Assembly (NCBI RefSeq): GCF_008189405.1 | Contig: NZ_CP043316.1 | Coordinates: 558,258 to 622,257, forward strand | DNA from: Candidatus Cytomitobacter primus | GTDB taxonomy: Bacteria; Pseudomonadota; Alphaproteobacteria; CAJXXZ01; 1604HC | Length of the DNA stretch: 64,000 nucleotides | Direction: 5' to 3' | Shown here: positions 1-64,000 of the stretch, piece by piece | Numbering within the stretch: position 1 is the stretch's first letter | Layout: each line of letters begins with the position of its first letter | Program-made: the position numbers and the translations under genes | The notes under the pieces: generated by a model | The model's input: only the letters and a program-made list of their open reading frames with translations | Told to the model about the DNA's origin: nothing | The model's database searches: none

Positions 1-293
1 AGTTTTAATTGGACTAGAGGGCATAATGGGCATATTCTACATGACAGAGTTGATGTCATTGCTAGATGTGCTGCAACCCAGCATGCACGATGTCAATGTG
101 CATAAAATAAATAATGCAAAACAACTATAACAATTAATTACAAAATTTGAATATAATAATAATTTGTGAATCTGATAAAATCTTATAATAAACTTTACAG
201 CATGTTATCTTGTAATTCTCAATTTCACTTAACATGATATAACAGTTTTATTTATAAATTTACTCAAATATCATAGTTATTGATGAGCTTCTA

Positions 294-731
294 TTACCTG
301 CTCATAGCCATAAAATCAGACTCACAAACCAACACATCATTTACAAATCCAGATCCAGAAAATTGGAAAATAGATCTTCTTTTTGATTTTTGTTTAACAA
401 TAAACTTCACATTATCACCTGGTTCGACAGACTTCCTGAATTTCGCTTTTTCAATTGACATGAATGCAACTCCACTTGGAATCTCTTCCTCATCATGTTT
501 ATAGGAATAGGCCACACACAATGTAGCAAGCTGAGCCATTGCTTCTATTAAAATCACACCTGGAACTACTGGATGATCTGGAAAGTGACCAGCAAAGAAA
601 TGTTCGTTAATAGTAAAACATTTATGCCCAATAGCAAACTCCCAAACTTTCACTTCTTCTATTTTATCTAAAAACAAAAATGGAAATCTATGAGGAATTA
701 AATTTTGTATTTGCGCAGTATTAAATAGCAT
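294..731 (-). CDS. fabZ: 3-hydroxyacyl-ACP dehydratase FabZ
   Basis: 145 aa. Hot-dog fold motifs HRFPFLFLD, FFAGHFPDHPVVPGVILIEAMAQ. The start overlaps the skp stop, as in the conserved bamA-skp-(lpxD)-fabZ cluster. Confidence 0.85.
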   Translation of the reverse strand: MLFNTAQIQNLIPHRFPFLFLDKIEEVKVWEFAIGHKCFTINEHFFAGHFPDHPVVPGVILIEAMAQLATLCVAYSYKHDEEEIPSGVAFMSIEKAKFRKSVEPGDNVKFIVKQKSKRRSIFQFSGSGFVNDVLVCESDFMAMSR

Positions 732-1273
732 TATTTATCATCTTTATTTAATTCTTGAATGATTTGATCTGTAACATTTGTTACAAATGCATTATCTTTC
801 GAAAATGCAACAACTGATGCAACAGAAATTATAATCATATTTGAATTTTTATTTGTTATTTTCTCTGACTCTTTAATAACTTTTTGCTGAAATTTTTCAA
901 TTATATTATTTTTTAATGAATTCATTTCTTCACTTTTAGCTTCAACCTCTTTTTGGAAAGATTCTTGCTGTTTGATCAATTGATTTTTTGATTCTTTCAA
1001 TGCATTCTTTTCAGAATCGTTTTTTGCCAATTCTTGTTTCTTTTTCAATGCTTCAAACTCACTATTTAGTTTGTTTTGTTTCTCTTGCCACTCTTTACTA
1101 TACTCTGAATTAAGCCTAGTTAGTTTTTGCTTCAATTCTCTGATCATATTTGATGAAGATGCAATTTTATCCATATCGATCATCGCAATTTTGATATTAT
1201 TCGACTTAACATTTGTCTCAGCATTTGCAAATAAAGCAAATGATACACAACACATTATGATTTTAAATAACAT
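731..1273 (-). CDS. skp: periplasmic chaperone Skp/OmpH-like
   Basis: 180 aa with an N-terminal signal-like segment. Lys/Glu-rich coiled-coil composition typical of OmpH. Sits between bamA and fabZ. Confidence 0.7.
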   Translation of the reverse strand: MLFKIIMCCVSFALFANAETNVKSNNIKIAMIDMDKIASSSNMIRELKQKLTRLNSEYSKEWQEKQNKLNSEFEALKKKQELAKNDSEKNALKESKNQLIKQQESFQKEVEAKSEEMNSLKNNIIEKFQQKVIKESEKITNKNSNMIIISVASVVAFSKDNAFVTNVTDQIIQELNKDDK

Positions 1274-1348
1274 AATTCCTCCTTATAATACATTAATCTA
1301 AACTTGCCCACATTAAAAGAACTTTCTATAAAAAATTCTAACTTAAGA

Positions 1349-3976
1349 TTATCTTAAAAATCCAACATTCAGTGTATTAAACGCATTTAAAGGTGATTTT
1401 GATCCAAGAAGTGGATAGTTTAAGGAAATTCCTAGTCCAAACATTCCTAATTTAAACTCTAATCCAGCTCCACATGATGCAACTGCTTTATACCTATTTT
1501 GCACTATATCTGCTGTATTATGATCCCATCCCCTTATATTACATAATTCTCTTGGAACTTTTTGTGATTCCAACCCACAGTCCCATAAGCTTCCTACGTC
1601 AAGAAATGCGAACCATTTAGATTGAAATGCTTTTGGCAAAATAAATGGAGCAGTAAATGTTGCGCTAGCACTAACAAACCTTTTTCCACCTAAAGTATTA
1701 AATCTCAAAGTATCTCTTGGCCCATGATGATCAAACCCCCTTACATTTGCAGATTTAAAATTATCAAACCAGCTATAATTATTTATCGGGATTATACTTC
1801 CTCCAGAAACTTTAATCACAAAATTATATTGATCTGTGAAGTTTCTTGTAAATTGCATAGATGCTATATTTTTTAGGAAATTTGAAGTTCCAATATTTAA
1901 TGAAGTGCCTAATTTAGCATTTAATACATTCTTATCATCATAGCTAGTAACTGAAAAAATGTAATTGCAATTTAATGCAACCTGATTCTTCCATTGACCA
2001 AATTTCTTTACGTTTTTATCAAAAAAGCGAGTTATTCCAATTCCTGTAGCATGAACATCTTTAGAATTTTTGATATATTTTACGTCATCTTCAATTGCAA
2101 TATGCTTTACACTTGGTGCTATTGCCAATGATATCCCATGATTTTTATTAGAATATTGAATACCTGCACGCAAATCAGACCCTCTTGTTTTTGTTAATAC
2201 AACTTGATTATTTTCATTCCAATATTCTACTTTATTGTCTGCATCATCTGCATTTAACCCATTAGGATTTGATTCTTTTGCAAGACTATCCGCATCAAGT
2301 TTTTTAGGAGCTAATTTGATATTATAATACTTATCATTATTTACATTATTAGTTTTGTTCAATATGCCTGAGTGCTTCATTCTTTGTGCAATCACTTGAT
2401 ATTGATTAGATACCTTATCAGACCATGTATTAAAATTAATCATATTCTCTTTAAAGCTACTATCTGCTTTTGCTGGCAAGAAAAACAAATCTCCACCAAC
2501 AAATAAGTGCAGTGGTTTTCCATTAATGAATCTTTCCTCTATCTCAGCTCCTAATGTTCTAGCATCACGAGATAAAGATAAATCTATTTGTACATTTTTA
2601 CCTAGACCTAAGAAATTAATATCTTTATATCCAATTGCAAATTCATATTCCATTCTTTTCTGGAAACTTGCGCTTAATTTAAAAAGTATTGTTCCAGTTT
2701 TAGCTTCTTTATAATCTAATATTAAATCTACTAACCCATCATACTCTTCAGGAACAATTGAAACATTCTCACAAAATCCAGATAACATTATATTTTTCTT
2801 ACTTGCAAATATATTTCTATCAGATAAAATATCACCTGGCTCTATAGCCATTCTTTTCAAGATTGCATTTTTATGTGTTCGTGTATTTCCATTAATAAAT
2901 ATATTATTTACTATTTTAGGTTGTGTTTTTGAAGTATGAAATTCTACATTTGCGTAACCTTTCTCCTTTATAATCTCATATCTAACTTTGTAATTATAAT
3001 ACCCTGAATCATGTAGCTTATCCTCTATAATAGCTTTGGCTTTTTTGATTTTCTCTTCTGAAAATACCATGCCTTTACTGATAATATCATGAATATCAAT
3101 TTTTACAGGAGTGAATACTGCTATATTCTTAAATTTATACTGCACTCCCTCTTCTAAGTTCACGACTAACACTTTATCATTATTAATCAATTCAATACTT
3201 ATAGAAGTGATTTTAAAATCTAAATAACCTAGATTATGGGCGTATTTCTCAAGCTGAATCTCACTTTGCTCAATAGAAGAAACACTAATACTTGTTTGTG
3301 TAAAAAGACCTAATACCGTTTTATTTTTTTTTGCTAAACTATTATACAAATCATCTTTATGAAACTCTTTATTCCCAATAAATATTGCTTTTTGAACTAA
3401 TTTTGGCTTCTTAACTGTAATGATAAATTTCAAGTTTATGCTGCCGTTCTCTTCATATGAATAGGACTTTACATCTACATATGCTGTTTCTTCAAACATT
3501 TGGTAAGTAGTACGCAATAAAGCTTCAGTTGATTTAATTGTTTGTGGTGAAATAAAGTTTCTTTTTTTCAGCCCTGTAACAGCTTCCCAATTTTCATTTA
3601 ATGATACAGAATTTTCAACTTTATAAGTAACTTTCTTCAATATTGGAAATTCTTCAACCTTCACATGCCATACGCCTTTTTTCTTTATTACATCAATCTT
3701 TTTAAAATAATTCTGCTCACTTAGAATTGATATAATATTATCTTTATCTATATCATGTATGGAATTTAATAAGGATTTAATCACATCTGTGGAAATTCGT
3801 TTATTTCCTTCAATGATATATTCTCGATCAGTAAGATGACTCTTCTCGTGTAATTCATTACTTATATCTGGTTTGGCAAATTCATGATTTATGGTTGATT
3901 TAGAAGGTTCACACTTCACGTAAGAAGCTGCAATTAAGTAACTAAATAAAATTGATAATAAAATAGAATTCATCAA
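1349..3976 (-). CDS. bamA: outer membrane protein assembly factor BamA (Omp85)
   Basis: 875 aa. Signal peptide, a POTRA-like N-terminal half and a C-terminal beta-barrel with alternating aromatic and Gly residues. Synteny rseP-bamA-skp. Confidence 0.85.
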   Translation of the reverse strand: MMNSILLSILFSYLIAASYVKCEPSKSTINHEFAKPDISNELHEKSHLTDREYIIEGNKRISTDVIKSLLNSIHDIDKDNIISILSEQNYFKKIDVIKKKGVWHVKVEEFPILKKVTYKVENSVSLNENWEAVTGLKKRNFISPQTIKSTEALLRTTYQMFEETAYVDVKSYSYEENGSINLKFIITVKKPKLVQKAIFIGNKEFHKDDLYNSLAKKNKTVLGLFTQTSISVSSIEQSEIQLEKYAHNLGYLDFKITSISIELINNDKVLVVNLEEGVQYKFKNIAVFTPVKIDIHDIISKGMVFSEEKIKKAKAIIEDKLHDSGYYNYKVRYEIIKEKGYANVEFHTSKTQPKIVNNIFINGNTRTHKNAILKRMAIEPGDILSDRNIFASKKNIMLSGFCENVSIVPEEYDGLVDLILDYKEAKTGTILFKLSASFQKRMEYEFAIGYKDINFLGLGKNVQIDLSLSRDARTLGAEIEERFINGKPLHLFVGGDLFFLPAKADSSFKENMINFNTWSDKVSNQYQVIAQRMKHSGILNKTNNVNNDKYYNIKLAPKKLDADSLAKESNPNGLNADDADNKVEYWNENNQVVLTKTRGSDLRAGIQYSNKNHGISLAIAPSVKHIAIEDDVKYIKNSKDVHATGIGITRFFDKNVKKFGQWKNQVALNCNYIFSVTSYDDKNVLNAKLGTSLNIGTSNFLKNIASMQFTRNFTDQYNFVIKVSGGSIIPINNYSWFDNFKSANVRGFDHHGPRDTLRFNTLGGKRFVSASATFTAPFILPKAFQSKWFAFLDVGSLWDCGLESQKVPRELCNIRGWDHNTADIVQNRYKAVASCGAGLEFKLGMFGLGISLNYPLLGSKSPLNAFNTLNVGFLR

Positions 3977-4872
3977 AACATACCTTTAAAAAATGGACTT
4001 ATATCTTTAAACATTACGAATATCATAATTGCAAAAGCAATATACATAGTAATCCCTGAAAATACTCGCGCAAACCTTGGGCTAATTAGATTTAGCACTT
4101 CATGCAAAATTCTACCTCCATCTAGTGGTAAGATTGGCATAAGATTTATCACCCCTAATCCTATAGATAAGATAATTAACCAATTCAAAATATCAGCAAA
4201 ATGATGATTCGCAATTATATTTTTAGTAGCTTTAATAACACTTACAGGGCCATTTAATTTCAGTGACATATTCTTAATAGAACGAATCAAGTGGCTTGCT
4301 GTTTTAATAAATAAATTCACAGAATATTTGATAGAACAAATAATAGATTTTACCAATCCAATTCTATTATATGACAAAGTTTCTTTAACCTGTTTGATAT
4401 TATCACTCATCACGAAAGAATTATCTTTTAATATGATTTTATACATTTTTTGATTGCTATTCGATTCCAAACTAATTGAGCCAATATAGACTTCTTCAAT
4501 CGCAGATATCTCATTATTATTCAAATACATTTTATTAGCAGGTTGACCAAAGTAATATAAAGATATAAATGATATGAAAATTGAGAAAATTAGGTTCCCA
4601 ATTGGTCCTCCCAAATATAAAAACACTTTAGGGAAGAATCGTAGATTCTGCTCTTCACATTGAATATATCCACCTAATGGAAGCAGCTTTATAACCCACT
4701 TTGTTTGTCTTTTATCTACATATGAAATAATATTAGGCCCAAAACCAATAGAAAACTCCTTAACTTGAGCTCCATTCAATCGAGCTATAAAATAATGACC
4801 TAATTCATGAAATATTACTATGATACCTATTACAGACACTGTTAATATTAAATTTAATATATTTAAATGCAT
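3973..4872 (-). CDS. rseP: RIP zinc metalloprotease RseP (short form)
   Basis: 299 aa. HELGHY zinc motif near the N-terminus, LPLDGGRIL motif near the C-terminus, multiple TM segments. Shorter than typical RseP, so the PDZ region looks reduced. Confidence 0.75.
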   Translation of the reverse strand: MHLNILNLILTVSVIGIIVIFHELGHYFIARLNGAQVKEFSIGFGPNIISYVDKRQTKWVIKLLPLGGYIQCEEQNLRFFPKVFLYLGGPIGNLIFSIFISFISLYYFGQPANKMYLNNNEISAIEEVYIGSISLESNSNQKMYKIILKDNSFVMSDNIKQVKETLSYNRIGLVKSIICSIKYSVNLFIKTASHLIRSIKNMSLKLNGPVSVIKATKNIIANHHFADILNWLIILSIGLGVINLMPILPLDGGRILHEVLNLISPRFARVFSGITMYIAFAIMIFVMFKDISPFFKGMF

Positions 4873-5036
4873 ATTTCATTTTAGCTAATAAATAAATTCA
4901 GAGCAATGAACGCTGTAAAATAACACTTAGGCTAATAGTATTAACATTACATCAATAAATCATGCTTCATGAAAAGAAAATGTATGTAATAATTAAAATA
5001 AAATTTACCTTTACAGATTATTTTTCTTGTTAAGCT

Positions 5037-5771
5037 ATGATTAATAATAAGATAGAAAATTCTTTTTTGATGAATTGTTTCCAAGAATTTATAAATGAAG
5101 TATTAAAGTTTCGTGAATTAGTATTGTTTAATAAAACAAGCTCAAATGCTAAAGAAATACAGGAGACGTTAATCAGGTTTATTATTTATAAACGAGATTT
5201 AGCAATAGAAGAGGGCACATTAATAGAAGCAGGATATCATGAAACTTCATATATTATGGCTGTATTTGCAGATGAAATCTTCATCAATCTAGATTGGGTT
5301 CATAAAGATGATTGGAAGAAAAATAATTTAGAGACTCAAGTATTTGATACGCATATAGGTGGTAGAAAATTATTTGAGAATATTGATCGTTTCTTGGACT
5401 CTAATGCAACTTATAAATATGATATAGGAAGTGCATACTTGTTTTGCTTAGGTTTAGGTTTCCGTGGAAAATACAGAGGAATAGATGATCATAATACTAT
5501 ACAAAATTATAAAAATAAATTATTTGATATAATCAACAACTATGAATCTAATGTGAATGACAATAGCTTATTCCCACAGGCTAAACAACATACAATTGTA
5601 AAGATCTCTACAGCAAGAATGAGCAGTTATAAAGTATGGTCCATGATCCTTGGGATTACAGTGCTAATTTATGCAAGCTTCAGCTATCTTGTATGGTATA
5701 GATCTGTCAAAGAAATATCTACATTAATCGATATTAGCCAAAAAGATATAGAGAGTATTAAAAATGGATAA
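5037..5771 (+). CDS. tssL: type VI secretion membrane subunit TssL (DotU family)
   Basis: 244 aa. DotU signature blocks YIMAVFADEIFINLDW, IGGRKLFENIDRF, YLFCLGLGFRGKYRG. Single C-terminal TM helix (VWSMILGITVLIYASFSYLVWY). Overlaps tssM by 8 nt. Confidence 0.8.
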   Translation: MINNKIENSFLMNCFQEFINEVLKFRELVLFNKTSSNAKEIQETLIRFIIYKRDLAIEEGTLIEAGYHETSYIMAVFADEIFINLDWVHKDDWKKNNLETQVFDTHIGGRKLFENIDRFLDSNATYKYDIGSAYLFCLGLGFRGKYRGIDDHNTIQNYKNKLFDIINNYESNVNDNSLFPQAKQHTIVKISTARMSSYKVWSMILGITVLIYASFSYLVWYRSVKEISTLIDISQKDIESIKNG

Positions 5772-8700
5772 CTTATTAACTACATTTATTATTAGCATGG
5801 TATCTGCATCAACATTCATGCTTTTAAATAAATCATATGTGAAAATGCCAAAAATAATTGCTTTTTTACGTAAGCATATCAAAAGCTTTGCAAAGTATGT
5901 TGCAAATTTATTCAGATTCGAAGCAGTATTTGATGATAGAATAAATAAATCATTTGACCATAATATGCATATTTTGTACTCATTTTTAGGTAGTGAAAAT
6001 TTCAAATATAAGCTCCCATTTATAATGGTTATTGGATCTGAAAGATCTGGAAAATCTGCCATAATTAATAGCTTGAAATTAGAGCGTACAATTGATGATC
6101 TAACTGAAAAAAATGAATTTTGTAATTGGTCATTTTTCAATGATGCTGTATTTCTTGAGATGCATAGTGCATTATTTTCATCAGGAGATTCATATGTATC
6201 CTCAGATGCAAGTAATTGGAATAAATTATTAAACACACTATCTTACCATAGACCTGAACGACCAATTGATAGCTTAGTTCTAACTATTTCTATAGAAGAT
6301 ATTCTTGATCACTCTATTAATTTAAGCAATATTGCAGAGCATTATTATATCAAACTATGGAAAATGCAAAAAACATTCAAAGTGAATTTTCCTATTTATG
6401 TTGTCTTTACTCATACAGATTTGATTCCAGGATTTTCACACTTTGTGCATGCTATACAAGAAACCCTACAAGATGACATATTCGGATGGTCTAATCCACA
6501 TTCAGTTAATGCAATTGAAAATATAGAATTTATAGAAGATGGAATTGATCAAATTATTAATCGATTAATGTTAATACAACAAGAAATCATGGCAAAAGAA
6601 ATATCTTCAGAAAATGGAATGTTCGTCTTTCCATTTGAAATACATAAACTCAAGCAAAGATTATCAGAATTTATGTACTATATTTTTAAAAGAAATTCAC
6701 TACACGATCATTTTATGTTACGAGGCATTTATTTCACTGGATCATCAAAGCACAATGCATATGTAAACCATGAATTCTCACAATCATTACAAAGTGTAGA
6801 GTTTGGATCGATTGTTAAAGCATCTTCATTGCATACTTCAGATGATATATTATTTACTACTAATTTATTTACAGATAAGATATTCAAAGAAAAAGGACTT
6901 ACTTTCCCATTATCTGGAAATATACTTAATAATTCTGCGAAAGTTAGAATGCTACAATATTTAGTTGGCTCTGTAATAATAGGTGGAATTGTAAGCCTAA
7001 TCCACTATGATTTGAGAATGAACAAAGTAAAATCTGAATTAAAGCATAATATTTCTAATATTCGATTATCAATTCATAATGCAAAATTAATATATAAAGG
7101 GTCATATGATGAGTTAGATAATGCAATATTTGAAGAGCAGTCTATTAAAATAATTAATGCCATGAAGCAAATACACCCTAAAGATTTATTTTCATACTCT
7201 ATGCCACCATCCTGGTTTTCTTCGATCCAAAGCAGGTTGAACACTCTATTAGGCAGAGCATATAATACTGTTGTTTTCAGATTTATTATGAATAAATTTA
7301 ATAATGATCTGAAAATGCTTGTATCTGATTACACTAATGATAAAATATCATACAAAAAGAATTTTCACCCATTACATTCCCGTGAATTCATTGCACTAAA
7401 TTCATATATCACTAAAATTGCTAAATTAGAAAATATACACTATAAAATCAAACGAGTCCCACATCTAAGAAATATTAATGATGTAATATATATAATGAAG
7501 CATCTCCTAAATATAGATGTGAGCAAGAGCCTTATACATAATAAGCGTGTATTCCAAAATGCATTAAAACATGTGCAAGTTGATATTCACTCATTTGATT
7601 CATACAAGAAAAATATTCGCATTAAATCTACAGGATTATTTGATAAATTTATAAATCATGCATTAGAATATGATAAAGTAATTCCTAATATTACAAAAAT
7701 AGAAAGTATTCTAGAGCGTATTGAGCAAAAAGAGAATTACGATATAGAATCATTAACTTCTTATTTTAATCAACTAACATCTGTATTTAACAAACAAGAT
7801 TTGCTGTGGATATCTAGCAATAAATCCAAATTTGGTGAACAAATAAACCACATGCTATATAAAGCGCAGGATAGTAATGTTTTAGGCCTTAAAATTGCAC
7901 AAAACATGAAAGAAAAAATTGAATTAAAGATTAAACAGCTAAAGCAAAAAGTAGTCAAACATAGACTACCTATGATTGGTGTAATATTTCAAGATAATGA
8001 TAATGGACAATTAGATTTTTCTAAAGATTTTGCAGAATTCCAAGGAATGCTTAATTTACTTGCTGGACAAAGTTTTATGAAAAACACTGATTATAAGATC
8101 AATCCTGACCTAAAAAGTAATATAGTTAAATGGAATTTACTCAAACTGGCAGAAATTGTAAAAATAATTAATGAGTTCAATAAATTCTCCAGCCATAAGA
8201 TTCTGTATAAGCATGAAAAAATCACACATGCCATGGCAATGGTCACATGCAGTAGTGTCATTAAAAATATTAAATATAACCTAGTCAGTAGCCAAAGCCA
8301 ATTTGATAATCTTGAATCTGATAATACTTTATTATCTAATATTCATCAAAACCTTGATGAAGCAAACAAATATCTCATTAAAATTTTATTATTTGTCAAA
8401 AACCGAAACTCTAATCTATTTACAGAGCTAAAAAATGTTTTACAAAAGCAAAATATATTATTCTTAGAAAAGTTAGATCAATTACTACAAAAGAAAGATT
8501 TATATAATATTTCTAACTCTGATCTATATTTAAATGGCACAAAAGAAGATATCCAAGAATACATTGCAAAACAGCAGGAACAAATTAAATACCTATCAGA
8601 ACTTTCTATACCTTCTGTACAAATACTAAGCAAAATCTCAGATATAGGATTAAAAATCTACTCTCCTATATTAAATAAATGGTCTGAAATCAATGATGCA

Positions 8701-9591
8701 GTAGTAAGAAGCAAGGAAGGAAAAAGCAATCAAATCAAATCAATAGAGACACTGATAATTACGTCTATTTTGAATAAGAAAAACTGTGATTATATGATTG
8801 CAGATCTTGATCAAAATAGTACAAGCTATTTCGAAAGGAAAAAACATAGCATATTACTTTCTATGAGTAAAAAATGCTTATTTGATAATTATAATACAAT
8901 CAAAGTTCAATATAGAAAAATTGTACAATATTTTAATCAGTATATGGCACACAGATTTCCATTTAATAAGAGCGCTAATGTAGAGATCACACCTGAAGAA
9001 GCTAAGCAATTCTTAGCAATTTGGAATGAGAAATCAATGAATTTAGATCTACTATCACATTACTTGAAACCGAACCATGCATGGATTGCTTTCCTTAAAC
9101 GAACACAAAGTATAATCCCATGGCTAGAATCCATGATAGATGGCAAAAAACATCCAGGGTCATTTATGGTAACTCTGAGGACAAATCGTGATCAAGAAAA
9201 ACTTGGAGATCACATTGCTATTTGGGACCTAAAATTCGGAGATAAAACCATTCACATGAATATGGACCCACAAGAGATTGAACTTAAAAACTACAATATG
9301 CACAATATCTTGCGCTTATCTAAGGAAAGTAAGCACTCATTCGAAAATGGAAAATCCTATGAAGTTAAATATAATGGTTTCTTTGGAATCGTAAAATTAA
9401 TAAATAAATTCTGTGCAAATCACTGCAAACAAAATAAACAGCTTAGATTGAGCATTCCACTACTAAGTGAAAATAGTAATTTAACTGTATGGTGTGATAT
9501 TGAGCTAAAAGGGAAGCTAAAAGAATGGCCAACTTTCCCTAAGCAAGCCCCTAATTTCCCTAAAAGCGAGGTAAAATTATGCATCAATTAA
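5764..9591 (+). CDS. tssM: type VI secretion membrane subunit TssM (IcmF family)
   Basis: 1275 aa. N-terminal TM helix, then a P-loop (LPFIMVIGSERSGKSAIINSL) and a Walker-B-like IYVVFTHTD. A further TM helix near aa 400 (LVGSVIIGGIVSLIHY). Large periplasmic C-terminal region. Sits immediately after the DotU gene and overlaps tssA by 13 nt. Confidence 0.8.
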   Translation: MDNLLTTFIISMVSASTFMLLNKSYVKMPKIIAFLRKHIKSFAKYVANLFRFEAVFDDRINKSFDHNMHILYSFLGSENFKYKLPFIMVIGSERSGKSAIINSLKLERTIDDLTEKNEFCNWSFFNDAVFLEMHSALFSSGDSYVSSDASNWNKLLNTLSYHRPERPIDSLVLTISIEDILDHSINLSNIAEHYYIKLWKMQKTFKVNFPIYVVFTHTDLIPGFSHFVHAIQETLQDDIFGWSNPHSVNAIENIEFIEDGIDQIINRLMLIQQEIMAKEISSENGMFVFPFEIHKLKQRLSEFMYYIFKRNSLHDHFMLRGIYFTGSSKHNAYVNHEFSQSLQSVEFGSIVKASSLHTSDDILFTTNLFTDKIFKEKGLTFPLSGNILNNSAKVRMLQYLVGSVIIGGIVSLIHYDLRMNKVKSELKHNISNIRLSIHNAKLIYKGSYDELDNAIFEEQSIKIINAMKQIHPKDLFSYSMPPSWFSSIQSRLNTLLGRAYNTVVFRFIMNKFNNDLKMLVSDYTNDKISYKKNFHPLHSREFIALNSYITKIAKLENIHYKIKRVPHLRNINDVIYIMKHLLNIDVSKSLIHNKRVFQNALKHVQVDIHSFDSYKKNIRIKSTGLFDKFINHALEYDKVIPNITKIESILERIEQKENYDIESLTSYFNQLTSVFNKQDLLWISSNKSKFGEQINHMLYKAQDSNVLGLKIAQNMKEKIELKIKQLKQKVVKHRLPMIGVIFQDNDNGQLDFSKDFAEFQGMLNLLAGQSFMKNTDYKINPDLKSNIVKWNLLKLAEIVKIINEFNKFSSHKILYKHEKITHAMAMVTCSSVIKNIKYNLVSSQSQFDNLESDNTLLSNIHQNLDEANKYLIKILLFVKNRNSNLFTELKNVLQKQNILFLEKLDQLLQKKDLYNISNSDLYLNGTKEDIQEYIAKQQEQIKYLSELSIPSVQILSKISDIGLKIYSPILNKWSEINDAVVRSKEGKSNQIKSIETLIITSILNKKNCDYMIADLDQNSTSYFERKKHSILLSMSKKCLFDNYNTIKVQYRKIVQYFNQYMAHRFPFNKSANVEITPEEAKQFLAIWNEKSMNLDLLSHYLKPNHAWIAFLKRTQSIIPWLESMIDGKKHPGSFMVTLRTNRDQEKLGDHIAIWDLKFGDKTIHMNMDPQEIELKNYNMHNILRLSKESKHSFENGKSYEVKYNGFFGIVKLINKFCANHCKQNKQLRLSIPLLSENSNLTVWCDIELKGKLKEWPTFPKQAPNFPKSEVKLCIN

Positions 9592-10451
9592 TTGAAATCA
9601 AAAATGCACTCACTAATCCAATAGCAAACATAAGAAATTCCAATATATTTGTACAGCTAGAGACACTAGTTGAGCAACACAGCGATGATCTTCCTAAAGG
9701 GGATTGGTCTATATCTAATGATAAAAAAGATTGGACTAAAATATCTACACTTTGCTTAGAAATATTAGTTAATAATAGTAAAGATATACAAGTCATAATA
9801 TGGCTTATTGAGGCAAATATTCATTTACGTAAAGATGTAAAAGAATCATTTGAGATTCTTGAATATATTATTGATAATCACTGGGATATCCAAGATAAAG
9901 ACTTCGCATATAAGGCTTTTACTAACTTTGATAAAACATTAAATATAATGCTTCCTCAGTATTTTGCTTTATATAAAAATGACAATATCTATTACACTCT
10001 TGCAAGTTTCATACAGAATAAATCCATGACTGATTTTGAGAAGCTTACCACTCAGGAATACGAGTATTCGCTGGAATTAGCAAATATTATCCAATCTCTC
10101 AAAGAAAAAGCAAGTGCAAAGATGGATAATAATATGATGGCTAAATCCATTACTATTACACAGAATTTTATTCAGAAAGTTAGGAATATCATGCAGAATC
10201 AACATATACAAAATGATTCTATAAAACAAAATATAGAAACAGAATCTAACAATATAAACACGCATAATATTACATCACGCGAACAAGCATACCAAATGAT
10301 TCAGGAAATAATGCTATATTTGAAAACTCATGATCCACATAGTGCAACTCCATATTTATTGCAAAAAGCATATGAGTGGGAGAAAAAATCATTTGTAGAT
10401 ATCATGAATGACTTTAATGACCCTGTTATCATTCAAAAAATATTTCAATAG
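9579..10451 (+). CDS. tssA: TssA-like protein (ImpA N-terminal domain)
   Basis: 290 aa. ImpA_N-like block SKDIQVIIWLIEANIHLRKDVKESFEILEYIIDNHWDIQ. Last gene of the overlapping tssL-tssM operon. Shorter than canonical TssA. Confidence 0.6.
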   Translation: MHQLIEIKNALTNPIANIRNSNIFVQLETLVEQHSDDLPKGDWSISNDKKDWTKISTLCLEILVNNSKDIQVIIWLIEANIHLRKDVKESFEILEYIIDNHWDIQDKDFAYKAFTNFDKTLNIMLPQYFALYKNDNIYYTLASFIQNKSMTDFEKLTTQEYEYSLELANIIQSLKEKASAKMDNNMMAKSITITQNFIQKVRNIMQNQHIQNDSIKQNIETESNNINTHNITSREQAYQMIQEIMLYLKTHDPHSATPYLLQKAYEWEKKSFVDIMNDFNDPVIIQKIFQ

Positions 10452-10570
10452 ACATATATCAGAATTATAAGATGTAACCACACACTTACATTAAGTATAA
10501 AGTAATCATATAATCATAATCTGTAAAGCCTTAGAATGCTTATTTCAGGTAGGTTTTCCTGCAAAATCTC

Positions 10571-10599
10571 TTGTTATTTAGGTGTAAATGTAACATAAT
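10571..10599 (+). promoter_or_regulatory. sigma70-like promoter TTGTTA-N17-CATAAT of family copy 1, followed by RBS AAGGGAG at 10612-10618
   Basis: The same hexamers with the same 17-nt spacing occur upstream of all three family copies. The surrounding ~80 bp is identical between copy 1 and copy 2. Confidence 0.5.
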
Positions 10600-10622
10600 A
10601 AGTCAATTTATAAGGGAGATAT

Positions 10623-12233
10623 ATGAAGAATCTAAGAATTTTATCACTGGTATTATGCTTATCAGTTATGGCAAATGGCCCAGAATTAACGGAATGCACA
10701 AGTAAGTTTGCATATTGTTTGAAGAGTCCTGGTCTCGCAACAGAAGATGCTGTGCAAACCAATCAAATGGAAAAATATACTCAAGCAATTTATGATGAGT
10801 ATAATCAATATGCATTAAGCATTATTCCAAGCTTGGAAGGCAAGAAGTTAAATGTAATTAATATGATGCAAATAGGATATGAAACAAACGAAGATGATGC
10901 AGAAGAACGAGCAGAATATATTAATGATTTAAATGAAGGATCACTGGAAGAATTATATGAAGGATTAACAGAAATTGAAGAACACACTATTCTGCGATAC
11001 GTTTATGAATCTCGTCCTTACATAATGAAGCAGAGTGCTCGCTATGCGGAGTTAGCAGATGCGTATGGTAATTATGACATGGATGGGGATGTATTCAAAA
11101 ATGCTGTGTATCTTGCTGACAGGTCTCAAAATGGAACATTAGAAGTTGATTGGGACTTAGAATCAGATAGGTTGGAAGCTCATAGTTTGTACTACAATTC
11201 AATATATGAGTACAACCTAGAAAATCCAGGATTATCGATGCTGAGCGATAAAGCGGAAGCAGCAAAGGTTAATGCAACTATTTTACAATCCCTATCAAAA
11301 GACAAGGAACATTTTACAAACATTGCAAAGCATATTGCGTTAAAGAAGATGGCAGTTGAGGCGGCAAAAGGCTTGGAGAAATTTAAAATCATGCTTGATG
11401 AGGTTGTTAGACAGGATGCATCTTGGAATGTAATTAGAACTGTCAAGGTAGGGAATGCTATGCAAAAGCATTTTAAGGAGGCTGATAAGTATGTTAGCTG
11501 CCAATCATGGATTCAAGTAACAGATGAAGGAAGTGGCATTGGAACTTATAGAACTATTTTTGGAAGTAAAGATAGAATAAAATTTGCTGAGATCATAGAT
11601 TTATTTAATACAGATAGAGCAAAATGCAAAGAAACTGTTTTGTGTAGATTTAGCAAAGGTTTAGAAAACTATAATAATGATTTTAATAGATTATTGCTAT
11701 ACCCAGATTTCAACATAAGATTTGATCAATTAACTGAGATGACTGTTAATGCACTAGAGGATATGTTAAATGCAATTATTAGGAGTAAGCTTTATTATAA
11801 AGTTGGAAATGGAGGAGGAGACCGAAAATTCCAAGCATATTATCCCGGGGAGGAGCGTAGAGGTGACGTTGAGTTTTTCAAGAAGGATTATGCTGACTGG
11901 TATGCAAAATCTGATGGAGACAAGGCTGTTACAGCATTAAGAAAAGAAGAAGCTGCTAAGCTTGCGAAGGAACGTGATCATGAGGATTATATCGTACACT
12001 TGTTTGACAGAGCAGAGGAATTGCTGAATGGATACGAAGGTGATAAGGACATGATGGGAGAGATCTTTGGAAACTTCTTGTTCTTAAGATGGGCAGAATA
12101 CAAGGAGAATGCTAGAGGGCGAGACTTCATGAACAGTGCAAAGGATGCATTAGAGGGCATGTTAAAACTGGAATCTTCAGACATTGAAAAACTAAATGCA
12201 ATCTCAAACGAAAAAATCAAATCCCTGCAATAA
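10623..12233 (+). CDS. secreted mosaic paralogue family protein, copy 1 (unknown function)
   Basis: 536 aa. Sec signal peptide MKNLRILSLVLCLSVMA|NGPEL. Conserved central block (LRYVYESRPYIMKQSARYAELADAYGNYDMDGDVF...) and conserved C-terminal block (YYPGEERRGDVEFFKKDYADWYAKSDGDK...) shared almost base-for-base with copies at 23735-25070 and 28899-30497. No recognisable domain. Confidence 0.85.
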   Translation: MKNLRILSLVLCLSVMANGPELTECTSKFAYCLKSPGLATEDAVQTNQMEKYTQAIYDEYNQYALSIIPSLEGKKLNVINMMQIGYETNEDDAEERAEYINDLNEGSLEELYEGLTEIEEHTILRYVYESRPYIMKQSARYAELADAYGNYDMDGDVFKNAVYLADRSQNGTLEVDWDLESDRLEAHSLYYNSIYEYNLENPGLSMLSDKAEAAKVNATILQSLSKDKEHFTNIAKHIALKKMAVEAAKGLEKFKIMLDEVVRQDASWNVIRTVKVGNAMQKHFKEADKYVSCQSWIQVTDEGSGIGTYRTIFGSKDRIKFAEIIDLFNTDRAKCKETVLCRFSKGLENYNNDFNRLLLYPDFNIRFDQLTEMTVNALEDMLNAIIRSKLYYKVGNGGGDRKFQAYYPGEERRGDVEFFKKDYADWYAKSDGDKAVTALRKEEAAKLAKERDHEDYIVHLFDRAEELLNGYEGDKDMMGEIFGNFLFLRWAEYKENARGRDFMNSAKDALEGMLKLESSDIEKLNAISNEKIKSLQ

Positions 12234-12290
12234 TATGTCTGTATTAATCCATAAACTTAACAAACCTATATAAGATTAAGGAATTAATAT
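11761..12290 (+). repeat. conserved 3' block of the paralogue family, copy 1 (~530 bp including ~55 bp past the stop)
   Basis: Near-identical to the reverse complement of 23690-24241 (one visible silent mismatch) and highly similar to ~30040-30510. Confidence 0.8.
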
Positions 12291-12983
12291 ATTTGATTTC
12301 CTACTTAAAGCTCATTTATGGAAGTTAAATATAGTAGTTTTCAGATTATTTATTTTCAGAGCATATGCAAGTATTATCATGAAATTATATAAAACAAGAA
12401 AATATTATTATGCATTCCCTAAGCTGTTAAGATGAAGTTGCTTTATAATGGAGTGAAAATCATAGCTCTCGTGAAATAAATACTTATCTTATGGAATGAG
12501 TTAGTTACATTAGGCAAAACTCAGTCTATAATCTTTTAATGTACCGAGTCCTTTCTCAGCAAATCACTAAAAAATATAAGTTTACTGTAGAAATATTGTG
12601 CACGGCTGATACTGCCACATCATTCTAATATGGTGAATTATATATATTAGAAAAGATAAAGAAAATTCTAAGTTAAATTAAAAAAACATTCAAAATCATC
12701 TGAATATTATTTGCTATAATTATAAAATCAATAAGCGAAAATCATGCATAAGCAAACTTCTAATAAAAACATTAATTGAAAGGGGAATTATAAAAGTTTT
12801 GAAGCATTATGCTTTGAGTTATAAATATATGGTTTGTATGATTTAACAAATATGCAAATGAAGAAAATCAAAACATATCATAGCATGGAAGAAATCAGCC
12901 ATAGGATAACAAACAAAATCACATAATAACTTACAAATGCAAAAATCTAATCTACTAGCTATTTAGATAAATTGGATTTTAGA

Positions 12984-13694
12984 TTATTTTGTTGTTTCAT
13001 TATCAGATTGCTTTGACTCTGATTTATCTGATTTTGGTTTATCTTCAGATTGAGCATCGTTTTGTTCAATGCTTTTTCTTGAAACAATTATGTTCCATTT
13101 TCTTTCCATTCTAATAATGAAGAAAGGAAGTTTTTTATTTCTCATGGTTTGCAATATATTGGAAGACTTTCCACCTATTGATCTAAATTCAATTTGACTT
13201 GAAGGAAGAAATGCTTTCACACCCCACGGAAGTAAAGCAACTATAAACCCACCACGTACTTTTTCTATAATAGTTCCTTCAACCAATTTTTTGCTTTGAA
13301 AAATATCTTCTAATTCTTTCCAAGATCTAATATGGTTAACTTTAGAAAAACTAACTACTAAAGATCCATTAGAATCTTCGTGTTTTTCGATCCAAACTGA
13401 AATCAAATCTCCAAGATTAGGAACCTCTCCAAATCCATTAATTTTGAATTCGTTTATATCTATTTTACCTTCGGCTTTAATGCCAATATTAACCCATACA
13501 TAATCTTTAGTAATGCTACTTACTGTAGCTTGAACTATGCTTTTTTCTCTGGGCATAGAAGATAACTTAGTCAGTTCTGACATTGCACTTACGTGTTCTG
13601 ATTTAACCTCTACTATTTGATCGTATTTTGTTTGCTTTGGTTTTAAACTATGCATGTCAACATTATATTCCAACACTTTGTTATAATCAAGCAT
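12984..13694 (-). CDS. S1 RNA-binding domain protein (RpsA-like, short)
   Basis: 236 aa. Two S1-like OB segments (ATVSSITKDYVWVNIGIKAEGKIDINEF and VEGTIIEKVRGGFIVALLPWGVKAFLPSSQIEF). Lys/Ser/Asp-rich tail. Confidence 0.5.
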   Translation of the reverse strand: MLDYNKVLEYNVDMHSLKPKQTKYDQIVEVKSEHVSAMSELTKLSSMPREKSIVQATVSSITKDYVWVNIGIKAEGKIDINEFKINGFGEVPNLGDLISVWIEKHEDSNGSLVVSFSKVNHIRSWKELEDIFQSKKLVEGTIIEKVRGGFIVALLPWGVKAFLPSSQIEFRSIGGKSSNILQTMRNKKLPFFIIRMERKWNIIVSRKSIEQNDAQSEDKPKSDKSESKQSDNETTK

Positions 13695-13753
13695 ATTAGT
13701 AGATATTGCTAAAAATGCACATATAATATATAGATTAGAGGTAAAGGAGTTTT

Positions 13754-15271
13754 ATGAATCAAAATATAAAAGCTAATATGTTGAGCAATTTGCTTGGCAA
13801 AATAGTTAGCTTGTTCTTTCCTATTAAGAAAACAGAAATTAAGAAATACCTTCCTACAGCTATGATGATGTTTATCATTTTATTTAACTATAACGTTGTA
13901 AGAACTTTGAAAGATGCTTTGATCATTGCAGACAGAATATCTGGAGCGGAGGCTGTGAACTTTTTGAAAACATTTGTTGTATTGCCTGCTTCTATTATTT
14001 TTGTGCTTTTGTATAGCAAAATAAGCAATATGTTTAGTAAAACCAATGTGTTTTATGTATGTATCGCGCCATTTATTGTATTTAATATTGTATTTACTTA
14101 TATTTTATACCCTAATGTGGGTTCATTACACCCATCTGCTGAGAGTATTCAAGCTTTGAAGCTTGCTTATCCTAAGCTAAGATCAGTATTTCCTGCGTAT
14201 GGATTATGGACTTATTCTTTGTACTACACATTCTCAGAATTATGGGGAACAGTTGGTATGACATTATTGTTTTGGCAGTTTGCAAACAGAATTGTGAAGA
14301 GTGAAGAATCCAAGAGATTTTACCCATCATTTGGTTTGGTTGGTAATATCGGATTCACAATCGCATCATTTATGGTTATGAATGTTGTTTCTTCACCATC
14401 ATCATTTGCGCAGAATTTTACGTATATTATGAATGTTGTAATCATTTTAAGTCTTGTATTAGTCGCAATATATTGGGGTATCAACAAATATGTACTTACA
14501 GATGAAGATATTGATTGCAATATAAATAAACCTAAAAAGAAGAAAGTAAAGCCTTCATTAGTTGAAAGTTTTAAAATTATATTTTCATCTAAATACTTGG
14601 GATGTATCATGCTTTTGATTTTTTCTTATAACTCTATGATTAATTTAGTAGAAGTTACTTGGAAGAGCCAGGTAAAAGCTTATACATTTTCAAATGATGC
14701 AGAAGCTGCAAGATCAGGTTATACAGCATTAATTGCTAAAACAAATGCATATACCGGATCAGTTTCTATATTATTATTTGCAACAGCAAACTTTTTGTTG
14801 AGTAGATTTAAGTGGGCTGTATCTGCTTCTATTACTCCAATAATCATGGTTTCTACATCCATATTGTTTTTCTTGTTCACAGTATTTCCTAAATTTGCTG
14901 GACCATTAACAAGTATGTTGTCAGTAACACCATTGTTCTTGGCAGTTATTATGGGTGCAATCCAAAATGTTGCAAGTAAAAGTACTAAGTACTCTTTATT
15001 TGACCCTACAAAAGAAATGACATATATTCCTTTGGATTCTGAATTGAAAAGTAAAGGTAAGGCTGCAGTAGACATTGCTGGAAGCAGGATCTCTAAATCA
15101 TTTGGTGGATTAGTACAGTTATTCTTACTATTCGTTACTGGAGGAAGTCAGTTAGATATTGCTCCTTATCTAATGATCTTTATTGTTACAATTGGAGTGA
15201 TTTGGTTTGTAGCTATTAAGCTATTATCAAAACAATATGATGAAGCTTTAAAATCCGATAAGTGTGAATAG
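13754..15271 (+). CDS. tlc: ATP/ADP translocase (nucleotide transporter Tlc/NTT family)
   Basis: 505 aa polytopic membrane protein. N-terminal KKYLPTAMMMFIILFNYNVVRTLKDALII matches the Rickettsia/Chlamydia Tlc signature. Confidence 0.8.
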   Translation: MNQNIKANMLSNLLGKIVSLFFPIKKTEIKKYLPTAMMMFIILFNYNVVRTLKDALIIADRISGAEAVNFLKTFVVLPASIIFVLLYSKISNMFSKTNVFYVCIAPFIVFNIVFTYILYPNVGSLHPSAESIQALKLAYPKLRSVFPAYGLWTYSLYYTFSELWGTVGMTLLFWQFANRIVKSEESKRFYPSFGLVGNIGFTIASFMVMNVVSSPSSFAQNFTYIMNVVIILSLVLVAIYWGINKYVLTDEDIDCNINKPKKKKVKPSLVESFKIIFSSKYLGCIMLLIFSYNSMINLVEVTWKSQVKAYTFSNDAEAARSGYTALIAKTNAYTGSVSILLFATANFLLSRFKWAVSASITPIIMVSTSILFFLFTVFPKFAGPLTSMLSVTPLFLAVIMGAIQNVASKSTKYSLFDPTKEMTYIPLDSELKSKGKAAVDIAGSRISKSFGGLVQLFLLFVTGGSQLDIAPYLMIFIVTIGVIWFVAIKLLSKQYDEALKSDKCE

Positions 15272-15439
15272 AAAATCTTTTCTTTTTAAATGCATTGAGT
15301 GCTTTAATTAGTATTTCATTATCATTGTTTTTTTATCTTTATCTTATTTATTTAATTTTAACTTTTAATTTTTAACCTGATAATGATTAATCATTATATT
15401 TCTATTACAATATGATTTTCTTTATGAAATAATAAAATT

Positions 15440-16420
15440 ATGTTTAATATCGCAATTATCGGGGCTACAGGTCTTATTGGTAGATCTATTATAGATGTAT
15501 TACATGAGCGCGCATTTCCAATTAAGAATTTATACTTATTAAGTAGAGTAGAACAAGAAATTTCATTTAAAGATGAAGTATTAAAATGTACGAAGCTTGA
15601 GGACTTTGATTTTAAGTCTGTAGATATCATTTTTAATGCAACTGATAAAGATGTACTAATGAAATATATTGGCGAGATCACAGAATCTGGAGCATTTTTG
15701 ATTGATAAATCTGAAGCACTTAGAATGGATAAAGATATTCCACTTATTGTTCCAGAAGTTAATTCTGATCAATTAGATAGTTATATTACTAATAATAAAA
15801 TTATTTCTTCTCCAAATTGTGTAGCTATTCCTATGTCCATTATAATTAGAACATTGTCACATAAAACAGCAATTGAACAAATTTTCATGACCACATTTCA
15901 ATCTGTATCTGGAGCAGGCAATAATGGGACTAAAGCATTATTAGATGAAACAAAGAAAAGTTTTATGGCATCAAGTGTGAATGCAACTAATTTCGAAAAA
16001 AGCATAGCATTTGATATTTTGCCTAAAATCGGAAGTTTTAATTCTGACTTTACGACTTCTGAAGAATTGAAAATAAAACAGGAAATGCAGAAGATATTAA
16101 ATAATAAGTTAAATATCTGTGTAACATGCACTCGTGTGCCAGTACTAAAGGGACATGGAGTTGATTTGCATATTCCTTGTAAGTTTAAGGATAGAAATGA
16201 TGCAATTAAAGCACTAAAGAGCTCTGATGTGATTCACGTATGTGATAGAGATGATGCCTATATTACTCAGAAAGAATCCATAGGTGAGGATAAAATTTCT
16301 ATAAGCAGAGTGAGATATATTGATGGAATTTTAAGTATGTGGATTGCATATGATAATGTACGATTTGGTGGATCTGTAAATGGAGTGAAAATTGCTGAAG
16401 CAATTACAAAATCACTTTGA
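15440..16420 (+). CDS. asd: aspartate-semialdehyde dehydrogenase
   Basis: 326 aa. N-terminal Rossmann IAIIGATGLIGR, motif IVPEVN, catalytic SSPNCVAIP. Confidence 0.8.
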   Translation: MFNIAIIGATGLIGRSIIDVLHERAFPIKNLYLLSRVEQEISFKDEVLKCTKLEDFDFKSVDIIFNATDKDVLMKYIGEITESGAFLIDKSEALRMDKDIPLIVPEVNSDQLDSYITNNKIISSPNCVAIPMSIIIRTLSHKTAIEQIFMTTFQSVSGAGNNGTKALLDETKKSFMASSVNATNFEKSIAFDILPKIGSFNSDFTTSEELKIKQEMQKILNNKLNICVTCTRVPVLKGHGVDLHIPCKFKDRNDAIKALKSSDVIHVCDRDDAYITQKESIGEDKISISRVRYIDGILSMWIAYDNVRFGGSVNGVKIAEAITKSL

Positions 16421-16628
16421 TTGTAAAGAAAATAAAATAATAGCTGTACAGCATAGTAATAGCGCAATAATTGTAAAATATATTAACAATGAATAGTATA
16501 ATCGAAATTAATAAGATAAAGTAAAGCTAATATAATTTAATCATATAAGATGAAACAGAATAAAATATGTAGGGTAAAGTGCTTACACATTTACTAATAG
16601 AAAACTGCTATATGCTTTAATAGCGTAT

Positions 16629-17021
16629 CTATTTAGGTTCATAATGTGTCCAATTAGAGAACATGCTATACGCTCTAATAATGTGTCCATCAGGATCTGA
16701 AACTGCAAAAGTACGACCATAACATTCATCAGTTGGTTTTTGCACAACTTTCACATCAAGCTCATTTTGCCATTTATCAAAAAACACATCTACATCTTCT
16801 GTAGATTTCACGTGGATTCCAATTTCAGAAAACCTTACAATAGAAGTGTCTGGAGTTCTGGTTCCTTCACATATTGCAAATGATGAGTCTGCACCAGCTG
16901 CAAATTCTACATAACCAGGGTTAGCAAATACAGGTTTAGCATCAAACAGCTTTTCATAAAAAGCAGTTGAAGATTCCATATTAGATACATAAATAATTTG
17001 TAAATTTGGTCTAATTGTCAT
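16629..17021 (-). CDS. glyoxalase/VOC family protein
   Basis: 130 aa. Paired beta-alpha-beta-beta-beta-like segments typical of lactoylglutathione lyase-like VOC proteins. Confidence 0.45.
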   Translation of the reverse strand: MTIRPNLQIIYVSNMESSTAFYEKLFDAKPVFANPGYVEFAAGADSSFAICEGTRTPDTSIVRFSEIGIHVKSTEDVDVFFDKWQNELDVKVVQKPTDECYGRTFAVSDPDGHIIRAYSMFSNWTHYEPK

Positions 17022-17168
17022 TAAATTTTTTCCTTTGAATTAGAAATAACACTAATTATACCTTTAAACAAGAGTGCTAAATGTGCAAATAATTGCTTTT
17101 CCTCATGGCAAAACATATTCCATTTTAACTAGATATGCATGAATATTCATTATTATATATAGATGCAT

Positions 17169-17879
17169 TTAATTTAAAGATGTGATTTCGCTTAAGTTGT
17201 TGATAAAAGCTTGCATTGTAAATAATCCTGGGTTTTGATTTACAAGCCATTCACATACTTTCAAAGCATCATTTGCATAAATTTTGCGATTAAATACTTG
17301 ATGCTCAAATCGAATCATTTCTTGATTGTTTAAACCAAGGAATTGATGCATAGACATATTATCTCCTGCTCTTAAAGACCATATTTGATCAGCTTGTATT
17401 TTATCATGAAGCTGCTTAGTAGTCCCAGATGGATTGTCTGCTTTGTTTTTATGGTGTACTTCTCCAATTGAAACTGCAAGATTTCTTATTTTATTAATTT
17501 TCTCAATAGAAGATTGAATAATACTCCATGAAATTGATGTGTTTGGAGCCCATAGAATTGGAATAATATTTTGATATGCTTTGTAATCAGATGCAGTATG
17601 ACTGCCTGTAGTTCCAATAAGGATTGGTATATTGTATTGAACAGCTGATTTAATATTATTTAATGTGGATTGATGATTGGAGAAATCCAGAATCACATCA
17701 GCTCCTTTTTCAATATGATTTGATATCTTTGTATTATTTTGCGTTAGTGCAACCCCATGATACTGAGTATTTTCCCTAATAACCGCAGAGTGTATTATTA
17801 TGTTTTGCATTTGAGCAATTTGGATAATAGCTTGACCCATTCTACCATTTGCACCTACTATACATATTTTCATAATCAT
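17169..17879 (-). CDS. dapB: 4-hydroxy-tetrahydrodipicolinate reductase
   Basis: 236 aa. N-terminal MKICIVGANGRMGQAII NAD(P)-binding motif. Length and layout fit DapB. Confidence 0.65.
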   Translation of the reverse strand: MIMKICIVGANGRMGQAIIQIAQMQNIIIHSAVIRENTQYHGVALTQNNTKISNHIEKGADVILDFSNHQSTLNNIKSAVQYNIPILIGTTGSHTASDYKAYQNIIPILWAPNTSISWSIIQSSIEKINKIRNLAVSIGEVHHKNKADNPSGTTKQLHDKIQADQIWSLRAGDNMSMHQFLGLNNQEMIRFEHQVFNRKIYANDALKVCEWLVNQNPGLFTMQAFINNLSEITSLN

Positions 17880-17901
17880 ATTTTAACATCGATCAGATTA
17901 T

Positions 17902-18708
17902 ATGCATATGAATTTACATTCAATGTTTTATTATTCAGCTGATTCTGTTAAGTTTGATCTAATGATTACAGAATATATATTACATGGCATATTTGAAGCT
18001 TTTCCGGTTAGTTCTTCGATGCACTCAATGTTATTTAATTATGCAATGCAAAATAGCTATGTTATGCAAAATATTGGCATAATTGGGATATTACATGGCA
18101 TCACAGCAATTGTGACAATTGTATATTTTCATAAAAGTATAATTAAGTTATTAATAGATTTTATAAAACCAGGTCATTACAATTTTCTTTCTTGGAAACT
18201 ATGTTTGATTCTACTACCTAAATTATTATTTGGATTTATTTACAGAAATGCGAATTTCCCTTTTTCTTTTTATACAATAATTGCATTTGGACTGCTACTT
18301 GCCTTTTATGATATTTATTCCCATCAAAATAAAAAAGCTCATGAAATATCTTATATGCAGTCTATTTTTATTAGTTTTCTAAGTTTATTTGCATTCTTAC
18401 CGGGAGCAAGTAGTTTAGGAACTTACTATACAGCTTTTAGAGCATGCAACATTAATAGGAAGGAATCTCTTGATTATGCATTTATTTTGAATGTGATCCC
18501 ATCTATAGGTGCATTTGTGTTAAGATTTACTTATGTTGAAGTAAATTTAGTACGAATTTTTACTTGCATGTTTGTATACTTATTTGCACTAATTCTTTGT
18601 AGAAAATTAATAAATTATTTATATTTGCTAGGTATTTATAGAGTGATTATAGGAATATGGGTATGTCAAAACATAAATATACAAAAATACTTTTACTGTG
18701 CTTTTTAA
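17902..18708 (+). CDS. uppP: undecaprenyl-diphosphatase (BacA/UppP family)
   Basis: 268 aa polytopic. EAFPVSSSMHS block resembles the UppP TEFLPVSSTGH motif and PGASSLGT resembles PGxSRSG. Somewhat divergent. Confidence 0.5.
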   Translation: MHMNLHSMFYYSADSVKFDLMITEYILHGIFEAFPVSSSMHSMLFNYAMQNSYVMQNIGIIGILHGITAIVTIVYFHKSIIKLLIDFIKPGHYNFLSWKLCLILLPKLLFGFIYRNANFPFSFYTIIAFGLLLAFYDIYSHQNKKAHEISYMQSIFISFLSLFAFLPGASSLGTYYTAFRACNINRKESLDYAFILNVIPSIGAFVLRFTYVEVNLVRIFTCMFVYLFALILCRKLINYLYLLGIYRVIIGIWVCQNINIQKYFYCAF

Positions 18709-20369
18709 TTGTTGGATGTGATAAGAAATCTGATAAGAAAGAAACAATTAATTCAAAGATAGCTTCTAGTATACAAAAAGAAGATTGGTATGCAGCCTCG
18801 AAGCTGCTTAATTTACATTTAAACATGAAAAGCTCTGCTTCAATGCATCTAGCAAATGGTTTTATTTACGATAAACTTGCAAAGCAAGATCCATCCTATG
18901 CAGGATTATCAGTTATTGCATATAAAAGAGCATTGAATTTAGATCCAAATAATTGGTCTGCTTCATTAGCAATCGGTAAATATTATATGAGAGAACATGA
19001 TTACTTAAAGGCGATCAGCGCATTTGCAAAGACATTGACTTCTAATGAAAATAATTTCGAAGCATTATATGGAATGGCAAATGCTGCATATGCAACCAGA
19101 AACATTACATTAGCAAAAAATTGCATAGATAAAGCTATTGATTTACGTGGTGATAATAAATTAGTGAATAGGTTGGCTGCATTGATTTATGCTGCACAAA
19201 ATAACTCTCGAGCAGATAAATATGCAAATAAATATGCATTTATGGAAGATGACTTGTATGAAATTAAATATTTAAGAGACAGGATTCAAGACTGGAAGAA
19301 AACTCATAAAAAAATGAGATACAATCCTAATTTCATGAAATCTTTTGATAGCCCTGATACAAATCAGAAGGATGAAAATATTACAATTGAGTGTGTAATT
19401 CTAAGCTTTAATGAGTCAGGTGCATTTTCTCGTGGAAATAATTTCTTAGAAACTTTACAAGAATTTAAAAGAGATGAATTTACTAAAGGGTTAAGTATCA
19501 GAATGGGAAATAACTCACAAGTTGAAACTGGGTTAGCTTCTAGTCCTGTATATAGTAATAATCAAGATAAGAAATATATATTTGATAATGGGAAATGGAT
19601 TTTAAGTCCAGATCTGAATGATCATAGTAAATTAATTAAGAAAGGTTTTTCAATTGGATTTGATAGCATTAGATATAATTTAAATATTCTGAACTCTAGC
19701 AGCTCTATAATTGATATAATTTCTAGGCCAATTATGCAGGTTTCATCAAAAAATGGTAAAGGTGCATTTGATTCTAATGATAAAAGTTTTGTAAATACTG
19801 GTGGAGATGTAGGTTCTGCATTATCAAATATTCCATCTGGAGTAAAGCTAGAAGTTGAAGCAAATCAGGTCGATAAGGACCATATTATGTTAGGTGTAAT
19901 GTTGGAAATAAGCAAAACAACCTTCAAAAACAACATTGGATCTCTGAATGATAATGCTAATGTGATTAGTGCTCAATTACAAACACAAATCAAAGCTAAA
20001 TTAAATGAAACAATGGTTATTGGTGGTGTATATAGTAATGTGAATGAATCTTCTAAATCAGGAGTTCCTGGCGCACAAAATATGCCATTATTAGATTTAG
20101 TGCTTGCAAATAAAAGTACTCATACTTCTAAAAAGTCTGTAATGATGCTATTAACTGCAAAAAACACACAAGAATCTAAAGTGATGGAAGTTGATATTGA
20201 TCGCATGGAAAACGTTGTTCTATTAAAACAAAGTGAGCCATCATTCTTTAAGCACAAATATAATAGAGAAAAAACTATAAAACAACAAGTACATGCATAT
20301 AGAAGAGAGGATATAAAGTCGCTTAATATATCTAATAATACAATACAATCATTTGCTGAAAGAATATAA
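18657..20369 (+). CDS. TPR-repeat lipoprotein with C-terminal secretin-like domain
   Basis: 570 aa. Lipobox LIVGC. TPR-like repeats from about aa 40-200. The C-terminus (ETMVIGGVYSNVNESSKSGVPGAQNMPLLDLVLANKSTHTSKKSVMMLLTAKNT) matches the secretin C-terminal signature (GGL...VP.LgdIP.lG.LF...eLlifitP). Confidence 0.5.
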   Translation: MGMSKHKYTKILLLCFLIVGCDKKSDKKETINSKIASSIQKEDWYAASKLLNLHLNMKSSASMHLANGFIYDKLAKQDPSYAGLSVIAYKRALNLDPNNWSASLAIGKYYMREHDYLKAISAFAKTLTSNENNFEALYGMANAAYATRNITLAKNCIDKAIDLRGDNKLVNRLAALIYAAQNNSRADKYANKYAFMEDDLYEIKYLRDRIQDWKKTHKKMRYNPNFMKSFDSPDTNQKDENITIECVILSFNESGAFSRGNNFLETLQEFKRDEFTKGLSIRMGNNSQVETGLASSPVYSNNQDKKYIFDNGKWILSPDLNDHSKLIKKGFSIGFDSIRYNLNILNSSSSIIDIISRPIMQVSSKNGKGAFDSNDKSFVNTGGDVGSALSNIPSGVKLEVEANQVDKDHIMLGVMLEISKTTFKNNIGSLNDNANVISAQLQTQIKAKLNETMVIGGVYSNVNESSKSGVPGAQNMPLLDLVLANKSTHTSKKSVMMLLTAKNTQESKVMEVDIDRMENVVLLKQSEPSFFKHKYNREKTIKQQVHAYRREDIKSLNISNNTIQSFAERI

Positions 20370-20476
20370 TAAATATGGTTAAATTATATGATATCTGTAT
20401 AGTGAATTTAACTTAATTTTTGCTCAATAATACATTAAGGGCTTGATTAACCCAAAATTTATGGTAGATTAGTACC

Positions 20477-22150
20477 ATGAAATGTCATCGTAATATTTTA
20501 ATTGTTGTTTTTTCGAGTTTTTTAATGTATGATTCCCCTCACGCTATGGGAGAAGAATTAAATAAAGATACAAATAATATGTGTGCATTTATAGTACAAG
20601 CTTTAGAAGGCGATGCTGTACAAAATAGATCAGATCTTGTGAACATTCTTAAAGAAACATCTATGGTTATGTTAGAATTAGAAGAAATAAAAGGTAAATT
20701 AAGTGGATTATCTTCAAAATTAAGAGGATACGGGTTTGATGATCATAAATCAGGAACGGAATCAGAGAAAAAATTAATAGCAAAAGAAGTAGAAGAATCA
20801 GTTGATAATCAAGAGAAAACTACTATTTGTGATGAGAATGCACCTAATTGCGAATCACAGGAATCACAGGGATTAAGTGATAGTTCTGGTAGTAGCTCTT
20901 CAGGTAATACGAGCCCATCACATGATGAAATATCAGATTCTAAGCAACCAGAAACAGAGCTGGTAGTAGCATCTGAAACAAAAAAAGCAGATAGTCAAGA
21001 AACTACCAACTGTAATGAGAATACTACTACATTGCTAGATTCTAAGAAGGATGTTGCAAGTAGAGCTGTATTAGATGCTTCGACAGAATGTGATGACATA
21101 GAAGAACTTGATGCAAAATATAAATATACTAAACCAGAAGAACCATATGCTGCATACTATACTACAATTCAGGAAGATATAGAAATATTAAAACACGAAA
21201 TAATGACAACATATGTAGAAGCTGATAGCATAAAGCAAAAATTACAATTGAACCAAAGAGTTGTTAGTATACCTGATCTAAGTAATGCTAGCCTTACTAG
21301 CTCTGTTCATGATGTACGTTTCAATGAAATTGATATATCAAAGATGCATTATGATCCTAATCACTTTAGACTTCATACATTAGAGTTATACGATTGCACT
21401 GGCGTTTCATTGCCTCGTATAGATCTATATGACATTTTTCAAATATCTATTATTAACCATTTAGGTTCTGAGATGAATGCAAGTGATTTTTTTATGTTAC
21501 CTATAGATTTTAATCCTTCAGTAGTAAATATTATAAATAGCAATTTAAGTGGTGTGTTTATGGGATTATCAAATACTGTATACAAATTGTTAACATTAAA
21601 CATATCGCATAATGCACTTAAGAAATTTGAGAAATTCTCAGCACCAAAATTACAAGTTTTGAATGGTAATGACAATTCATTTACAAATTTACCATTATAT
21701 TTAGAAAACTTGCAATATTTATTTTTACAAAACAATCTTATTAATAATATTGATTGTGATAATAGTTTGAAATCATTGAGAGTGCTAGATTTAAGTGGCA
21801 ATAATCTTAGTACCCTGAATAGCAACATATTGAAAATTGGTTCAATTGCTCCTAATCTTGAAGAATTGCATATAAGTCATAATAAAATGGAAGGGTTTAT
21901 AGATCTAGGGGATATCCCAAAACTAAGAATACTTAAAGCTTCTGATAACATCAGATTATCAATTAGATTTAATCGTAATATAGAATATATTGATGTTACT
22001 AATACTTACATCATGGAAGTTACTAACTGTCCAGCAGTAGCTTTCATTACATTTGAATATACCCCTAGCATGGTATCAAGCACTGTAATATCACGTACTG
22101 AATCACTTTTAAAATCAGATGAGTTTAAAAAAAAACTAATTGTGAATTAA
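20477..22150 (+). CDS. leucine-rich repeat protein, N-terminal part (probable frameshifted fragment)
   Basis: 557 aa. Acidic and Ser-rich disordered middle. C-terminal LRRs (LDLSGNNLSTLNSNIL, LEELHISHNKMEGF). Ends immediately after an A9 run, and the downstream frame stays open into the next LRR ORF. Confidence 0.6.
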   Translation: MKCHRNILIVVFSSFLMYDSPHAMGEELNKDTNNMCAFIVQALEGDAVQNRSDLVNILKETSMVMLELEEIKGKLSGLSSKLRGYGFDDHKSGTESEKKLIAKEVEESVDNQEKTTICDENAPNCESQESQGLSDSSGSSSSGNTSPSHDEISDSKQPETELVVASETKKADSQETTNCNENTTTLLDSKKDVASRAVLDASTECDDIEELDAKYKYTKPEEPYAAYYTTIQEDIEILKHEIMTTYVEADSIKQKLQLNQRVVSIPDLSNASLTSSVHDVRFNEIDISKMHYDPNHFRLHTLELYDCTGVSLPRIDLYDIFQISIINHLGSEMNASDFFMLPIDFNPSVVNIINSNLSGVFMGLSNTVYKLLTLNISHNALKKFEKFSAPKLQVLNGNDNSFTNLPLYLENLQYLFLQNNLINNIDCDNSLKSLRVLDLSGNNLSTLNSNILKIGSIAPNLEELHISHNKMEGFIDLGDIPKLRILKASDNIRLSIRFNRNIEYIDVTNTYIMEVTNCPAVAFITFEYTPSMVSSTVISRTESLLKSDEFKKKLIVN

Positions 22151-22236
22151 TAGACACGCTGAGCAGTGAAGAATCTGATGAAAGTGAAGAACTTGATGAA
22201 GATATAGAAAATATACAATTTCTAAAAAATGAGCTA

Positions 22237-23241
22237 ATGGTAAATGGAAATAGTATTGGAAATCTTTATGTTGTACGTGGTTGCACAAAAGTAGTACTTA
22301 ATGATATAAAATTGACAGGAAATAAGTTAAGTATTCTGGATAAAATTATTAGTATAAATGAGTTAAGATATCTTGATTTAGTGAATTGTGCTTTGACCAA
22401 GGCTTTACCTAATATATTTACTTTACAACTATTAGAATGCCTATCTTTATCTAATAACAACTTATCAGAAATTGTAATAGCAAAAAAAACACTACCATGT
22501 TTAAGAAAGCTTGATTTATCTCGTAATAATTTATCAAAATTCAGTTGTAGGTTTCTACGACAAATAGAAGATTTGGATTTAAGTAGAAATAAAATTAGTG
22601 ACCTTAAATATATAAAAAATATGAAAAATCTAGTTTCTTTAAATATAGCTAATAATAATATAGATCAATTAGATGATATTGGCGATTTAGTTAATATAGA
22701 AATACTTAACTTTGTAAATAATCGTATTTCAAAATTACCATGCTTAGATGCTCTGCAAAAATTACGTGGATATTATGCACGTAATAATAGGTTTGCATGC
22801 ATAGAAGAAACTTTCAAACCTATTCATAATATAATTTGTAGGAAAGTTCCAATAGGCGTAATATATAATCCAGATACTATGAGATATGTTGTGAAATATG
22901 GTTATCATCATACAATGAATGATGCTCTATATTACCTTCCCTATGAGATGCATATTTGTGGTGGGGATGGAAAAGAATATGATGCAATAGAGAAAGTCTC
23001 ACATACCGATGACGATAAGATATCTAAATTCAAAAAAGAATATAGAGTTGGAATTCCCAATTATAATTCTAAACATAGAATGCAAATACATGGAAATGTA
23101 GATAAAGGGATATATGATTTCATTAGTCATTATGTAACTGTGGATTGTGTGTATTGTGAAGTCAGTAGTACTAATAGACCCCCATCTAATTATGAAGATA
23201 ATTTTCAAAACATGCAGAGATGCGCATGCTATGGCTATTAG
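22237..23241 (+). CDS. leucine-rich repeat protein, C-terminal part
   Basis: 334 aa. Tandem LRRs (LDLSRNNLSKF, LDLSRNKISDLKYIKNMKNLVSLNIANNNIDQL). Its reading frame is open upstream to at least 22141, which suggests it was originally fused to the 20477-22150 ORF. Confidence 0.6.
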   Translation: MVNGNSIGNLYVVRGCTKVVLNDIKLTGNKLSILDKIISINELRYLDLVNCALTKALPNIFTLQLLECLSLSNNNLSEIVIAKKTLPCLRKLDLSRNNLSKFSCRFLRQIEDLDLSRNKISDLKYIKNMKNLVSLNIANNNIDQLDDIGDLVNIEILNFVNNRISKLPCLDALQKLRGYYARNNRFACIEETFKPIHNIICRKVPIGVIYNPDTMRYVVKYGYHHTMNDALYYLPYEMHICGGDGKEYDAIEKVSHTDDDKISKFKKEYRVGIPNYNSKHRMQIHGNVDKGIYDFISHYVTVDCVYCEVSSTNRPPSNYEDNFQNMQRCACYGY

Positions 23242-23689
23242 ATTTGTTTATCATTAGTAATTATGCATCTTGATATTTATTCGTAATGTTTTTTATTATG
23301 CCTTATAATACCATTTTCAATTAATAAATTAAACTTAAGTTACTTTGAATCGCAATCATTTATACCAGAAGATTAGATTAACTATATAAAAATATTAGAT
23401 CTTTGAAGCAGTTGGTTGAAAGGTTTATACATATAATAAGATCATAGTTAGTTAGGATAGCAATGAGAGAAGGGAATTATTTCTACTGCTAATAGTTATG
23501 ACCATTTGATGTTATGACAATATATATCATCATAAGGTAAATGGATGGGATGAATAATTTAGAATATCTATACATTATGCTGCTTCGATTGCCTAAAAAT
23601 GTATTTTCAATAATCTCAATTAATAAATCATAGTATTATATACTATTATAAACTAATCCTATATATCAATAACGTAATAACATTTTTCT

Positions 23690-24241
23690 TAATATTATAT
23701 AGGTTTGTTAAGTTTATGGATTAATACAGACACATTATTGCAGGGATTTGATTTTTTCGTTTGAGATTGCATTTAGTTTCTCAATGTCTGAAGATTCTAG
23801 TTTTAACATGCCCTCTAATGCGTCCTTTGCACTGTTCATGAAGTCTCGCCCTCTAGCATTCTCCTTGTATTCTGCCCATCTTAAGAACAAGAAGTTTCCA
23901 AAGATCTCTCCCATCATGTCCTTATCACCTTCGTATCCATTCAGCAATTCCTCTGCTCTGTCAAACAAGTGTACGATATAATCCTCATGATCACGTTCCT
24001 TCGCAAGCTTAGCAGCTTCTTCTTTTCTTAATGCTGTAACAGCCTTGTCTCCATCAGATTTTGCATACCAGTCAGCATAATCCTTCTTGAAAAACTCAAC
24101 GTCACCTCTACGCTCCTCCCCGGGATAATATGCTTGGAATTTTCGGTCTCCTCCTCCATTTCCAACTTTATAATAAAGCTTACTCCTAATAATTGCATTT
24201 AACATACTTATCAGCCTCCTTAAAATGCTTTTGCATAGCAT
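23690..24241 (-). repeat. conserved 3' block of the paralogue family, copy 2
   Basis: Reverse complement is near-identical to 11761-12290. Confidence 0.8.
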
Positions 24242-25070
24242 TCCCTACCTTGACAGTTCTAATTACATTCCAAGATGCATCCTGTCTAACAACCTCATCA
24301 AGCATGATTTTAAATTTCTCCAAGCCTTTTGCCGCCTCAACTGCCATCTTCTTTAACGCAATATGCTTTGCAATGTTTGTAAAATGTTCCTTGTCTTTTG
24401 ATAGGGATTGTAAAATAGTTGCATTAACCTTTGCTGCTTCCGCTTTATCGCTCAGCATCGATAATCCTGGATTTTCTAGGTTGTACTCATATATTGAATT
24501 GTAGTACAAACTATGAGCTTCCAACCTATCTGATTCTAAGTCCCAATCAACTTCTAATGTTCCATTTTGAGACCTGTCAGCAAGATATACAGCATTTTTG
24601 AATACATCACCATCCATGTCATAGTTACCATACGCATCTGCTAACTCCGCATAGCGAGTACTCTGCTTCATTATGTAAGAACGGGACTCATAAACGTATC
24701 GCAACATGGCATATTCAGTAGCTTGCTCATCCTTTAAATTATTTAGTTGTTCTTGCAACTCTTCTTCACTATATTTAGATAATGATTCTATGTATTCATC
24801 TTCATCATCTTGGTTAATCATTTGCATATATACGATTGATTTACACTTATTATCTGTAAGATCTTTAACAACTTCTTTAGTTCCATCAAGTACAGTTTGA
24901 TAAAACTCATCATCTCTACATTCTAAATTAGATTCCTCCAGCTCTATTGCTAAAGATTGATCAGATTTCTTCAAACAATATGCAAATTTACTTGTGCATT
25001 CCGTTAATTCTGGGCCATTTGCCATAACTGATAAGCATAATACCAGCGATAAAATTCTTAGATTCTTCAT
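23735..25070 (-). pseudogene. paralogue family copy 2, disrupted by an internal deletion of ~100 codons plus a frameshift
   Basis: Two overlapping ORFs in different frames. The 294-aa N-terminal part (signal peptide plus central block) ends at 24186 with KEADKYVKCNY. The 168-aa C-terminal block begins at 24241 with MLNAIIRSKLYYKVGNGGG. The region homologous to copy 1 aa ~292-395 is missing. Confidence 0.7.
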
Positions 25071-25093
25071 ATATCTCCCTTATAAATTGATTT

Positions 25094-25122
25094 ATTATGT
25101 TATATTTACACCTAAATAACAA
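25094..25122 (-). promoter_or_regulatory. sigma70-like promoter TTGTTA-N17-CATAAT of family copy 2 (reverse strand)
   Basis: Reverse complement of 25071-25150 is identical to 10543-10622, including the RBS AAGGGAG. Confidence 0.45.
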
Positions 25123-25217
25123 GAGATTTTGCAGGAAAACCTACCTGAAATAGGCATAATTTATATAATATTTAGGTAGCAATCTTATAGAGTGTACTAT
25201 TTCTAATAATAATTATC

Positions 25218-25763
25218 CTAATCGAATATTTCTTCTTTTATCACTTTCCCACCCATATCAAACTGCTTCCATATTCCTGATTTATTTCCATCTATGTATT
25301 GTCCAAATTCTAGAATATTAGATGATTTTGGGTGATATGTAATAGAATTTCCGTAAAGTAAATCATCTTTATAATTCTCTTCTTTGACTAAATACCCTTT
25401 TCCAAATATGAAAAATGCTCCATGTTTTTTATTATCCTTATATGCTCCTATTTGCGATAAATTACGATTCTCAAATATATACATAGCGCCATCTGGTTTT
25501 TCACCCTTATAGTTCATGATCAAACTTAATTCACCATTTTTATAAATTTCTACAACTCCATCAATTTTCCCATCTTTATAATTGACTCTTTGTGCAATGG
25601 ATCCATTTTTATAATATATGCTCTCTCCATTTCGCACGCCATCTTTCAATATATGCTTCTCAACAACTTTTCCATCAATCACAACTTCTTCAAATTGTTG
25701 CTCTGGAATTTCTTCAGTTTTACAGTTCAATTCATGCTTTTTTATAATCTGCTCAATATTCAT
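25218..25763 (-). CDS. MORN-repeat (MORN_2 / YwqK-like) protein, translationally coupled to vgrG
   Basis: 181 aa. Repeated YKNG/YKDGK/YKGEKPDG units. Its ATG shares one nucleotide with the vgrG stop (TAATG). Confidence 0.6.
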   Translation of the reverse strand: MNIEQIIKKHELNCKTEEIPEQQFEEVVIDGKVVEKHILKDGVRNGESIYYKNGSIAQRVNYKDGKIDGVVEIYKNGELSLIMNYKGEKPDGAMYIFENRNLSQIGAYKDNKKHGAFFIFGKGYLVKEENYKDDLLYGNSITYHPKSSNILEFGQYIDGNKSGIWKQFDMGGKVIKEEIFD

Positions 25764-28700
25764 TAGTTTAAATTCACCATTCCTGCTTTTATATTAATCA
25801 TTGCTGATGCTTCAATATCTGCTGTTGTATCACTTTTTAGCGCCACAATTCCTCCTTTTAAGTTTAAATTACCCCCAGCTTCCAAAGTTAGGTTTCCTCC
25901 AGATTTAATTGTAAAATTGCTAGATGCCTTATATGTAATCTGATTTGCTTCAATTTCCATATTTCCTCCTGAGATTTTGATAGTATGATTTCCACTATTA
26001 ATCGTTATATCTTTGTTCCCGGAAATTTCTTCTTTACTATTACCATTCCCTAGATTTATTTCCATATTCCCTTTAGAAATTTCGATATTCATATTTCCAT
26101 CCTGAAGTGTAATTTCTTTATTTCCCTTGTTTAAATCTAATTTATAATTACCTTCCTCAATTTTCGTAATCATATCTCCATTTTTGAGCTCAGTGAGGAA
26201 ATGCTTCGCTTCCTCTGATTCTAATTTAATCTCTTTGTTCCCTTTTTTGATGATTAATATATCATTTCCTTCTCCATCTGTAGGTTCATCTTCCCCAGAC
26301 AATTCTACCTTTCGATCTCCACGCCCAATAATCAATTCTGAAGATCCAGTTTGAATTGTAGAGCTTTTACCATCTTTAATAATTTCCTCATAATCTTTCT
26401 CAGCATGCAAAAATATTTTTTCTTCATTTGCTTTGTCCTCAAAGCTAAATTCATTGAATCCACGCTCTTCGCCTTCTTCAACATCTTTTAGCGATTCTGT
26501 TTTTAGGCCAGTTTTCGAAATAACATCTTCAGTTTCAACCAGATTATACGGTGGCATTGTAGTTCTATTATATAAGCACCCTGTAATAATTGGGTAATTT
26601 GGATTCCCATTTTCGAATGAAATTACAACTTCTTGCCCTATACGAGGAACAAAAAATCCTCCCCATTCATTTCCAGCGCCTCCCCATTGCGCAACACGAA
26701 TCCATACAGCTTGCTGCAGCATCTCTCCATTACTCAAATTCTTTCTCCCATTATCCCAATGGAAATAAACTTTCACTTGCCCTAGGTGATTTGTATAGAT
26801 TTTCTGATCCTCTCCACCAACAACAATTCCTGTCTGAATTCCTGCAATTTTCCTGTATGGCTCAGGTTTGACTTTAAATGGTTGATCAATTTTCGAAAAC
26901 ACGGCGCTATTTTCATAGTGTAAAACCATATCATCCAAATCTACAGTAGCATCATCCATATTTTTATCCACAGCCTGATATTCTAATTTATGAGAAACTC
27001 GCTTTACATAATACTGCCCATTCATCTCAATATCTGGGTGATGCGTAAGAACAAACTTGTATCCAGGGCTAACTTCCTGACGAAAAGTTTTTGTATGATA
27101 TTCTGTCTCACTTGTATCTGCATGTTGATTGCATATTCCATTATATTCTTTCACTTTTTGATCTGAGGTAAATGTTTCGCTATAATGATCATCCACATCG
27201 CTAGCAGAACTCTCTGATGAATTTGCCCCAGAGGAATTTTCAACTTCATGAATTATATTGCGCTTTTCAGGGTCAAGATCTGGGTTGAATCCTTGAAGTT
27301 GGGTGGAATTAGGGGCATATTTATGTGCAACATTCCATTGCGAGATATATTTATCGTTACGACCCTCCAATCCAGTTGTTGTATAATGCAAAGGACGAGA
27401 ATCGGTGAATGGGTCGGACATATCAAAAACTTTTGAAACAGCTCCATCTTCTACAGCCCCTTTCCCCTTAGATTGCGATTCAGCAACAATTTGCGTGTCA
27501 AAACCATCGTCGAAAATACTCATTTCTCCACTTTGTACGGAAGTATAGGCGTTCGCTCCTTTGGAGGCTAACTCTCCTGTGGGGCTATAGTTTTCAATGG
27601 CATTTTCATACCCTAAATATGTTTTATATGGCGAGGGAGATGAGGAAGCAGAAGGAGAAACACTACCTGATTCATCAGCAATTTCTGCACCATCTCCAGA
27701 ATTAAACCCAGCCAAATCATCTTCCTCTTCCTCGTCATCCGCATCATAGTTAGCATCTGCACTATCTGACACATCTGCTCCCTGAGGATTATTATAAAAC
27801 ACAATCCCTGTATGCACGTCCGTATGCTCAAAACAATAATAAACCCCAAAATCCCTACACAACCGATTCAATAACTCCCAATCCGTCTCCTCATACTGCA
27901 CTATATATTCAGGAAAATCCTCCTGTTCACTCTTAGCAAAATTTGTCTGATCATCATAATTCAAATATTTACTCCTTGGATTCTCAATCGCAGCCATACG
28001 ATATTGTGCATCCAAAATACTCATATTAATATCAATAATTACCTTATCATAATGATTATCATGCTGGTCATTCTTTGCCTCAAATTCATCTATTTGAATT
28101 TCATAATCATCTGATTGTGATTCATAATTTCCATGTATGGCAACTAATTCTGAAGTTCTATCTTTTGATTTTTCATCTTTTAAAGTTATATTATTTTTCT
28201 TTATTAATCTTTCAATAATATTTGCCATTAATTTTGACTTGTTAAATATGATATCTTGATTTTGCTCAACTGGTGCGTCATCTACAGATGGATAGAAAAT
28301 ACGATTACGTTTTGTGCCTAATTTAAATTGCATTTCAGGAATCATGCTAAACCCATAAACATAATATTGCTCTTCCTTAGTTGGGGTTTTTATTCCTAAA
28401 TATGTCCATTCATTGATTATTCCATGCCAATATTTTCTATCAATATTTGGCTTGCCAACACTTAAGCCCATGTGCATTTTTTTACTAATCATATTTGGTT
28501 TTTTCTCAAAAAATGCAACTTCTCCTTGAATAAAGAATGGTTGAGATAACCCTTCCTCTATATTAACTTTATAAACTCTCCCTAAATGACGTTTATATCT
28601 TCTATCTTCATCAGTTTTAGGTTGCCATTGATCATAACCTAAGGTCGCTAATCCAATCATTTCAAAATCAGAATTATCTTCAACCTTTTGGTTATGCTTA

Positions 28701-28768
28701 TAAGTATTATTATAATCTTCTTCTAAGGTATAATCTTTTTTTTCGAGCTCTTCAGGCATTTGAGACAA
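25763..28768 (-). CDS. vgrG: type VI secretion spike protein VgrG
   Basis: 1001 aa. gp5-like OB-fold block VAQWGGAGNEWGGFFVPRIGQEVVISFENGNPNYPIITGCLYN. C-terminal beta-helix repeats (SGNKDITINSGNHTIKISGGNMEIEANQITYK...). Acidic low-complexity insert (DADDEEEEDDLAGFNSGDGAE...). Confidence 0.85.
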   Translation of the reverse strand: MSQMPEELEKKDYTLEEDYNNTYKHNQKVEDNSDFEMIGLATLGYDQWQPKTDEDRRYKRHLGRVYKVNIEEGLSQPFFIQGEVAFFEKKPNMISKKMHMGLSVGKPNIDRKYWHGIINEWTYLGIKTPTKEEQYYVYGFSMIPEMQFKLGTKRNRIFYPSVDDAPVEQNQDIIFNKSKLMANIIERLIKKNNITLKDEKSKDRTSELVAIHGNYESQSDDYEIQIDEFEAKNDQHDNHYDKVIIDINMSILDAQYRMAAIENPRSKYLNYDDQTNFAKSEQEDFPEYIVQYEETDWELLNRLCRDFGVYYCFEHTDVHTGIVFYNNPQGADVSDSADANYDADDEEEEDDLAGFNSGDGAEIADESGSVSPSASSSPSPYKTYLGYENAIENYSPTGELASKGANAYTSVQSGEMSIFDDGFDTQIVAESQSKGKGAVEDGAVSKVFDMSDPFTDSRPLHYTTTGLEGRNDKYISQWNVAHKYAPNSTQLQGFNPDLDPEKRNIIHEVENSSGANSSESSASDVDDHYSETFTSDQKVKEYNGICNQHADTSETEYHTKTFRQEVSPGYKFVLTHHPDIEMNGQYYVKRVSHKLEYQAVDKNMDDATVDLDDMVLHYENSAVFSKIDQPFKVKPEPYRKIAGIQTGIVVGGEDQKIYTNHLGQVKVYFHWDNGRKNLSNGEMLQQAVWIRVAQWGGAGNEWGGFFVPRIGQEVVISFENGNPNYPIITGCLYNRTTMPPYNLVETEDVISKTGLKTESLKDVEEGEERGFNEFSFEDKANEEKIFLHAEKDYEEIIKDGKSSTIQTGSSELIIGRGDRKVELSGEDEPTDGEGNDILIIKKGNKEIKLESEEAKHFLTELKNGDMITKIEEGNYKLDLNKGNKEITLQDGNMNIEISKGNMEINLGNGNSKEEISGNKDITINSGNHTIKISGGNMEIEANQITYKASSNFTIKSGGNLTLEAGGNLNLKGGIVALKSDTTADIEASAMINIKAGMVNLN

Positions 28769-28846
28769 TATATGAGATGATGGTTAATATTCTCTTAAAA
28801 TTATGCTGGGCTTTCCTACAATTTATTAATAAACACCACATAAATC

Positions 28847-28875
28847 TTGTTATTTAAGGATAGATGGAACATAAT
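28847..28875 (+). promoter_or_regulatory. sigma70-like promoter TTGTTA-N17-CATAAT of family copy 3, followed by RBS AAGGGAG
   Basis: Same hexamers and spacing as copies 1 and 2. Divergent from the vgrG promoter region. Confidence 0.45.
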
Positions 28876-28898
28876 AAGTCAATTTATAAGGGAGATAT

Positions 28899-30497
28899 AT
28901 GAAGAATCTAAAAATCTTATCATTACTATTATGTTTATCAGTTATGGCAAATGGCCCAGAATTAACGGAATGTACAAGTAAGTTTGCGTATTGTTTGAAG
29001 AGTCCTGGTCGCGCAACGGAAGTTGCTGTGCCAAATATGGGTGCACAGGTTCTCACTGATGCCGTATATAAAAAGAGATACGATATAGTAAAGGGTGCAA
29101 TTCCATCAATAGATGAAGAGAAGTGCAAATATCTTGTATATACAATGATTATTAATAGAAAAAGCAAACCAGAATATGTTAAGAAAATAGGTGAGAATAC
29201 AGTTGAGCAATTGTTTGCAGGTTTATCCAATGCGGATAAATCATATGCCATGCTGCGATACGTTTATGAATCTCGTCCTTACATAATGAAGCAGAGTGCT
29301 CGCTATGCGGAGTTAGCAGATGCGTATGGTAACTATGACATGGATGGGGATGTGTTCAAGAATGCTATGTATTTGGCAGAGAGATCTCAAAATGGAACCT
29401 TAGAAGTTGATTGGGACTTAGAGTCAGATAGGCTAGAAGCTCATAGTTTGTATTATAACTCGATATATGAGTACAACCTAGAAAATCCAGGATTATCGAT
29501 GATTAGTGACAAAGCAGAAGCAGCAAAGGTTAATGCAACTATTTTACAATCCCTATCAAAAGACAAGGAACATTTTACAAACATTGCAAAGCATATTGCA
29601 TTAAAGAAGATGGCAGTTGAGGCAGCTAAGGGGTTAGAGAAATTTAAAATCATGCTTGATGAGGTTGTAAGGCAGGATGCGTCTTGGAATATGGTTCATA
29701 TAGTTCAGATGAACAAGGCTGCACAAAAGCATTTTAAAGATACTCAACTTTATTTAGATGATTTGGTAGGCGTAGAAATAACTATGTCAGATCTGAGATC
29801 AATTAAGAATGTCCAAGGTGGATATGTAGTTATTTTTGGCGATAAAGACAAAGTAAAATTTGATGAGATTATAGAATTATTTAATACAGATAGGGAAAAA
29901 TGCAAAGAGCTTATTTGGGAAAGAATAGTAGCGGGAGAAGAATATATAAACAAATATATAGTGAAGCCTATGTTTGATAAGCTCTTTAATGAGATGGAAA
30001 AGATGGACAAAGAAGTATTGCAAGAGGTAATAAATAGATCACGTAAAGAGAAAGTTTGGGGTGAAGTAGGAAATAGGGGAGGAGGAAAGAAGTTTCGCGC
30101 ATACTACCCAGGAGAGGAGCGTCGAGGTGACGTTGAGTTCTTCAAGAAGGATTATGCTGACTGGTATGCAAAATCTGATGGAGACAAGGCTGTTACAGCA
30201 TTAAGAAAAGAGGAAGCTGCTAAGCTTGCGAAGGAGCGTGATCATGAGGATTATATCGTACACTTGTTTGACAGAGCAGAGGAATTGCTGAATGGGTACG
30301 AAGGTGATAAGGACGTCATGGGAGAGATCTTTGGAAACTTCTTGTTCTTAAGATGGGCAGAATACAAAGAGAATGCTAGAGGGCGAGACTTCATGAACAG
30401 TGCAAAGGATGCCCTAGAAGGTATGTTAAAACTAGAATCTTCAGACATTGAGAAACTAAATGCAATCTCAAACGAAAAAATCAAATCCCTGCAATAA
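28899..30497 (+). CDS. secreted mosaic paralogue family protein, copy 3
   Basis: 532 aa. Same signal peptide, central block and C-terminal block as copy 1. The V1 and V2 cassettes are divergent but recognisably homologous. Confidence 0.85.
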   Translation: MKNLKILSLLLCLSVMANGPELTECTSKFAYCLKSPGRATEVAVPNMGAQVLTDAVYKKRYDIVKGAIPSIDEEKCKYLVYTMIINRKSKPEYVKKIGENTVEQLFAGLSNADKSYAMLRYVYESRPYIMKQSARYAELADAYGNYDMDGDVFKNAMYLAERSQNGTLEVDWDLESDRLEAHSLYYNSIYEYNLENPGLSMISDKAEAAKVNATILQSLSKDKEHFTNIAKHIALKKMAVEAAKGLEKFKIMLDEVVRQDASWNMVHIVQMNKAAQKHFKDTQLYLDDLVGVEITMSDLRSIKNVQGGYVVIFGDKDKVKFDEIIELFNTDREKCKELIWERIVAGEEYINKYIVKPMFDKLFNEMEKMDKEVLQEVINRSRKEKVWGEVGNRGGGKKFRAYYPGEERRGDVEFFKKDYADWYAKSDGDKAVTALRKEEAAKLAKERDHEDYIVHLFDRAEELLNGYEGDKDVMGEIFGNFLFLRWAEYKENARGRDFMNSAKDALEGMLKLESSDIEKLNAISNEKIKSLQ

Positions 30498-30510
30498 TGT
30501 GTCTGTTTTG
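30040..30510 (+). repeat. conserved 3' block of the paralogue family, copy 3
   Basis: Highly similar to 11800-12245. Encodes the same YYPGEERRGDVEFFKKDYADWYAKSDGDK...KIKSLQ tail. Confidence 0.75.
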
Positions 30511-30945
30511 ATGTGAGTTCAATTGCTAAGAGAGATTGATAATCAAGCGCCTATTTTACAGCAATATATATTATCAAAATCGTTTGTTTGCATAATTAAT
30601 CATATTTTTATAAAACTAATTTGCCTCAAATTTATATAATAATCTATCAATATAGAATTACAAATTAAGCATAGAACAATAAAGCAAGTTGATAGTATTG
30701 ATATACATTATAGATTAGTACAATGGAAGGTCTCTAATATAATTTTTGATTATGACTATTAGCATATTACCAATATGTTTGGCCATGAATAAATTATAGC
30801 TAATATATCAATGATTATCATAATTTTAATATTATATGAAATTATTAGCATATATTCACAAGTATATAACAGATTTATACAAATACGATATTAAATTATT
30901 ACTTAACTGTACATGAAAATATTACTATAAAAAGCATTGCTTCAA

Positions 30946-32514
30946 TCAAATAGAAAGTGCAGCTTTAATTAGATTATCAAATAATGGATGTGCTCCATCT
31001 ATATGAGTTTGGAATTCTGGATGAAATTGAACTCCAACATAAAATGGATGATCAGTAATTTCAAACCCTTCAAGTAATGTATAATCTGGAGACCAAGCTG
31101 ATAAATTGAAAAATTTCTCCAAATGCACTTTATAGTGCAAATGATTCACTTCATATCTGTGTCTATGCCTCTCAGATGCTAAACCATTGATTAATCTGCC
31201 AGAGCTTTCATACATATCATGAATTCTACCAGAAAGCTTACATGGGTATGCCCCCAATCTCATGGTTCCACCTTTCACGTTTTCCATACATTCATCAATT
31301 AATCCGATTGCTGGATTAACAATATTTTTCTTGAACTCAGAAGAATAAGTATCAATCTTAGCTATATTACGCAACCCTTCTATAACCATCAGCTGCATTC
31401 CTAAGCAAATCCCCAAACATGGAATCTTATTTTCTCTAGCAAATTGTAAAGCAGCAATTTTCCCTTCCACTCCACGCTCACCAAATCCACCAGGAACGAT
31501 AATGCAATTATATTTTGTCAAATCTTGCACATCTAGTTCATCTGAACTAATTGCAGTAATTTCAACATCAGATTTATACTGAACACCAGCATGTTTTATT
31601 GCCTCAATTACTGAACAATAAGAATCATTTATTTTATCGTACTTTGTAATCAAAGCTAATTTTACCTTATTATCGTATTGGAAATATGGCATGCTAAGCT
31701 GCTTGTACTCACATTTTACTCCAAAAAATTCACAAATTCTTTGATCTAATTTATCATCATAATACTGTTCTAATACATCGTACAAAGAATCTTGATCCCA
31801 AGCTGGAAATACCATATTCTCATCTAAATTAGCAAATAATGCTATTTTCTTTTTCCATGATTGATCATCATATTTTTGAGATCTACATAAAATTATGTCT
31901 GGCTTAATACCAAATCTTTGTAACTCACTCACTGAATGTTGAATAGGCTTTGTTTTGAATTCTTTTGATTTGCTTAAAAATGGCATCAATCCAATATGCA
32001 AATAAAGCACATCATAATTTCTTGATTTCTGCCTAATACTCTCTAAAAATGGCAATCCTTCCATATCACCTATAGTCCCACCAATCTCACAAATCAAGAA
32101 ATCAGTATCTTCATCTATGTTAGCTGTAATCTTCTCTGAAATCATGGATGTAATATGTGGGATAATCTGTACTGTTTCCCCTAAATAGTCACCTTTTCTT
32201 TCAGCATTAATAACTTCTAGAAAAATCTGACCAGACGTAATGTAGTCGTCTTTTGTACACTTAATCCCTACGAAACGCTCGTAATTTCCTATATCCATAT
32301 CAGTTTCTGTACCATCTTCTGTGACAAAAACTTCCCCATGTTGATCAGGGCTTAGAGTTCCAGCATCAACATTTAGGTATGGCTCTAATTTCCTCATTCG
32401 AACTTTGAATCCACGTTTTCTAAGCAATAAAGCAACCATAGAAGCAGTCACACCTTTTCCAAGTGATGACATAACTCCCCCGGTTACAAATATAATTTTC
32501 AATTTCGACTTCAT
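30946..32514 (-). CDS. pyrG: CTP synthase
   Basis: 522 aa. N-terminal KIIFVTGGVMSSLGKGVTASMVALLL. Glutamine amidotransferase GxCxG block LGICLGMQL. Confidence 0.85.
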   Translation of the reverse strand: MKSKLKIIFVTGGVMSSLGKGVTASMVALLLRKRGFKVRMRKLEPYLNVDAGTLSPDQHGEVFVTEDGTETDMDIGNYERFVGIKCTKDDYITSGQIFLEVINAERKGDYLGETVQIIPHITSMISEKITANIDEDTDFLICEIGGTIGDMEGLPFLESIRQKSRNYDVLYLHIGLMPFLSKSKEFKTKPIQHSVSELQRFGIKPDIILCRSQKYDDQSWKKKIALFANLDENMVFPAWDQDSLYDVLEQYYDDKLDQRICEFFGVKCEYKQLSMPYFQYDNKVKLALITKYDKINDSYCSVIEAIKHAGVQYKSDVEITAISSDELDVQDLTKYNCIIVPGGFGERGVEGKIAALQFARENKIPCLGICLGMQLMVIEGLRNIAKIDTYSSEFKKNIVNPAIGLIDECMENVKGGTMRLGAYPCKLSGRIHDMYESSGRLINGLASERHRHRYEVNHLHYKVHLEKFFNLSAWSPDYTLLEGFEITDHPFYVGVQFHPEFQTHIDGAHPLFDNLIKAALSI

Positions 32515-32523
32515 AATACAATC

Positions 32524-33009
32524 CTATTTTTCTTTATTAATACTTTCAGAATTATTTTTACTTGATTCACTATATTGCTTCTGTTCTGATTTGTTTTCTT
32601 TTGTATTTTCTATAATATCACTATTTTTTCCTATAGTATTACTATTGCTTTTTATTTCACTAATAGAAGCTTTATCAATGTCTCCAGAAGAAGTATTATC
32701 TATATGCTCAATATTACTATCAGCAATATCATTAGTATTATTAGCACTATTTTCAGAAATACTTTCAGAACTAAATTCTTTATTTAATGCAATTTTCTCT
32801 TTTTTGATCATAATTCCAATTATTAAACATAAAGATATAAATATAACATATAAAGTATATGTTGATTTTGTCAAAAATGTAGACATTGCCCTAGGAGTCA
32901 TAAATTGAGACTGGCTCATACTTACAGAATCTTCACCTTTTTGCAAAAATATTAAAATGGATAGGCTCAATACTACTACCAAGTAAATGGACCAAATAAA
33001 ACTTAACAT
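32524..33009 (-). CDS. secG: preprotein translocase subunit SecG with low-complexity C-terminal extension
   Basis: 161 aa. Two TM helices and a Gly/Ser-rich loop typical of SecG. Adjacent to pyrG, as is usual in alphaproteobacteria. The Ser/Asn-rich tail is not typical. Confidence 0.55.
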   Translation of the reverse strand: MLSFIWSIYLVVVLSLSILIFLQKGEDSVSMSQSQFMTPRAMSTFLTKSTYTLYVIFISLCLIIGIMIKKEKIALNKEFSSESISENSANNTNDIADSNIEHIDNTSSGDIDKASISEIKSNSNTIGKNSDIIENTKENKSEQKQYSESSKNNSESINKEK

Positions 33010-33097
33010 TCCTACATTTTACAGAAAATTCAAAACCTTAGCAATTGAATAATATGAATTCATAATCATTATTACAAACTGAGGTAACCATCATTAT

Positions 33098-34432
33098 TTA
33101 TTGAGATTTCCTGAATATTTCTAATTGTTTTATAAGATCAGAATATGGTGCTGGAGCATCTTGCTCTACGAACCACTCTTTAAGTTTGTCTAAGTATTTC
33201 TTCACACCAGGACCAGAAGGCAAATGCATGATATTCATTACATCATTTCCAGAAAAATGAAATAAATTCTTCTTCCATGGCTCCAAGAATTGTAAGTCAT
33301 CTAATGCGCCTTTTAAAATAAATCCATCATTCCATAAATCACTTGGAACTTCATTAATCCACTTAATGTAATCAGATTTCTCTTTCATTACATTTACATT
33401 TCTAAGTAATTTGATATTTTTTTTCTGCAAATTTGACAGCTTTACATTCTCAATACTACCATCAAAAGAAGCAAATTTCGCTAGAGCTGAAGACTTTAAA
33501 TTCATTGCTTTTTCTTTTACAATAATATTTTCTAACACATCAAAATTTGGTTTTGGGAAATCACAATGTTCCCAAATATTAATATCATCCATTAATCTAA
33601 GAGTAGAAATAAAATTACACGCATCTAATAACTTCATCATTTCATTAATACATCTTTCTCGTGCAATCTTTTGCAAATTCTGCACATATTTCTTACATGC
33701 ATGCAATGATTCAAAGTCATAATTCTTACCATAATGAGCCAGAAAACGGAAAAATCTAAGAATACGCAAATAATCTTCTTGGATTCTTAAATCTGGATCT
33801 CCAATAAATCTAATCATCCCTTTTTTTATATCATCCAGACCACCAACGAAATCATAAATTTTGCCATTGATATCTGCATATAGCGCATTGATTGTTAGAT
33901 CACGCCTTTTAGCATCTTCTTCCCATGATTTGGAAAATTCTACTTGAGCATGGCGTCCATCTGTATCAATGTCTACACGTAAAGTTGTGACTTCAAAAAC
34001 ATCACCATCCATCACACATGTAACAGTCCCATGCTGTAATCCTGTTGGAATGACTTTAAATCCTGCTTTTTTTGCTAATCTCATTACTTCTTCAGGCAAT
34101 AACGGGGTTGCTAAATCTACTTCATCATTTAAACCTTTGCCAATCATTGAATTACGAACACAACCTCCAACAGCCATACACGGATCCAATACTTTCATCA
34201 GTTTCTGTAAATTACTATTTTGGAGCCAATCCATCAAATTACCTTTTCTCCCATTGCCTTTGCTATCATCATTTTTGCTATTACTGCTTCTCCTATCATT
34301 ACTTTTTCCATTAAATTCATATTTTTCTATCCAATGCATTAATTCGCATGAAATTGTAAAAGTTAGTAGTGGTAATATTTGCGAATTCATTTTCATCAAT
34401 ACCTTTAAGCTCGGCAATATATTTACCAACAT
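33098..34432 (-). CDS. cca: CCA tRNA nucleotidyltransferase / poly(A) polymerase family
   Basis: 444 aa. PolyA_pol head (GGCVRNSMIGK...DVDLAT) and RDLTINALY motif. Ser/Asn/Lys-rich N-terminal insert. The true start is probably an internal Met, because the ORF overlaps the tatD 3' end by ~115 nt. Confidence 0.7.
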   Translation of the reverse strand: MLVNILPSLKVLMKMNSQILPLLTFTISCELMHWIEKYEFNGKSNDRRSSNSKNDDSKGNGRKGNLMDWLQNSNLQKLMKVLDPCMAVGGCVRNSMIGKGLNDEVDLATPLLPEEVMRLAKKAGFKVIPTGLQHGTVTCVMDGDVFEVTTLRVDIDTDGRHAQVEFSKSWEEDAKRRDLTINALYADINGKIYDFVGGLDDIKKGMIRFIGDPDLRIQEDYLRILRFFRFLAHYGKNYDFESLHACKKYVQNLQKIARERCINEMMKLLDACNFISTLRLMDDINIWEHCDFPKPNFDVLENIIVKEKAMNLKSSALAKFASFDGSIENVKLSNLQKKNIKLLRNVNVMKEKSDYIKWINEVPSDLWNDGFILKGALDDLQFLEPWKKNLFHFSGNDVMNIMHLPSGPGVKKYLDKLKEWFVEQDAPAPYSDLIKQLEIFRKSQ

Positions 34433-35090
34433 GTGAAACGTATGCTGGTTCGTTTGATTTACCTCTATATGGAGCAGGGGCTAGGTATGGAGAATCAGTT
34501 TCAATAAGGATTCGATCTAATGGTACAAATCTTGCTACTTCTCTAACATGCTCTGCATTTTTAAATGTAATAATGCCTGAAAAAGAAATCATCCAACCTA
34601 AATCTAAAATATTCTTCGCAAATTCCAATGTTCCTGTATAACAGTGTCCAATTCCCCTTACATTATATTTTCTTAGCAAATCTAATGTTAAATCTTCTGC
34701 CTCTCTCATATGTAAAACCAAAGGTAAATCATGTTTTTCTGCATGAACAAGTTGCACTTCAAAGCCTGGAATCTGCTTATTAATATCACTACCTTTAAAG
34801 CTATCCAATCCAGCTTCACCAATTGCAATAATATTTTTCTTACCAATCCATTTAGTTAAATAATTATCAATTTCATTAACCTGGCCAATTTTATCATCTA
34901 ATGGATGCACGCCAACAGAAAACCATATATTATCTCGTAAATATGCATATGATTTATCTAATGTATTCGTTGTAGTGCTAATGCTCATTGCTCCAATAAC
35001 ATCATGATTTTTCATGTTTGACATTACTTTCTCTATATCTTTACTCATAGGCTCGTAATCTAAATGGCAATGGCTATCTATCCAGTTCAT
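34317..35090 (-). CDS. tatD: TatD family metal-dependent hydrolase
   Basis: 257 aa. N-terminal IDSHCHLD and downstream His/Glu/Asp ligands typical of TatD DNases. Confidence 0.75.
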   Translation of the reverse strand: MNWIDSHCHLDYEPMSKDIEKVMSNMKNHDVIGAMSISTTTNTLDKSYAYLRDNIWFSVGVHPLDDKIGQVNEIDNYLTKWIGKKNIIAIGEAGLDSFKGSDINKQIPGFEVQLVHAEKHDLPLVLHMREAEDLTLDLLRKYNVRGIGHCYTGTLEFAKNILDLGWMISFSGIITFKNAEHVREVARFVPLDRILIETDSPYLAPAPYRGKSNEPAYVSHVGKYIAELKGIDENEFANITTTNFYNFMRINALDRKI

Positions 35091-35249
35091 TGATCAAATT
35101 GTAACGTTACCATACAATTCCATCAATAGAATACAGAGATTTACATTTTCTTTTGCATTTATTTTTATATTGCTTAAAATTGTAAACTATACTTCTTTTC
35201 ACCTTAGCAACCTTGTGTTTATTTATAATACAAGTGTAAAATTAGTTAT

Positions 35250-35320
35250 GGCCGAGTGGCAGAATGGTTTATGCAGAGGATTGCAAATCCTTTTATGTCG
35301 GTTCGATTCCGGTCTCGGCC
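35250..35320 (+). tRNA. tRNA-Cys (anticodon GCA)
   Basis: Hand-folded cloverleaf. Acceptor stem GGCCGAG/CTCGGCC, anticodon stem GAGGA/TCCTT with loop TTGCAAA, T-loop TTCGATT. 71 nt with discriminator T at 35321. CCA is not encoded. Confidence 0.75.
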
Positions 35321-35398
35321 TTACCTAATCTTATAGCAAACGCTATAGTTAGCTTCACCTTATAGCGGATACTGTGGTTATATATTAGAATATAGTAG

Positions 35399-36088
35399 AT
35401 GAAAAAGGTTTATGTATATTCTTTAATATTAAATATAGCATTGCTAATCATAATGTTAAATGAATGTATAAAATGCTCTAATGCTAGTTTTAATGTAGAA
35501 AAACAGCATGCATTATTGAAAAAGAATAAACAAGACCAAACATATATACTACAAACCCAACCACAATGGCAAAAGCATGCCGCAATAGACCCAAAATTAA
35601 TTTATGCGTGGTTCTTCGAAAGAAATATTAATCTCTCAGTATTAAGTGAAAATACAAATAGTGAATATAAAACATATAATATTAAGTTAGAATGCTATGC
35701 ACAAAACCAAAACACAACAATAGAAATTCTGAAAAACCTACCATTTGGTAATTTTTTATTTTATGAGATTAATGCAAAAGGTAAGAAAATCACAATCACA
35801 GGGTCTATCACTTTTAGCAATATGCTTCCTCCACAAAAATTGCAACTAAATAATAATATTGATGATATTGTATTAAAGTTACAAGGAATTATCAAAACGC
35901 AAAATAATTGGCAAATTTGTCTAAATGGCATTTGGATAAGCAAGCATGACAAAATTCCATGGAGTATTAAGATAATAGATGTTCAATACAATCAAATCAA
36001 AATAATATGGAATTCATTTGGAAAAGAAAAAATGAATATAGTCCAATTAGGGCATGAAATTAAATTAGAGCATGATTGTAAATTCTAG
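35399..36088 (+). CDS. hypothetical secreted protein
   Basis: 229 aa. N-terminal hydrophobic signal (MKKVYVYSLILNIALLIIML). Asn/Lys-rich. No recognisable domain. Confidence 0.4.
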   Translation: MKKVYVYSLILNIALLIIMLNECIKCSNASFNVEKQHALLKKNKQDQTYILQTQPQWQKHAAIDPKLIYAWFFERNINLSVLSENTNSEYKTYNIKLECYAQNQNTTIEILKNLPFGNFLFYEINAKGKKITITGSITFSNMLPPQKLQLNNNIDDIVLKLQGIIKTQNNWQICLNGIWISKHDKIPWSIKIIDVQYNQIKIIWNSFGKEKMNIVQLGHEIKLEHDCKF

Positions 36089-36252
36089 TTTGGTACATTC
36101 TCATAATATGATTGATTTTCTAATGCTGCAGATGTGCACGCTACTTAATCAATTATTTTACCAACTTATCAATCAGTTGATCAGTACATTATTTGAGCTA
36201 ACCACTAAAACTGCACTAACCATAACCTGCATCAACGTGGAAATATAAATAT

Positions 36253-38277
36253 ATGCCAAATGTGTCACTTAAATTTGATGTGCTACTTCCATATTCATGG
36301 ACAAATGATGAACTATATACTTACAAATCAAATAAGCAAATAGAACCAGGAACACTTGTAAGCATTCCTATACAAAACAGAGAAATAATTGGATTGGTAA
36401 TACGAAGATCAAGTGACAATAATTGTGTGAAAAATCTTAAAGAAGTAAAAGAAGTTCTAAATTATCACTTAAATGCAAAAACTATAAAATGGATGAATAT
36501 TGCAAGTAAGTACACATTAATACCTATGCACCAAATATTAAAAATGATTCTTGTTTCATATAAAAATAATAAGCCTGGGTATTTTGAAACAAACATAATT
36601 ATAAATAATTTAGAGCCTGGCAAATATCCTTTAGAAATGCTTAAAACTAATTGGATAAAACTAAAAAAAATGATTAAGGAAGGAGAAATATCTGAAACTA
36701 AATTTCCAACTTCTTCAATCCCAATAGATGCAGATTTCTTTTCAGATGATCAAATATATGCAATTAATCAAATTAATCATATGGCAAATCAACATCATAT
36801 TATCACATTACAAGGATCAACAGGGTCTGGAAAAACAAATGTATATTTTGAAGCAATTGCCAAAGCTTTAGAGCAAAAAAAGCAAGTTCTTGTTCTTGTT
36901 CCTGAAATTTCATTAACATCTCAATTAATTGAGCGATTTCATGATCGTTTCAAAGTATACCCATATAGGTGGTATAATTCATGCAAACAACCAATATGGG
37001 ATTGGGCATCAAAAGAAGAGTCAGGTGTTTTAATTGGAGTACGTTCAGCATTATGGGCTCCATTTAATAATCTAGGATTAATTATTGTAGATGAGGAGCA
37101 TTCTACAACCTACAAACAAGAAAATGGACCACGGTACAATGCGAAAGATATAGCAATACTAAAAGCAAAGTCTGAAAATATTCCAATCATTCTTGTATCT
37201 GCCACTCCTTCATTAGAAACACTACATAATATACAAACAAGCAATTATAAACATATTCAATTAACTAGAACTATTCCACATAAGCTCAATATCCAACTAG
37301 TCAAAACAAAAACATGGATGTCTACAGAATTACAAAAGCATATCCAAATTACTTTAAATAAAAAAGAGCAAGTGATGTTATTCTTGAACCGTAAAGGCTT
37401 TTCAACGCATATATATTGCAGTACTTGCTCAAACAGACTGCTATGCAAAGCATGTACTGCTGGATTAATTTTCCATAAAAGCAACCATACACATTGTAGC
37501 TATTGCGCACAGAAAAGTGATTTACCTAGCGCTTGCCCTGAATGTAAAGCAGAAGATTCATGGAAATTTTATGGGCTTGGGATTGAAAAAATACATGAAA
37601 ATATACAAAAGCTATTTCCAAATAATATTGTATCTATTCTGAGTAGTGATACAACCGAAGTAATAGATGAAACAATGCACAAAATGGAAAATAGTGAGAT
37701 TGATATTTTAATCGGAACGCAAATATTAGCTCAAGGATGCCATTTCCCAAATCTAACATTGGTTGGGATAGTGCAGGGAGATATTGGAATTCATTCGGGG
37801 GACATTAGAAATACAGAGAGAATGTACCAATTAATTTCACAGGTAAAAGGGAGATGTGGGCGAGCGGATAAACCTGGCACTGTAATAATTCAAACTAGTG
37901 ATGATTCTCACCCGCTTTTACATGCAATAGCCCATGAGAATGTAGATCATTGGCTTGAGCAAGAATTACAAATTAGAAAACAGCATAATCTCCCTCCATT
38001 TAGCAGAATTATTCGTATCATTATAAGTTCAAAATCTGCTGCATTAACTGAAAAAATTGCTCTCAGTATTCACAAACCTAAAATTCCAGGAATTGAAATA
38101 ATGGGACCTGCACCTGCACAGTTATACAAGTATAATAATGATTATCGATGGTCATTTTTAATACAATATAATAAAAAGTCATTCCCACAGCTACAAATAA
38201 GCAAGTGGATTCAATCTATGAAATTACCAAAAAATATTAAGCTTACTATTGATGTAGATCCTCAAAGTTTCTTTTAA
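36253..38277 (+). CDS. priA: primosomal protein N' (PriA helicase)
   Basis: 674 aa. Walker A GSTGSGKT, DEEH box IIVDEEHS. Cys clusters (CSTCSN...CKAC...CSYC...CPEC) of the PriA zinc-finger insert. Confidence 0.85.
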   Translation: MPNVSLKFDVLLPYSWTNDELYTYKSNKQIEPGTLVSIPIQNREIIGLVIRRSSDNNCVKNLKEVKEVLNYHLNAKTIKWMNIASKYTLIPMHQILKMILVSYKNNKPGYFETNIIINNLEPGKYPLEMLKTNWIKLKKMIKEGEISETKFPTSSIPIDADFFSDDQIYAINQINHMANQHHIITLQGSTGSGKTNVYFEAIAKALEQKKQVLVLVPEISLTSQLIERFHDRFKVYPYRWYNSCKQPIWDWASKEESGVLIGVRSALWAPFNNLGLIIVDEEHSTTYKQENGPRYNAKDIAILKAKSENIPIILVSATPSLETLHNIQTSNYKHIQLTRTIPHKLNIQLVKTKTWMSTELQKHIQITLNKKEQVMLFLNRKGFSTHIYCSTCSNRLLCKACTAGLIFHKSNHTHCSYCAQKSDLPSACPECKAEDSWKFYGLGIEKIHENIQKLFPNNIVSILSSDTTEVIDETMHKMENSEIDILIGTQILAQGCHFPNLTLVGIVQGDIGIHSGDIRNTERMYQLISQVKGRCGRADKPGTVIIQTSDDSHPLLHAIAHENVDHWLEQELQIRKQHNLPPFSRIIRIIISSKSAALTEKIALSIHKPKIPGIEIMGPAPAQLYKYNNDYRWSFLIQYNKKSFPQLQISKWIQSMKLPKNIKLTIDVDPQSFF

Positions 38278-38345
38278 ATTACTTAAGGTTTCTTTTAAGT
38301 TATTTAGAACCTAGTGTTGTTAACGTTCTATATATACACTATAAT

Positions 38346-39119
38346 GTGTATATGAATAGGATAGTAATTATATCTACATTAATAGCAGTGATGCAAATTT
38401 CTTCCATGAATCAAAGTATGATAGAAGAATATACAGTGTTTCACAATGCTATGCAAGCTGTATGTGAATCTGCTACAAGATTAAAGGTACAAGAAAAAGA
38501 ATTACATGCAAAGTTAGATACATCACAAAGCAAAGAAGAGGAAATGCAGTTATTGCGCGATGAAAATGAGCAGTTGAAAGCAACAATCAATCAATTACAG
38601 CAGAGTGATACTGATAGCAAATCTAAAGAAAATGTAAAAGAAGCAAAAGAACTACGCGCCGCATTATCTCAATGGAAAACAAAAACAAAAGCAGCAAATA
38701 AGAATCTAAATGAAGAGCAAATAACATCTAAAACCTTAAGGGATCATTTATCAAAAATAAACAAAGACTTGCTTGGTTCACAAACTGCATTTAAAGATCT
38801 ACAAATCAAATTTAATAGTAATGATGTTGATTTACGTAACAAAAATAAAGAATTAGCAAATGAAAATAATAAATTAAAAGAACACGTTGCACAACTTCAA
38901 TCATCTTTCAATGAGAACCATGAACTCATAGATACATTAGAAAGGCAAACACAAATGCAACACGATGCATTTAATAGTTTAAAAAAACAAGAGGAAGAAT
39001 TAAGAGACAGATTTAGAAAGTTATACCATGATAACAAAATAGCACAATCAGAAAAAGCAGAATTACAAAGCATAATTGAGAAATTGCAGGACACAAATAA
39101 AGAAGAGACTGATAAGTAA
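38346..39119 (+). CDS. coiled-coil protein of unknown function (possible signal peptide)
   Basis: 257 aa. N-terminal hydrophobic segment, then continuous heptad-like Gln/Glu/Lys/Leu-rich sequence. Confidence 0.4.
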   Translation: MYMNRIVIISTLIAVMQISSMNQSMIEEYTVFHNAMQAVCESATRLKVQEKELHAKLDTSQSKEEEMQLLRDENEQLKATINQLQQSDTDSKSKENVKEAKELRAALSQWKTKTKAANKNLNEEQITSKTLRDHLSKINKDLLGSQTAFKDLQIKFNSNDVDLRNKNKELANENNKLKEHVAQLQSSFNENHELIDTLERQTQMQHDAFNSLKKQEEELRDRFRKLYHDNKIAQSEKAELQSIIEKLQDTNKEETDK

Positions 39120-39397
39120 TTAATGCATATGTAATATATATAAGATCATATGAAAAACGAATCTAAAATCACATGAAGCATAACTTAAATTAGTTCTACT
39201 TAATTAAGAGACCTAACTATTGATTATAAAATCACACAACTTATTAACTGAATTATATTTACTTAATATGTTAAAACCATTACTACTCAGAACACAAACA
39301 CTACATCGCTATATATTATATATACTTATAACATATCGTCTTATATAGCATTTATTATATTATGAATTCACTAAATATAAACTTTATTAATTATAAA

Positions 39398-40144
39398 TTA
39401 TAACTTGCTTGATTTTTTATTTTTCTTCTTAGTGCTTACTGTAATATCCAATAGCATTTTATCTTTAACATATGTATAAAGCTCTTCATAAAGCTCTTCA
39501 GAATGATCAGAAAAATAATGATCAGACCCATTAATGCATTTGTAGTCAATAAATGCATTTTTCTGACATGATAATAGATCAGGCAATGATGAAACAAACT
39601 CTGCATCTACTGTATGGTCATGCTCTCCAACTATGAACATTCCATTAGGGCAAGGAGTTAACATGTTCAAGTTTTCACTTTCTTTAGGAGGACTGATTGC
39701 AATAAAACCATTAATGTTAGGTCTCCTCATTACAGTTTTCATGCAAACCAATCCACCAAAACCAAAACCTGCCACCCATACATTTGCTAAATTATCATGT
39801 TTATCTAATAGCCAATCTATTGCATCAAGGGCATCATCAACTTCTCCTACTCCTTTATCATATTCTCCTTGAGATCTACCAACACCTCTAAAGTTAATTC
39901 TTAACACATCAAAATCTAATTCTATAAATGCATTACCTATAACTTTTACAATTTTATTATTCATTGATCCGCCATGTATTGGATCTGGATGCAGTATAAG
40001 AACAACAGATTTATTATGGAAACTACTTACATCATGTTGATAATATTTCGCATCAATAGCTCCATGCTTTCTTTGGATCATAATATCAGAATATTTTTTA
40101 ACAGACTTCGAATCCTTATTAACAACCATAAACACCTTTAACAA
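39398..40144 (-). CDS. alpha/beta-hydrolase fold protein
   Basis: 248 aa. Nucleophile elbow GFGFGG and upstream HPDPIHGGSM region typical of small alpha/beta hydrolases of the COG2945 type. Confidence 0.5.
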   Translation of the reverse strand: MLKVFMVVNKDSKSVKKYSDIMIQRKHGAIDAKYYQHDVSSFHNKSVVLILHPDPIHGGSMNNKIVKVIGNAFIELDFDVLRINFRGVGRSQGEYDKGVGEVDDALDAIDWLLDKHDNLANVWVAGFGFGGLVCMKTVMRRPNINGFIAISPPKESENLNMLTPCPNGMFIVGEHDHTVDAEFVSSLPDLLSCQKNAFIDYKCINGSDHYFSDHSEELYEELYTYVKDKMLLDITVSTKKKNKKSSKL

Positions 40145-40304
40145 TTAGCATAACAAAATACACTCCCACATTTTAACAATTAATTCATACTCAATCAAGC
40201 TTTTGATTGACATTTAAATAATAATTAAATATTCAAACTGTGCAGCCAATATATTTTTATATTGTGTAATATATTTTCTAAATGCACATGTGTACGCTTG
40301 CTGA

Positions 40305-41786
40305 TTGAATAAAGTATATAATTTATGTAAAATTCTTATAGGAGAAATAGTGAAAGAAATTAAAAATAGTGAAAAAACTTCTACAAATAATATTAATGAC
40401 ATTGGGGCAAAATCCGATATGTGCTGTGATCATAACTCAGTAGAAAAATGTTGTGATAGCAGTTCAATCGAACAATGTTGTGATATTGATTCAATAAATA
40501 ATGAAAATAAAGCATGCTGCTCAAGTGAAGCTACATGTAAACCTTCATACTTATCTACAAATCAATCAAATTCAAGCAATGCCGTATATTTGGATTACAG
40601 CGCTACAACACCATGTGACCCTAAGGTAGTGGATGCGATATGTGAAAGTTATCAATGCTTTGGTAATCCTCATTCAATAACCCATCAATATGGATGGGAT
40701 GCTACGGATCTTGTTGAAACTAGCCGTAAGAAAATTGCAAGCATTATCAAATCTGATTCGAAAGAGCTAATATTTACTTCTGGAGCAACAGAATCTAATA
40801 ATATATCTATTCAAGGCGTTGTGAAAAGCAGGCAAGAGAATGGGGTAAGTGATATGCATATCATAACCACAAATATAGAGCACAAAGCCACTTTAGAAAC
40901 ATGCCATGAACTGGAACAAAATGGGATCAAAGTAACATATCTATCAGTTGAAGCAAATGGATTGCTAGATTTACAAAAATTCCATGATGCTATCCAAAAA
41001 AACACAGTATTAGCATCTATAGGATGGGTAAACTCAGAGCTTGGAACAATTCAACCGATTAAGGCCATTGGTGAAATATGCAAAGAAAAAGGCATATTAC
41101 TACATGTTGATGCTGCACAAGCATTAGGTAGAATCAAAATTGACTTAAGTGATATACATGTAAATTTAATGAGCTTTTCTGCCCATAAATTCTATGGACC
41201 AAAAGGAATAGGCGCACTATATATCAAAAGGAAAACTAAAGTTTCTCCTATTGTGTTTGGTGGAAGACAAGAAAAAGGAATTAGATCTGGGACAGTTCCT
41301 GTACAACTATGTGTTGGAATGGCAAAAGCAGCAGAAATTGTAGAAGAATCACGCGAAGATGAATATGTAAGGATGCAAAGATTACAAAAGAAAACCTTAG
41401 ATCGCATCACATCATCCTTGGAAGATATATATGTCAATGGAGATTTGGATCAAAGAGTTCCACATAATATGAATATTAGCTTTGCATATATCGAAGGGGA
41501 AGCATTGATGATGAAATTGAAAAATTATGCTATGTCATCTGCTTCTGCATGCTCATCAACTACATTACAACCATCTTATGTGTTAGATGCGATTGGAATA
41601 GATGAAAATCTAATTCATACATCACTAAGGATTGTAATGGGAAGGTATACAACTGAAGAAGATATGGATAATTTTACAAATGATATTATAAAAGCTGTGA
41701 ATGACTTAAGAGATATGAGCCCACTTTGGGATATGAAGAAATCAGGCGTTGACCTAAAGAAGGTTAAATGGCATACACACCACTAA
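40305..41786 (+). CDS. iscS: cysteine desulfurase IscS with Cys-rich N-terminal extension
   Basis: 493 aa. The core from AVYLDYSATTPCDPKVV onward is classic IscS/NifS, with the PLP-Lys region SFSAHKFYGPKGIGALY and active-site loop SSASACSS. Preceded by ~95 aa containing four CC dipeptides (MCCDHNSVEKCCDSSSIEQCCD...KACCSS). Confidence 0.8.
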   Translation: MNKVYNLCKILIGEIVKEIKNSEKTSTNNINDIGAKSDMCCDHNSVEKCCDSSSIEQCCDIDSINNENKACCSSEATCKPSYLSTNQSNSSNAVYLDYSATTPCDPKVVDAICESYQCFGNPHSITHQYGWDATDLVETSRKKIASIIKSDSKELIFTSGATESNNISIQGVVKSRQENGVSDMHIITTNIEHKATLETCHELEQNGIKVTYLSVEANGLLDLQKFHDAIQKNTVLASIGWVNSELGTIQPIKAIGEICKEKGILLHVDAAQALGRIKIDLSDIHVNLMSFSAHKFYGPKGIGALYIKRKTKVSPIVFGGRQEKGIRSGTVPVQLCVGMAKAAEIVEESREDEYVRMQRLQKKTLDRITSSLEDIYVNGDLDQRVPHNMNISFAYIEGEALMMKLKNYAMSSASACSSTTLQPSYVLDAIGIDENLIHTSLRIVMGRYTTEEDMDNFTNDIIKAVNDLRDMSPLWDMKKSGVDLKKVKWHTHH

Positions 41787-42009
41787 AAGGGCAATTAGCA
41801 TATACATCGCTAATTTGCACACCATTCCAATTTGTATGCACACTAGATTTACTATGTAAAATTTGTAATAAAATACATAAGAATTTAGAAATTACAAAAA
41901 CAATCAATATGATAAGTTATATGAAAAACGCATATAATACAGTAAATAATATAAATAGAGCAAGCATAGCAAATATGAATATAAAGCATGATGAATATAG
42001 GAGGGAATC

Positions 42010-42405
42010 ATGAATAGATACAACGAAAAAATAAATGAAACATTTAAGAATCCAAAAAATGTTGGATCAATGGATGAAACAGATCCAACAGTTGGGGTTG
42101 GATTTGTTGGATCACCAGGATGTGGAGATGTATTAAAAATTTACATCAAAGTTGATGATGAAGATAGAATTACTGACGTCAAATTCAAAACATTCGGATG
42201 TGGATCTGCAATTGCATCTAGCTCTGTTTTGACTGAAAAAGTAATAGGGCTTAAATTAGAAGAAGCAAAAAAAATCACAAATAAAGATATAGCAGATGAG
42301 TTGTCATTACCACCCATCAAAACACATTGTTCAGTTCTTGCTGAAGAAGCAATTACAGAAGCAATCGCAGACCTGATTTCTAAAAGATCTCAGCAAGCTG
42401 TATAA
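42010..42405 (+). CDS. iscU: Fe-S cluster assembly scaffold IscU
   Basis: 131 aa. GSPGCGDVLKI, FKTFGCGSAIASSS and the conserved C-terminal Cys context. Confidence 0.85.
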   Translation: MNRYNEKINETFKNPKNVGSMDETDPTVGVGFVGSPGCGDVLKIYIKVDDEDRITDVKFKTFGCGSAIASSSVLTEKVIGLKLEEAKKITNKDIADELSLPPIKTHCSVLAEEAITEAIADLISKRSQQAV

Positions 42406-42496
42406 TAGAGCTTCATAAAGATGTACAATGAAGTGATGGGTGTTGTTAATTCACTTACCAACACCATAAATATAAATCAATACAAAGGAGAAAATC

Positions 42497-42892
42497 ATGA
42501 GCTGTTCTAGCAACACTACAAATATTAATAATGTAAAGATAAAACCAGAAGATATCACTCCTCCAATAATCTCAGAGAAAGCTGCTAGCAAAATCAATGA
42601 GAAATTCGAACAATATGCTGAGAAAAAAGGCCAAAAACCAGTTGGCATAAAAATCAATGTTGTACGAGATGGTTGTGCTGGATTAGCATATGGAATGGAA
42701 TATGTATTCGATATAAATGATAATGCATATATTACAACGAATGGTATAAAAGCTTTCATGGATGATCATGCATTAGAAATGCTATCAGATGCTACAATTG
42801 ATTACCATGAAACAGAAAGTGCATCAGGATTTGTATTCAACAATCCAAATGAACAGTGTAAATGCGCATGTGGGAAATCATTTAGTGCTTAA
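42497..42892 (+). CDS. iscA: iron-sulfur cluster insertion protein (IscA/ErpA, HesB family)
   Basis: 131 aa. C-terminal CKCACGKSF motif. Follows iscS-iscU. Confidence 0.75.
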   Translation: MSCSSNTTNINNVKIKPEDITPPIISEKAASKINEKFEQYAEKKGQKPVGIKINVVRDGCAGLAYGMEYVFDINDNAYITTNGIKAFMDDHALEMLSDATIDYHETESASGFVFNNPNEQCKCACGKSFSA

Positions 42893-42920
42893 TCCAAGAA
42901 TAATCAAAGGAATATACAGA

Positions 42921-43478
42921 ATGAAACAGATTCCTGTGATTCAACCTTCCAGACCACCATTAGCAAGAATCAGAAGAATCATATTTGATACTCTCGAACA
43001 TCGACATAAAATGGTTAAGGTCCTAGATTTATGCTGTGGCAGTGGTTCTCTTGGGTTAGAAGCATTATCAAGAGGAGCTTCTGAAGTTGTTTTTATAGAT
43101 AAAGATGCAAGCGTGATACAAAACCTAAACCAAACAATTAAGCGCTGGCATATCCCTACTGACATAGTAAACCCTAAAGCAAGAACTTATGTTTGTGATG
43201 CTACAAGGGTTAAAATCACTGAATGTTTCGATACCATATTTGTAGATCTACCATTTCTACACAAAAAAGAGAATATTATCCTATCGAATATTTTAAGTAA
43301 TAATTTGGCAAATACAGATTCTATCATTGTTGTAAAATCTATAAAAAATCACCACTATAACCATGATGGATTTGAAGTGATTAAGCAAAAAGATGAAGGC
43401 CGATCAAGTGTTATATTTTTTAAACGTAAAATTGAGCTAGATATTGAAAACAAGCAATTTGAAAAGCAATCTATTTAA
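42921..43478 (+). CDS. rsmD: 16S rRNA (guanine966-N2)-methyltransferase RsmD
   Basis: Start placed at the Met preceding KQIPVIQ. The 42789 ORF start overlaps iscA in another frame. RPPLARIRRIIFDTL and SAM motif LDLCCGSGSLGLEALSRGA. Confidence 0.65.
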   Translation: MKQIPVIQPSRPPLARIRRIIFDTLEHRHKMVKVLDLCCGSGSLGLEALSRGASEVVFIDKDASVIQNLNQTIKRWHIPTDIVNPKARTYVCDATRVKITECFDTIFVDLPFLHKKENIILSNILSNNLANTDSIIVVKSIKNHHYNHDGFEVIKQKDEGRSSVIFFKRKIELDIENKQFEKQSI

Positions 43479-43729
43479 CCATAAGAATAGCCTTAATCCT
43501 TAATATATACTTAAATAATTTCTATGGCGTCATAGCTTTTTATTAACATGGCCTTATATAGCTTGATTTGTTTTCAGTAACAAATATTATGATCATATAG
43601 ACTGATATAATCTTGTTGATTACACTTTAGATTAATGTATGCATTCCTTCTTTCATATTTATTGCATATGAAAAATTATTTCCTCACGTGCTTGGATATT
43701 TTTCTGAATATTATGTAAGAAACTTAAAA

Positions 43730-44518
43730 TTAACCTGCCTTTGACTGATTTTTTATTTTACTTTCCTCAATCTTCTTATCATATTTAATGTTTCTATATC
43801 TAGTTAATAATTTTCTGTGCTTAACATTACAATGCTTCCAAATAATTCTTTTAGCTAAATTGTATACTTCTTCTCCAATTTCACCTTTAATAGATCTTAA
43901 ATTTGCAAATGCTATTTCATAATCTTTATGATGAATATAAATCACATTTTCAGATTTTTTTGCTAACTTCACAATATTTTTATAATAAGATTCAGATAGT
44001 ATGTATTCAGGCATCAAATCTTCCTCTAAACTCATGCAATCAGGACGTAATAAACTATTAGTAAGCACAACCTCTTTAATATATTCAATACACAGTGGCT
44101 GGTTAGGACAACATGCTTCTTGTAACATTTGTATACAATCTATCAATGTAAAATCGTGCTCTACTTCTTTATTATTTAGCACTCTGATAAATTTATCTCG
44201 CATGATATTTCCAAAATTGATTATTTCTTTATTTTTCTTCTTAACCTGATCTGCAGAAAGATCCTCTCTCTTTAAGCTTTGATTCTTGGATAGCGCACTT
44301 AATAATGTTGTTTTTCTAGAATTTTGGCTTGAATTGACTAACTTTCTTTCTTCAGATAATAATTGGCAATATTCTTTTAAATTTCTTTTTGTAAATTCAA
44401 CTATAGAGCTTTTGTTTTCAAACAAGTCTATAGCCTCTTGTAAATCTTTCATATCTCCATATACGAAATTAAATATAAATAGATATAATAGTGGTTTCAT
44501 GATGACACATTGCCACAA
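43730..44518 (-). CDS. hypothetical secreted protein
   Basis: 262 aa. Signal-like N-terminus (MKPLLYLFIFNFVYG). Several Cys. No recognisable domain. Confidence 0.4.
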   Translation of the reverse strand: MWQCVIMKPLLYLFIFNFVYGDMKDLQEAIDLFENKSSIVEFTKRNLKEYCQLLSEERKLVNSSQNSRKTTLLSALSKNQSLKREDLSADQVKKKNKEIINFGNIMRDKFIRVLNNKEVEHDFTLIDCIQMLQEACCPNQPLCIEYIKEVVLTNSLLRPDCMSLEEDLMPEYILSESYYKNIVKLAKKSENVIYIHHKDYEIAFANLRSIKGEIGEEVYNLAKRIIWKHCNVKHRKLLTRYRNIKYDKKIEESKIKNQSKAG

Positions 44519-44562
44519 AACAAAACAATATGCAAAGGATTCAAAATGTATTTATTATTTAA

Positions 44563-45972
44563 TTAAGATCCAGTAAGAATGCGTTCAAATAATTCTTTTA
44601 CTGTTGGTATACATTTCTTACCATCTGCTGTTTTATAAAATGGATCTTGCCCAAATTTATATGCACTAGCTCCACTAAACATTAAATTATTATCTGTAGA
44701 TTGACCATGTGAAATATTATGCAAAGTTTTATAAATACAAAAAGATCTAGGATCTGGCTTCAATCCTGTATCGCCATCTTTATTGGACCAGTTACTAAAT
44801 TTACAATTACTCAAGCATCCAACACAATTAATTTGATCTTGTACAATTTGTTTCGCTTTATCTTCAGTAACAAATACAACAGTATGATCAGGAGTATAAA
44901 GCCCTTTTACATAACCTTCTTTATTCCATTTTAATACATTTGCTAAATCATCTTTGTTTAGATAAATATTTCTTCTTCCATATTTGTATGCCTCTGAGAA
45001 ATTATCATCTTGTTCGCGTGAATACGCTACTTGCCTTTCACTAATTCCTTGCAACTCTCTCATAAAACTATTCTGTACAGCAGAAGAATAAAACCCTGTT
45101 GGACTAAACTTATTAATAATAATCTCTTCTTCTTTAAGGTCAAAAAGTTTCATTTTCCACTCATCAGAAATAGGGCTTTCTTGTGTCAAAAGTGGCCTTG
45201 TTCCAAACTGAAACATCAATGGCTGTAATTCGGCATTATCAATCCAGTCTTTTTTCATATCATTCAAATGCCACACACCACCAGCGACAATAATAGGAAT
45301 TGAATGCAATCCCAAATTATTCATAACTTTTCGCAATGCTGTAACTCTATCCAATGAGCTTTCTCTTTTATCTGGATTTTCTCTGTTACTAATCCCTAAA
45401 TGACCACCAGATACCCATGGATCCTCATATACAACAGCGCCAAGAGCATCTTTATATTTAGAATATGCACGCATCCATAGAATTTTAAATACCAATGCTG
45501 ATGAAACAATTGGATAATAGAGCAATCCATATTTTGAAACTATTTCTCCTAATTGATATGGGATTCCAGCTCCACATGTTACTCCATCAAGCAAATGCCC
45601 TGCTTTTTCTAGGATACCATGCATCATTTCTTTTGTTTTAGCCAGCTCCCACAACACATTAATATTCAACATTCCATTACCATTAGAACGTTCTTTTGCT
45701 ATTTTAATTTGTGAAACTGTTGCGTTAATTGAATGCTCAGCTAATTGTTTTGATCTCTCAGCTCGAGTAGGGGCATCGAAATCATCTATCCCTTTGATTT
45801 GAACTAAATTATCTTCTTTTACATCTCCATACACAGCAGATATAGTACCTATACCCCCACATGCAGCCCATGCTCCAGAACTTTCTCCATTTGTAGCAGA
45901 AATTCCTTTTCCACCTTCAACCAAAGGGAATATCTCTTTACCTTTTATTATTAATTTATCTATTATACTCAT
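44563..45972 (-). CDS. nitronate monooxygenase (NMO / 2-nitropropane dioxygenase) family protein
   Basis: 469 aa. Gly-rich FMN-binding-like blocks (VEGGKGIS, IIVAGGVW). Rickettsial genomes carry similar NMO-family genes. Confidence 0.45.
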   Translation of the reverse strand: MSIIDKLIIKGKEIFPLVEGGKGISATNGESSGAWAACGGIGTISAVYGDVKEDNLVQIKGIDDFDAPTRAERSKQLAEHSINATVSQIKIAKERSNGNGMLNINVLWELAKTKEMMHGILEKAGHLLDGVTCGAGIPYQLGEIVSKYGLLYYPIVSSALVFKILWMRAYSKYKDALGAVVYEDPWVSGGHLGISNRENPDKRESSLDRVTALRKVMNNLGLHSIPIIVAGGVWHLNDMKKDWIDNAELQPLMFQFGTRPLLTQESPISDEWKMKLFDLKEEEIIINKFSPTGFYSSAVQNSFMRELQGISERQVAYSREQDDNFSEAYKYGRRNIYLNKDDLANVLKWNKEGYVKGLYTPDHTVVFVTEDKAKQIVQDQINCVGCLSNCKFSNWSNKDGDTGLKPDPRSFCIYKTLHNISHGQSTDNNLMFSGASAYKFGQDPFYKTADGKKCIPTVKELFERILTGS

Positions 45973-46832
45973 AATGCCTCTTTTTTATTCAACATATTTT
46001 TATTTAACATATTAAAATATGGATGCTTACTAGAAAGCCAATATTTTACTCTACCATTTCCTAACGTTTTTTTATAGCTTTCCAAGTTCAATATAAGCTC
46101 TGAAAATTCTTTGTCTTTACTATAACAAGATTGTAAGATATTAATCGCGCTTGCATCAGCTTCCCCACGTATTGCATCAGCCTCTCTTCTTGCATTTGCA
46201 ATCACTGCAGCTGCCTCTAAGTCTGCATTAGATATTATTTCACGATAAGTTTGCTCTGCTTTTCCACGCCATTCTTGGGCTTCTTTCATACGATCACTAC
46301 GCATTCTATTAAATACAGCTTCATTATTCTCTTCAGGCAAGACGGCTTTTTTAATCCTTACTTCCATCATTCCAATTCCTAAAACCTTTACAGCTTTTTC
46401 TACACGATTATGAATTTCATTTACAATATCTTCTCTCTTAGTTGTCAGAATATCTTGCAATGAAACTTTTCCTAAAATATCACGTACATCACCTATAATA
46501 ATTAATTTCAATCGTTTTGCAGCAGCGCTTTGGTTATAAACACTCTTGAAAAACAAAACAGGATCAGCAATATAGTATCTAGCAAAGACATCAACCACTA
46601 AACGCTTCTGATCTCCTAACGTAAGCTCAACTTCTGAAACATCACAGTTCAACACCCTTTTTTCATAATAATGGATACTTTGAACAAATGGGACTCTAAA
46701 ATGCAAACCAGGGTTAGTATGGATTTTTGATAATCTACCAAACTCTGTCACTATAACTTGCTGAGCTTGATCCACAATAAACACACTATTAAAAAACAAA
46801 ATAATGAATATAGGAACAATAAAAATAATCAT
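45969..46832 (-). CDS. hflC: protease modulator HflC (SPFH/band-7)
   Basis: 287 aa. N-terminal TM and SPFH domain. Overlaps the upstream gene by 4 nt. Follows hflK. Confidence 0.7.
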   Translation of the reverse strand: MIIFIVPIFIILFFNSVFIVDQAQQVIVTEFGRLSKIHTNPGLHFRVPFVQSIHYYEKRVLNCDVSEVELTLGDQKRLVVDVFARYYIADPVLFFKSVYNQSAAAKRLKLIIIGDVRDILGKVSLQDILTTKREDIVNEIHNRVEKAVKVLGIGMMEVRIKKAVLPEENNEAVFNRMRSDRMKEAQEWRGKAEQTYREIISNADLEAAAVIANARREADAIRGEADASAINILQSCYSKDKEFSELILNLESYKKTLGNGRVKYWLSSKHPYFNMLNKNMLNKKEAL

Positions 46833-47004
46833 GATCTTACTACCATTCTTAAATCGTTCGCGAATAAAACTTCTTTTACAAACAAAATAATTGCTATCTT
46901 TTTAGGCAAATCAATTAATGCCTTTTCAAATAACATTGCAAATAAAACAGATATCATTTTTGAAACCATTATTACCTTTCTAAACAAGTTTTTAAATAAA
47001 ACAA

Positions 47005-48228
47005 TCATTTTTGCATCTCCTTCATATTTGGCATTTCTTTAACATTATTTATATGGCCATTACGTGTAATATTACCTACAACATTCTCTACAGTATGATC
47101 TTGATTCATGACTATAACATTTGAATCAACTATATTCATAGATTTACTATTACCAAGCACTTCATTTACTGTATCAAAAAACATAAACATTTTAGCAACC
47201 TCTGGATCTTTAGAATATGCCGACAGCTTTGCTTGAAAAGCTTTAAATTCTCCTTTGGCCGAAGCAATTCTTGATATTTTATAAGCTTCAGCTTTATTAA
47301 TAATAGAAGCAGCATCTCCCTTGGCTTTAGGCAGTATAAAATTAGCATAACTTTCTGCTTCATTACGCTTTGTTTCTTTCTCAACCTTTGCTTTTTGCAC
47401 ATCCCTGTATGAATCAATTACAGAGTCAGGTGGATCAATCTTACCCATTTGTACATCAACAATTTCAATCCCTATATTATATGAATTAAGTAACTGAGAT
47501 AGTGAATGCTTAATTTTTGCCCCGATAACAGTTCTGCCAACAGTCAAACATTCTTCCGCATTATGATTTGCAACAATTTGCCTAGCAATACTTTCAGTAG
47601 CAACCTTTAAGATTCCATCAGGATCAGTAGCTTTGAATATGTATTGCTGCAAGTCAGATATTTTCCAGAACACAGTCAAAAACACTCCCAGAATATTCTC
47701 ATCTTTTGTAAGCATTTTCCCATTACAACCAGGCAAAATAGAAGTGTTTACTTTATGGATTGTTGTTACATCTTTTATAATAACCTTATCAACTGGATAA
47801 GGCATTTTCCAATACCACCCTGATTTTTTATACCCATTTACAGATCCAAAGCGTAATGTAATTGCTTCTTCATTCAATTTCACCCAGTAAAATCCTGTAA
47901 AAAATGCCCAACACATAATTCCAACGATTCCCAAAATAGTAACGCTAAATTTACCTGGAATTAATTTGCCTGACGTCATCTTTTTAAAAAACACTTTTAA
48001 ATTTTTCATTTCAAAAACATCTTGGTCATTTAGACTAAAGTCTGATTTCCCATGCGCCTTTTTCCCGGACATAATTCTTTTTATATAATTTCTAATATGA
48101 TTCTGAAATTTGCTATCTGCCATCATTAAAAAAACAAATGATATTAAAGCAAACCCTAATATAAAAAGTATAAATTCAATTTTCAGCAAACTAATCACAA
48201 AAACCATTCCAAATACTACTGGTAACAT
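47005..48228 (-). CDS. hflK: protease modulator HflK (SPFH/band-7)
   Basis: 407 aa. TM segments then an SPFH domain. Paired with hflC. Confidence 0.7.
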   Translation of the reverse strand: MLPVVFGMVFVISLLKIEFILFILGFALISFVFLMMADSKFQNHIRNYIKRIMSGKKAHGKSDFSLNDQDVFEMKNLKVFFKKMTSGKLIPGKFSVTILGIVGIMCWAFFTGFYWVKLNEEAITLRFGSVNGYKKSGWYWKMPYPVDKVIIKDVTTIHKVNTSILPGCNGKMLTKDENILGVFLTVFWKISDLQQYIFKATDPDGILKVATESIARQIVANHNAEECLTVGRTVIGAKIKHSLSQLLNSYNIGIEIVDVQMGKIDPPDSVIDSYRDVQKAKVEKETKRNEAESYANFILPKAKGDAASIINKAEAYKISRIASAKGEFKAFQAKLSAYSKDPEVAKMFMFFDTVNEVLGNSKSMNIVDSNVIVMNQDHTVENVVGNITRNGHINNVKEMPNMKEMQK

Positions 48229-48365
48229 AATAGTAAAATTCTAACCTATAATCCAACAAAATAACATCTCTTTTGCTACCAAATTCACTATTAAAACAAT
48301 CTACTTTTACTATACATTCATATATATACATGATAATGTTTCGTTAACTGGAGATAAAATTAAGT

Positions 48366-49166
48366 ATGCACCCTAAATCAAATCAAAAAACGCATAAAAA
48401 AAACACGTATACTACGTATATCGTAGCTATTATTATTTTTATAAGAATCTTTCTATTCGAGCCATACATTGTTCCTTCTGAGTCTATGTCAAGGACAATG
48501 GAGAATGGAGATGTAGTGATTGCAACTAAATACAATTATGGATTTTCTCGCATGTCTATACCAATAATTGGTGGTTTTATTCCATTTTTCAACAAAAGAA
48601 TTTTTGCAAAAGATCCGAAGAGGGGGGATGTTATTTGCTTTTCTGTTGCCAAAGAACCTGGCAGACTTTACACAAAAAGAATCATTGGAGTTGGAAAAGA
48701 TACCGTCCAAGTTAAAGAGGGAATTATACACATCAATGATGAAGCTGTAAAAATGGAACAAACAGGTGAATATGAATTAAGTCATGACAATGGCCAAAAA
48801 GAGATGATGGATGTATTCCAAATTACCTTACCTTCTGGCAAATCATATGAAATATTAAGAAGAAAAATTGACAATATAAACAGCAGACAAATTGCTGTGG
48901 ATAATACTCCTGTATTTGAAGTGCCTGATGGGCATGTATTTTGCATGGGTGATAATATGCACTTCTCCAAAGATTTTAGATTTTTCGATTTTGTATCATC
49001 AATTTCTTACGATAGAATCATTGGCAAACCAACTTATATAATATTTGGATCCAAGGCGCGCTTACCAATAGAAAATAGCTGGATTAAATGGGCATTAAGA
49101 CTACCTATCAGTATTGCACAAAGCATATTCAATATTAAATGGAGCAGAATTGGAAGATCTATTTAA
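48366..49166 (+). CDS. lepB: signal peptidase I
   Basis: 266 aa. Catalytic Ser box PSESMSRTMENGDVV, Lys box KRIIGVGKDTV, C-terminal GDNMHFSKD. Confidence 0.8.
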   Translation: MHPKSNQKTHKKNTYTTYIVAIIIFIRIFLFEPYIVPSESMSRTMENGDVVIATKYNYGFSRMSIPIIGGFIPFFNKRIFAKDPKRGDVICFSVAKEPGRLYTKRIIGVGKDTVQVKEGIIHINDEAVKMEQTGEYELSHDNGQKEMMDVFQITLPSGKSYEILRRKIDNINSRQIAVDNTPVFEVPDGHVFCMGDNMHFSKDFRFFDFVSSISYDRIIGKPTYIIFGSKARLPIENSWIKWALRLPISIAQSIFNIKWSRIGRSI

Positions 49167-49812
49167 AAGTCTATCGAAAAAAATACAATTATTGGAAAAA
49201 AATATTAATTATAATTTCAAAAATGACCTTTATGCTCAGAATGCTATCATTCACCCTAGTTATAAAAAATCTAAATTTGAACTCCTGGAGTTTATGGGAG
49301 ATAGAGTATTGAATCTGGCAATTTCACAAATAATCTGGGATGAACAATATAAATCTGAACGTGAATATGCTGAAAAACTAGCCACTAAAGTTAACAAATA
49401 CACTTTGCTGGAAATAGCAAAAATATGGAATATAAAAGACTATATCATATACATAGGTGAACATATTGATAGTATTTTAGTAGATGCATGTGAGTCTATT
49501 ATTGGTGCTGTATTTTTAGATGGTGGATGGGATTCAGCATATAAGCTAATAAAAGAAAATTGGCCAAAACAGTCAATGAGTTTCGCAGAATTGGACCCAA
49601 AATCAATATTACAACAATGGATACACCAAACTTCCAAACAACATAAATATACGCTTATCAAACAAGATGGGCCACCGCATAATCCACAATATACAGTTGA
49701 ATTGCAAGTCAATCAGCAAAAAATAATTGGAGTAAGCAGGTCAATCAGATTAGCAGAGAAAAGTGCTGCTTTTGACTTTCTGAAAAAATATACGAACCTA
49801 ATAAAAAAGTAA
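49114..49812 (+). CDS. rnc: ribonuclease III
   Basis: 232 aa. RNase III signature ELLEFMGDRVLNL and a dsRBD at the C-terminus. Start uncertain, since the annotated Met overlaps lepB by ~50 nt. lepB-rnc synteny is conserved. Confidence 0.8.
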   Translation: MHKAYSILNGAELEDLFKSLSKKIQLLEKNINYNFKNDLYAQNAIIHPSYKKSKFELLEFMGDRVLNLAISQIIWDEQYKSEREYAEKLATKVNKYTLLEIAKIWNIKDYIIYIGEHIDSILVDACESIIGAVFLDGGWDSAYKLIKENWPKQSMSFAELDPKSILQQWIHQTSKQHKYTLIKQDGPPHNPQYTVELQVNQQKIIGVSRSIRLAEKSAAFDFLKKYTNLIKK

Positions 49813-49862
49813 GATTAAAAAAATCAAAATCAACCTTTGACGTTTAAGCAAAAAAAGATAAT

Positions 49863-50930
49863 ATGGTATTAATGAACGCAAAAACTGAAAAACAAATCGC
49901 TCTAGAAGCTGCAATCAAGCATATTGAGAAAACTCATGGTCAAGGATCTGTGATGAAACTGGATGAACAAAAGAATCTGGATTTAGAAGTAATTTCTACT
50001 GGATCTTTAGGATTAGACCTTGCTCTTGGAGTAGGGGGATTTCCAATTGGTCGTGTAATAGAAATTTATGGTCCTGAAAGTTCTGGAAAAACAACTTTAG
50101 CCTTACAAGTAATTGCTGAAGCTCAAAAGATTGGAGGGACATGTTTATTTGTTGATACTGAGCATGCAATAGATCCTGAATATGCTAGAAAATTAGGCGT
50201 TGATCTTAGTGGAGATAAGTTTATACTGTCACAACCTGATACTGGAGAGCAGGCATTAGAGATTGTTGATACTTTTGTAAGATCTCAATCTGTCAAAGTT
50301 ATTATTGTAGATAGTGTTGCGGCACTAGTTCCTAAAGCTGAACTTGAAGGAGATATGGGAGATAGTCACATGGGTCTACATGCACGACTAATGAGCCAGG
50401 CATTGAGAAAGTTGACTGGAGTAATCTCTCGATCTGGATGTATGGTTATTTTTATCAACCAAATCAGACAAAAAATTGGAATTGTTTTTGGTAACCCAGA
50501 AACCACAACTGGAGGAAATGCATTAAAATTCTACGCATCTATTAGGCTAGATATCAGAAAAACATCTGCGTTGAAAAAAGGCGATAGCGTATATGGACAT
50601 CAAACAAGAGTGAAAATTGTTAAAAACAAACTAGCTCCTCCTCTACAAACAGCTGAATTCGAAATTTTATTTGGTGAAGGAGTTTCAAGGCTAGGAGAAA
50701 TTGTTGATTTAGGTGTAAAGCATGGATTAATTAATAAAGCTGGTTCATGGTATTCAATTGGAGATAAAAAGATTGGACAAGGACGTGAATCAAGCAAAGA
50801 ATTCTTAGCAGAAAATCCAGAAGAGCGTGAAAAGATAGAAGAAAAATTACATGAGATTGTTAATGGAGTAAATAATAAAAATCCCAACAATTCTGCAGAA
50901 GAGCAAATGCTTGAAGAAAATGCTGGGTAA
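49863..50930 (+). CDS. recA: recombinase RecA
   Basis: 355 aa. [22 protein letters not shown], Walker [10 protein letters not shown]. Highly conserved throughout. Confidence 0.9.
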
Positions 50931-51181
50931 CTTCTGATTGAACAATTTTCTATTGAGAAAACATTCTAATTAATTTAATCGTACAGTCATTATAATTAAA
51001 CAAATTATCCTAACTAGATATTATGCTATAATCAAATCAAACAAATCATCATAACTAAATTAATCATTATAAATTGAATAATAGTATATGTGGATTAAAT
51101 TAGTATATGCAGTATTTATAAACCAATAAATCCACGCTAATTATTAACCACTTATTAAGATATATTGAATACAAATTAGTA

Positions 51182-51556
51182 ATGAAGCCAGCTTTATTTG
51201 AACGTATTCAAGAAAACCCTATCGAAAAATATGAAACAGCTGAAGATCTTTATAATTCTATTTTTCATGAAATTTTATGTGTACTTGATAAGCAATCTAT
51301 ATCATCCTCAAATGTAAAAATCTATTCACTATTTCCAAATATCAATCCACATGATAAAAAGCAACTACAATCACTATCTATACAAATCCAAAATGATATA
51401 CAAGAATACGAACCAAGGCTAATTAACCCAACTGTCAGCATAGGTGAGTTCAATGAAAAACAACATACTATTGCTCTGCAAATAAAGGGCAGCATAAGAT
51501 TTAATGATAAAATGTTTGTTGTCAAATTCAATCCGTACAAGAGAATATTACAATAA
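51182..51556 (+). CDS. tssE: GPW/gp25-like baseplate protein, probable TssE
   Basis: 124 aa. gp25-family pattern: N-terminal LYNSIFHEILCVLD and hallmark EPRL block (IQNDIQEYEPRLINPTVSI). Isolated from the other T6SS genes. Confidence 0.5.
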   Translation: MKPALFERIQENPIEKYETAEDLYNSIFHEILCVLDKQSISSSNVKIYSLFPNINPHDKKQLQSLSIQIQNDIQEYEPRLINPTVSIGEFNEKQHTIALQIKGSIRFNDKMFVVKFNPYKRILQ

Positions 51557-51836
51557 TAAAACACATTAGTCATAATGATTATCCTAAGTAATTATAATAG
51601 ATACACCATAATAATCATAACAAAACAATAAATTAAAGCATTATAGTTAGCTTAAATTTTTCATAAAATCGCAAATAACATCGAATTAATATTATTATAT
51701 TTCAATATTTATACTTTAGCATTTTATATTAATATTTATTCTTATATGCATACTACTCTTAAGATCGTATTAATGTTGTTCTTAATCCCTAGAGATCTTT
51801 ATTTCACCTGAACTTTATCTATCTTCTAAATAGATC

Positions 51837-52139
51837 CTATCTTTCTTTTACATGTTTGATTTTAACATTTAAAATAGCAGTATACCCTAAATAAACATTG
51901 ACTAAGTCTTTTAAGTGAGCAGATTGATATTGTAAATAAAGCAAATTTGCATCTTTATTCGCATTTAACCACAATGTTTTTGTTTGATTAGCATAATGTG
52001 ATGGGGTTAAACATAATGCCCATTCTGGAACAAATGAACTCCACCCTTTGACTATATTCGCAATAATTGGATCCGTAATTAAAGGAGAAATAATCTTTTT
52101 AATTGCATCGCCTATTTTCTTTGCATAGTACTTCTTCAC
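51837..52139 (-). CDS. hypothetical protein
   Basis: 100 aa ORF with Trp-rich motifs (WSSFVPEWALCL). No recognisable family. Confidence 0.3.
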   Translation of the reverse strand: MKKYYAKKIGDAIKKIISPLITDPIIANIVKGWSSFVPEWALCLTPSHYANQTKTLWLNANKDANLLYLQYQSAHLKDLVNVYLGYTAILNVKIKHVKER

Positions 52140-52360
52140 ACAAATATTGTAGCATTATCCATTTAATATTGTAGTACTACTCATTGGATTTTCTATATAT
52201 TAATATATATAAACATTAAATCATTTTATGCACTGTTTCAAACTAACATATCTCACAGATCAGACTGATTCTATTAAAATCAACCTAACATTACTAAGAT
52301 ATAATTTAAGTAATAGCTAATTCTATAGTTTGACCAAACAAAACATGTTATACTTCATCT

Positions 52361-53890
52361 ATGTCCGTAGCAACAGTATCAACTATTGCATTCCATGGTT
52401 TGCAACCTATTGCTGTACAAGTACAAGCACATGTAGGAAAAGGCTTGCCAGCATTTCACATTGTTGGATTAGCTGATAAGGCTGTTGCTGAGTCTAAAGA
52501 GCGTATTAAATCTGCATTACAATCAATTGGATTATCACTACCAGCAAAAAGAGTTGTAATTAATATGTCTCCTGCTGATATACAAAAAGAAGGCAATCAC
52601 TATGATTTGCCGATTATTTTATCAATTTTAGAAGCATTAGAAATTATCCCACAAGATTATTTGAAAGATTGGATAATTATGGGGGAGATTTCACTCGATG
52701 CACAGATTAGTCATGTTACTGGTGCATTATTAGCTGCTGTATTTGCTGCTAATTCAAACAAAGGATTAATTTGTCCTGCAAGCTGTGGGAAAGAAGCTAA
52801 GTGGGGAGGGGATCTCAATATTTTAGCGCCACTAAATCTAATTCAACTACTTAACCATATTAAAGGTATTCAATTGTGCCCAGAACCACCAATCACTCAC
52901 ACTAAAGATAGAAAAAATGATCAAGATTTTGCAGATGTAAAAGGTCATGAATCAATTAAACGTGCTTTAGAGATTTCTGCTGCAGGAAAACATCATACAT
53001 TAATGATTGGACCGCCTGGAGCAGGAAAATCCATGTTGTCAGAAAGAATGAATACTATCTTGCCAGAATTAAGTACAAAAGAAGCTCTTGAAGTATCTAT
53101 GATTTATAGTGTTTCGAATCTAAATAACAAATCTGGATTAATTAAAAAGCGACCATTTCGAGCCCCACACCATAATTCCTCATTACCTTCAATTATTGGC
53201 GGTGGATATAAATGCAAACCTGGCGAAATATCATTAGCACATCATGGAATATTGTTTATGGATGAATTATCTTTATGGGCTCCTTCTGTACTTAATGGGT
53301 TAAGAGAATCAATAGAAACTGGACATATTTCTGTAGCACGTGCCAATGGAAATATACAATATCCTGCACAATTTCAACTAATTGCAGCAATGAATCCATG
53401 TATATGTGGACATGCATATGATTTAGAGCAAAGATGTGGGAAATTCCCAGTATGCTATAACAATTACATCAATAAGATTCCAGGACCAATATGGGATAGA
53501 TTCGGAATAATCATTTCAATTGATAAATTATCTCCATGGGAATTAAGTGAGATTAATGGAAAATCAAAAAGCAGTGCTGAGATGAAGCATGATGTAGAAA
53601 AAGCAATTACAATGCAAAAAACACGATATGCTGGATTATCTTTCAGCTGTAATCACAATGTCCCTAGCTCTAAAATTGGCATTTTGAATGTATCACAAGA
53701 AGCAATGGAATTGATCAATAAGTATGCGAAAAGTATAAATATGTCAAACAGACGGTATTATAATAGTATAAAAATTGCTCGTACAATTGCTGATATAGAA
53801 GGTAGTGTGTCAGTACAAACAAATCATATCGAAGAATCAATTAGCTATAATATATTTCAGAAAAATATCTCCCCCGTACAAATCAAATAG
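52361..53890 (+). CDS. Mg-chelatase-like ATPase YifB/ComM family
   Basis: 509 aa. Walker A IGPPGAGKSM. Lon-like N-terminus and C-terminal helical domain typical of YifB. Confidence 0.8.
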   Translation: MSVATVSTIAFHGLQPIAVQVQAHVGKGLPAFHIVGLADKAVAESKERIKSALQSIGLSLPAKRVVINMSPADIQKEGNHYDLPIILSILEALEIIPQDYLKDWIIMGEISLDAQISHVTGALLAAVFAANSNKGLICPASCGKEAKWGGDLNILAPLNLIQLLNHIKGIQLCPEPPITHTKDRKNDQDFADVKGHESIKRALEISAAGKHHTLMIGPPGAGKSMLSERMNTILPELSTKEALEVSMIYSVSNLNNKSGLIKKRPFRAPHHNSSLPSIIGGGYKCKPGEISLAHHGILFMDELSLWAPSVLNGLRESIETGHISVARANGNIQYPAQFQLIAAMNPCICGHAYDLEQRCGKFPVCYNNYINKIPGPIWDRFGIIISIDKLSPWELSEINGKSKSSAEMKHDVEKAITMQKTRYAGLSFSCNHNVPSSKIGILNVSQEAMELINKYAKSINMSNRRYYNSIKIARTIADIEGSVSVQTNHIEESISYNIFQKNISPVQIK

Positions 53891-54118
53891 TTATTAATAA
53901 ACTTGACCATTTTATAACTAATAATCTTTATATTTAATATCTTTATAGCTACAAATAACATGCCTACAATCTTCTGATAATTTTAGCCTATAAATCATTC
54001 AATATATATTAAAAATATTAAAACACAACTTTCGATTCTATTAAGCTTACAGGTCAATTCTAATATGATTAAACTTATAAAATAATAGTATGTTTTGCTG
54101 TGCAATTCTTATGTATAA

Positions 54119-54613
54119 CTAGAACACAATTTTCAGCATATTGCCACGATAATCAATCGTATATTTCTCTGATAACACTCCAATCAAATGAAAATAGCAT
54201 GTGTACGATGATAAATCTTGCTTCTGCAATGCTTGCACCTCTTCTGCATTGATTTGCATATCTATACTCAATGATTGGTTAGTGATATTAATTGTAACTT
54301 GCTGTTGTTTTTGTGAAGCAATTAAAGCTAATAATAAAATAATCGATGGAACATTCTCTTTGTCTTCTTCCATGGTTATTTCAAGTTTTATATTGTCATA
54401 TTTACCTAATATTTTTCCTACATGTTGCAGGCCAAGGTTGGGGTTTAGAATATTACGTGTTATTTCCAATATATTAATTGCATTTGCGAGTGACTCTTTG
54501 ATTAATTCCTGATTGCCTTGAATATCATCTAAGCTCATTAACATATCCATTGCACCAAGTGGATTTAGCAAATCATGAGAAATTCTTGCAATAATAGTTT
54601 GTAATAATGGCAT
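54119..54613 (-). CDS. chpT: histidine phosphotransferase ChpT-like
   Basis: 164 aa. N-terminal IIARISHDLLNPLGAM matches the ChpT/HisKA-like phosphoacceptor block of the alphaproteobacterial CckA-ChpT-CtrA relay. Confidence 0.55.
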   Translation of the reverse strand: MPLLQTIIARISHDLLNPLGAMDMLMSLDDIQGNQELIKESLANAINILEITRNILNPNLGLQHVGKILGKYDNIKLEITMEEDKENVPSIILLLALIASQKQQQVTINITNQSLSIDMQINAEEVQALQKQDLSSYTCYFHLIGVLSEKYTIDYRGNMLKIVF

Positions 54614-54732
54614 ATTTTACTATACAATGCGCTATAAGATTTTAAAAGATTCTGCAATAAATACATAGAAATATACAAGCACTCAGATATGCACAGTATA
54701 AAATTTTATATCGACTGTGATACTTGCAATAT

Positions 54733-55542
54733 CTATGGTCTGAATAGTGTAAGTGCTGCACATACAGCTGTTTCAGTACGCAATACATTATCATGAAGCT
54801 GCACTTTATTATATTTTTGCAGTAAGCTCAAATCATTTTCTGACCAACCACCTTCAGGGCCAATTAGAATTCCGTCACCATTCCAAAAATCTATTGAATT
54901 ACTCTGCTCTATGTGTGTGCGATTATTTTCTATAATTTCTACCAAATTGCTCTGTATCAAACTGTCTGATTGTGAATTTATTTGGGTGTCTTGTGATTTT
55001 ATTTGTGCATTATTGATTTGATTATCTTGTGATTCATAATACTTTGCATTTTTATCAGAACTTTCTTCTTTCGCAGCAACTACCCAGTTTAGTTCAGGCA
55101 AATTTGATAATTTAATATTCTCATGAATCTTAGGCACACCAATCCTCCCACACTGTTCTGCAGCTTCAATTGCAATGCGTTCTAAACGCCTTAAATCGAT
55201 ATATTTGTGATTCACACGGTCGGTCATCAATAGGTAAATTTCATCAACCCCAAGTTCAGTAGCTTTTTCTATTGCCCATTCTAACCTGCTTTTTCGAATA
55301 TACCCCATACCAATCTTTGGACGCCTTTGTATTGTAGCTAATTTCTGTTCAATATTCTTCTGCTCTATAGCATGTATATGTGGGAAACTAATCTTCGCTC
55401 TCCACTCATTTTGATTATCAAAAATTTCTATAATCTGCCCGTCTTGACACCTCATTACATTCTTTAAATAATGCATTTGTTTGGCGTTTAGCATAATAGT
55501 ATCTTGAATATTTTCTACGTACACTCTGATCATAATACACAT
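54733..55542 (-). CDS. rsmE: 16S rRNA (uracil1498-N3)-methyltransferase RsmE with internal low-complexity insert
   Basis: 269 aa. C-terminal IGPEGGWSENDLSLL...RTETAVCAAL is the RsmE SPOUT signature. Gln/Ser/Asn-rich insert in the middle. Confidence 0.65.
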   Translation of the reverse strand: MCIMIRVYVENIQDTIMLNAKQMHYLKNVMRCQDGQIIEIFDNQNEWRAKISFPHIHAIEQKNIEQKLATIQRRPKIGMGYIRKSRLEWAIEKATELGVDEIYLLMTDRVNHKYIDLRRLERIAIEAAEQCGRIGVPKIHENIKLSNLPELNWVVAAKEESSDKNAKYYESQDNQINNAQIKSQDTQINSQSDSLIQSNLVEIIENNRTHIEQSNSIDFWNGDGILIGPEGGWSENDLSLLQKYNKVQLHDNVLRTETAVCAALTLFRP

Positions 55543-55689
55543 ACCCCAATCATAAATTTATCTACTATTCTCATCATGTTTATTCTAACATCATTCCCTC
55601 TGCATCTCATTTCCATCCATTTATACATTATATTCTTGCTCTTTCTATGCACCATCACGCATTTATTGGTTATATCTATAATCATACTA

Positions 55690-56367
55690 TTATATTCTCA
55701 TCCCTCGCATTGGATTAACGGTTGTATCTATAATGATAGACTCTTTCCCATATACATTTCCATCATTTTCAACACCAAATATTTCTTTATGGAATGCTTT
55801 ATTGCGTGGAATATTTATTTCATGTTGAATCTCAAACCTTTCCTTGATTTTCGCTTCTTTTACTTCTCTTTGGTTGCAATACTTTTTATTCATTCCTACT
55901 ATATTATTATTCAGCTCTATCTTATCAAACTCAATTCCACTACTTTGTTCAGATAAATTTGCACTTGTCATGCATAATGGGATATTTGTCATTTCTAATA
56001 CTTGCTGAAATATTTGGTTTTCAGGAACACGAATTCCTATTTTCCCTGAATATATATCATCAGAATGAAACCCATACTGTTCTTTACTTTCAACAATTAT
56101 GGTAAAAGGACCTGGAAATAATCTATCACACAGTATTTGTAAATTATTTGCTATATTGAATTGTTTCAGCATGTTTTTAGTAATATGCAAGCTGATTGGC
56201 TTATGAATACTTCGATTTTTTATAGTAAAAAGATTATCTACTGCAAATTGAGAATCATATCTCACACCAATACCATATACAGTTTCAGTAGGAAGAATAA
56301 CTGGATTCCCCTTGATAATCTCCTGAGCAATACGCTCAATCGATTTAGTTTTTGTTAAACATATCAT
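55690..56367 (-). CDS. tsaC: L-threonylcarbamoyladenylate synthase (TsaC/YrdC family)
   Basis: 225 aa. YrdC motifs ILPTETVYGIG and SANLSEQ. Sua5/YrdC family. Confidence 0.7.
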   Translation of the reverse strand: MICLTKTKSIERIAQEIIKGNPVILPTETVYGIGVRYDSQFAVDNLFTIKNRSIHKPISLHITKNMLKQFNIANNLQILCDRLFPGPFTIIVESKEQYGFHSDDIYSGKIGIRVPENQIFQQVLEMTNIPLCMTSANLSEQSSGIEFDKIELNNNIVGMNKKYCNQREVKEAKIKERFEIQHEINIPRNKAFHKEIFGVENDGNVYGKESIIIDTTVNPMRGMRI

Positions 56368-57667
56368 ATGCTAATTTCCTTAAACTTACATCTGCACTAT
56401 CTTTATCATTGCTATTCTTATCATTACTACCTTTGTTTTCAATATTATCTTTGTTTCCAATATTATCTTTGCCTTTATCTGACTTTGCATCTGCGCTACT
56501 ATCTGATTTTGTATTATTCAGCTCTACATTCTTATTGTCCACATTCACATCTTTGTTCATCTTTAATTCATTTGGCATAGCATTCACTTGTATATCAATA
56601 GATTTAGAATAAGCATTAGAAGATACAGTGTGCATTTGCGTATCACGCATAGAATCAGGAGATATAGCATATATCATTGCAGCTTTTGCTAAATGTAAAT
56701 CCAATATTTCTTCTGGGTACGGGCTTTGATGCAATTCAACCGAACTCTGTGCTAACATATACCCTAATGCAATATCTTTCTCAGACACATTGCCTAATTG
56801 CCTCAGCTCAAATAGAATTTGACGAATTATATTTAAAGCATCAGATCCTTCTGAAATGATTTGTTTAATTAGCTGCTTTAATGATAATTGATTGTTTTCT
56901 TTTATACACTTTATTATATTTTGCAGATTATCATCAGAGGTCAAACCAAGCATTTTCTGTAGGTCTTTATCATTTACTTTATTATCAAAAAGTAAAGCTG
57001 CTTGCTCCAGAACTGCAATTGCTTGCCTCATTGAACCATACGAAGAGAGAGTAATAATCTTTATTGCAGATGCAGAAATATTTATACCATACTGATCTGC
57101 CAAATTAGTCATATGTGATTGCATACTATCTTTATTTATACTATCCAATGAAATTCTAAAACATCTAGAAATAATAGTTTTGGGGATTTTATCCAAATCC
57201 GTTGTGGCTAATACAAACTGAATATAGTCATTAGGCTCCTCTAACGTTTTTAACAAAGCACTAATCGCACTTCTAGATAACATGTGTACTTCATCGATAA
57301 TATATACTCTTTTATTAGCTACCACTGGCTTGTATATAGATCCATCTAAAAGAGTCCTGATAGAATCTACACTTGTATTACTTGCACCATCTAACTCAAA
57401 TACATCTGGATGGGTCCCATTCATACAATCCACACAACCTTTACACTCACCACATGGCTCATCATCAACATGCTTTTCACAGCAAATCCATTGAGCTATC
57501 AATCTAGCTAAAGTAGTCTTCCCAACACCAGCAGGTCCATGTAATAAGCAAACATTACCTAAAAGATTACGTTTCAACCCATTATGCAGTAACTTTACAG
57601 CTAAATCCTGCCCAATAACATTTTGAAATTTTCTAGGTCTAGCCTGTCTTGGTAAATTGCTTTTCAT
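56345..57667 (-). CDS. dnaX: DNA polymerase III subunit gamma/tau
   Basis: 440 aa. Walker A GPAGVGKTT, zinc module CGECKGCVDC, sensor motifs. Asn/Lys/Asp-rich low-complexity C-terminus. Confidence 0.85.
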   Translation of the reverse strand: MKSNLPRQARPRKFQNVIGQDLAVKLLHNGLKRNLLGNVCLLHGPAGVGKTTLARLIAQWICCEKHVDDEPCGECKGCVDCMNGTHPDVFELDGASNTSVDSIRTLLDGSIYKPVVANKRVYIIDEVHMLSRSAISALLKTLEEPNDYIQFVLATTDLDKIPKTIISRCFRISLDSINKDSMQSHMTNLADQYGINISASAIKIITLSSYGSMRQAIAVLEQAALLFDNKVNDKDLQKMLGLTSDDNLQNIIKCIKENNQLSLKQLIKQIISEGSDALNIIRQILFELRQLGNVSEKDIALGYMLAQSSVELHQSPYPEEILDLHLAKAAMIYAISPDSMRDTQMHTVSSNAYSKSIDIQVNAMPNELKMNKDVNVDNKNVELNNTKSDSSADAKSDKGKDNIGNKDNIENKGSNDKNSNDKDSADVSLRKLAYDMFNKN

Positions 57668-57857
57668 TACTTAATCATTACGGAAGTTTCAGAGTATATC
57701 AATAGTTTTCTGAGAAGTGCTAAAATACTTAAAATTTCTTTGTATAAGTTTCTTGATATGCGTTAAAGTAGCCACTTAATCCATATTCATTCAGTATAAT
57801 CAATTTAATTTATACTCATCAGTTGAATAAAAATATAGAATCAGTAAATAATAAAAT

Positions 57858-58466
57858 ATGAAATCAAAAAGATACCTAATATTTGGATCAATTTTACTAA
57901 CTTCATTTGCGATTTATATCAGCCAACATCAGAAAGTTCCATTTGAACATATGGAAGTATGCTTTACACCTTCACAAAAATGCACACCACTAATTATTCG
58001 GAATATTAGGAAGGCAAAAAACTCTATTTATGTACAAGCCTATACCTGGACATCTAAGGATATTTCTCAAGCACTAGTAGAAATGAAGAAAAAAGGGGTA
58101 GAAATTAAAATAATTCTAGACAAAGTAAATATGAACAAAAATAATGTTATCCATTTCTTACAACAAAATAATATAAATCTCATGATCGACCATGTGCCAG
58201 GCATTGCTCATAATAAAATTATTGTAATTGATGATCATACTGTCATTACAGGAAGTTTTAACTTTTCTAAAGCAGCTGATACAAAAAATGTAGAAAATGT
58301 TGTTAAAATACAAAGCAAAGAAGTTAATCAAATCTATATGAAAAACTGGATTAAAAGACAAAAATTTGCACAAGATATAGATAATGTTGTAGTTAGTAAA
58401 AATGCATATAAGCCATGGAAAGAAAATTACAAATATCATTATAAGAAACATGATCGTTACAAGTAA
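57858..58466 (+). CDS. pld: phospholipase D / Nuc-family HKD protein (rickettsial Pld-like)
   Basis: 202 aa. Signal-like N-terminus. Single HKD motif HNKIIVIDDHTVITGSFNFS. Size and architecture match the small secreted PLD of Rickettsia. Confidence 0.65.
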   Translation: MKSKRYLIFGSILLTSFAIYISQHQKVPFEHMEVCFTPSQKCTPLIIRNIRKAKNSIYVQAYTWTSKDISQALVEMKKKGVEIKIILDKVNMNKNNVIHFLQQNNINLMIDHVPGIAHNKIIVIDDHTVITGSFNFSKAADTKNVENVVKIQSKEVNQIYMKNWIKRQKFAQDIDNVVVSKNAYKPWKENYKYHYKKHDRYK

Positions 58467-58525
58467 CTGTTTTAATGTTTAGTATGATAAAACCATAGGA
58501 TTAGCATACTATTAAGCGATATTTA

Positions 58526-60568
58526 TTAAATAATACCATTAATGATGTTCATAATCTTTGCTACAATCTTATCTTTCTCAAATCCAAAATGTGCCATTAC
58601 CTCATCCCCTTTGCCTGACAAGCCAAACTCGCTAATCCCAATTACTAATATATTTTTAGAGTAAACTCCGTATTTATACCAAATATTTGAATGACTTGCC
58701 TCAATGCATACAAGCAAATCAGATTCTAATATTGTTTTCTTCTGATCATCATGAAATCTATCAAATAGATCTGTAGAAATCATAGAAATTACATCTATAT
58801 TATAATCTATATTAGCGTGATCTTTACTACCTGGTTGTGTTTTATGCAAATGTACTTGATTATCCGAATTAGTTTTAGCGCCATATGAATTCATTATAGA
58901 TTCTTGAGGCATTGCACATAGTCTGAGCAAACCCCCAACTGCATCTGCAACATCACATGATAATGGCACTTCAGATCCTGTAGCAATAATTTTTATATTA
59001 TACTTGTTTGCTGCTAATTCATGACTATTTTTAATATTCGCATACTTTTTTATAAAATATGATGCCTCTATATTATTTGAGCTGCATGCATCATACTCAA
59101 TATATCGTATCTTCTGCCTGCTCAACACTAATATAGATGGGTATTCAGAGTTTAATGCCATTTCCCAAGCCCATGCAACTTCTAACCCATTACTTGGCCT
59201 AAATACACGTAAGTTTGGAATTAATCTCAAGCTATCTAAGTGCTCAATTGGTTGATGAGTTGGCCCATCTTCCCCTACAGCAATAGAGTCATGCGTTGCT
59301 ATAAAAATCAATGGAATTTTCATTAAAGCTGCGAGTCTAATAGCAGGTCGAGCATAATCTGTAAAAACTAGAAATGTAGCACAGCAAGCTTTTAATCCAG
59401 ACAAAACCATCCCACCTGTGATTGCTGTCATAGCATGCTCCCTAACTCCAAAAGCTATATACCTACCATTAATCATTGTGTTTGTAGAAGCTCCTAAATC
59501 AGCCGATCCAAATACTATATCATCATACTTTTCTGCTAAATTATTCAAAATAATACCAGATGCTACTCTAATAGACATATCTTTTTTTATTTGATCTTTT
59601 ACTTTATTATCTACTAAATACCTTGAATTGCTTTTGATTATTTCATTGTTTGATTTATTACTAAGATTAGTGAAATATTCAGTGTTATTTTTGATCACAT
59701 TATCCCAAAACTGCCTTACATCAGGAGGTATTTGGAAATCATTATAATGAGTGCTAAATTTCTCCTTGATTAAATCAATATCCACTTTCTTCATTACTTT
59801 CCCGTGAATTTTTTCACTTCTCTCGTAATTAGATCCATATCCTATAATCGTTTTACATCTAATTAAAGTTGGTTTATCAGATTCTTGCGCTTGTAAAATT
59901 GCATTGTTAATTTCATTTACATTATGCCCATCAATCTCAATCACATTCCAATTATAAGATTTAAAACTCAATGTTACCTGCTCAACTCTAGATAAATCTG
60001 TAGACCCATCTATCGTAATTTCATTATCATCCCAAAAAACAATTAATTTATTTAGATTCCATTTGCCAGCCAAAGCACAAGCTTCATATGAAATCCCTTC
60101 CATCAGATCACCGTCACTAGCCAAAACATAAGTATAATAATTTAAGCATTTTAATTTTTCTGCTTTTGCAATCCCAACTGCCCATGCAATTCCTTGACCT
60201 AATGGCCCAGTTGTCATCTCAATTAAATCGCTTTTTTCTGGGTGACCAGCAAGCTCTGATCCAATTTTACGAAATCCTAATAAGTCATTTAATTCAATTT
60301 CGTTCATACAGTATAGGGTGGCATATAATAATGCAGATCCATGCCCAGCTGATAAAATGAAACGATCTCTATTGGAGTGTTTTCTTTGAAATTTCAAATG
60401 CATAGACCACAAAACTGCTGCAACATCAGCCATGCCCAAAACAATCCCTTGGTGACCTGAATTAGCATTGTCTATCATATCCAAAGCAATACACCTAAGC
60501 ATATTCGCAGCCCTTTTTATAATTTTTTCTTTATTTATATCTCTTTGCTTATTCATATTAAAATCCAT
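58526..60568 (-). CDS. tkt: transketolase
   Basis: 680 aa. TPP-binding N-terminus (SGHQGIVLGMADVAAVLW) and GDGDLMEG block. Full three-domain length. Confidence 0.85.
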   Translation of the reverse strand: MDFNMNKQRDINKEKIIKRAANMLRCIALDMIDNANSGHQGIVLGMADVAAVLWSMHLKFQRKHSNRDRFILSAGHGSALLYATLYCMNEIELNDLLGFRKIGSELAGHPEKSDLIEMTTGPLGQGIAWAVGIAKAEKLKCLNYYTYVLASDGDLMEGISYEACALAGKWNLNKLIVFWDDNEITIDGSTDLSRVEQVTLSFKSYNWNVIEIDGHNVNEINNAILQAQESDKPTLIRCKTIIGYGSNYERSEKIHGKVMKKVDIDLIKEKFSTHYNDFQIPPDVRQFWDNVIKNNTEYFTNLSNKSNNEIIKSNSRYLVDNKVKDQIKKDMSIRVASGIILNNLAEKYDDIVFGSADLGASTNTMINGRYIAFGVREHAMTAITGGMVLSGLKACCATFLVFTDYARPAIRLAALMKIPLIFIATHDSIAVGEDGPTHQPIEHLDSLRLIPNLRVFRPSNGLEVAWAWEMALNSEYPSILVLSRQKIRYIEYDACSSNNIEASYFIKKYANIKNSHELAANKYNIKIIATGSEVPLSCDVADAVGGLLRLCAMPQESIMNSYGAKTNSDNQVHLHKTQPGSKDHANIDYNIDVISMISTDLFDRFHDDQKKTILESDLLVCIEASHSNIWYKYGVYSKNILVIGISEFGLSGKGDEVMAHFGFEKDKIVAKIMNIINGII

Positions 60569-60716
60569 AAATAAGCTTCACATAAAATTTAAAAATTGAA
60601 TAGAAATTTAAATCACTAATTATTTTATGCTTCATAGTTTATTTATAAATTTATCTCATTCAAACATTTTGTAAAAAATCATTCACTTACTACTTATATG
60701 TAATTATACAGTTGAA

Positions 60717-61964
60717 CTATTTATCCTTCTTATGCTTCACAATCAAGTTAAGATGCACTCCTTGCAAATCAAAATGATCTATCATCTTACGCTCTAAATA
60801 TCTAAGCCTTGTATCCTCAATCGTTCTGTTTGAAAAAAGACCAAAAGAGGGCGGGTTCATGCCAAGTTGAGTGATATATTTAATACCTGATCTATTAACA
60901 GCATCTGTGTTTTTCATACTAGCAAACCATTTGTTTAGATGAGAAGTTTGAACCTTCTTTTTCATTTTAGTTTCTACTTCATTCATAGCATTCACTAAAT
61001 TATTTATTCCATAACCCGTAATACCAGATACAGCAATACAATAAACTCCATGAAATCTTTTTTTCAATTCTTTTTTAGCATTAGACAAAACAACTAAATC
61101 ACTATTCATTTTATCCCACATCCCAATTCCAACTATCAAACCTTTACCACGAGACCAAATTTTATCCATCAAAAGCAAATCAACCCTACTAATTCCTTGT
61201 GTAATATCAATCAAAACTACAAAATGACTCACTGAAACATTAATTGCTTTCAGCAATCTGTATTGACTGGCTTTCTCAAGGTCAGAAAGATTGGTGTTTT
61301 TTCTATAACCGGGAGTATCTATCATATGGAAAATTTTATTCTTACCAGTAATCGAAACAGCATTAACTTCTTGAGTAGTACCAATTTCATCTTTTACTAA
61401 GAATCTTTCCTGACCAATTAACTTGTTCAGCAAAGTTGATTTTCCTACATTAGATCTGCCAACAAAACCCCAAGATATGCTTTTCAATTCTTCTTCTTCA
61501 TCTTCTTCAAACCAACTAGAAATATACTTGTTCAGCTCATCAGTTCCATGATTCCTCAAAACAGAAATATATCTTGTTTCCATATCATTTTTATTGCTAT
61601 GCACATGCCCTAAATCAGATTTGTTTACTAATACCAAAACTTTTTTTCCCGAATTCATGGCATATTTCAAGAATCTATTACTTATATCATTCCACCCAGT
61701 ATGATCTATCACTATAAGAAAAGCATTAACACTAGGTATTTTTTCAATAAAATGATCAATTTCATCTGTTCTATTAATTCCTGGCAAATCAACCAAGTTA
61801 AAGTTACTTGTAACTGATGTTTTAATAATAACATCTCGCGTCAAGTCTCTTTGAGAACCAACTAAAGAAACTCTCTCACCAACCATTTTGTTAAATAATG
61901 AGGATTTCCCTACATTAGTTTCTCCAAGCAATACTACATTTGGTATTGGGTCAAAAATTTTCAT
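60717..61964 (-). CDS. der: ribosome-associated GTPase Der (EngA)
   Basis: 415 aa. Two tandem GTPase domains (GETNVGKSSLFN and GRSNVGKSTLLN). yfgM-bamB-der synteny. Confidence 0.85.
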   Translation of the reverse strand: MKIFDPIPNVVLLGETNVGKSSLFNKMVGERVSLVGSQRDLTRDVIIKTSVTSNFNLVDLPGINRTDEIDHFIEKIPSVNAFLIVIDHTGWNDISNRFLKYAMNSGKKVLVLVNKSDLGHVHSNKNDMETRYISVLRNHGTDELNKYISSWFEEDEEEELKSISWGFVGRSNVGKSTLLNKLIGQERFLVKDEIGTTQEVNAVSITGKNKIFHMIDTPGYRKNTNLSDLEKASQYRLLKAINVSVSHFVVLIDITQGISRVDLLLMDKIWSRGKGLIVGIGMWDKMNSDLVVLSNAKKELKKRFHGVYCIAVSGITGYGINNLVNAMNEVETKMKKKVQTSHLNKWFASMKNTDAVNRSGIKYITQLGMNPPSFGLFSNRTIEDTRLRYLERKMIDHFDLQGVHLNLIVKHKKDK

Positions 61965-63112
61965 GTGTAATATAAATGATTCATATTTAATCTGTTAATA
62001 TTTTTAATCACTATATGTAAATCATTTTTATTGAAATTATAAATCATCCCTTTCTTTTCTGTATATGCAAACAATTCGCCATTATTATTTAAAGAAAATA
62101 GCATTCCTTTATTTATAAATAAATCCCCATCATATTTATGTTTTACAAAGTATTTGCTGTTTTTGATATTGTTCATATCACTAATCATTATCTCATTATT
62201 CACAACCAAATAAACAAAACCATTAGATGCCAAAACTTTTTTTAAACCAAGAACATCGCATTCACTCTTAACGTTACCACTCATATCTAAAACAATAACC
62301 TTCTGATTAACTCTAGTAATAATATGATTATTATCATCACTAAAATCAAAGCTCTCAACTGTTTGAGATGTCATATGTGACCAAATATCCTCTCCATTAA
62401 AAATATCTATAGCTGTAATATCTCCATTTGAAGAAAGATATATAATCTTATTGTTTTTCAGAATTATAGAGTTCTTAATACCAATATGATTGTTGGTCAT
62501 TTTTACTTTTTCCCACAATATCTCAAACTTACTATCAATCACCTTAAATGCTTTGAAATGACCTGTAGTGCTAGCAACGATTACCTTGTCGTTAATTTTA
62601 GCACAATAAGCTAAAGGTGAATTTAAAGAGCCTTTATACACAACATTCGATCTATTGTTATATGTATCTATTATGTAGAAATGATTTGAAAGATCTCCGA
62701 TCATGTAAGTATGCTTTCCTATTTTCTTCAAGCTTAATTCTGTACCATGAAATTTAAAATCTTTATTTATTAAATTTTTACTAGATATAGAATTAGCCAC
62801 ACCATTGGTAGATATAGCCTTATTTGCAACCTTGCTCCCATTATTGATTTGATTCTTATCACCACTACCATTGATCTGATTAGAACCATCATTTAAGTAA
62901 GCTTTTCCATTCCTATACACAATCACATTTTGATAATCAAAATCAATTTCCGGCACAAAATGCTTTTTCCAAGGTATGTTCTTAGTAATCTGTTCAAATT
63001 GAACATACGAACTACTTGTTTTCTTCCACTTTATATCACTGCCGTCACATCCTAATAAAAACACCGATATAAATATAGACAAACACTTAAAATTAAAAAA
63101 ACTCATAATCAA
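61961..63112 (-). CDS. bamB: BamB-like beta-propeller lipoprotein
   Basis: 383 aa. Lipobox LLGC. Repeated beta-strand-rich segments. Located between yfgM-like and der, the conserved position of bamB. PQQ motifs weak. Confidence 0.5.
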   Translation of the reverse strand: MIMSFFNFKCLSIFISVFLLGCDGSDIKWKKTSSSYVQFEQITKNIPWKKHFVPEIDFDYQNVIVYRNGKAYLNDGSNQINGSGDKNQINNGSKVANKAISTNGVANSISSKNLINKDFKFHGTELSLKKIGKHTYMIGDLSNHFYIIDTYNNRSNVVYKGSLNSPLAYCAKINDKVIVASTTGHFKAFKVIDSKFEILWEKVKMTNNHIGIKNSIILKNNKIIYLSSNGDITAIDIFNGEDIWSHMTSQTVESFDFSDDNNHIITRVNQKVIVLDMSGNVKSECDVLGLKKVLASNGFVYLVVNNEIMISDMNNIKNSKYFVKHKYDGDLFINKGMLFSLNNNGELFAYTEKKGMIYNFNKNDLHIVIKNINRLNMNHLYYT

Positions 63113-63660
63113 CCAATTAACTTTTTCTTGCTCAGTGGATTTTGGATTGAAACTTTATTTCCTACTAAAATAGGAAGCAAATTGAAATTATCAGGAGATG
63201 CATGTAAATTAACAACATCTAATTCATACGCCAACTCTATCCACGGACTATCTATAGATCTAAATTTATCCAATCTGTTTTTGTTTTTAAAATCAACTAA
63301 TATTTGCATTAAAACACCAAAATTTTCATCATTCTTAATATCTGTTAAAAAACTGTTAAATTCTTCTTGAGAAAGATCCAAATGTGTTAATAGTGATTTA
63401 GAAAGTAGAATAAACTTTAGCAACTCGTACTTTTTCCTGTTTTTAACAGCAATAATCTTAGCTTTCTTATAATTATCATTGCTAATCATTTGTGAAACCA
63501 TTTTAGATTCTATGGTTTGCTGTGACCTAACATTTAAATAATATAAAAAGAACCCAAGCATAAAACAAGCAAAGATAAGAAAGAACTTAGATTTGAGGAA
63601 GCTCTTTATTTGATCTTGAAAATAATCATTTTTTAAATCTTGCATAAAATTCATATACAA
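63109..63660 (-). CDS. YfgM-like membrane-anchored TPR-like protein
   Basis: 183 aa. One N-terminal TM helix then a helical domain. Position upstream of bamB-der. Confidence 0.45.
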   Translation of the reverse strand: MYMNFMQDLKNDYFQDQIKSFLKSKFFLIFACFMLGFFLYYLNVRSQQTIESKMVSQMISNDNYKKAKIIAVKNRKKYELLKFILLSKSLLTHLDLSQEEFNSFLTDIKNDENFGVLMQILVDFKNKNRLDKFRSIDSPWIELAYELDVVNLHASPDNFNLLPILVGNKVSIQNPLSKKKLIG

Positions 63661-64000
63661 AGTTTACTTGATAGTTATTCACATTTCAACTTAACTTTTA
63701 AACATACAAAAAGTGGGTTTTTGTGTGATTCATTGGGGCATTAAAAGTTATTCACAGATTCCAAAGCCCCATAAAAATAATCAATACTATAATTAATTAT
63801 ATTTATTTATAATTTATAAACTTAGGTTTGGCTCACACCTTATATAGTCATGTATATACAATAATAGGATTTGTTTTCAACAACATTTCTAATAATATCA
63901 TTTGAAATAGTTACAAATAAAAGCCATATTAATAATAATTAAAATCAAAATTTCAATTGAATCTTAGAGTTTCAATCAATGGTTTTTTTGTAAAAAATTT

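What the first reader, a model, noticed from the sequence alone, without database searches (positions are those of the whole stretch)
5037..10451. tssL-tssM-tssA type VI secretion module in a reduced, AT-rich Tlc-bearing genome
Three overlapping genes carry clear DotU, IcmF (P-loop GSERSGKS) and ImpA_N signatures. The same window holds vgrG (25.8-28.8 kb) and a tssE-like gene (51.2 kb). tssB, tssC, hcp, tssF, tssG, tssK, tssJ and clpV are absent here. The T6SS is therefore either scattered around the chromosome, as happens in eroding genomes, or reduced to a non-canonical subset. T6SS in an ATP/ADP-translocase-bearing, apparently LPS-reduced alphaproteobacterium is uncommon and deserves a closer look.
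Basis: partly seen in the sequence, partly recalled or inferred. Interest (0 to 1): 0.6.

Follow-up and report, generated by a model that had tools for sequence, protein, structure and literature searches.

The report
Known scattered T6SS genes in Cytomitobacter

Summary
Window 5037-10451 carries three intact, translationally coupled genes: tssL (DotU, E 9e-28), tssM (IcmF-related N domain, E 9e-46, Walker A GSERSGKS) and tssA (ImpA_N, E 6e-13). vgrG-ywqK (25218-28768), a tssE-like gene (51182-51556) and a Tlc translocase are also present. No tssB, tssC, hcp, tssF, tssG, tssK or clpV lies in the window or within 10 kb either side.

The window is Ca. Cytomitobacter primus (Holosporales, 622 kb). 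George et al. (bioRxiv 10.1101/719211) already reported tssABCEFGIKLM plus vgrG in this genome, with hcp and tssJ missing. Midha et al. [quoted passage not shown] A 2025 review calls T6SS nearly universal in the group.

Additions from this work:
- The module is a fragment of an ancestral lipoprotein-tssK-L-M-A-B-C-hcp-E-F-G cluster.
- An orphan family of proteins with a signal peptide flanks vgrG and follows tssA. Its inverted copies bound an 11.4-kb segment that is inverted between two public assemblies.

The parts
5037..5771 (+). tssL (DotU-family inner-membrane anchor, short form without a peptidoglycan-binding extension)
   Evidence: Pfam DotU 97.8 bits. TIGR03349 scores 90.1 against a cut-off of 89.95. 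The T4B IcmH/DotU model scores 48.9, below its cut-off of 50. A single C-terminal hydrophobic helix lies at aa 200-221. The best solved relative is V. cholerae TssL VCA0115, E 3.6e-9. It is 64-71% identical to orthologues in Cytomitobacter relatives.
5764..9591 (+). tssM (IcmF-family membrane-complex subunit with a divergent periplasmic domain)
9579..10451 (+). tssA (short ImpA_N-type TssA)
   Evidence: Pfam ImpA_N 49.3 bits. TIGR03363 E 1.7e-29, below its cut-off. The C-terminal 45 aa weakly match solved TssA C-terminal domains 6h8e/6h8f, E 9e-4. It follows tssM directly in about 25 of the related loci, across several phyla.
10623..12233 (+). P536, copy 1 of an orphan family with a Sec-type signal peptide. 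It has its own upstream region and is not a core T6SS gene.
   Evidence: No Pfam, NCBIfam or PDB hit. Across 5.8 billion and 1.84 billion proteins the only homologues are C. primus paralogues plus one relative, P0124. The repeat includes 87 bp upstream of the start codon. The AF2 model is poor, pLDDT 41.
12284..23684 (.). Segment bounded by inverted P536-family repeats. It lies in the opposite orientation in the other public assembly (OX638200.1). It carries S1-domain, tlc, asd, glyoxalase, dapB, uppP, TPR-secretin and two LRR genes.
   Evidence: blastn of L001 and L046 against the window. The inverted repeats are 10993-11496/24703-24200 and 11762-12283/24206-23685, 98.6-98.9% identical.
23735..25070 (-). 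P536 family copy 3. In this assembly it is split into two ORFs (24186-25070 and 23735-24241) by a deletion between 7-bp TATGTTA repeats. It is intact (535 aa) in OX638200.1.
   Evidence: Alignment A1. Proteins P0123, P0125 and P0126. Junction sequence.
25218..25763 (-). ywqK-like MORN-repeat protein, translationally coupled to vgrG. The literature calls it an immunity protein.
   Evidence: Weak MORN_2 match. It is 61% identical to the gene directly downstream of vgrG in relative L047. George et al. and Midha et al. describe the [ywqK-vgrG] pair.
25763..28768 (-). vgrG (T6SS spike)
   Evidence: TIGR03361 277.9 bits, above its cut-off. Pfam Phage_GPD, Phage_base_V and Gp5_trimer_C. P. aeruginosa VgrG1 E 4e-35.
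28899..30497 (+). P532, copy 2 of the P536 family, transcribed divergently from vgrG
   Evidence: 72% identical to P536 in a mosaic of near-identical and divergent blocks. Relative L047 has the same layout, with a paralogue divergent upstream of vgrG and another downstream.
51182..51556 (+). tssE-like baseplate gene (gp25 family), isolated between recA and a ComM/ChlI-type gene
   Evidence: TIGR03357 E 2.9e-11 and Pfam GPW_gp25 E 2.2e-5, both just below their cut-offs. My TssE HMM gives E 4.5e-8. The orthologue in MAG L009 lies 4 kb downstream of tssA.

Best explanation
Window 5037-10451 is the tssL-tssM-tssA operon of the chromosomal type VI secretion system of Candidatus Cytomitobacter primus, a 622-kb Holosporales endosymbiont of Diplonema japonicum.

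Proposed mechanism, by analogy with studied T6SSs (inferred, not shown here):
- TssL and TssM form the inner-membrane-anchored membrane complex.
- TssM is a P-loop NTPase with a long periplasmic arm ending in a canonical-fold C-terminal domain.
- TssA primes and caps assembly of the baseplate and sheath.

The module is a vertically inherited fragment of an ancestral contiguous cluster: lipoprotein-tssK-tssL-tssM-tssA-tssB-tssC-hcp-tssE-tssF-tssG. In Holosporales this cluster has been broken into several conserved blocks. In C. primus tssK has also left the block, vgrG-ywqK lies 15 kb away and tssE 41 kb away. tssB, tssC, tssF, tssG and tssK lie elsewhere in the genome according to the literature.

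The genes look maintained by selection and probably belong to a working, host-directed, modified T6SS.
For: Shown here:
- Domain hits sit above Pfam cut-offs, and the three ORFs are intact and overlapping.
- The source was identified by an exact protein match to C. primus records.
- tssL-tssM-tssA is a conserved unit in about 25 of the 41 related loci, across several phyla.
- Free-living relatives (Bryobacteraceae L012, Insolitispirillum L013) carry tssK upstream and tssB, tssC and hcp downstream of the triplet. L012 continues with tssE and then ORFs in the tssF and tssG positions, which I named by position and size and did not scan.
- Orthologues are as conserved as essential envelope genes beside them. 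Against MAG L004: TssL 71%, TssM 51%, TssA 43%, compared with BamA 52% and RseP 48%.
- The bamA-rseP neighbourhood is shared among Cytomitobacter relatives. A crude NJ tree without support values groups the reduced endosymbionts Cytomitobacter, Nesciobacter and Gromoviella. Both fit vertical descent.

From the literature:
- C. primus encodes tssABCEFGIKLM, vgrG and a PAAR-like gene.
- The block organisation is conserved in Holosporales, and the genes are transcribed in the Bodo endosymbiont.
- T6SS is near-universal in Holosporineae.
Against: - Full-length NCBIfam equivalog models are below their cut-offs: TssM 159 against 388 bits, TssA 104 against 161 bits.
- The periplasmic 730 aa of TssM have no Pfam or PDB sequence match. 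The fold match rests on a predicted model.
- Only two hydrophobic helices were detected in TssM, against the canonical three.
- Hcp, TssJ and (for C. primus) ClpV are reported missing. A canonical firing cycle is therefore not guaranteed.
- I could not inspect the rest of the genome myself.
- There are no expression or imaging data for this organism.
- Promoter scans are uninformative in this AT-rich DNA: 58 found against 57 expected.
Confidence: 0.9

Rival explanations
1. The genes are a decaying remnant. The T6SS lost its tube (Hcp), outer-membrane lipoprotein (TssJ) and recycling ATPase (ClpV) and no longer fires. tssL, tssM and tssA persist only because erosion is incomplete.
For: George et al. 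report hcp and tssJ missing in all diplonemid symbionts and do not list tssH for C. primus. The genes are scattered. A neighbouring T6SS-linked gene, P536 copy 3, is disrupted in this assembly. Nesciobacter has no detectable tssA after tssM.
Against: All three ORFs are intact. Walker A/B residues are invariant and start/stop overlaps are retained. Conservation equals that of essential neighbours across genera whose genomes are only about 0.6 Mb, where useless genes disappear quickly. The 'missing' parts may be detection failures. In related clusters the lipoprotein upstream of tssK is missed by the TssJ model in 11 of 14 members, and in the other three it matches only weakly (best E 4.4e-4), below curated significance. 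Midha et al. found Hcp-like and TssJ-like genes in another holosporalean only with InterProScan.
Confidence: 0.1
2. The DotU/IcmF pair belongs to a Dot/Icm-type type IVB secretion system rather than a T6SS.
For: DotU and IcmF families are shared by T4BSS and T6SS. The T4B IcmH/DotU model scores 48.9 bits, just under its cut-off of 50.
Against: A T6SS-specific tssA (ImpA_N) is translationally coupled to tssM. vgrG and tssE are in the same window. In relatives the same triplet is embedded between tssK and tssB-tssC-hcp. The TssM C-terminal fold matches T6SS TssM. No other Dot/Icm family appears among the window's genes.
Confidence: 0.01
3. The module was acquired recently by horizontal transfer, as for the plasmid-borne T6SS of the rickettsial diplonemid symbiont Sneabacter.
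For: George et al. show HGT of a T6SS into Sneabacter. The TssM subclass is spread over many phyla.
Against: GC content of tssL, tssM and tssA is 28.6-28.9%, close to neighbouring bamA at 29.4% and slightly below the window mean of 30.8%. The position next to bamA-rseP is shared by several Cytomitobacter-clade genomes. TssM similarity falls off in step with organismal relatedness: 58, 51, 40, 31 and 24%. In a crude NJ tree without support values the reduced endosymbionts Cytomitobacter, Nesciobacter and Gromoviella group together. George et al. judged the system ancestral to Cytomitobacter and Nesciobacter.
Confidence: 0.03

Closest known systems
The 'modified T6SS' of diplonemid endosymbionts (George et al. 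2019/2020, bioRxiv 10.1101/719211)
   Same: Same organism and same genes. C. primus is listed with tssABCEFGIKLM, vgrG and iglG/PAAR. YwqK lies next to VgrG and LRR proteins lie nearby. tlc is present in three copies.
   Different: Nothing differs in kind. This report adds the local anatomy, the ancestral cluster order, the predicted TssM C-terminal fold and the P536 repeat/inversion, none of which is described there.
[quoted passage not shown] 2021, PMC8163844)
   Same: The tssL-tssM-tssA order and the ywqK-vgrG pair match. Scattering over several loci is the rule in the order.
   Different: In C. primus tssK is not upstream of tssL; rseP and bamA are there instead. hcp is reported absent in Cytomitobacter, whereas Paracaedibacter-like genomes keep tssB-tssC-hcp.
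Canonical T6SS-i membrane complex TssJ-TssL-TssM of enteroaggregative E. coli (PDB 4y7m, 6hs7)
   Different: Pfam ImcF-related and IcmF_C domains are not detectable. Sequence identity over the matched fold is 8%. No TssJ (SciN) gene has been recognised. Only two hydrophobic helices were detected, against three in EAEC TssM.
Contiguous T6SS clusters of free-living bacteria with the same TssM subclass (Insolitispirillum peregrinum, Bryobacteraceae MAGs)
   Same: The same PF14331-only TssM with adjacent tssL and tssA.
   Different: Those clusters are complete and contiguous, with a small lipoprotein and tssK upstream and tssB, tssC and hcp downstream; L012 continues with tssE. Cytomitobacter keeps only the L-M-A core at this site.

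Membership tests
T6SS TssL (DotU family) | DotU cytoplasmic domain scoring above curated cut-offs | tested here: met
   Pfam PF09850 97.8 bits against 27. TIGR03349 90.1 against 89.95.
T6SS TssL (DotU family) | Single C-terminal transmembrane anchor, and a gene adjacent to tssM | tested here: met
   Hydrophobic segment at aa 200-221 of 244. There is an 8-nt overlap with tssM.
T6SS TssM (IcmF family) | IcmF-related N-terminal P-loop domain with Walker A | tested here: met
   PF14331 156.8 bits. GSERSGKS is present, and G91, G96 and K97 are invariant. hhalign E 1.8e-42 against canonical TssM.
T6SS TssM (IcmF family) | Periplasmic ImcF-related (PF06761) and IcmF_C (PF06744) domains recognisable by sequence; full-length equivalog TIGR03348 | tested here: not met
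   No Pfam hit beyond aa 380. TIGR03348 scores 159 bits against a cut-off of 388. The profile gives no PDB sequence hit. There is only a weak hhalign match, E 3e-4 with probability 39%, over the RYPF-motif region.
T6SS TssM (IcmF family) | C-terminal periplasmic domain with the TssM fold (the TssJ-binding domain in EAEC) | tested here: met
T6SS TssM (IcmF family) | Three transmembrane helices, two before and one after the cytoplasmic domain | tested here: inconclusive
   A simple hydropathy scan finds two, at aa 3-22 and 394-414. No dedicated topology predictor was available.
T6SS TssA | ImpA_N N-terminal domain | tested here: met
   PF06812 49.3 bits against 26.9.
T6SS TssA | Full-length equivalog model and an oligomerising C-terminal domain | tested here: inconclusive
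   TIGR03363 scores 103.6 bits against a cut-off of 160.85. The C-terminus weakly matches TssA C-terminal domains 6h8e/6h8f at E 9e-4 and 7e-3.
Complete T6SS (13 core components) | Sheath TssB/TssC and baseplate TssF/TssG/TssK encoded in the genome | not testable with these tools
   Absent from the window and 10-kb flanks. The rest of the genome could not be fetched. George et al. list tssB, C, E, F, G and K for C. primus.
Complete T6SS (13 core components) | Hcp tube, TssJ lipoprotein and ClpV ATPase | not testable with these tools
   None in the window or flanks. They are reported missing genome-wide. Caveat: related clusters carry a TssJ-like lipoprotein that the TssJ model misses in 11 of 14 members.
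Complete T6SS (13 core components) | VgrG spike and TssE | tested here: met
   VgrG TIGR03361 277.9 bits, above its cut-off. TssE-like is just below cut-offs but supported by three profiles and by orthology with L009.
Dot/Icm type IVB secretion system | IcmH/DotU IVB equivalog above cut-off, and other dot/icm genes nearby | tested here: not met
   NF038228 scores 48.9 against 50. No Dot/Icm families occur among the window's genes.

The most novel reading that the evidence does not exclude
The Cytomitobacter T6SS may be a working injection machine whose tube, outer-membrane anchor and recycling parts have been replaced by unrecognisably divergent or non-homologous proteins. Its divergent TssM periplasmic arm would then dock to an unknown partner.

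The lineage-restricted P536 family is part of this reading. It carries a signal peptide, flanks vgrG in two genomes and sits right after tssA here. It would be a new T6SS-linked factor whose inverted, gene-converting copies let an 11.4-kb segment flip by homologous recombination. That segment carries tlc, a TPR-secretin and two LRR proteins.
Probability: 0.12. Interest if true: 0.55.

Novelty: already known. Interest (0 to 1): 0.2.

Why it matters
The T6SS is the leading candidate for how Holosporales symbionts manipulate their protist hosts. A version that truly works without a recognisable Hcp tube or TssJ would stretch the accepted minimal parts list of contractile injection systems.

That question was already raised in print for this genome, and this window alone cannot answer it. 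The finding's value is confirmatory: it shows the first-stage reader can recognise a divergent T6SS membrane module from raw sequence.

The small additions made here give concrete handles for anyone who takes up the 'modified T6SS' question experimentally. They are the ancestral cluster order, the predicted TssM C-terminal fold, the hint that 'missing' TssJ may be a detection problem, and the vgrG-flanking repeat family with an inversion between assemblies.

Tried and rejected
- A profile of 18 TssM homologues found no TssM among PDB sequences.
- AF2 of P536 with a 4-sequence alignment gave pLDDT 41, so no fold search was attempted.
- Word-index and exhaustive HMMER searches for P536 homologues found only paralogues and one relative.
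- Promoter and terminator scans were at background level in this AT-rich DNA.
- The first attempt to seed a genome scan with an 18-sequence TssM alignment failed for lack of a conserved stretch.
- The genome-collection scan did not return C. primus itself. I could not reach the tssB/tssC/(hcp), tssF/tssG or tssK loci of this genome. Walking is limited to 10 kb beyond window genes, and those flanks hold no T6SS genes.
- One contig look-up failed because my ORF start differed from the called gene.
- I considered whether the 164-aa ORF 54119-54613 or the 100-aa ORF 51837-52139 near tssE could be a cryptic Hcp or PAAR protein. Neither matches any T6SS profile, and the former looks ChpT-like.
- I considered the TPR-secretin (18657-20369) as an outer-membrane substitute for TssJ. 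There is no evidence beyond proximity, and George et al. assign it to a reduced T2SS/T4P. T2SSE and T2SSF genes lie just past the window end.
Full report
**1. What is in the sequence**

Window 5037-10451 holds three + strand ORFs at exactly the coordinates given: 5037-5771 (244 aa), 5764-9591 (1275 aa) and 9579-10451 (290 aa). The first two overlap by 8 nt (…AAAAATGGATAA…). The second and third overlap by 13 nt, with a GAGG Shine-Dalgarno-like motif 8 nt upstream of the third start. This is the pattern expected of a translationally coupled operon.

Pfam assigns the following, all above gathering cut-offs:
- DotU, 97.8 bits, E 8.7e-28.
- IcmF-related_N, 156.8 bits, E 8.6e-46.
- ImpA_N, 49.3 bits, E 6.2e-13.

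Its G, G and K, plus a downstream PID…T motif, are invariant in an alignment of 18 homologues.

The other items in the finding also check out:
- vgrG lies at 25763-28768 on the - strand (TIGR03361 277.9 bits, above its cut-off). A YwqK/MORN-like gene is coupled to its 3' end at 25218-25763.
- A 124-aa gp25/TssE-like gene lies at 51182-51556 (TIGR03357 E 2.9e-11, just under its cut-off).
- A Tlc ATP/ADP translocase lies at 13754-15271 (E 6e-147).

**2. What is not in the window**

Every ORF of 100 aa or more that is not nested inside a longer ORF on the other strand was scanned against Pfam/NCBIfam or had precomputed Pfam hits. None is a sheath, tube, baseplate-wedge or ClpV protein.

I then took TssB, TssC, Hcp, TssE, TssF, TssG, TssK and a TssJ-like lipoprotein from related clusters. 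With these I ran tblastn and family HMMs at E<=10 over all six-frame ORFs of 40 aa or more. The search covered the window and 10 kb on each side (L044, L045). Only the TssE-like gene was found (E 4.5e-8).

**3. Whose genome this is, and what is already published**

The TssM protein is identical to records of Candidatus Cytomitobacter primus. It lies on contigs of 622,378 bp (OX638200.1) and 622,357 bp. GenBank protein numbering (QEK38772 for TssM, QEK38784 and QEK38785 for the two halves of the split P536 copy) matches the window's gene order. The window therefore corresponds to the original George et al. assembly.

George et al. (bioRxiv 10.1101/719211, later in Current Biology) sequenced this Holosporales endosymbiont of Diplonema japonicum. 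They reported 'modified type VI secretion systems':
- Their Table S3 lists tssABCEFGIKLM, tssI/vgrG, cts2N and iglG/PAAR for C. primus.
- They state that the inner tube (TssD/Hcp) and the outer-membrane component (TssJ) are missing in all four diplonemid symbionts and in related Holosporaceae.
- They note a YwqK-family protein next to VgrG and LRR proteins nearby.
- They count three tlc copies.

Midha et al. [quoted passage not shown] They also report that these genes are transcribed in the Bodo saltans symbiont.

The suggestion that a T6SS is unusual in such an organism does not hold.

**4. T6SS, not Dot/Icm**

- tssA is T6SS-specific and coupled to tssM.
- vgrG and tssE lie in the same window.
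- The T4B-specific IcmH/DotU model is below its cut-off, while the general DotU/TssL model is above it.
- TssL's closest solved relative is V. cholerae TssL VCA0115.
- In relatives the same triplet is flanked by tssK and tssB-tssC-hcp.

**5. Origin of the module**

A scan of species-representative genomes with a TssM alignment returned 41 loci. tssL is directly upstream of tssM in about 33 of them and tssA directly downstream in about 25. They span Holosporales, Rhodospirillales, Acidobacteriota, Bacteroidota, Gammaproteobacteria and others.

In two free-living members (Bryobacteraceae L012 and Insolitispirillum L013), Pfam confirms tssK upstream of the triplet and tssB, tssC and hcp downstream. 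L012 continues with tssE and then ORFs in the tssF and tssG positions, which I named by position and size and did not scan. A small lipoprotein (LVGC or MTAC lipobox) precedes tssK in both. The Cytomitobacter operon is therefore the L-M-A core of that ancestral cluster. Here rseP and bamA lie upstream instead of tssK.

Several lines fit vertical inheritance under constraint, as George et al. concluded:
- The bamA-rseP neighbourhood recurs in several Cytomitobacter-clade genomes.
- TssM identity decays in step with relatedness: 58% to C. indipagum, 51% to two MAGs, 40% to MAG HK-STAS-PROT-4, 31% to Nesciobacter and 24% to Gromoviella.
- A crude NJ tree without support values groups the reduced endosymbionts Cytomitobacter, Nesciobacter and Gromoviella.
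- GC content of tssL, tssM and tssA is 28.6-28.9%, close to neighbouring bamA at 29.4% and slightly below the window mean of 30.8%.
- Against MAG L004, TssL (71%), TssM (51%) and TssA (43%) are as conserved as the essential neighbours BamA (52%) and RseP (48%).

**6. The divergent TssM**

Only the N-terminal third of the protein has a Pfam domain. The full-length TssM model TIGR03348 scores 159 bits against a cut-off of 388. A family profile finds no TssM among PDB sequences.

Profile-profile comparison with canonical TssMs (those carrying PF06761 and PF06744) aligns the first 460 columns or so at E 1.8e-42. The rest aligns only weakly, at E 3e-4 with probability 39%, around a shared (R/K)(Y/F)PF motif.

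In line with this, the lipoprotein upstream of tssK occurs in about 20 related loci. The NCBIfam TssJ model matches it only weakly, and in just 3 of 14 members (best E 4.4e-4). 'TssJ absent' in this T6SS lineage may therefore be partly a detection problem. I could not test this in C. primus, because only the window and its flanks were reachable.

**7. How it most likely works**

This section is inferred from studied T6SSs and not shown here.
- TssL carries a DotU domain and a single C-terminal helix at aa 200-221. TssM has hydrophobic helices at aa 3-22 and 394-414, which would put the P-loop domain in the cytoplasm and about 860 residues in the periplasm. Together they form the envelope-spanning membrane complex.
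- TssA is a short form. Its N-terminal ImpA_N domain and a C-terminal stretch weakly resemble solved TssA C-terminal domains. It would prime baseplate docking and sheath polymerisation.
- VgrG forms the spike and TssE is part of the baseplate.
- The remaining parts are encoded elsewhere, according to the literature.

Whether the machine fires without a recognisable Hcp and ClpV is open. I put about 0.9 on 'genuine, selectively maintained T6SS membrane/priming module'. Within that, I put roughly 0.7-0.8 on the system being functional in some form.

**8. Side observation: a repeat family and an inversion**

The 536-aa ORF after tssA (10623-12233) has a typical Sec signal peptide (MKNLRILSLVLCLSVMA|NG) and no database family. 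It has two paralogues flanking vgrG:
- 28899-30497 (532 aa), divergent from vgrG and 72% identical.
- A copy at 23735-25070 on the - strand, downstream of ywqK.

The copies are mosaics. Blocks of 91-99% DNA identity include 87 bp of upstream sequence, and they alternate with blocks that show no DNA similarity. This pattern suggests gene conversion.

Searches of 5.8 billion and 1.84 billion proteins found only these paralogues plus one protein, P0124, at E 1.8e-4. P0124 comes from a Cytomitobacter-like genome (OZ247489) and lies downstream of vgrG-ywqK there. A second paralogue in that genome is divergent upstream of vgrG. That is the same layout as in the window. The two genomes share only 23-31% identity in this family, against 61% for YwqK and 51% for TssM.

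The family is thus a fast-evolving, positionally conserved companion of vgrG. Its function is unknown. The AF2 model was poor, at pLDDT 41.

The copy after tssA and the copy next to ywqK are inverted repeats. In the other public assembly (OX638200.1) the 11.4-kb segment between them (12284-23684) lies in the opposite orientation. That segment carries tlc, asd, dapB, uppP, a TPR-secretin and two LRR genes. In OX638200.1 the third copy is intact at 535 aa. In the window the third copy carries a frameshifting deletion bounded by a 7-bp TATGTTA repeat. I cannot tell whether this reflects a real recombination polymorphism or an assembly difference.

**9. Verdict**

The 'scattered and non-canonical' reading agrees with three publications that already describe it for this genome and order. 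It is a known system. Interest is low for the finding as such. The unresolved question of a T6SS without recognisable Hcp, TssJ and ClpV, together with the vgrG-flanking repeat family, leaves a modest residual novelty.

Noticed in passing
window 10536-12283, 23685-25157, 28845-30506: There are three copies of an orphan family of about 535 aa with a Sec-type signal peptide. One follows tssA and two flank vgrG. They are mosaics of 91-99% identical DNA blocks, including 87 bp upstream of the start, and unrelated blocks. The only homologues in public data are in a Cytomitobacter-like genome, again flanking vgrG (L047).
   Followed up: yes
window 12284-23684, compared with L001 and L046 (OX638200.1): The 11.4-kb segment between the inverted repeat copies is in the opposite orientation in the second public assembly of the same species. 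This is either a recombination polymorphism or an assembly difference.
   Followed up: partly
window 24180-24230: Copy 3 of the repeat family is split into two ORFs here by a roughly 270-bp deletion bounded by a 7-bp TATGTTA direct repeat. The same gene is intact (535 aa, WP_284442952.1) in OX638200.1.
   Followed up: yes
L012:7038-7505, L013:6551-7057 and about 18 other related loci: A small lipoprotein with a lipobox cysteine lies immediately upstream of tssK in T6SS clusters that share this TssM subclass. Pfam does not recognise it. The NCBIfam TssJ model matches it only weakly, in 3 of 14 members. Reports of 'missing TssJ' in this lineage may be detection failures.
   Followed up: partly
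window 18657-20369; L044:6436-9089: A TPR-secretin fusion gene lies inside the invertible segment. T2SSE and T2SSF genes lie just past the window's 3' end. George et al. interpret these as a reduced T2SS/T4P.
   Followed up: no
window 20477-22150 and 22237-23241: Two leucine-rich-repeat proteins (557 and 334 aa) lie between the secretin and the vgrG island. They are candidate host-interaction factors and were also noted by George et al.
   Followed up: no
window 294-4872: The gene order is fabZ-skp(ompH)-bamA-rseP, with no lpxD between skp and fabZ and no lpxA beyond fabZ (RNase H follows in L045). This fits loss of lipid A synthesis but was not checked genome-wide.
   Followed up: no
L006 (Nesciobacter abundans) 13582-15400: No tssA is detectable downstream of tssM in Nesciobacter. 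fabZ and bamA follow instead. This agrees with the absence of tssA in George et al. Table S3.
   Followed up: partly
window 57858-58466; L047:11678-12340: A small PLD-family protein (PLDc_2, about 200 aa) lies next to the transketolase-family gene. In the relative L047 the vgrG island sits immediately beside its orthologue. From my own knowledge, its size and family resemble the small rickettsial phospholipase D. A link to the T6SS is speculative.
   Followed up: no
window 51182-51556: The tssE-like gene stands alone between recA and a ComM/Mg-chelatase-like gene. In MAG HK-STAS-PROT-4 (L009) its orthologue is only 4 kb downstream of tssA. This illustrates progressive dispersal of the cluster.
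   Followed up: partly

What the first reader, a model, noticed from the sequence alone, without database searches (positions are those of the whole stretch)
10540..30510. Three-copy mosaic family of unrecognised secreted proteins flanking vgrG
Copies at 10623-12233 (+), 23735-25070 (-, broken) and 28899-30497 (+) share four things: an ~80-bp 5' region, an identical Sec signal peptide, a ~440-500-nt central block, and a ~480-nt 3' block extending ~55 bp past the stop, at about 99% nucleotide identity. Between these blocks lie two cassettes that are homologous but heavily diverged, V1 (~85 aa) and V2 (~105 aa). Near-identical ends next to hypervariable middles suggest ongoing gene conversion combined with diversifying selection. 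Copy 3 is divergently adjacent to vgrG. Copy 2 sits immediately downstream of the vgrG-MORN pair. Copy 1 directly follows tssA. No known domain is recognisable. Candidate roles are T6SS-associated cargo, periplasmic immunity proteins, or a variable surface or secreted antigen family.
Basis: seen in the sequence. Interest (0 to 1): 0.85.

Follow-up and report, generated by a model that had tools for sequence, protein, structure and literature searches.

The report
Recombining exported-protein genes flanking vgrG
A tiny-genome symbiont of a marine protist keeps two or three copies of an unknown exported protein gene around its type VI secretion spike gene; recombination keeps the copies almost identical except for one or two old, very different cassettes.

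Summary
The window is Candidatus Cytomitobacter primus (622 kb). Three paralogues share a 5' leader, a central block and a 3' block, separated by cassettes at near-random identity. About 99% identity holds only for copies 1 and 2; copy 3 is 87-93%.

Gene conversion is strongly supported. Synonymous divergence is 0-0.4 in shared blocks and saturated (1.0-1.9) in V blocks. The same mosaic recurs in three other Cytomitobacter-like genomes, always as an inverted pair around vgrG and a MORN/YwqK-like gene. Shared blocks cluster by genome, but V1 does not. recA is intact in the window.

A PacBio HiFi assembly of the same strain is identical over 38,184 compared bases. It differs only in having the 11.4 kb between copies 1 and 2 inverted and copy 2 intact. 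The "broken" copy is therefore assembly- or subline-specific.

Diversifying selection is not shown: dN/dS is below 1 and saturated, and V1 lineages predate the species.

The proteins are orphans with no Pfam, NCBIfam, PDB or fold match. They are acidic, all-helical and carry a conserved Sec signal peptide, which argues against classical T6SS cargo. Function is unresolved; my best guess is an exported, T6SS-linked binding protein whose specificity head is V1.

The parts
10536..10622 (+). Shared upstream block of copy 1, with the promoter-like site TTGTTA-17-CATAAT (10571-10599) and a GGGAG ribosome-binding site
   Evidence: The same site sits at the same offset upstream of copy 2 (25122-25094, -) and copy 3 (28847-28875, +).
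10623..12233 (+). Copy 1, 536 aa. Layout: signal peptide and leader (aa 1-37), V1 (aa 38-122), central block (123-274), V2 (275-400), C-terminal block (401-536)
10734..10991 (+). V1 cassette of copy 1. The counterparts are 24705-24959 (-) in copy 2 and 29010-29252 (+) in copy 3
   Evidence: 30-60% nt identity; dS 1.0-1.9; falls in the confidently modelled helical bundle
11490..11761 (+). 272-nt segment (most of V2) that is missing from copy 2 of this window and present in copy 2 of the HiFi assembly; flanked by a TATGTTA direct repeat
11109..12145 (+). 1,037-nt stretch in which the crossover separating the two assemblies must lie; it carries no distinguishing SNP
   Evidence: SNP map: pattern XYXY up to 11108 and XYYX from 12146
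12284..23684 (.). 11.4-kb spacer between convergent copies 1 and 2, inverted in the HiFi assembly of the same strain. Genes: S1-domain protein, TLC ATP/ADP translocase, asd, glyoxalase, dapB, bacA, secretin-TPR, two LRR proteins
23735..25070 (-). Copy 2, frameshifted in this assembly (ORFs 24186-25070 and 23735-24241; deletion junction at about 24200-24206). Intact at 535 aa in the HiFi assembly (WP_284442952.1)
25071..25157 (-). Shared upstream block of copy 2
25218..25763 (-). MORN-variant / YwqK-like 181-aa gene immediately downstream of vgrG; 54-67% identical between C. primus and the other four genomes
25763..28768 (-). vgrG (about 1000 aa) with a beta-helical C-terminal extension and no recognisable toxin domain
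28845..28898 (+). Shared upstream block of copy 3
28899..30497 (+). Copy 3, 532 aa, divergent from vgrG, with its own V1 and V2 cassettes
5037..10451 (+). tssL (DotU, 5037-5771), tssM (5764-9591) and tssA (9579-10451), directly upstream of copy 1
49863..50930 (+). Intact recA, the machinery needed for the inferred conversion and inversion
   Evidence: PF00154, E = 3.6e-131. George et al. (bioRxiv 10.1101/719211) report that the RecFOR pathway is retained.

Best explanation
The three copies belong to an orphan family found only in the Cytomitobacter clade. Its members are Sec-exported, acidic, all-helical proteins of 430-575 aa. Together with vgrG and a MORN/YwqK-like gene they form a conserved module.

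Shown: every genome that has the family carries at least two paralogues in inverted orientation around vgrG. Each has its own ATG and signal peptide, and in C. primus each also carries the same promoter-like site and ribosome-binding site. The upstream/leader, central and 3' blocks are identical or nearly so within a genome, while V1 (and V2/V3 where present) is at near-random identity.

Inferred with high confidence: RecA/RecFOR-dependent gene conversion between the paralogues keeps the shared blocks homogenised. Crossovers between the inverted copies invert whatever lies between them. The V cassettes are much older than the shared blocks and escape homogenisation, most simply because each head is needed.

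Inferred with low confidence: the protein is exported to the envelope. Its N-terminal bundle of about 135 aa uses the four V1 helices as a partner-specific face on a conserved scaffold. It works with the T6SS spike module rather than being classical cargo. My first choice is an immunity-like neutraliser or envelope accessory.
For: Genetic part:
- Block-wise identity and dS contrasts hold in four genomes. In C. primus copies 1/3, shared-block dS is 0.31-0.42 with dN/dS 0.04-0.08, against V-block dS of 1.0-1.3. The L004 pair has dS 0.004 over 423 codons against 1.37 in V1. Fisher p ranges from 1e-7 to 1e-23.
- Shared blocks cluster by genome: 99-100% bootstrap for the L003, L004 and C. indipagum pairs, 64-100% for the C. 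primus clade depending on block. V1 does not.
- V1 of L004's 558-aa copy resembles V1 of C. primus copy 3 (z = 14.6) but not V1 of its own paralogue (z = -0.1).
- Inverted-repeat architecture is present in all four genomes. Relic inverted copies of the vgrG 5' end lie next to the second paralogue in C. indipagum (100% identical over 196 aa) and L003. The orientation of vgrG relative to the pair differs between species.
- The Illumina and HiFi assemblies of strain YPF1604 are identical at all 38,184 compared unique bases. They differ only by an inversion whose crossover lies in 11109-12145 and by the 272-nt V2 indel inside that same interval.
- recA is intact.

Protein part:
- All nine members and the MAG analogue have an n-h-c signal peptide with a small residue at -1 (VMA|N, IDA|C, ITA|N, FAG|E).
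- pI is 4.7-5.8.
- The model is all-helical, with residues 50-185 at pLDDT 73-89.
- Synteny with vgrG-MORN is conserved while outside neighbours change.
Against: - No experiment or expression data exists.
- Function rests on synteny and a signal peptide predicted by eye; no SignalP run was possible.
- No effector partner is recognisable in the module, and VgrG has no toxin domain.
- At 430-575 aa the proteins are larger than most immunity proteins.
- V1 trans-species grouping is clear for some pairs but not a clean two-clade tree; bootstrap is 36-100%.
- The window assembly is Illumina-only. Part of the difference between assemblies could therefore be assembly error rather than a biological event.
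- Persistence of V1 could partly reflect heterology blocking conversion rather than selection.
Confidence: 0.55

Rival explanations
1. Host-facing secreted or surface proteins. They would be exported by Sec, then released or passed through the reduced T2SS/T4P secretin, and would bind host targets such as mitochondria or cytoskeleton through alternative V1 heads. In this reading the linkage to vgrG reflects co-regulation or hitch-hiking on the inverted repeats, not T6SS function.
For: - The signal peptide, size, helical and acidic character, and a conserved scaffold with a variable head are typical of ligand-binding surface families.
- The family evolves faster than its neighbours: 20-40% identity outside V1, against 48-59% for VgrG.
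- A secretin gene lies in the spacer between copies 1 and 2. T2SS E and F genes lie within 6 kb of the module in L003 and the MAG.
- The symbionts contact host mitochondria (PMC13598402).
- Holospora relatives release periplasmic proteins into the host (reference list of PMC11909080).
Against: - The module-level synteny with vgrG-MORN holds in four genomes, and positionally in a fifth, despite changing outside neighbours.
- No outer-membrane anchor, beta-barrel, lipobox or autotransporter domain was found.
- There is no evidence that the reduced T2SS secretes anything.
Confidence: 0.27
2. Classical T6SS cargo effectors loaded on VgrG and fired into host or bacterial targets, with the MORN/YwqK-like protein as their immunity or adaptor.
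For: - They lie adjacent to vgrG on both sides in four genomes.
- They evolve fast and are polymorphic.
- A YwqK-like gene sits next to them.
- No other effector candidate lies between the flanking paralogues; the nearest are the LRR genes just outside the module.
Against: - All members have a conserved, cleavable-type Sec signal peptide. This would remove them from the cytoplasm, where T6SS cargo is loaded (established T6SS knowledge).
- No PAAR, MIX, FIX, Rhs or toxin domain was found.
- The variable part is N-proximal, whereas polymorphic T6SS toxins vary at the C-terminus.
Confidence: 0.08
3. No gene conversion: the copies are recent independent duplications in each species, and the V blocks diverged afterwards through very strong diversifying selection.
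For: V-block dN is high at 0.5-1.0. Copy 1 next to tssA is specific to C. primus, since only the vgrG-flanking pair was found in the L003 and L004 genomes. At least one recent duplication therefore did occur.
Against: - Synonymous sites are also saturated in V blocks while flanks have dS of 0-0.4. Selection on amino acids cannot produce that.
- V1 of one species can be much closer to V1 of another species than to its own paralogue.
- The paired arrangement around vgrG is shared by four deeply diverged species whose VgrG is 48-59% identical.
Confidence: 0.04
4. The broken copy 2 and the spacer orientation seen in this window are artefacts or minority variants of a short-read-only assembly. The true genome is the HiFi arrangement, with three intact copies. 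This rival concerns only that component of the finding.
For: - C. primus was assembled from Illumina reads with SPAdes and no long reads.
- The two copies share 1,037 nt with no distinguishing SNP, or 765 nt on the deletion-bearing copy 2. That is longer than usual short-read inserts, so orientation could not be phased if copy 2 was intact.
- The HiFi assembly shows copy 2 intact.
Against: - The deletion junction sits at a 7-nt direct repeat. That is the signature of a real slippage deletion. De Bruijn assemblers do not create junctions that are absent from reads.
- With the deletion present, the identical stretches shrink to about 380 and 385 nt, which paired reads can span. The published orientation may therefore be read-supported.
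- A single double-strand-break repair with crossover, using copy 1 as template, would convert the window arrangement into the HiFi arrangement in one step. This is inference.
Confidence: 0.35

Closest known systems
Helicobacter pylori babA/babB/babC outer-membrane protein paralogues (from my own knowledge)
   Same: There are a few full-length paralogues, each with its own start and signal peptide. The 5' and 3' regions are near-identical and the middle is divergent. RecA-dependent gene conversion between loci produces chimeras.
   Different: There is no sequence or fold relation. The Bab proteins are beta-barrel-anchored adhesins of a pathogen facing adaptive immunity. Here the proteins are all-helical with no anchor, sit in an obligate protist endosymbiont, and are tied to vgrG as an inverted pair.
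Campylobacter fetus sapA homologue inversion system (from my own knowledge)
   Same: Inverted paralogues share conserved blocks. RecA-dependent homologous recombination between them inverts the intervening DNA. No dedicated invertase is involved.
   Different: The sap system has one promoter inside the invertible segment that switches which homologue is expressed, and the conserved block is only at the 5' end. Here every copy carries its own promoter-like site, and the conserved blocks are at the 5' end, centre and 3' end. Switching of expression is not evident.
Type I restriction hsdS shufflons, such as Mycoplasma pulmonis hsd and the pneumococcal ivr locus (from my own knowledge)
   Same: The gene layout is conserved-variable-conserved-variable-conserved. 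Inverted copies allow crossovers in the conserved parts to re-assort the two variable modules.
   Different: Those systems use a site-specific recombinase and encode DNA-specificity subunits. No recombinase lies near this module. Re-assortment of V1 and V2 is possible in principle here but has not been observed.
Anaplasma msp2/p44, Neisseria pilE/pilS and Borrelia vlsE segmental gene conversion (from my own knowledge)
   Same: Hypervariable cassettes are flanked by conserved sequence, and gene conversion is the driver. Anaplasma is also a reduced-genome alphaproteobacterium.
   Different: Those systems have one expression site plus many silent, truncated donors, and they are driven by antibody pressure. 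Here there are two or three complete genes and no silent cassette in the window.
Multi-copy periplasmic T6SS immunity proteins next to vgrG, such as the Tli5b paralogues next to vgrG5-pldB in Pseudomonas aeruginosa (from my own knowledge)
   Same: They carry a signal peptide, are helical, occur as several paralogues and are encoded beside vgrG.
   Different: A cognate effector is always adjacent there. None is recognisable here. There is no sequence relation. The proteins here are larger and show concerted evolution.

Membership tests
T6SS cargo effector | Encoded next to vgrG, hcp or PAAR | tested here: met
   The family flanks vgrG in C. primus, C. indipagum and the L003 and L004 genomes.
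T6SS cargo effector | Cytoplasmic before loading, meaning no Sec signal peptide | tested here: not met
   All nine members have a typical n-h-c signal peptide. This was judged by inspection, not by SignalP.
T6SS cargo effector | Recognisable toxin or delivery marker (PAAR, MIX, FIX, Rhs, DUF4150 and similar) | tested here: not met
   No Pfam or NCBIfam hit at E <= 0.01, and no consistent weak hit across nine members.
T6SS cargo effector | Secretion depends on the T6SS | not testable with these tools
   Needs a secretome; the organism is uncultured outside its host.
Periplasmic T6SS immunity protein | Signal peptide or periplasmic location | tested here: met
Periplasmic T6SS immunity protein | Adjacent cognate effector | tested here: not met
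   The module holds only vgrG (no toxin domain), the MORN gene and small ORFs that are relic copies of the vgrG 5' end.
Periplasmic T6SS immunity protein | Neutralises a toxin by direct binding | not testable with these tools
   Needs co-expression or binding assays.
Gene-conversion variable-cassette families (pilE/pilS, msp2, vlsE type) | Variable cassette flanked by conserved sequence, with evidence of conversion | tested here: met
Gene-conversion variable-cassette families (pilE/pilS, msp2, vlsE type) | Single expression site plus silent, promoterless donor cassettes | tested here: not met
   All copies have the same promoter-like site, RBS, ATG and signal peptide. tblastn finds no further cassette in the window.
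Homologous-recombination inversion systems (C. fetus sap type) | Inverted paralogues with shared blocks and an observed inversion between them | tested here: met
   Inverted repeats of 166-1310 nt are present. The 11.4-kb spacer is inverted between two assemblies of one strain. vgrG orientation differs between species. Caveat: one of the two assemblies is short-read only.
Homologous-recombination inversion systems (C. fetus sap type) | One promoter in the invertible segment selects which paralogue is expressed | tested here: not met
   Each copy carries its own upstream block.
Site-specific shufflons (hsdS or Rci type) | Dedicated recombinase gene at the locus | tested here: not met
   All ORFs of at least 80 aa between 0.3 and 35 kb were assigned, and none is a recombinase or invertase.

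The most novel reading that the evidence does not exclude
The vgrG module of Cytomitobacter may be a RecA-driven flip-and-shuffle cassette. In this reading the inverted paralogues recombine often enough that a single host culture contains several isomers: spacer orientation, vgrG orientation, and V1/V2 combinations (3 x 2 possible in C. primus). A 0.6-Mb obligate endosymbiont would then run a programmed variation system for a new class of exported, T6SS-coupled specificity protein. Such a protein might serve, for example, for coexistence with co-resident symbionts or for docking to host mitochondria.
Probability: 0.2. Interest if true: 0.8.

Novelty: new variant of a known kind. Interest (0 to 1): 0.6.

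Why it matters
Highly reduced endosymbiont genomes are usually thought to be static and poor in repeats. Here about 0.8% of a 622-kb genome is spent on paralogues kept under strong purifying selection and visibly recombining.

The family gives a concrete, testable handle on two open questions. The first is what the non-standard T6SS of Holosporales does; it is reported to lack Hcp and TssJ and has no known substrate. The second is how several T6SS-armed symbionts share one host cell.

It also flags that the reference genome (GCA_008189405.1) and the HiFi genome (GCA_951805245.1) of the same strain differ structurally at exactly this locus. This affects annotation: copy 2 is split into QEK38785.1 and QEK38784.1 in one assembly and is the intact WP_284442952.1 in the other.

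Tried and rejected
- **Domain and sequence searches.** Pfam, NCBIfam and PDB sequence searches found nothing, whether run with single proteins or with a nine-member profile.
- **Word-indexed search.** The search of 5.8 billion clusters returned only the C. primus proteins themselves, even with a seven-member alignment.
- **Structure prediction.** AlphaFold2 with 4 rows was useless (pLDDT 39.7). With 7 rows only residues 50-185 became confident.
- **Collection scans.** The genome-contig scan with copy 1 found nothing, so C. primus is apparently not in that collection. A motif alignment recovered only the L003 and L004 genomes plus a probably spurious Kiritimatiellae hit. The metagenome scan found nothing.
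- **V1 tree.** I looked for a clean two-type (alpha/beta) V1 phylogeny. It is only partly supported, with bootstrap 36-100%, so I do not claim it.
- **Lipoprotein or TssJ substitute.** Rejected. The Cys in the h-region is not conserved (absent in L004), the -1 residue is Leu, and the tssA-adjacent copy exists only in C. primus.
- **Lytic transglycosylase.** The "YESR...AYGNY" motif looked similar, but the ES pair is not conserved in other species and there is no Pfam support. Rejected.
- **PLD gene as effector.** The PLD-domain gene next to the L003 copy has orthologues far from the module in C. primus (57861-58448) and in the MAG. Rejected as a cognate effector.

Full report
**Source and context.** The window has 30.8% G+C. 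Its proteins match Candidatus Cytomitobacter primus exactly. This is a Holosporales endosymbiont of the marine diplonemid Diplonema japonicum, with a 622-kb genome.

Gene content around the finding:
- fabZ, skp, bamA, rseP
- tssL (5037-5771), tssM (5764-9591), tssA (9579-10451)
- copy 1
- An 11.4-kb housekeeping stretch: S1-domain protein, TLC ATP/ADP translocase, asd, glyoxalase, dapB, bacA, a secretin-TPR protein and two LRR proteins
- copy 2 (-), a MORN/YwqK-like gene (25218-25763, -) and vgrG (25763-28768, -)
- copy 3 (+), then pyrG and secG

The 557-aa ORF at 20477-22150 is an LRR protein, not a second vgrG.

**The observation.** The three copies and their mosaic structure are real.
- Copies 1 and 2 are 97-100% identical in the upstream/leader, central and 3' blocks.
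- Copy 3 is 87-93% identical to both in those blocks.
- V1 (aa 38-122 of copy 1) and V2 (aa 275-400) fall to 30-60% nucleotide identity. In this AT-rich DNA that is close to random.
- In this window copy 2 has lost V2. A 272-nt deletion bounded by a 7-nt direct repeat, TATGTTA, also shifts the frame.
- tblastn finds no further copy or silent cassette in the 64 kb.

**Gene conversion versus diversifying selection.** Nei-Gojobori estimates per block separate the two ideas.

| Comparison | Block | dS | dN/dS |
|---|---|---|---|
| Copies 1 vs 3 | shared blocks | 0.31-0.42 | 0.04-0.08 |
| Copies 1 vs 3 | V1 | 1.0 | 0.82 |
| Copies 1 vs 3 | V2 | 1.3 | 0.45 |
| Copies 1 vs 2 | V2 and C-terminal blocks | 0 | - |
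| Copies 1 vs 2 | central block | 0.07 | 0.12 |
| Copies 1 vs 2 | V1 | 1.6 | 0.62 |

- The shared blocks are under strong purifying selection, so the genes are functional.
- The excess of synonymous change in V blocks is highly significant (Fisher p = 1e-7 to 5e-22).
- Selection on amino acids cannot saturate synonymous sites. The V blocks are therefore simply much older than their flanks, which means the flanks have been homogenised.
- Positive selection on V blocks is neither shown nor excluded. dN/dS is below 1 but rests on saturated dS.

**Relatives.**
- A full HMMER scan of 1.84 billion representative proteins found only two outside hits, P0004 and P0005.
- They lie in two other circular genomes of about 620 kb, labelled "MAG: Rickettsiales bacterium": OZ247489.1 (L003) and OZ247501.1 (L004).
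- In both genomes, and in Ca. C. indipagum (L005), the family occurs as an inverted pair flanking vgrG and the MORN gene.
- The mosaic recurs independently in each genome. The L004 pair is identical from -96 to +140 and over about 1,280 nt after V1, apart from one or two mismatches, but only about 45% identical in V1. The C. indipagum pair has three variable and four near-identical blocks. The L003 pair is a more eroded version.
- Trees by block group the shared blocks by genome: 99-100% bootstrap for the L003, L004 and C. indipagum pairs, and 64-100% for the C. primus clade depending on block. V1 does not group by genome.
- V1-only Smith-Waterman z-scores show that V1 of L004's 558-aa copy resembles V1 of C. 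primus copy 3 (z = 14.6) and of L003's 574-aa copy (7.8). It does not resemble V1 of its own paralogue (z = -0.1). At least part of the V1 divergence therefore predates the species, whose VgrG proteins are only 48-59% identical.
- A tidy two-type V1 phylogeny is not supported, and I do not claim one.
- A more distant 558-kb MAG (L006) has a single 441-aa signal-peptide ORF in the same position. Its profile similarity is only weak (hhalign probability 18%), and it has no repeats.
- No member was found in JGI metagenome contigs.

**The module is bounded by inverted repeats.**
- The arms are 166-522 nt in C. primus, 1,310 and 263 nt in L004, up to 726 nt in C. indipagum and up to 356 nt in L003.
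- In C. indipagum the repeat runs out of the family gene into the first 588 nt of vgrG. The "201-aa ORF" there is a 100% identical inverted copy of the vgrG 5' end. L003 has a 74% identical relic.
- The orientation of vgrG-MORN relative to the pair differs between C. primus/L004 and L003. In C. indipagum the pair is tail-to-tail instead of head-to-head.
- These are the footprints expected from repeated homologous inversions.

**Two assemblies of the same strain.**
- The window corresponds to the Illumina-only SPAdes assembly (GCA_008189405.1).
- The PacBio HiFi assembly of the same strain, YPF1604 (GCA_951805245.1), was fetched as L001 and L002.
- Over 38,184 unique bases compared there is not one mismatch.
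- In the HiFi assembly the 11.4-kb spacer between copies 1 and 2 is inverted. Copy 2 is an intact 535-aa gene whose V2 is identical to that of copy 1.
- The SNP map places the crossover between 11109 and 12145, and the 272-nt indel lies inside that interval.
- One double-strand-break repair of copy 2, templated by copy 1 and resolved as a crossover, would turn the window arrangement into the HiFi one. The reverse direction needs a slippage deletion plus an inversion.
- Alternatively, the short-read assembly is wrong about orientation. The deletion junction at a direct repeat looks biological, but only read mapping can decide.
- In either case, "copy 2 is broken" is not a stable property of the organism.
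- recA is intact in the window (49863-50930), and the RecFOR pathway is reported as retained.

**The protein.**
- All members start with a short basic n-region, a hydrophobic core of 10-12 residues and a small-residue cleavage motif. The Cys in the core is not conserved, so a lipoprotein is unlikely.
- The mature proteins are acidic (pI 4.7-5.8) and are predicted to be almost entirely helical.
- With seven homologues, AlphaFold2 models residues 50-185 with confidence (pLDDT 73-89) as an eight-helix bundle. The first four helices are V1. The last four carry the only motifs conserved across most members, YAM(L/I)RY(V/I)YE and (E/D)(G/A)YGNY; they are degraded in the C. indipagum pair.
- V1 is therefore a folded, homologous but resurfaced half-domain. 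That is what a specificity-determining face would look like.
- The rest of the model is unreliable, and no fold match is informative.
- Each C. primus copy carries the same promoter-like site (TTGTTA-17-CATAAT) and a GGGAG ribosome-binding site in its shared upstream block. Promoter-like matches in this AT-rich DNA are at chance frequency overall, so this is weak evidence.

**Function.**
- Nothing in the published descriptions mentions this family. They discuss vgrG, the YwqK-like "immunity" gene and the neighbouring LRR proteins, and they note that Hcp and TssJ appear to be missing.
- Conserved module-level synteny argues for a T6SS link. The Sec signal peptide argues against canonical cargo.
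- My rough ranking, by inference only: an envelope-located T6SS-linked role, either immunity-like neutraliser or accessory, about 0.5 together; a host-facing secreted or surface ligand, about 0.27; non-canonical cargo, about 0.08; other, the remainder.

**Novelty.** The kind of genetics is known: paralogues with conserved flanks and variable cassettes, homogenised by conversion and inverted by RecA. The closest parallels are bab, sap, msp2 and hsdS. What is new is the protein family, its fixed position as an inverted pair around vgrG, and its persistence with apparent current activity in genomes of only about 0.6 Mb.

Noticed in passing
L005 13799-14404 (-) and L003 9607-9903 (-): ORFs annotated as separate hypothetical genes are inverted partial copies of the 5' end of vgrG. 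The copy in C. indipagum is 100% identical over 196 aa; the one in the L003 genome is 74% identical. The inverted repeat unit therefore includes the start of vgrG.
   Followed up: partly
window 25763-28768 (-): The VgrG is unusual. Position 180 of the TIGR03361 model aligns only at residue 454, which implies about 270 extra residues in the N-terminal half. Residues 881-995 resemble the small Francisella VgrG needle (NF041249, E = 3.6e-7). No toxin domain was found.
   Followed up: no
window 20477-22150 (+) and 22237-23241 (+): Two leucine-rich-repeat proteins sit at the edge of the invertible spacer. They are next to copy 2 in this window and next to copy 1 in the HiFi arrangement. They are plausible host-directed effectors.
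   Followed up: no
window 18657-20369 (+): A secretin with an N-terminal TPR region, whose ORF overlaps the end of bacA by about 50 nt, lies inside the invertible spacer. T2SS E and F genes lie within about 6 kb of the vgrG module in L003 and in the MAG L006.
   Followed up: no
L003 9038-9622 (+): A 194-aa ORF lies between the MORN gene and the second paralogue. It has a family-like signal peptide (MKYLRNIFLLLCL) and weak profile similarity to the leader and V1 region (hhalign probability 57%). It may be a remnant or an extra V1-like cassette.
   Followed up: partly
L006 8593-9918 (-): In a more distant 558-kb alphaproteobacterial MAG (CP060235.1), a 441-aa signal-peptide protein is divergent from vgrG and is followed by the MORN gene. 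It is a positional analogue with only marginal similarity and no repeats.
   Followed up: partly
copy 1 aa 427-488 versus aa 100-163 (window about 11901-12086 and 10920-11111): There is weak internal similarity between the C-terminal block and the end of V1 plus the start of the central block (tblastn E = 0.04-0.1). This could be an ancient internal duplication or chance.
   Followed up: no
window 13754-15271 (+) and 49863-50930 (+): A TLC ATP/ADP translocase (energy parasitism) and an intact recA are present in this very small genome.
   Followed up: no
window 35399-36088, 38346-39119, 43730-44518: Three further ORFs of 229-262 aa have no Pfam match; they may be other lineage-specific proteins.
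   Followed up: no
whole genome (not in window): The two assemblies differ by only 21 bp in total length (622,357 versus 622,378), although the HiFi one has 272 nt more at copy 2. At least one compensating indel of about 250 nt must therefore exist elsewhere in the genome.
   Followed up: no

What the first reader, a model, noticed from the sequence alone, without database searches (positions are those of the whole stretch)
18657..20369. Lipoprotein combining a TPR pilotin-like N-terminus with a secretin-like C-terminal domain
Lipobox LIVGC, then ~160 aa of TPR-like repeats. The C-terminal ~200 aa carry the secretin signature (…ETMVIGGVYSNV…SGVPGAQNMPLLDLVLAN…SVMMLLTAKNT). Canonical secretins have N0/N1/N3 domains, and TPR lipoproteins (PilF, PilW, TadD) are usually separate pilotins. 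A fusion would be unusual. No other T2SS, T4P or Tad genes appear in the window.
Basis: partly seen in the sequence, partly recalled or inferred. Interest (0 to 1): 0.55.

Follow-up and report, generated by a model that had tools for sequence, protein, structure and literature searches.

The report
Orphan TPR-fused lipoprotein secretin
This intact gene, from the 0.62 Mb genome of a protist endosymbiont, encodes an outer-membrane pore protein (secretin) that carries its own lipid anchor and helper-like TPR domain, lacks the usual docking domains, and belongs to a widespread, apparently unstudied family found next to large secreted proteins rather than next to pilus or secretion machines.

Summary
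ORF 18657-20369 (+) is intact. It is 100% identical to a 'tetratricopeptide repeat protein' of Candidatus Cytomitobacter primus, a Holosporaceae endosymbiont of Diplonema japonicum. It has a lipobox (IVGC, Cys21), about five TPRs (res 31-222), an unconserved 18-residue linker, a full secretin domain (res 241-503; PF00263 E=7.5e-16; the top 40 Foldseek PDB hits are all secretins) and a conserved C-terminal tail. It has no N0/N1/N3 domain.

The fusion is not a one-off. Among the 75 closest full-length relatives, 75 have Secretin, 66 have TPR_2 and none has Secretin_N; most carry a lipobox. No T2SS, T4P, Tad or T3SS gene lies next to any of about 75 family loci.

In free-living Rhodospirillales the gene is paired with a 4,000-residue, signal-peptide-bearing Ricin-lectin protein. 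More distant members sit beside Tectonin or Tachylectin proteins. In Holosporaceae the conserved order is dapB / uppP / TPR-secretin, mostly followed by fast-evolving signal-peptide or LRR proteins.

The T6SS genes that flank the gene in this window are not conserved neighbours.

Best reading (inferred): a self-piloting, stand-alone secretin pore for neighbouring Sec-exported cargo. Main rival: the outer-membrane exit of the residual pilB/gspF system reported for this genome. This is a new variant of a known kind.

The parts
18657..20369 (+). TPR-liposecretin gene, 570 aa (NCBI start at 18663 gives 568 aa); stop codon at 20367-20369
   Evidence: ORF. 100% identical to P0001, 'tetratricopeptide repeat protein [Ca. 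Cytomitobacter primus]'. Pfam Secretin and TPR hits.
18657..18719 (+). Signal peptide with lipobox (res 1-21, ...LLLCFLIVG-C21). The residue after the Cys is Asp.
   Evidence: Read directly from the sequence. The lipobox is conserved in homologues, and 90 of 123 full-length family representatives have a lipobox-like motif.
18747..19322 (+). TPR domain, res 31-222: 11 helices, i.e. about five TPRs plus a capping helix
19323..19376 (+). Unconserved linker, res 223-240
   Evidence: 0-6% identity among homologues, against about 70% in the flanking domains. Low pLDDT.
19377..20165 (+). Secretin domain, res 241-503. It includes a lineage-specific low-confidence insert (278-349), the PF00263 match (350-502) and the VPGAQNMPLLDLVLAN motif with invariant P471/P477.
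20166..20366 (+). Conserved C-terminal helical tail, res 504-570 (family motif FRxGD...W; D552 invariant). It sits where the S-domain sits in other secretins.
   Evidence: Alignments. pLDDT 73-93 over res 511-570 (62 for 501-510) in the full-length model, but 42-50 in the model without the TPR; that comparison is confounded by alignment depth.
17902..18708 (+). uppP (bacA), directly upstream and overlapping the start of the secretin gene by 52 nt; probably co-transcribed
   Evidence: Pfam BacA. The same overlapping arrangement occurs in all seven Holosporaceae loci.
20477..22150 (+). LRR protein, 557 aa, with a signal-peptide-like N-terminus (MKCHRNILIVVFSSFLMYDSPHA); candidate cargo
   Evidence: LRR_4 and LRR_8. 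Hydropathy maximum 2.8. LRR proteins lie downstream in L004/L012 and L104 as well.
22237..23241 (+). Second LRR protein, 334 aa, with no obvious signal peptide

Best explanation
The gene encodes a self-contained outer-membrane secretin.

Shown: a lipoprotein signal, a five-repeat TPR module, a flexible linker, a complete secretin domain without N0/N1/N3 rings, and a conserved C-terminal tail. Both folded domains are under equal constraint.

Inferred mechanism:
- After Sec export and lipidation, the lipid anchor and TPR module do in cis what PilF/PilW/Tgl/TadD-type TPR lipoprotein pilotins do in trans. [quoted passage not shown]
- The secretin domains then assemble into a gated pore.
- Because the N0 domain that normally docks on GspC/PilP-type inner-membrane partners is absent, and because the family is never encoded beside pilus or T2SS/T3SS genes, the pore most likely works as a stand-alone, cargo-dedicated exit for Sec-exported periplasmic proteins encoded next to it.
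- In free-living Rhodospirillales the cargo would be the ~4,000-residue Ricin-lectin proteins. In other members it would be the Tectonin or Tachylectin proteins.
- In Cytomitobacter and its relatives the cargo would be the fast-evolving signal-peptide or LRR proteins, which would be released into the host cytoplasm.
For: Identity and anatomy.

The family shares the whole architecture. BLASTP matches to a Rhodospirillales member are collinear in both the TPR and the secretin parts. In the 75 closest relatives, Secretin is found in 75/75, TPR_2 in 66/75 and Secretin_N in 0. Lipoboxes.

The gene is retained and constrained in 0.56-0.63 Mb genomes. Identity between Cytomitobacter species is 65-67%, against 59% for DapB and 48% for UppP. 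The TPR is 73% and the secretin 68-84% identical, but the linker only 6%.

No type-IV-filament or T3SS neighbours were found: Pfam annotation, and no GspE/PilB/TadA Walker-A motif in 701 ORFs across 896 kb of 61 metagenomic loci.

Cargo link:
- A giant ORF lies immediately upstream on the same strand in 8 of 8 intact Rhodospirillales loci.
- The full-length giant is 3,969-4,358 aa with a signal-peptide-like N-terminus and a Ricin_B domain.
- The pairing persists for homologues only 29% and 23% identical (Ferrovibrio L022 and L023).
- The three loci without the giant carry frameshifted or truncated secretin genes.
- In the wider family, 14 of 59 loci have a neighbour of at least 700 aa. Five of the six scanned are lectin-type or signal-peptide proteins (Ricin_B, Tachylectin, Tectonin).
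- In Holosporaceae, LRR or signal-peptide proteins lie directly downstream in 6 of 7 genomes.

Precedent for a TPR pilotin clasping a secretin C-terminus: RcpA-TadD, PMC10499894.
Against: - Every experimentally studied secretin works with an inner-membrane machine. No energy source is apparent for a secretin-only route.
- The C. primus genome reportedly keeps pilB and gspF. These would need an outer-membrane exit, and I could not establish whether a second secretin exists.
- The cargo link in Holosporaceae is weak. The neighbours are not homologous to the giant lectin proteins and barely to each other. In Nesciobacter the downstream gene is mutS. In C. indipagum the neighbour is on the opposite strand.
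- George et al. associate LRR proteins with the T6SS.
- Signal peptides were judged by eye and by hydropathy only.
- The AF2 model is a monomer of moderate confidence (pLDDT 72.5), with res 257-349 unresolved.
- Multimerisation, lipidation and outer-membrane location are all untested.
- The residue after the lipobox Cys is Asp. That is an inner-membrane retention signal in Enterobacteriaceae; whether the rule applies here is unknown.
- The frameshifts in the giant-less loci could be assembly errors.
Confidence: 0.45

Rival explanations
1. It is the outer-membrane component of the residual T2SS/T4P-like system of Cytomitobacter (PilB ATPase plus GspF platform), as George et al. implied by listing gspD/pilQ. 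In this reading the TPR module replaces both the pilotin and the N-domains, and cargo or a minimal pseudopilus is pushed through the pore by that machine.
For: Table S3 of bioRxiv 10.1101/719211 lists gspF, gspD, pilB and pilQ for C. primus, and the same plus pilM for C. indipagum. Retaining an ATPase and a platform in a 0.62 Mb genome implies they function, and that function needs an outer-membrane exit. The only C. primus secretin-domain protein recovered in the database searches is this one. By profile, the closest solved secretins are T2SS GspD (64 bits) and PilQ (50 bits).
Against: - There is no N0 domain, which is the contact for GspC or PilP.
- No pilin, prepilin peptidase or alignment genes are reported for C. 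primus.
- pilB and gspF are not in this 64 kb window.
- The family is never adjacent to such genes in about 75 loci.
- Scores against GspD, PilQ and SctC equivalog models are far below their cut-offs.
Confidence: 0.3
2. It supplies the missing outer-membrane part of the modified T6SS of Holosporaceae, which lacks the lipoprotein TssJ. In this reading it works as a lipoprotein pore or anchor contacted by TssM.
For: In this window the gene lies between tssL-tssM-tssA (5037-10451) and vgrG (25763-28768). TssJ and Hcp are reported missing in all these endosymbionts. Like TssJ, it is an outer-membrane lipoprotein.
Against: - No TssL, TssM, TssA or VgrG homologue lies within 10 kb of the gene in five other Holosporaceae genomes, nor in L004 or L104.
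- The adjacency here is a by-product of an 11.4 kb invertible segment bounded by 97-99% identical inverted repeats.
- The family occurs in many genomes in unrelated contexts.
- No known T6SS uses a secretin.
Confidence: 0.04
3. It exports a polymer such as an exopolysaccharide. In this reading it is a functional analogue of the TPR-plus-outer-membrane-channel exporters PgaA, BcsC and PelB, or of AlgK-AlgE.
For: - It has the same overall logic: a periplasmic TPR scaffold fused to an outer-membrane channel.
- Its start overlaps uppP, the undecaprenyl-diphosphate phosphatase, in all Holosporaceae loci.
- Sugar-nucleotide genes lie beside the Ferrovibrio member.
- Secretins are required for slime secretion in cyanobacteria and myxobacteria (PMC12475490).
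Against: No synthase or glycosyltransferase is consistently nearby. The recurrent neighbours are proteins: lectin-type giants, LRR proteins, NMT1_3 and pentapeptide-repeat proteins. An endosymbiont living free in host cytoplasm with minimal metabolism is an unlikely exopolysaccharide producer. The uppP synteny may only be frozen gene order.
Confidence: 0.08
4. It is a DNA-uptake (competence) secretin of the HofQ/PilQ type, working with PilB/GspF. It might be linked to the gene-transfer-agent genes kept by these endosymbionts.
For: There are weak HofQ and PilQ model hits. A ComM-like gene lies in the window at 52361-53890. GTA genes are conserved in these symbionts (PMC9254644).
Against: There is no pilin, ComEA/ComEC or other competence context. 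The GTA paper mentions no uptake machinery. Free-living family members are paired with giant exoproteins, not with competence genes.
Confidence: 0.04

Closest known systems
Liposecretins (HxcQ of P. aeruginosa; BfpB, TcpC, PilN of type IVb pili)
   Same: The secretin itself carries an N-terminal lipobox and is thought to pilot itself to the outer membrane through Lol without a separate pilotin (Viarre et al. 2009, as cited in PMC12475490 and PMC4311626). BfpB is among the fold matches.
   Different: Those proteins keep N0/N-type periplasmic domains and are encoded inside T2SS or T4bP operons. This protein has a TPR module instead, no N-domains and no such operon.
RcpA-TadD (Tad) and PilQ-PilF/PilW/Tgl (T4aP) secretin-pilotin pairs
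   Different: There the two parts are separate polypeptides in pilus operons; here they are one chain. By sequence, RcpA is the most distant solved secretin (26 bits, against 64 for GspD). The TPR module is no closer to pilotins than to MamA.
RhcC2-Y4yS of rhizobial T3SS
   Same: A short secretin that lacks the N-terminal half (RhcC2, ~40 kDa), stabilised by a small TPR lipoprotein, in Alphaproteobacteria (PMC4311626).
   Different: Those are separate genes inside a T3SS cluster, with RhcC1 supplying the N-domains. No T3SS genes are present here.
TPR-plus-channel exporters (PgaA, BcsC, PelB, AlgK/AlgE) and Slam (type XI) translocons
   Same: The logic is the same: an N-terminal periplasmic TPR module joined to a C-terminal outer-membrane channel. 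For Slam, the channel is also cargo-specific and encoded next to its substrate. Three family members even hit the TPR_Slam model.
   Different: Their channels are monomeric 14-18-stranded barrels, not multimeric secretins. The resemblance is analogy, not homology.
Two-partner secretion (T5b, TpsA/TpsB)
   Same: The gene-pair logic matches: a very large Sec-dependent exoprotein encoded beside a dedicated outer-membrane transporter.
   Different: That transporter is an Omp85/POTRA protein and the cargo carries a TPS domain. Neither is present here.

Membership tests
Secretin superfamily (PF00263) | C-terminal secretin domain above the curated HMM threshold | tested here: met
   58.6 bits against a cut-off of 27.5, E=7.5e-16. 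The family profile matches GspD, PilQ, MxiD, InvG, pIV and RcpA in the PDB.
Secretin superfamily (PF00263) | Secretin fold (long beta-hairpins of the double barrel and gate, plus an amphipathic helical loop) | tested here: met
   AF2 strands run from 350 to 503, with helix 477-483 in the VPG...PLLDLV motif. The 40 top Foldseek PDB hits are all secretins, with probability 1.0.
Secretin superfamily (PF00263) | Periplasmic N0 and N1-N3 ring-building domains N-terminal to the secretin domain | tested here: not met
   No Secretin_N or other N-domain hit. The model shows only TPR helices up to residue 222, then a linker, then the first secretin strand at 241. None of the 75 relatives has Secretin_N.
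Secretin superfamily (PF00263) | Detergent-resistant homomultimer of 12-15 subunits in the outer membrane | not testable with these tools
   Only monomer prediction was available.
T2SS GspD / T4P PilQ / T3SS SctC / MshL / HofQ equivalogs | Score above the NCBIfam equivalog cut-off | tested here: not met
   SctC 43.3 against 238; PilQ 37.8 against 284; GspD 31.4 against 351; MshL 29.3 against 250; HofQ 25.9 against 554.
T2SS / T4P / Tad / T3SS secretins | Encoded with the cognate ATPase, platform and pilin or needle genes | tested here: not met
   None in the window. None in the homologous loci. pilB and gspF are reported elsewhere in the genome, but I could not inspect them.
TPR lipoprotein pilotins (PilF/PilW/Tgl/TadD) | Lipobox plus five or six TPRs | tested here: met
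TPR lipoprotein pilotins (PilF/PilW/Tgl/TadD) | Sequence membership (TIGR02521 type_IV_pilW), as a separate small protein in a pilus locus | tested here: not met
   23.9 bits against a cut-off of 154. The module is fused, not separate. MamA and designed TPRs score higher than the pilotins.
TPR lipoprotein pilotins (PilF/PilW/Tgl/TadD) | Binds and stabilises the cognate secretin | not testable with these tools
   There is only an indirect hint. The C-tail pLDDT is 73-93 (res 511-570) in the model with the TPR and 42-50 in the model without it, but the second alignment was shallower, so the comparison is confounded.
Liposecretins (HxcQ/BfpB/TcpC) | Lipobox on the secretin polypeptide itself | tested here: met
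   Read from the sequence, and conserved across homologues.
T6SS membrane complex (TssJ role) | Conserved linkage with tssL/tssM | tested here: not met
   The adjacency occurs only in C. primus. It is absent within +-10 kb in the other Holosporaceae genomes.

The most novel reading that the evidence does not exclude
TPR-liposecretins may be a pilus-independent, cargo-dedicated outer-membrane translocon: in effect a secretin-based 'two-partner' route. The fused TPR module would both pilot the pore and receive Sec-exported cargo encoded next door. Free-living Rhodospirillales would use it for ~4,000-residue lectin proteins. Genome-reduced Holosporaceae would have kept it as a minimal way to release LRR effectors into the host cytoplasm.
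Probability: 0.3. Interest if true: 0.8.

Novelty: new variant of a known kind. Interest (0 to 1): 0.6.

Why it matters
Secretins are understood as the outer-membrane ends of four large machines (T2SS, type IV pili including Tad, T3SS, filamentous-phage export), to which they dock through their N-domains. A large family that has replaced those domains with a lipid-anchored TPR module would question that rule, especially since it is never encoded with such machines and repeatedly sits beside very large secreted lectin-type proteins. It would point to a simpler, cargo-specific route across the outer membrane.

The family survives in 0.56-0.63 Mb endosymbiont genomes, where it is conserved better than neighbouring housekeeping genes. 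This suggests it is important for the symbiosis. It also gives a concrete candidate for how Sec-dependent LRR proteins could reach the host cytoplasm, and it refines the 'reduced T2SS/T4P' annotation of these genomes. The fused architecture is also a natural test case for how pilotins work.

Tried and rejected
- T6SS link: rejected. Tested by tblastn of C. primus TssL, TssM, TssA, VgrG and the 536-aa family against five other Holosporaceae loci; nothing was found within 10 kb.
- TadD-RcpA fusion origin: not supported. RcpA is the weakest solved match, and the TPR module is not specifically TadD-like.
- Remnant of the giant lectin gene in C. primus: none found in the window or in the Holosporaceae loci (tblastn), and none among the database hits.
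- The search for related loci with the broad alignments A3 and A5 failed for lack of a conserved stretch. The narrower A2 and A6 worked.
- The afdb50 fold library was unavailable.
- The look-up of the Nesciobacter protein P0007 failed. Its locus came from the genome scan instead (L013).
- The promoter/terminator scan was uninformative: 36 promoter-like sites against 49.7 expected in this AT-rich region.
- A second AF2 run on the secretin half alone, meant to test whether the tail's confidence depends on the TPR, is confounded by a shallower alignment.
- Literature searches for TPR-fused or orphan secretins found no description of this family.
- I could not locate pilB and gspF, or check for a second secretin, in the rest of the C. 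primus genome with the tools and caps available.
- The Pfam scan of alignment A4 exceeded the size limit, and cluster look-ups gave no organism names.
Full report
**1. Observation**

The ORF at 18657-20369 (+) is real and intact (570 aa). It is 100% identical to a protein that NCBI names 'tetratricopeptide repeat protein [Candidatus Cytomitobacter primus]' (P0001, 568 aa from the second Met). The window (~30% G+C) therefore comes from this Holosporaceae endosymbiont of the diplonemid Diplonema japonicum, whose genome is 0.62 Mb.

Pfam gives Secretin PF00263 at E=7.5e-16 (58.6 bits against a curated cut-off of 27.5, res 350-502). It also gives TPR_2 and TPR_19 above threshold over res ~86-183. 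NCBIfam equivalog models for SctC, PilQ, GspD, MshL, HofQ and PilW all hit only partially and far below their cut-offs.

An AlphaFold2 model built on 46 homologues (mean pLDDT 72.5) shows:
- the signal peptide and lipobox, with Cys21;
- 11 helices over res 31-222 (pLDDT above 90);
- a low-confidence linker, res 223-240;
- the first secretin strand at 241-259;
- a poorly modelled insert, res 257-349;
- long beta-hairpins, res 350-503;
- helical C-terminal elements between res 518 and 569 (pLDDT 73-93).

**2. Context in the window**

No T2SS, T4P or Tad gene occurs among the called genes of the window. No prepilin or Flp motif occurs in any reading frame.

The gene lies between T6SS genes: tssL 5037-5771, tssM 5764-9591 and tssA 9579-10451 on one side, and vgrG 25763-28768 (-) with a 181-aa MORN-like gene on the other. 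This adjacency is not conserved. tblastn of these T6SS proteins finds nothing within 10 kb of the orthologue in five other Holosporaceae genomes, nor in L004 or L104.

The 11.4 kb segment that carries the gene (12284-23684) is bounded by inverted copies, 97-99% identical, of a 536-aa gene family. In another assembly of the same species the segment is inverted relative to the T6SS flanks (L001).

What is conserved in all seven Holosporaceae loci is uppP immediately upstream, overlapping the start of the secretin gene; dapB (-) lies just upstream of uppP in most of them, though in L010 it sits about 4 kb away on the other strand. In six of the seven, the next gene encodes a protein with a signal-peptide-like N-terminus:
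- LRR proteins in C. primus (557 aa, followed by a 334-aa LRR protein), in MAG HK-STAS-PROT-4 (876 aa) and in L104 (941 aa);
- a weak-LRR protein on the opposite strand in C. indipagum;
- unknown signal-peptide proteins in L010 and L011.
In Nesciobacter the downstream gene is mutS instead. These neighbours are barely alignable with one another.

**3. Published annotation**

George et al. (bioRxiv 10.1101/719211) report for C. primus only gspF, gspD, pilB and pilQ as T2SS/T4P genes, and suggest a reduced hybrid system. They report a T6SS lacking Hcp and the outer-membrane lipoprotein TssJ, and they note LRR proteins near T6SS effector genes. A 2025 review repeats the T6SS point.

The gene studied here is probably what was scored as gspD and/or pilQ. 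Neither paper mentions the TPR fusion or the absence of N-domains, and neither uses the word 'secretin'. I could not inspect the rest of the genome, so whether a second secretin exists remains open.

**4. The family**

Close homologues (39-67% identity) occur in C. indipagum, in related 0.56-0.63 Mb genomes and in Nesciobacter. Between Cytomitobacter species the TPR is 73% identical and the secretin 68-84%, but the linker only 6%. The whole protein (65-67%) is better conserved than DapB (59%) or UppP (48%). This indicates purifying selection on two folded domains joined by a flexible tether.

Free-living Rhodospirillales, Rhodospirillaceae and Thalassospiraceae MAGs carry 700-760-aa homologues with the same order: lipobox, TPR, a Pro/Ala-rich linker, secretin, tail. 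BLASTP matches to the window protein are collinear in both domains (TPR E=1e-7, secretin E=3e-15).

An exhaustive HMMER search with the secretin half found 518 cluster representatives at E<=1e-3 and 76 at E<=1e-10. Of the 75 closest full-length ones, 75 have Secretin, 66 TPR_2, 65 TPR_19, and none Secretin_N. A lipobox-like motif is present in 90 of the 123 that are at least 520 aa long. The family consensus keeps the GC lipobox, LHxLNG, RxxDW, YSLNIAN, RPTL, GVPxLxDIPxxQYxFS and a C-terminal FRxGD...W...FLYY tail.

By profile, the closest solved secretins are GspD (64 bits) and PilQ (50), then MxiD (42), InvG, pIV, and RcpA last (26). The family is therefore not assignable to any established secretin class.

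Literature searches found no description of it.

**5. Genomic associations of the family**

In 8 of 8 Rhodospirillales loci with an intact gene, a giant ORF ends 40-100 bp upstream on the same strand. The giants are 59-91% identical over more than 2,000 residues. Full-length examples are 3,955-4,358 aa. One begins with a signal-peptide-like sequence and contains about 330-residue tandem modules. Its only Pfam domain is a C-terminal Ricin_B lectin. There are no NCBIfam or PDB matches.

The pairing persists at much greater divergence:
- A Ferrovibrio 4,012-aa Tectonin/Ricin protein (29% identity) lies next to a 614-aa TPR+Secretin gene.
- A 1,826-aa homologue (23% identity) is followed by a 599-aa TPR+Secretin gene.

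The three relatives that lack the giant have a frameshifted or N-terminally truncated secretin gene (L006, L007, L008). These disruptions could be assembly errors.

Among 59 metagenomic loci of the wider family:
- 14 have a neighbour of at least 700 aa at position +-1. Of the six scanned, five are signal-peptide proteins: one Ricin_B, one Tachylectin, two Tectonin and one unknown. The sixth is a histidine kinase.
- 28 have an NMT1_3 (TAXI-type binding-protein-like) gene overlapping the upstream end and/or a pentapeptide-repeat or GAF protein just downstream.
- No GspE/PilB/TadA-type Walker-A motif occurs in 701 ORFs over 896 kb (a regular-expression test only).

**6. Mechanism**

Shown: the architecture, the conservation and the gene linkage.

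Inferred:
- The lipid anchor and TPR module act in cis like the PilF/PilW/Tgl/TadD pilotins. TadD is a five-TPR lipoprotein that clasps the last residues of RcpA (PMC10499894).
- The conserved tail is a candidate for the equivalent contact. The only hint is that its pLDDT falls from 73-93 with the TPR present to 42-50 without it, and that comparison is confounded by alignment depth.
- Without N0 the pore cannot make the usual contact with an inner-membrane assembly. Together with the gene contexts, this favours a stand-alone exit dedicated to neighbouring Sec-exported cargo. The logic resembles Slam or two-partner secretion, but with a secretin as the pore.
- For C. primus, the 557-aa signal-peptide LRR protein immediately downstream is the best cargo candidate. 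A Sec signal is not expected for a T6SS substrate; that point rests on general knowledge.

I put 0.45 on this reading. The identity claim alone (a genuine, self-anchored, N-domain-less secretin) I would put at about 0.85.

**7. Rivals**

(a) Outer-membrane exit of the residual PilB/GspF system: 0.3. This is plausible because those genes are retained and no other secretin is known to me. It is weakened by the missing N0 domain and by the family's consistent lack of such neighbours.

(b) TssJ substitute for the T6SS: 0.04. The adjacency is not conserved.

(c) Polymer exporter analogous to PgaA, BcsC, PelB or AlgK/AlgE: 0.08. The uppP overlap and the TPR-plus-channel logic speak for it. The protein neighbours and the endosymbiont lifestyle speak against it.

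(d) DNA-uptake secretin: 0.04.

**8. Verdict**

The finding is real and more interesting than a single odd fusion. The gene belongs to a widespread, apparently uncharacterised class of TPR-liposecretins with a distinctive genomic association, and the class is retained under strong genome reduction.

It is a new variant of a known kind: the secretin fold and the pilotin concept are known, while the fused, N-domain-less, machine-independent arrangement and the cargo pairing are not described in the literature I could search.

The main weaknesses are that function is inferred only from architecture and synteny, that the cargo link in the endosymbionts is suggestive at best, and that the relation to pilB/gspF in this genome is unresolved.

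Noticed in passing
window 10536-12283 and 23685-25157 (inverted repeats); segment 12284-23684: Two inverted copies, 97-99% identical, of a ~1.6 kb gene (536-aa family, no Pfam hit) flank an 11.4 kb segment. In assembly GCA_951805245.1 of the same species this segment is inverted relative to the T6SS flanks. Copy B is split into two ORFs here (24186-25070 and 23735-24241) but is intact (535 aa) in the other assembly. A third copy lies at 28899-30497.
   Followed up: partly
window 5037-12233 and 25218-30497: T6SS genes tssL, tssM and tssA are followed by a 536-aa paralogue. vgrG (1001 aa) and a 181-aa MORN/YwqK-like gene are followed by another paralogue. The 536-aa family looks like a T6SS effector candidate.
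   Followed up: no
L005, L015-L021 (upstream of the TPR-secretin); P0055-P0072: Giant proteins of 3,950-4,358 aa in free-living Rhodospirillales are 59-91% identical over more than 2,000 residues. That is unusually conserved for a giant exoprotein. They have a signal-peptide-like N-terminus, about 330-residue tandem modules, a coiled-coil stretch and a Cys-rich C-terminal Ricin_B lectin, and no other recognisable domain.
   Followed up: partly
L046 5104-8564; L053 9000-12665; L102 3041-6767 (and about 25 more loci): In the wider family the TPR-secretin gene is translationally coupled to an upstream NMT1_3 (TAXI-type solute-binding-protein-like) gene. It is followed by a pentapeptide-repeat protein with a signal peptide or lipobox, or by a GAF protein. 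A pentapeptide-repeat protein was recently found to co-purify with cyanobacterial PilQ 'nozzles' (PMC12475490).
   Followed up: partly
window 18717-18722 (Cys21-Asp22): The residue after the lipidated Cys is Asp, Glu or Asn in all Holosporaceae members, but variable in free-living ones. In Enterobacteriaceae, Asp at +2 retains lipoproteins in the inner membrane. If a similar rule held here, the protein would bridge both membranes.
   Followed up: no
L006 ~10020-10037; L007 9956; L008 ~11245: The three free-living relatives without the giant neighbour carry frameshifted or N-terminally truncated TPR-secretin genes. IS elements (DDE_Tnp_1) flank the L006 copy. This could be co-decay of a two-gene module, or it could be assembly error.
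   Followed up: partly
window 17902-18708 / 18657: uppP (undecaprenyl-diphosphate phosphatase) overlaps the start of the secretin gene by 52 nt here and by 16-37 nt in other Holosporaceae. This suggests a conserved operon of unclear meaning.
   Followed up: partly
window 294-4872 (-); 13754-15271 (+); 52361-53890 (+): The cluster rseP-bamA-skp-fabZ is intact, so BAM is retained. An ADP/ATP translocase (TLC) and a ComM-like Mg-chelatase-family gene are also present.
   Followed up: no

Follow-up and report, generated by a model that had tools for sequence, protein, structure and literature searches.

In the genome of Candidatus Cytomitobacter primus (hereafter C. primus), a diplonemid endosymbiont with 31% GC, two adjacent open reading frames (ORFs) encoding leucine-rich repeat (LRR) proteins lie in different frames and meet at a run of adenines. 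This arrangement raises the question of whether the locus holds two genes, the remains of one, or a single gene whose frame can be restored during expression. An earlier interpretation, drawn from the letters and their translations alone (the sequence-only reading), proposed one LRR gene split at the tract, which could be a phase-variable effector, a site of transcriptional slippage or a fresh pseudogene. We analyzed this locus within a 64-kb stretch of the genome (64,000 nucleotides; the window, to which all positions refer unless another genome is named) and compared it with the corresponding regions of related bacteria. The best reading of these analyses is that ORF1 and ORF2 would be the halves of one ancestral gene of ~900 aa, with two LRR blocks and a Sec signal.

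Two LRR ORFs Meet Inside a Poly(A) Tract

The product of ORF1 starts with a signal-peptide-like N-terminus (MKCHRNILIVVFSSFLMYDSPHA; read from the sequence by eye, not predictor output), followed by a Ser/Asp/Glu-rich region, LRR block 1 (~aa 340-515) and the start of a linker (Table 1). Its public annotation is 'leucine-rich repeat domain-containing protein [Ca. Cytomitobacter primus]'. Both ORFs match the Pfam families LRR_4 (42 and 62.6 bits; cutoff 27) and LRR_8 (37.8 and 48.6 bits; cutoff 27) above gathering score, which bears out the description of two adjacent LRR ORFs in different frames. The C-terminal 157 aa of ORF2 form an orphan region, for which there was no Pfam match better than E 0.15 and no PDB match better than E 1.3; a library of 1.84 billion representative proteins contained no match other than the region itself. 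An AlphaFold2 single-sequence model of the fused protein (921 aa) had a mean pLDDT of 32.6 and was unusable.

Table 1. Positions of the features at the LRR locus of C. primus and of the linker tracts in two related genomes.
Feature	Position	Strand	Description
TPR-secretin gene (GspD/PilQ-type)	18657..20369	+	Directly upstream of the LRR gene; lipoprotein-like N-terminus
ORF1	20477..22150	+	557 aa; LRR ORF; short product as the genome reads
Upstream closing TAA of the ORF2 frame	22126..22128	+	T before the A9 tract plus its first two A's
A9 tract	22127..22135	+	Lys551-553 (AAA AAA AAA) in the ORF1 frame
Slippery heptamer A_AAA_AAA (X_XXY_YYZ)	22129-22135	+	In ORF1 register, within the A9 tract
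Leader, ORF2 frame	22129..22236	+	36 stop-free codons (KKTNCELIDTLSSEESDESEELDEDIENIQFLKNEL); no ATG, GTG or TTG
ORF1-frame stop TAA	22148..22150	+	Four codons past the A9 tract (CTA ATT GTG AAT TAA)
LRR block 2	~22204-22731		Counted from the fusion
ORF2 as listed	22237..23241	+	334 aa; LRR block 2 and C-terminal region; no signal peptide of its own
C-terminal region of ORF2	22768-23238		157 aa; Cys/His-rich; orphan
A8 tract, L002 (OZ247489.1)	14614-14621		Inter-LRR linker; second Cytomitobacter species
A12 tract, L004	13325-13336		In frame; inter-LRR linker

The junction reads ...GAG TTT AAA AAA AAA CTA ATT GTG AAT TAA. As the sequence-only reading had stated, the ORF1 stop begins 13 nt beyond the last A of an A9 tract; that reading had placed the tract at 22126-22134, one base to the left of its actual position. 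The ORF2 frame, -1 relative to ORF1, had been described as open back to at least 22141 and reaches further, to 22129, so that it begins exactly inside the tract and stays open for 368 codons from there. Upstream of Met 22237 this frame encodes the leader peptide TNCELIDTLSSEESDESEELDEDIENIQFLK, and under the fusion reading the leader would be the acidic linker between the two LRR blocks. The gap from ORF1 to ORF2 as listed is 86 nt.

The gene is otherwise undamaged: a single added A (A10) suffices to fuse ORF1 and ORF2 into one uninterrupted ORF of 921 aa. Loss of two A's (A7) also fuses them, into 920 aa, and A8 yields a 553-aa product without fusion. The earlier expectation that a change of one base in either direction would give one protein of ~890 aa is thus right for the added A, wrong for the lost one, and somewhat low in size.

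The A9 tract is identical in the PacBio HiFi assembly OX638200.1, and positions 17237-24206 of the window are 100% identical to that assembly. Since the structure differs outside this interval, the window belongs to an assembly separate from OX638200.1, presumably the published Illumina one; the published C. primus data comprise Illumina reads at 164x and PacBio HiFi reads. Both assemblies derive from the symbiont of the same host strain (D. japonicum YPF1604) in separate projects, and each has A9 as its consensus. On this agreement, we take it that the A9 tract is not an assembly artefact.

Related Genomes Carry the Locus Intact, Split or Reduced

When the C. primus fusion was used as the query for homologues, its own ORF1 was recovered together with generic LRR proteins of 23-29% identity, a good many of which are eukaryotic, and no other strains or fused variants; the label 'eukaryote-like' given to the protein by the sequence-only reading therefore finds weak support in these best non-self matches. 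The L002 fusion as query gave nothing beyond its own ORF1, likewise with no other strains or fused variants, and a search of genome contigs with the fused protein gave no matches, missing even the source genome. Because the LRR proteins evolve too fast, we used the conserved secretin gene upstream (Pfam Secretin, E 7.5e-16, plus TPR) as a synteny anchor instead. Secretin orthologues were found at 39-67% identity, and the secretin-LRR gene neighbourhood is common to five genomes: the LRR gene follows the secretin in L002, L004 and L005, and is inverted in C. indipagum (L006). A search of metagenome contigs with the secretin alignment gave TPR-level noise only.

At the same site downstream of the secretin, two more distant relatives carry a single ORF, of 941 aa in L004 and of 871 aa in L005 (CP060235.1). 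In each protein a linker separates two LRR blocks, and the C-terminal part contains a Y...CxxC motif that can be aligned with ORF2; this shared architecture and position upholds the proposal of one LRR gene split at the A-tract. The L004 linker contains an in-frame A12 tract, and changing it by one base in either direction reduces the product to ~497-504 aa; the HiFi-based contig that carries it has a coverage of only ~2x.

A second split state is found in L002 (OZ247489.1), where the linker tract is A8 in the one HiFi assembly on which it rests. There, ORF1 ends in ...AGT AAA AAA AAG TAA, presenting the heptamer A_AAA_AAG in the zero-frame register with the TAA immediately after it. The L002 ORF2 frame is also -1, its closing TAA again arises from the T together with the tract's two leading A's (CAG TAA AAA AAA GTA), and it is open for 299 codons from the tract, so the two ORFs can be fused only by a +1 or -2 change. 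After the tract there is no ATG for 49 codons, and the sole candidate start is a GTG at codon 26; the pair is listed in OZ247489.1 as proteins of 787 and 274 aa. The LRR2 block of C. primus aligns colinearly with ORF2 of L002, at offsets of 79 and 71 residues from the tract.

C. primus and L002 fall in different Cytomitobacter subclades in a neighbor-joining tree of the secretin, and their LRR proteins are ~23-32% identical. It follows that either the frameshift is old and ORF2 has stayed intact ever since, or ORF2 has been put out of frame twice, both times very recently. Across the three lineages the linker tract is A9, A8 and in-frame A12, tracts that match by domain-level position only, the proteins being too diverged for residue-level homology. 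A hydrophobic N-terminus is present in every single-ORF orthologue and in every ORF1.

Reduced states occur as well. In C. indipagum an ORF1-like 560-aa gene stands alone, ORF2 having been lost, and L003 has a non-LRR ORF of 592 aa followed by 1 kb of non-coding DNA at 20% GC. The 592-aa ORF ends in an A8 tract plus stop, to which we gave no weight, as it resembles neither the proteins of L002 nor those of C. primus and the spacer holds no ORF2 remnant. ORF2 would thus appear to be dispensable in some lineages, and the pattern in C. indipagum and L003 fits a decay series as well as it fits recoding.

Frame-Switch Junctions Among Poly(A) Tracts

Only two homopolymers of at least 9 bases occur within the 64 kb, one of them being the tract between ORF1 and ORF2. 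The bamA gene also has an in-frame A9 (3324-3332). Runs of A8 or longer are ~3-fold under-represented (10 matches versus 33 +/- 9 in dinucleotide shuffles). Across ~215 kb of these genomes we counted 39 such tracts, among which the orthologous sites of C. primus and L002 are the only true frame-switch junctions; ~25 other tracts lie within long open frames and are in frame. An apparent frame switch at positions 7884-7891 of L010 (N. abundans), an A8, proved to be an ordinary overlap of dapB and nth. The A12, A9 and A8 linker tracts persist despite the depletion of long homopolymers in the window and the almost total change in the protein sequence around them.

When compared with 116 long ORFs of these genomes, the 36-codon leader of C. 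primus falls in the 1.7% tail and the 26-codon stop-free leader of L002 in the 3.4% tail. Leaders that are stop-free from the tract to the first start codon argue against an old split with independent initiation. The codon-usage score of the leader equals the mean of coding windows, but 26-37% of stop-free non-coding windows score equally high, and we place no weight on this test.

A Poly(A) Frameshift That May Be Tolerated or Maintained

The explanation that we favor, with a probability of roughly 0.55, is that the poly(A) frameshift is tolerated or maintained, with a short LRR1 protein as the default product and a minority of full-length protein made through +1 A slippage and/or -1 frameshifting. 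Under this explanation, a one-base deficit in the linker poly(A) (A9 where A10 would be in frame) interrupts the gene, and the genome as written would yield a 557-aa isoform with the signal peptide, the acidic region and LRR1. In a minority of expression events the frame would be restored, either by RNA polymerase adding one A over the tract or by the ribosome slipping -1 on A_AAA_AAA, and both routes would give the same 921-aa product (...DEFKKK-TNCELID...). In this long form, the one signal peptide of the locus would also serve LRR2 and the orphan C-terminal domain. Far from being a dead end, the tract would set the ratio of isoforms, or would at minimum be a leaky frameshift that is tolerated. 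Slippage at the A9 tract, the production and usefulness of the long form, and export of the LRR protein through Sec and the secretin are what we infer. Among the options that the sequence-only reading had listed, it is slippage that the L002 gene favors, since its split lies in the corresponding linker with a -1 offset and a leader that is likewise open, and the fresh pseudogene becomes less likely.

As for the ribosomal route, the zero-frame heptamer and the -1 ORF are present, and no conserved downstream structure was found at 5-9 nt. In C. primus no convincing stimulatory RNA structure was found (z +0.47 for 22136-22200 and z -1.14 for 22127-22230), and the hairpin detected in L002 (z -2.66 over 107 nt) starts ~27 nt downstream of the tract, too far for a classical stimulator. 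The junction had no Rfam match, and we recognised no upstream Shine-Dalgarno-like stimulator by eye. As for the transcriptional route, A9 is close to the lower limit of the tract lengths for which efficient slippage has been documented, and A8 even closer (partly PMC5009743).

A more ambitious version, which we put forward only tentatively and consider somewhat doubtful, holds that the linker tract (A12, A9 and A8 in the three lineages) sets the ratio of LRR1-only to LRR1-LRR2-C-terminal protein for an effector linked to the secretin, and that evolution tunes this ratio through in-frame and out-of-frame lengths, as in tssM1 and tssM3 (see below).

Alternative Explanations

Fresh pseudogenisation would account for the split through a replication slip from A10 to A9, leaving the 557-aa protein as the only product and ORF2 dead, with the L002 split as an independent event. 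Although gene erosion in AT-rich endosymbionts is known to strike first at poly(A) tracts (PMC3017870), this account needs the same linker tract to have been struck, in the same direction, in both split lineages, and recently enough for 368 and 299 codons and both leaders to have stayed stop-free at 31% GC, while the split lineages meanwhile diverged to ~25-30% identity in the LRR protein. C. primus has only ~7 predicted pseudogenes, and the other long tracts inside long frames have remained in frame. The loss of ORF2 in C. indipagum, and apparently in L003, does indicate that selection may be relaxed in the clade, and the ORF1-like protein stands alone in C. indipagum. The occurrence of the same split in two species makes a fresh pseudogene less likely for C. 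primus; two independent fresh pseudogenes appear unlikely, and that is also how we rate this explanation as a whole.

DNA-level phase variation, in which slipped-strand mispairing would interconvert A9 (off, short) and A10 (on, long) within the symbiont population, seems improbable to us. Its 'off' length would have to be the consensus in both split species, the consensus is A9 in two assemblies from the same host strain, and the genomes retain mutS and mutL, even though such switches classically consist of a homopolymer within a gene with a putative role in host interaction, the tract length varies by species (8, 9, 12), and phase variation would also keep ORF2 and its leader intact. To our knowledge, phase variation is undescribed in obligate intracellular symbionts with genomes of ~0.6 Mb.

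Similarly hard to credit is an old, fixed split into two separate genes, with ORF2 translated from the ATG at 22237. Two genes are called in both public annotations, the ATG is indeed present, and its missing Shine-Dalgarno sequence is uninformative given that Shine-Dalgarno use is weak genome-wide; yet 36 open codons extend upstream of this ATG into the tract, the 86-nt gap is too long for translational coupling, and a scan between the ORFs found no promoter-like or terminator-like sites. ORF2 also has no signal peptide, whereas the single-ORF orthologues and the ORF1s all have a hydrophobic N-terminus. When orthologues were inspected for two genes with independent starts, none was found, L002 as the one other split orthologue offering only the GTG at codon 26 within its 49 ATG-less codons. 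Independent initiation of ORF2 is thus unlikely.

Finally, an assembly error in homopolymer length, with a true A10 and a single intact gene, is very improbable: homopolymers are the main class of indel error in long-read consensus, and a single HiFi-based assembly each underlies the tracts of L002 and L004 (L004 at ~2x), but the two C. primus assemblies, which differ in structure, have every base in common over 17237-24206, and an A9 is well within Illumina accuracy.

Relation to Known Systems

The closest parallel is found in Buchnera and Blochmannia, whose poly(A)-frameshifted genes are rescued by transcriptional slippage (Tamas et al. 2008, as summarised in PMC5009743). Of the transcripts of such genes 12-50% are corrected (PMC5009743), and different species share these frameshifts (PMC3017870). 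At A/T runs, insertion of a single A predominates among transcription errors (PMC5574713). As in those insect symbionts, the C. primus gene resides in an AT-rich, highly reduced endosymbiont genome, is one base short in a poly(A) tract on the coding strand, a defect that one added A would correct, is otherwise intact, and is frameshifted in more than one species (here C. primus and L002, judged by position). In contrast, C. primus is an alphaproteobacterium (Holosporaceae in the cited papers) whose host is a diplonemid protist, and its gene, unlike theirs, has no housekeeping or biosynthetic role but encodes a putatively secreted LRR protein that evolves fast; the tracts are also shorter (A9, A8) than most of those documented (9-12 bases). 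If our favored explanation is correct, conserved poly(A) frameshifts rescued by slippage would extend beyond insect nutritional symbionts to an alphaproteobacterial endosymbiont of marine protists, and to a putative host-interaction effector instead of a housekeeping gene. The annotated LRR pairs, in C. primus and as the 787- and 274-aa proteins of OZ247489.1, would each be one gene with two isoforms, and LRR2 and the orphan C-terminal domain would follow a signal peptide in the long isoform only. As this class of mechanism is already well known, the effect on the field would be modest; should the tract set the isoform ratio, this would be programmed slippage in the effector of a protist endosymbiont.

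Transcriptional slippage has also been reported for the type III secretion genes mxiE, mxiA and spa33 of Shigella flexneri, as cited in PMC4256274 and PMC5009743. These genes share with the C. primus locus runs of ~9 A or T and a role in secretion or host interaction, and slippage of 15-30% sets their product ratio, as those papers present it. Unlike the C. primus gene, they encode, by the same account, regulators and apparatus components of a facultative pathogen in which slippage has been proven experimentally. The -1 frameshifting of dnaX-type genes and IS elements, on A_AAA_AAG and A_AAA_AAA, resembles the present case in its zero-frame heptamers, -1 downstream ORF and close stop, but C. 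primus and L002 have no conserved stem-loop or pseudoknot at a spacing of 5-9 nt.

Regarding the product itself, LRR proteins of host-associated bacteria are presumed to bind host proteins (George et al., 10.1101/719211), and the C. primus protein is a putative secreted effector. Its LRR blocks in a host-associated bacterium recall the IpaH/SspH class (LRR plus NEL) and the YopM/internalin classes; it differs in having no NEL or recognisable catalytic domain but an orphan C-terminal 157 aa, and in having a Sec-type N-terminus and a secretin neighbor in place of type III signals. The conserved pairing with the secretin suggests the LRR protein as a testable candidate substrate of the reduced T2SS/T4P-like system of these symbionts.

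In tssM1 of Citrobacter rodentium (A11, out of frame) and tssM3 of Yersinia pseudotuberculosis (in-frame poly-A), transcriptional frameshifting yields two length variants (PMC4256274): where the tract is out of frame, slippage gives the long form, and where it is in frame, the short one. Here too the tract lies at a domain boundary with a stop soon after it, and out-of-frame and in-frame orthologues coexist, mirrored by C. primus and L002 versus L004 with its A12. TssM is a structural T6SS component, for which both isoforms and their ratio have been proven to be required, whereas the C. primus gene would encode a putative secreted substrate. The TssM gene located in the window (5764-9591) is intact.

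An A9 tract splits a single LRR gene in C. primus

Candidatus Cytomitobacter primus (Holosporaceae), endosymbiotic in the diplonemid Diplonema japonicum, carries two adjacent LRR ORFs, ORF1 and ORF2, with an A9 run close to the end of ORF1. The sequence at 22120-22150 reads GAG TTT AAA AAA AAA CTA ATT GTG AAT TAA (GC content of the window, 30.8%), placing the run one nucleotide further right than in the sequence-only reading. The frame of ORF2 is -1 relative to that of ORF1 and is stop-free back to 22129, i.e., into the run itself. Fusion is obtained solely with A10 (921 aa) or A7 (920 aa); A8 and A11 yield 553 and 554 aa. Hence, of the proposal that a change of one base in either direction would give a protein of about 890 aa, the gain of one A holds, with a longer product, and the loss of one A does not. 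This split is not mentioned in the genome papers on these symbionts that were consulted.

Coordinates of the split LRR gene and of neighboring features in the window
Feature	Position	Strand	Basis
A9 run	22127-22135	+	sequence
ORF1, 557 aa	20477-22150	+	Pfam LRR_4 and LRR_8 above thresholds
ORF2 as listed, 334 aa	22237-23241	+	Pfam LRR_4 and LRR_8 above thresholds
TAA bounding ORF2 frame upstream	22126-22128	+	T preceding the run and first two A's of the run
bacA/uppP	17902-18708		
TPR-secretin gene, longest ORF	18657-20369		
bamA-like gene	1349-3976	-	
T9 run	3324-3332		
TssM	5764-9591		
TssA-like	9579-10451		
VgrG	25763-28768		
Paralogue of about 535 aa	10623-12233	+	
Paralogue of about 535 aa (copy B)	23735-25070	-	
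Paralogue of about 535 aa	28899-30497	+	

The split is real. Both proteins have exact matches in OX638200.1, a PacBio HiFi assembly of C. primus (622,378 bp), to which the window is 100% identical across 17237-24206, A9 included. Outside this interval the structures differ, indicating that the window represents a separate assembly, and one published C. primus assembly was built from Illumina reads (164x). Given the agreement of separate assemblies and this Illumina coverage, an assembly artefact is an unlikely origin of the A9.

Compared with OX638200.1, an 11.4-kb segment that holds the LRR gene lies in the opposite orientation with respect to its flanks, and is bounded by two inverted copies of a gene of a 536-aa family (10536-12283, + strand; 23685-25157, - strand). 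OX638200.1 has intact versions of the two (535 and 536 aa), and copy B of the window is called as 168 + 294 aa, lacking about aa 294-369. The structural difference reflects either misassembly of short reads induced by the repeat or a genuine recombination polymorphism.

The LRR gene in related symbionts

As these LRR proteins evolve too fast for direct tracing, we used the upstream TPR-secretin gene, linked to the LRR gene in five genomes, as synteny anchor. In two more distant relatives, L004 and L005 (CP060235.1; secretins 50 and 49% identical), a single ORF lies directly downstream of the secretin gene (941 and 871 aa, respectively). The encoded proteins share a hydrophobic N-terminus, a pair of LRR blocks with a linker in between, and, at the C-terminus, a Y...CxxC motif alignable with ORF2. 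These single ORFs show one gene of about 900 aa to be the ancestral state, which the 921-aa fusion matches, bearing out the earlier claim of one LRR gene split at the A-tract. The inter-LRR linker of L004 contains an in-frame A12 (13325-13336; GAA ACT GAA AAA AAA AAA ATA, ETEKKKI), its length being read from a contig with about 2x coverage; a change of one base in either direction would give a truncated product of about 497-504 aa.

In the Cytomitobacter species L002 (OZ247489.1; secretin 65% identical), the gene is likewise in two pieces. Its 787-aa ORF1 ends in AGT AAA AAA AAG TAA, and its ORF2, in the -1 frame, is stop-free back to CAG TAA AAA AAA GTA, mirroring the C. primus arrangement; solely a +1 (1085 aa) or -2 (1084 aa) change fuses them. 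The ORF2 halves of both species are colinear (32% identity over 114 aa), with 79 residues (C. primus) and 71 residues (L002) between the tract and the first alignable LRR; the rest of the LRR proteins show only 23-32% identity between species. Between the L002 secretin gene and ORF1 lies a 115-aa ORF (11836-12183) with an N-terminus (MNINIKVMLCCVFFSTQ...) resembling the ORF1 signal peptide (MNTNVKIVLCSVLLSF...); this ORF might have arisen by partial tandem duplication of the LRR gene's 5' end.

C. indipagum has an ORF1-like 560-aa gene only, inverted, with nothing ORF2-like beside it. In a further Cytomitobacter species (OZ247501.1), the secretin gene is followed by a 592-aa non-LRR ORF (11688-13466) ending in GAA AAA AAA TAG (A8 plus stop) and about 1 kb of non-coding DNA (13467-14501; 20% GC). 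This region has no detectable similarity to the LRR region, of which it might be a decayed remnant. In N. abundans, mutS occupies the corresponding position. A secretin neighbor-joining tree groups C. primus with C. indipagum (68% bootstrap) and the other two Cytomitobacter species together (82%), with L004 and L005 outside both pairs, placing the two split genes in different subclades.

Expression of ORF2 through the tract

At a genomic GC content of 31%, a random codon is a stop in about 7.6% of cases, and yet 368 codons are open downstream of the tract in C. primus and 299 in L002. The simplest account is that ORF2 would still be expressed through the tract. On comparative grounds, slippage or recoding appears best supported among the phase-variable effector, transcriptional slippage site and fresh pseudogene initially proposed.

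Two of four Cytomitobacter species have lost ORF2, showing that it can be done without in some hosts and keeping a decay scenario in play. The leaders, the stop-free stretches between tract and first possible start, fit poorly with an old split in which ORF2 is initiated independently. They span 36 codons devoid of ATG, GTG or TTG in C. primus; in L002, a GTG is reached after 26 codons and the first ATG after 49. Such leaders lie in the 1.7 and 3.4% tails among 116 ORFs of at least 200 aa in these genomes. Two independent fresh pseudogenes would need coincidence, both surviving full-length lineages having been struck very recently in the same linker tract and in the same direction. C. primus has only about seven predicted pseudogenes, and only 2 of 39 tracts of A8 or longer in about 215 kb of these genomes are true frame-switch junctions, namely these two.

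Expression through the tract would require one additional A in the mRNA; a -1 ribosomal shift at the tract would give a protein identical to the +1 A product. Zero-frame X_XXY_YYZ heptamers are present at both tracts (A_AAA_AAA in C. primus; A_AAA_AAG, then a stop, in L002). Since no stimulatory RNA structure was found at the C. primus tract (z = -1.1 and +0.5) and an Rfam search at the junction gave no match, we rank transcriptional slippage first, to which -1 frameshifting of the unstimulated kind may contribute. The L002 tract has a distant hairpin only, and our scan detected no promoter-like or terminator-like site between ORF1 and ORF2. Transcriptional slippage at A/T runs in E. coli and Buchnera yields mainly single-base insertions, whose rate grows exponentially as the runs lengthen (PMC5574713). 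For genes with a poly(A) frameshift in Buchnera and Blochmannia, the reading frame is restored in 12-50% of transcripts (PMC5009743), and different species have such frameshifts in common (PMC3017870).

Wherever the tract occurs (C. primus, L002 and L004), all lengths that do not restore the frame lead to termination within about 10 codons, and thus each of the three genes can give rise to two isoforms, a short one with LRR1 and a long one. The tract is in frame in L004 and out of frame in C. primus and L002, which parallels tssM3 and tssM1 (PMC4256274).

Homopolymers in the window

Only two homopolymers of at least 9 bases occur in the 64 kb, the A9 at the split and a T9. The latter, read on the coding strand, is an A9 that lies in frame within an intact gene for a BamA/Omp85-like protein (875 aa), offering a natural internal control both for slippage and for read-level homopolymer noise. 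Despite a genome AT content of 69%, A8/T8 or longer runs are about 3-fold under-represented in the window (10 versus 33 ± 9 in dinucleotide shuffles, 100/100 of which had at least 10), suggesting selection against slippery tracts. The Buchnera and Blochmannia genomes are tract-rich, whereas this window is tract-poor.

Predicted function and genomic neighborhood

ORF1 begins with a signal-peptide-like segment, which ORF2 lacks. These symbionts have a reduced T2SS/T4P (gspD, gspF, pilB, and pilQ), and LRR proteins have been noted as likely host-interaction factors (George et al., 10.1101/719211). It is a reasonable guess that the LRR protein is exported in a Sec- and secretin-dependent manner. 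Its C-terminal 157-aa region is an orphan, with no relatives found in Pfam, PDB or a library of 1.84 billion proteins. The secretin itself combines its secretin domain with a fused TPR region and has a lipobox-like LIVGC near the N-terminus; its longest ORF overlaps bacA/uppP by 52 nt, and the public annotation starts slightly later (568 aa).

Finally, the three paralogues of about 535 aa (69-95% amino acid identity in parts; no Pfam domain) flank T6SS genes and are candidates for T6SS cargo or accessory functions, serving also as recombination substrates.
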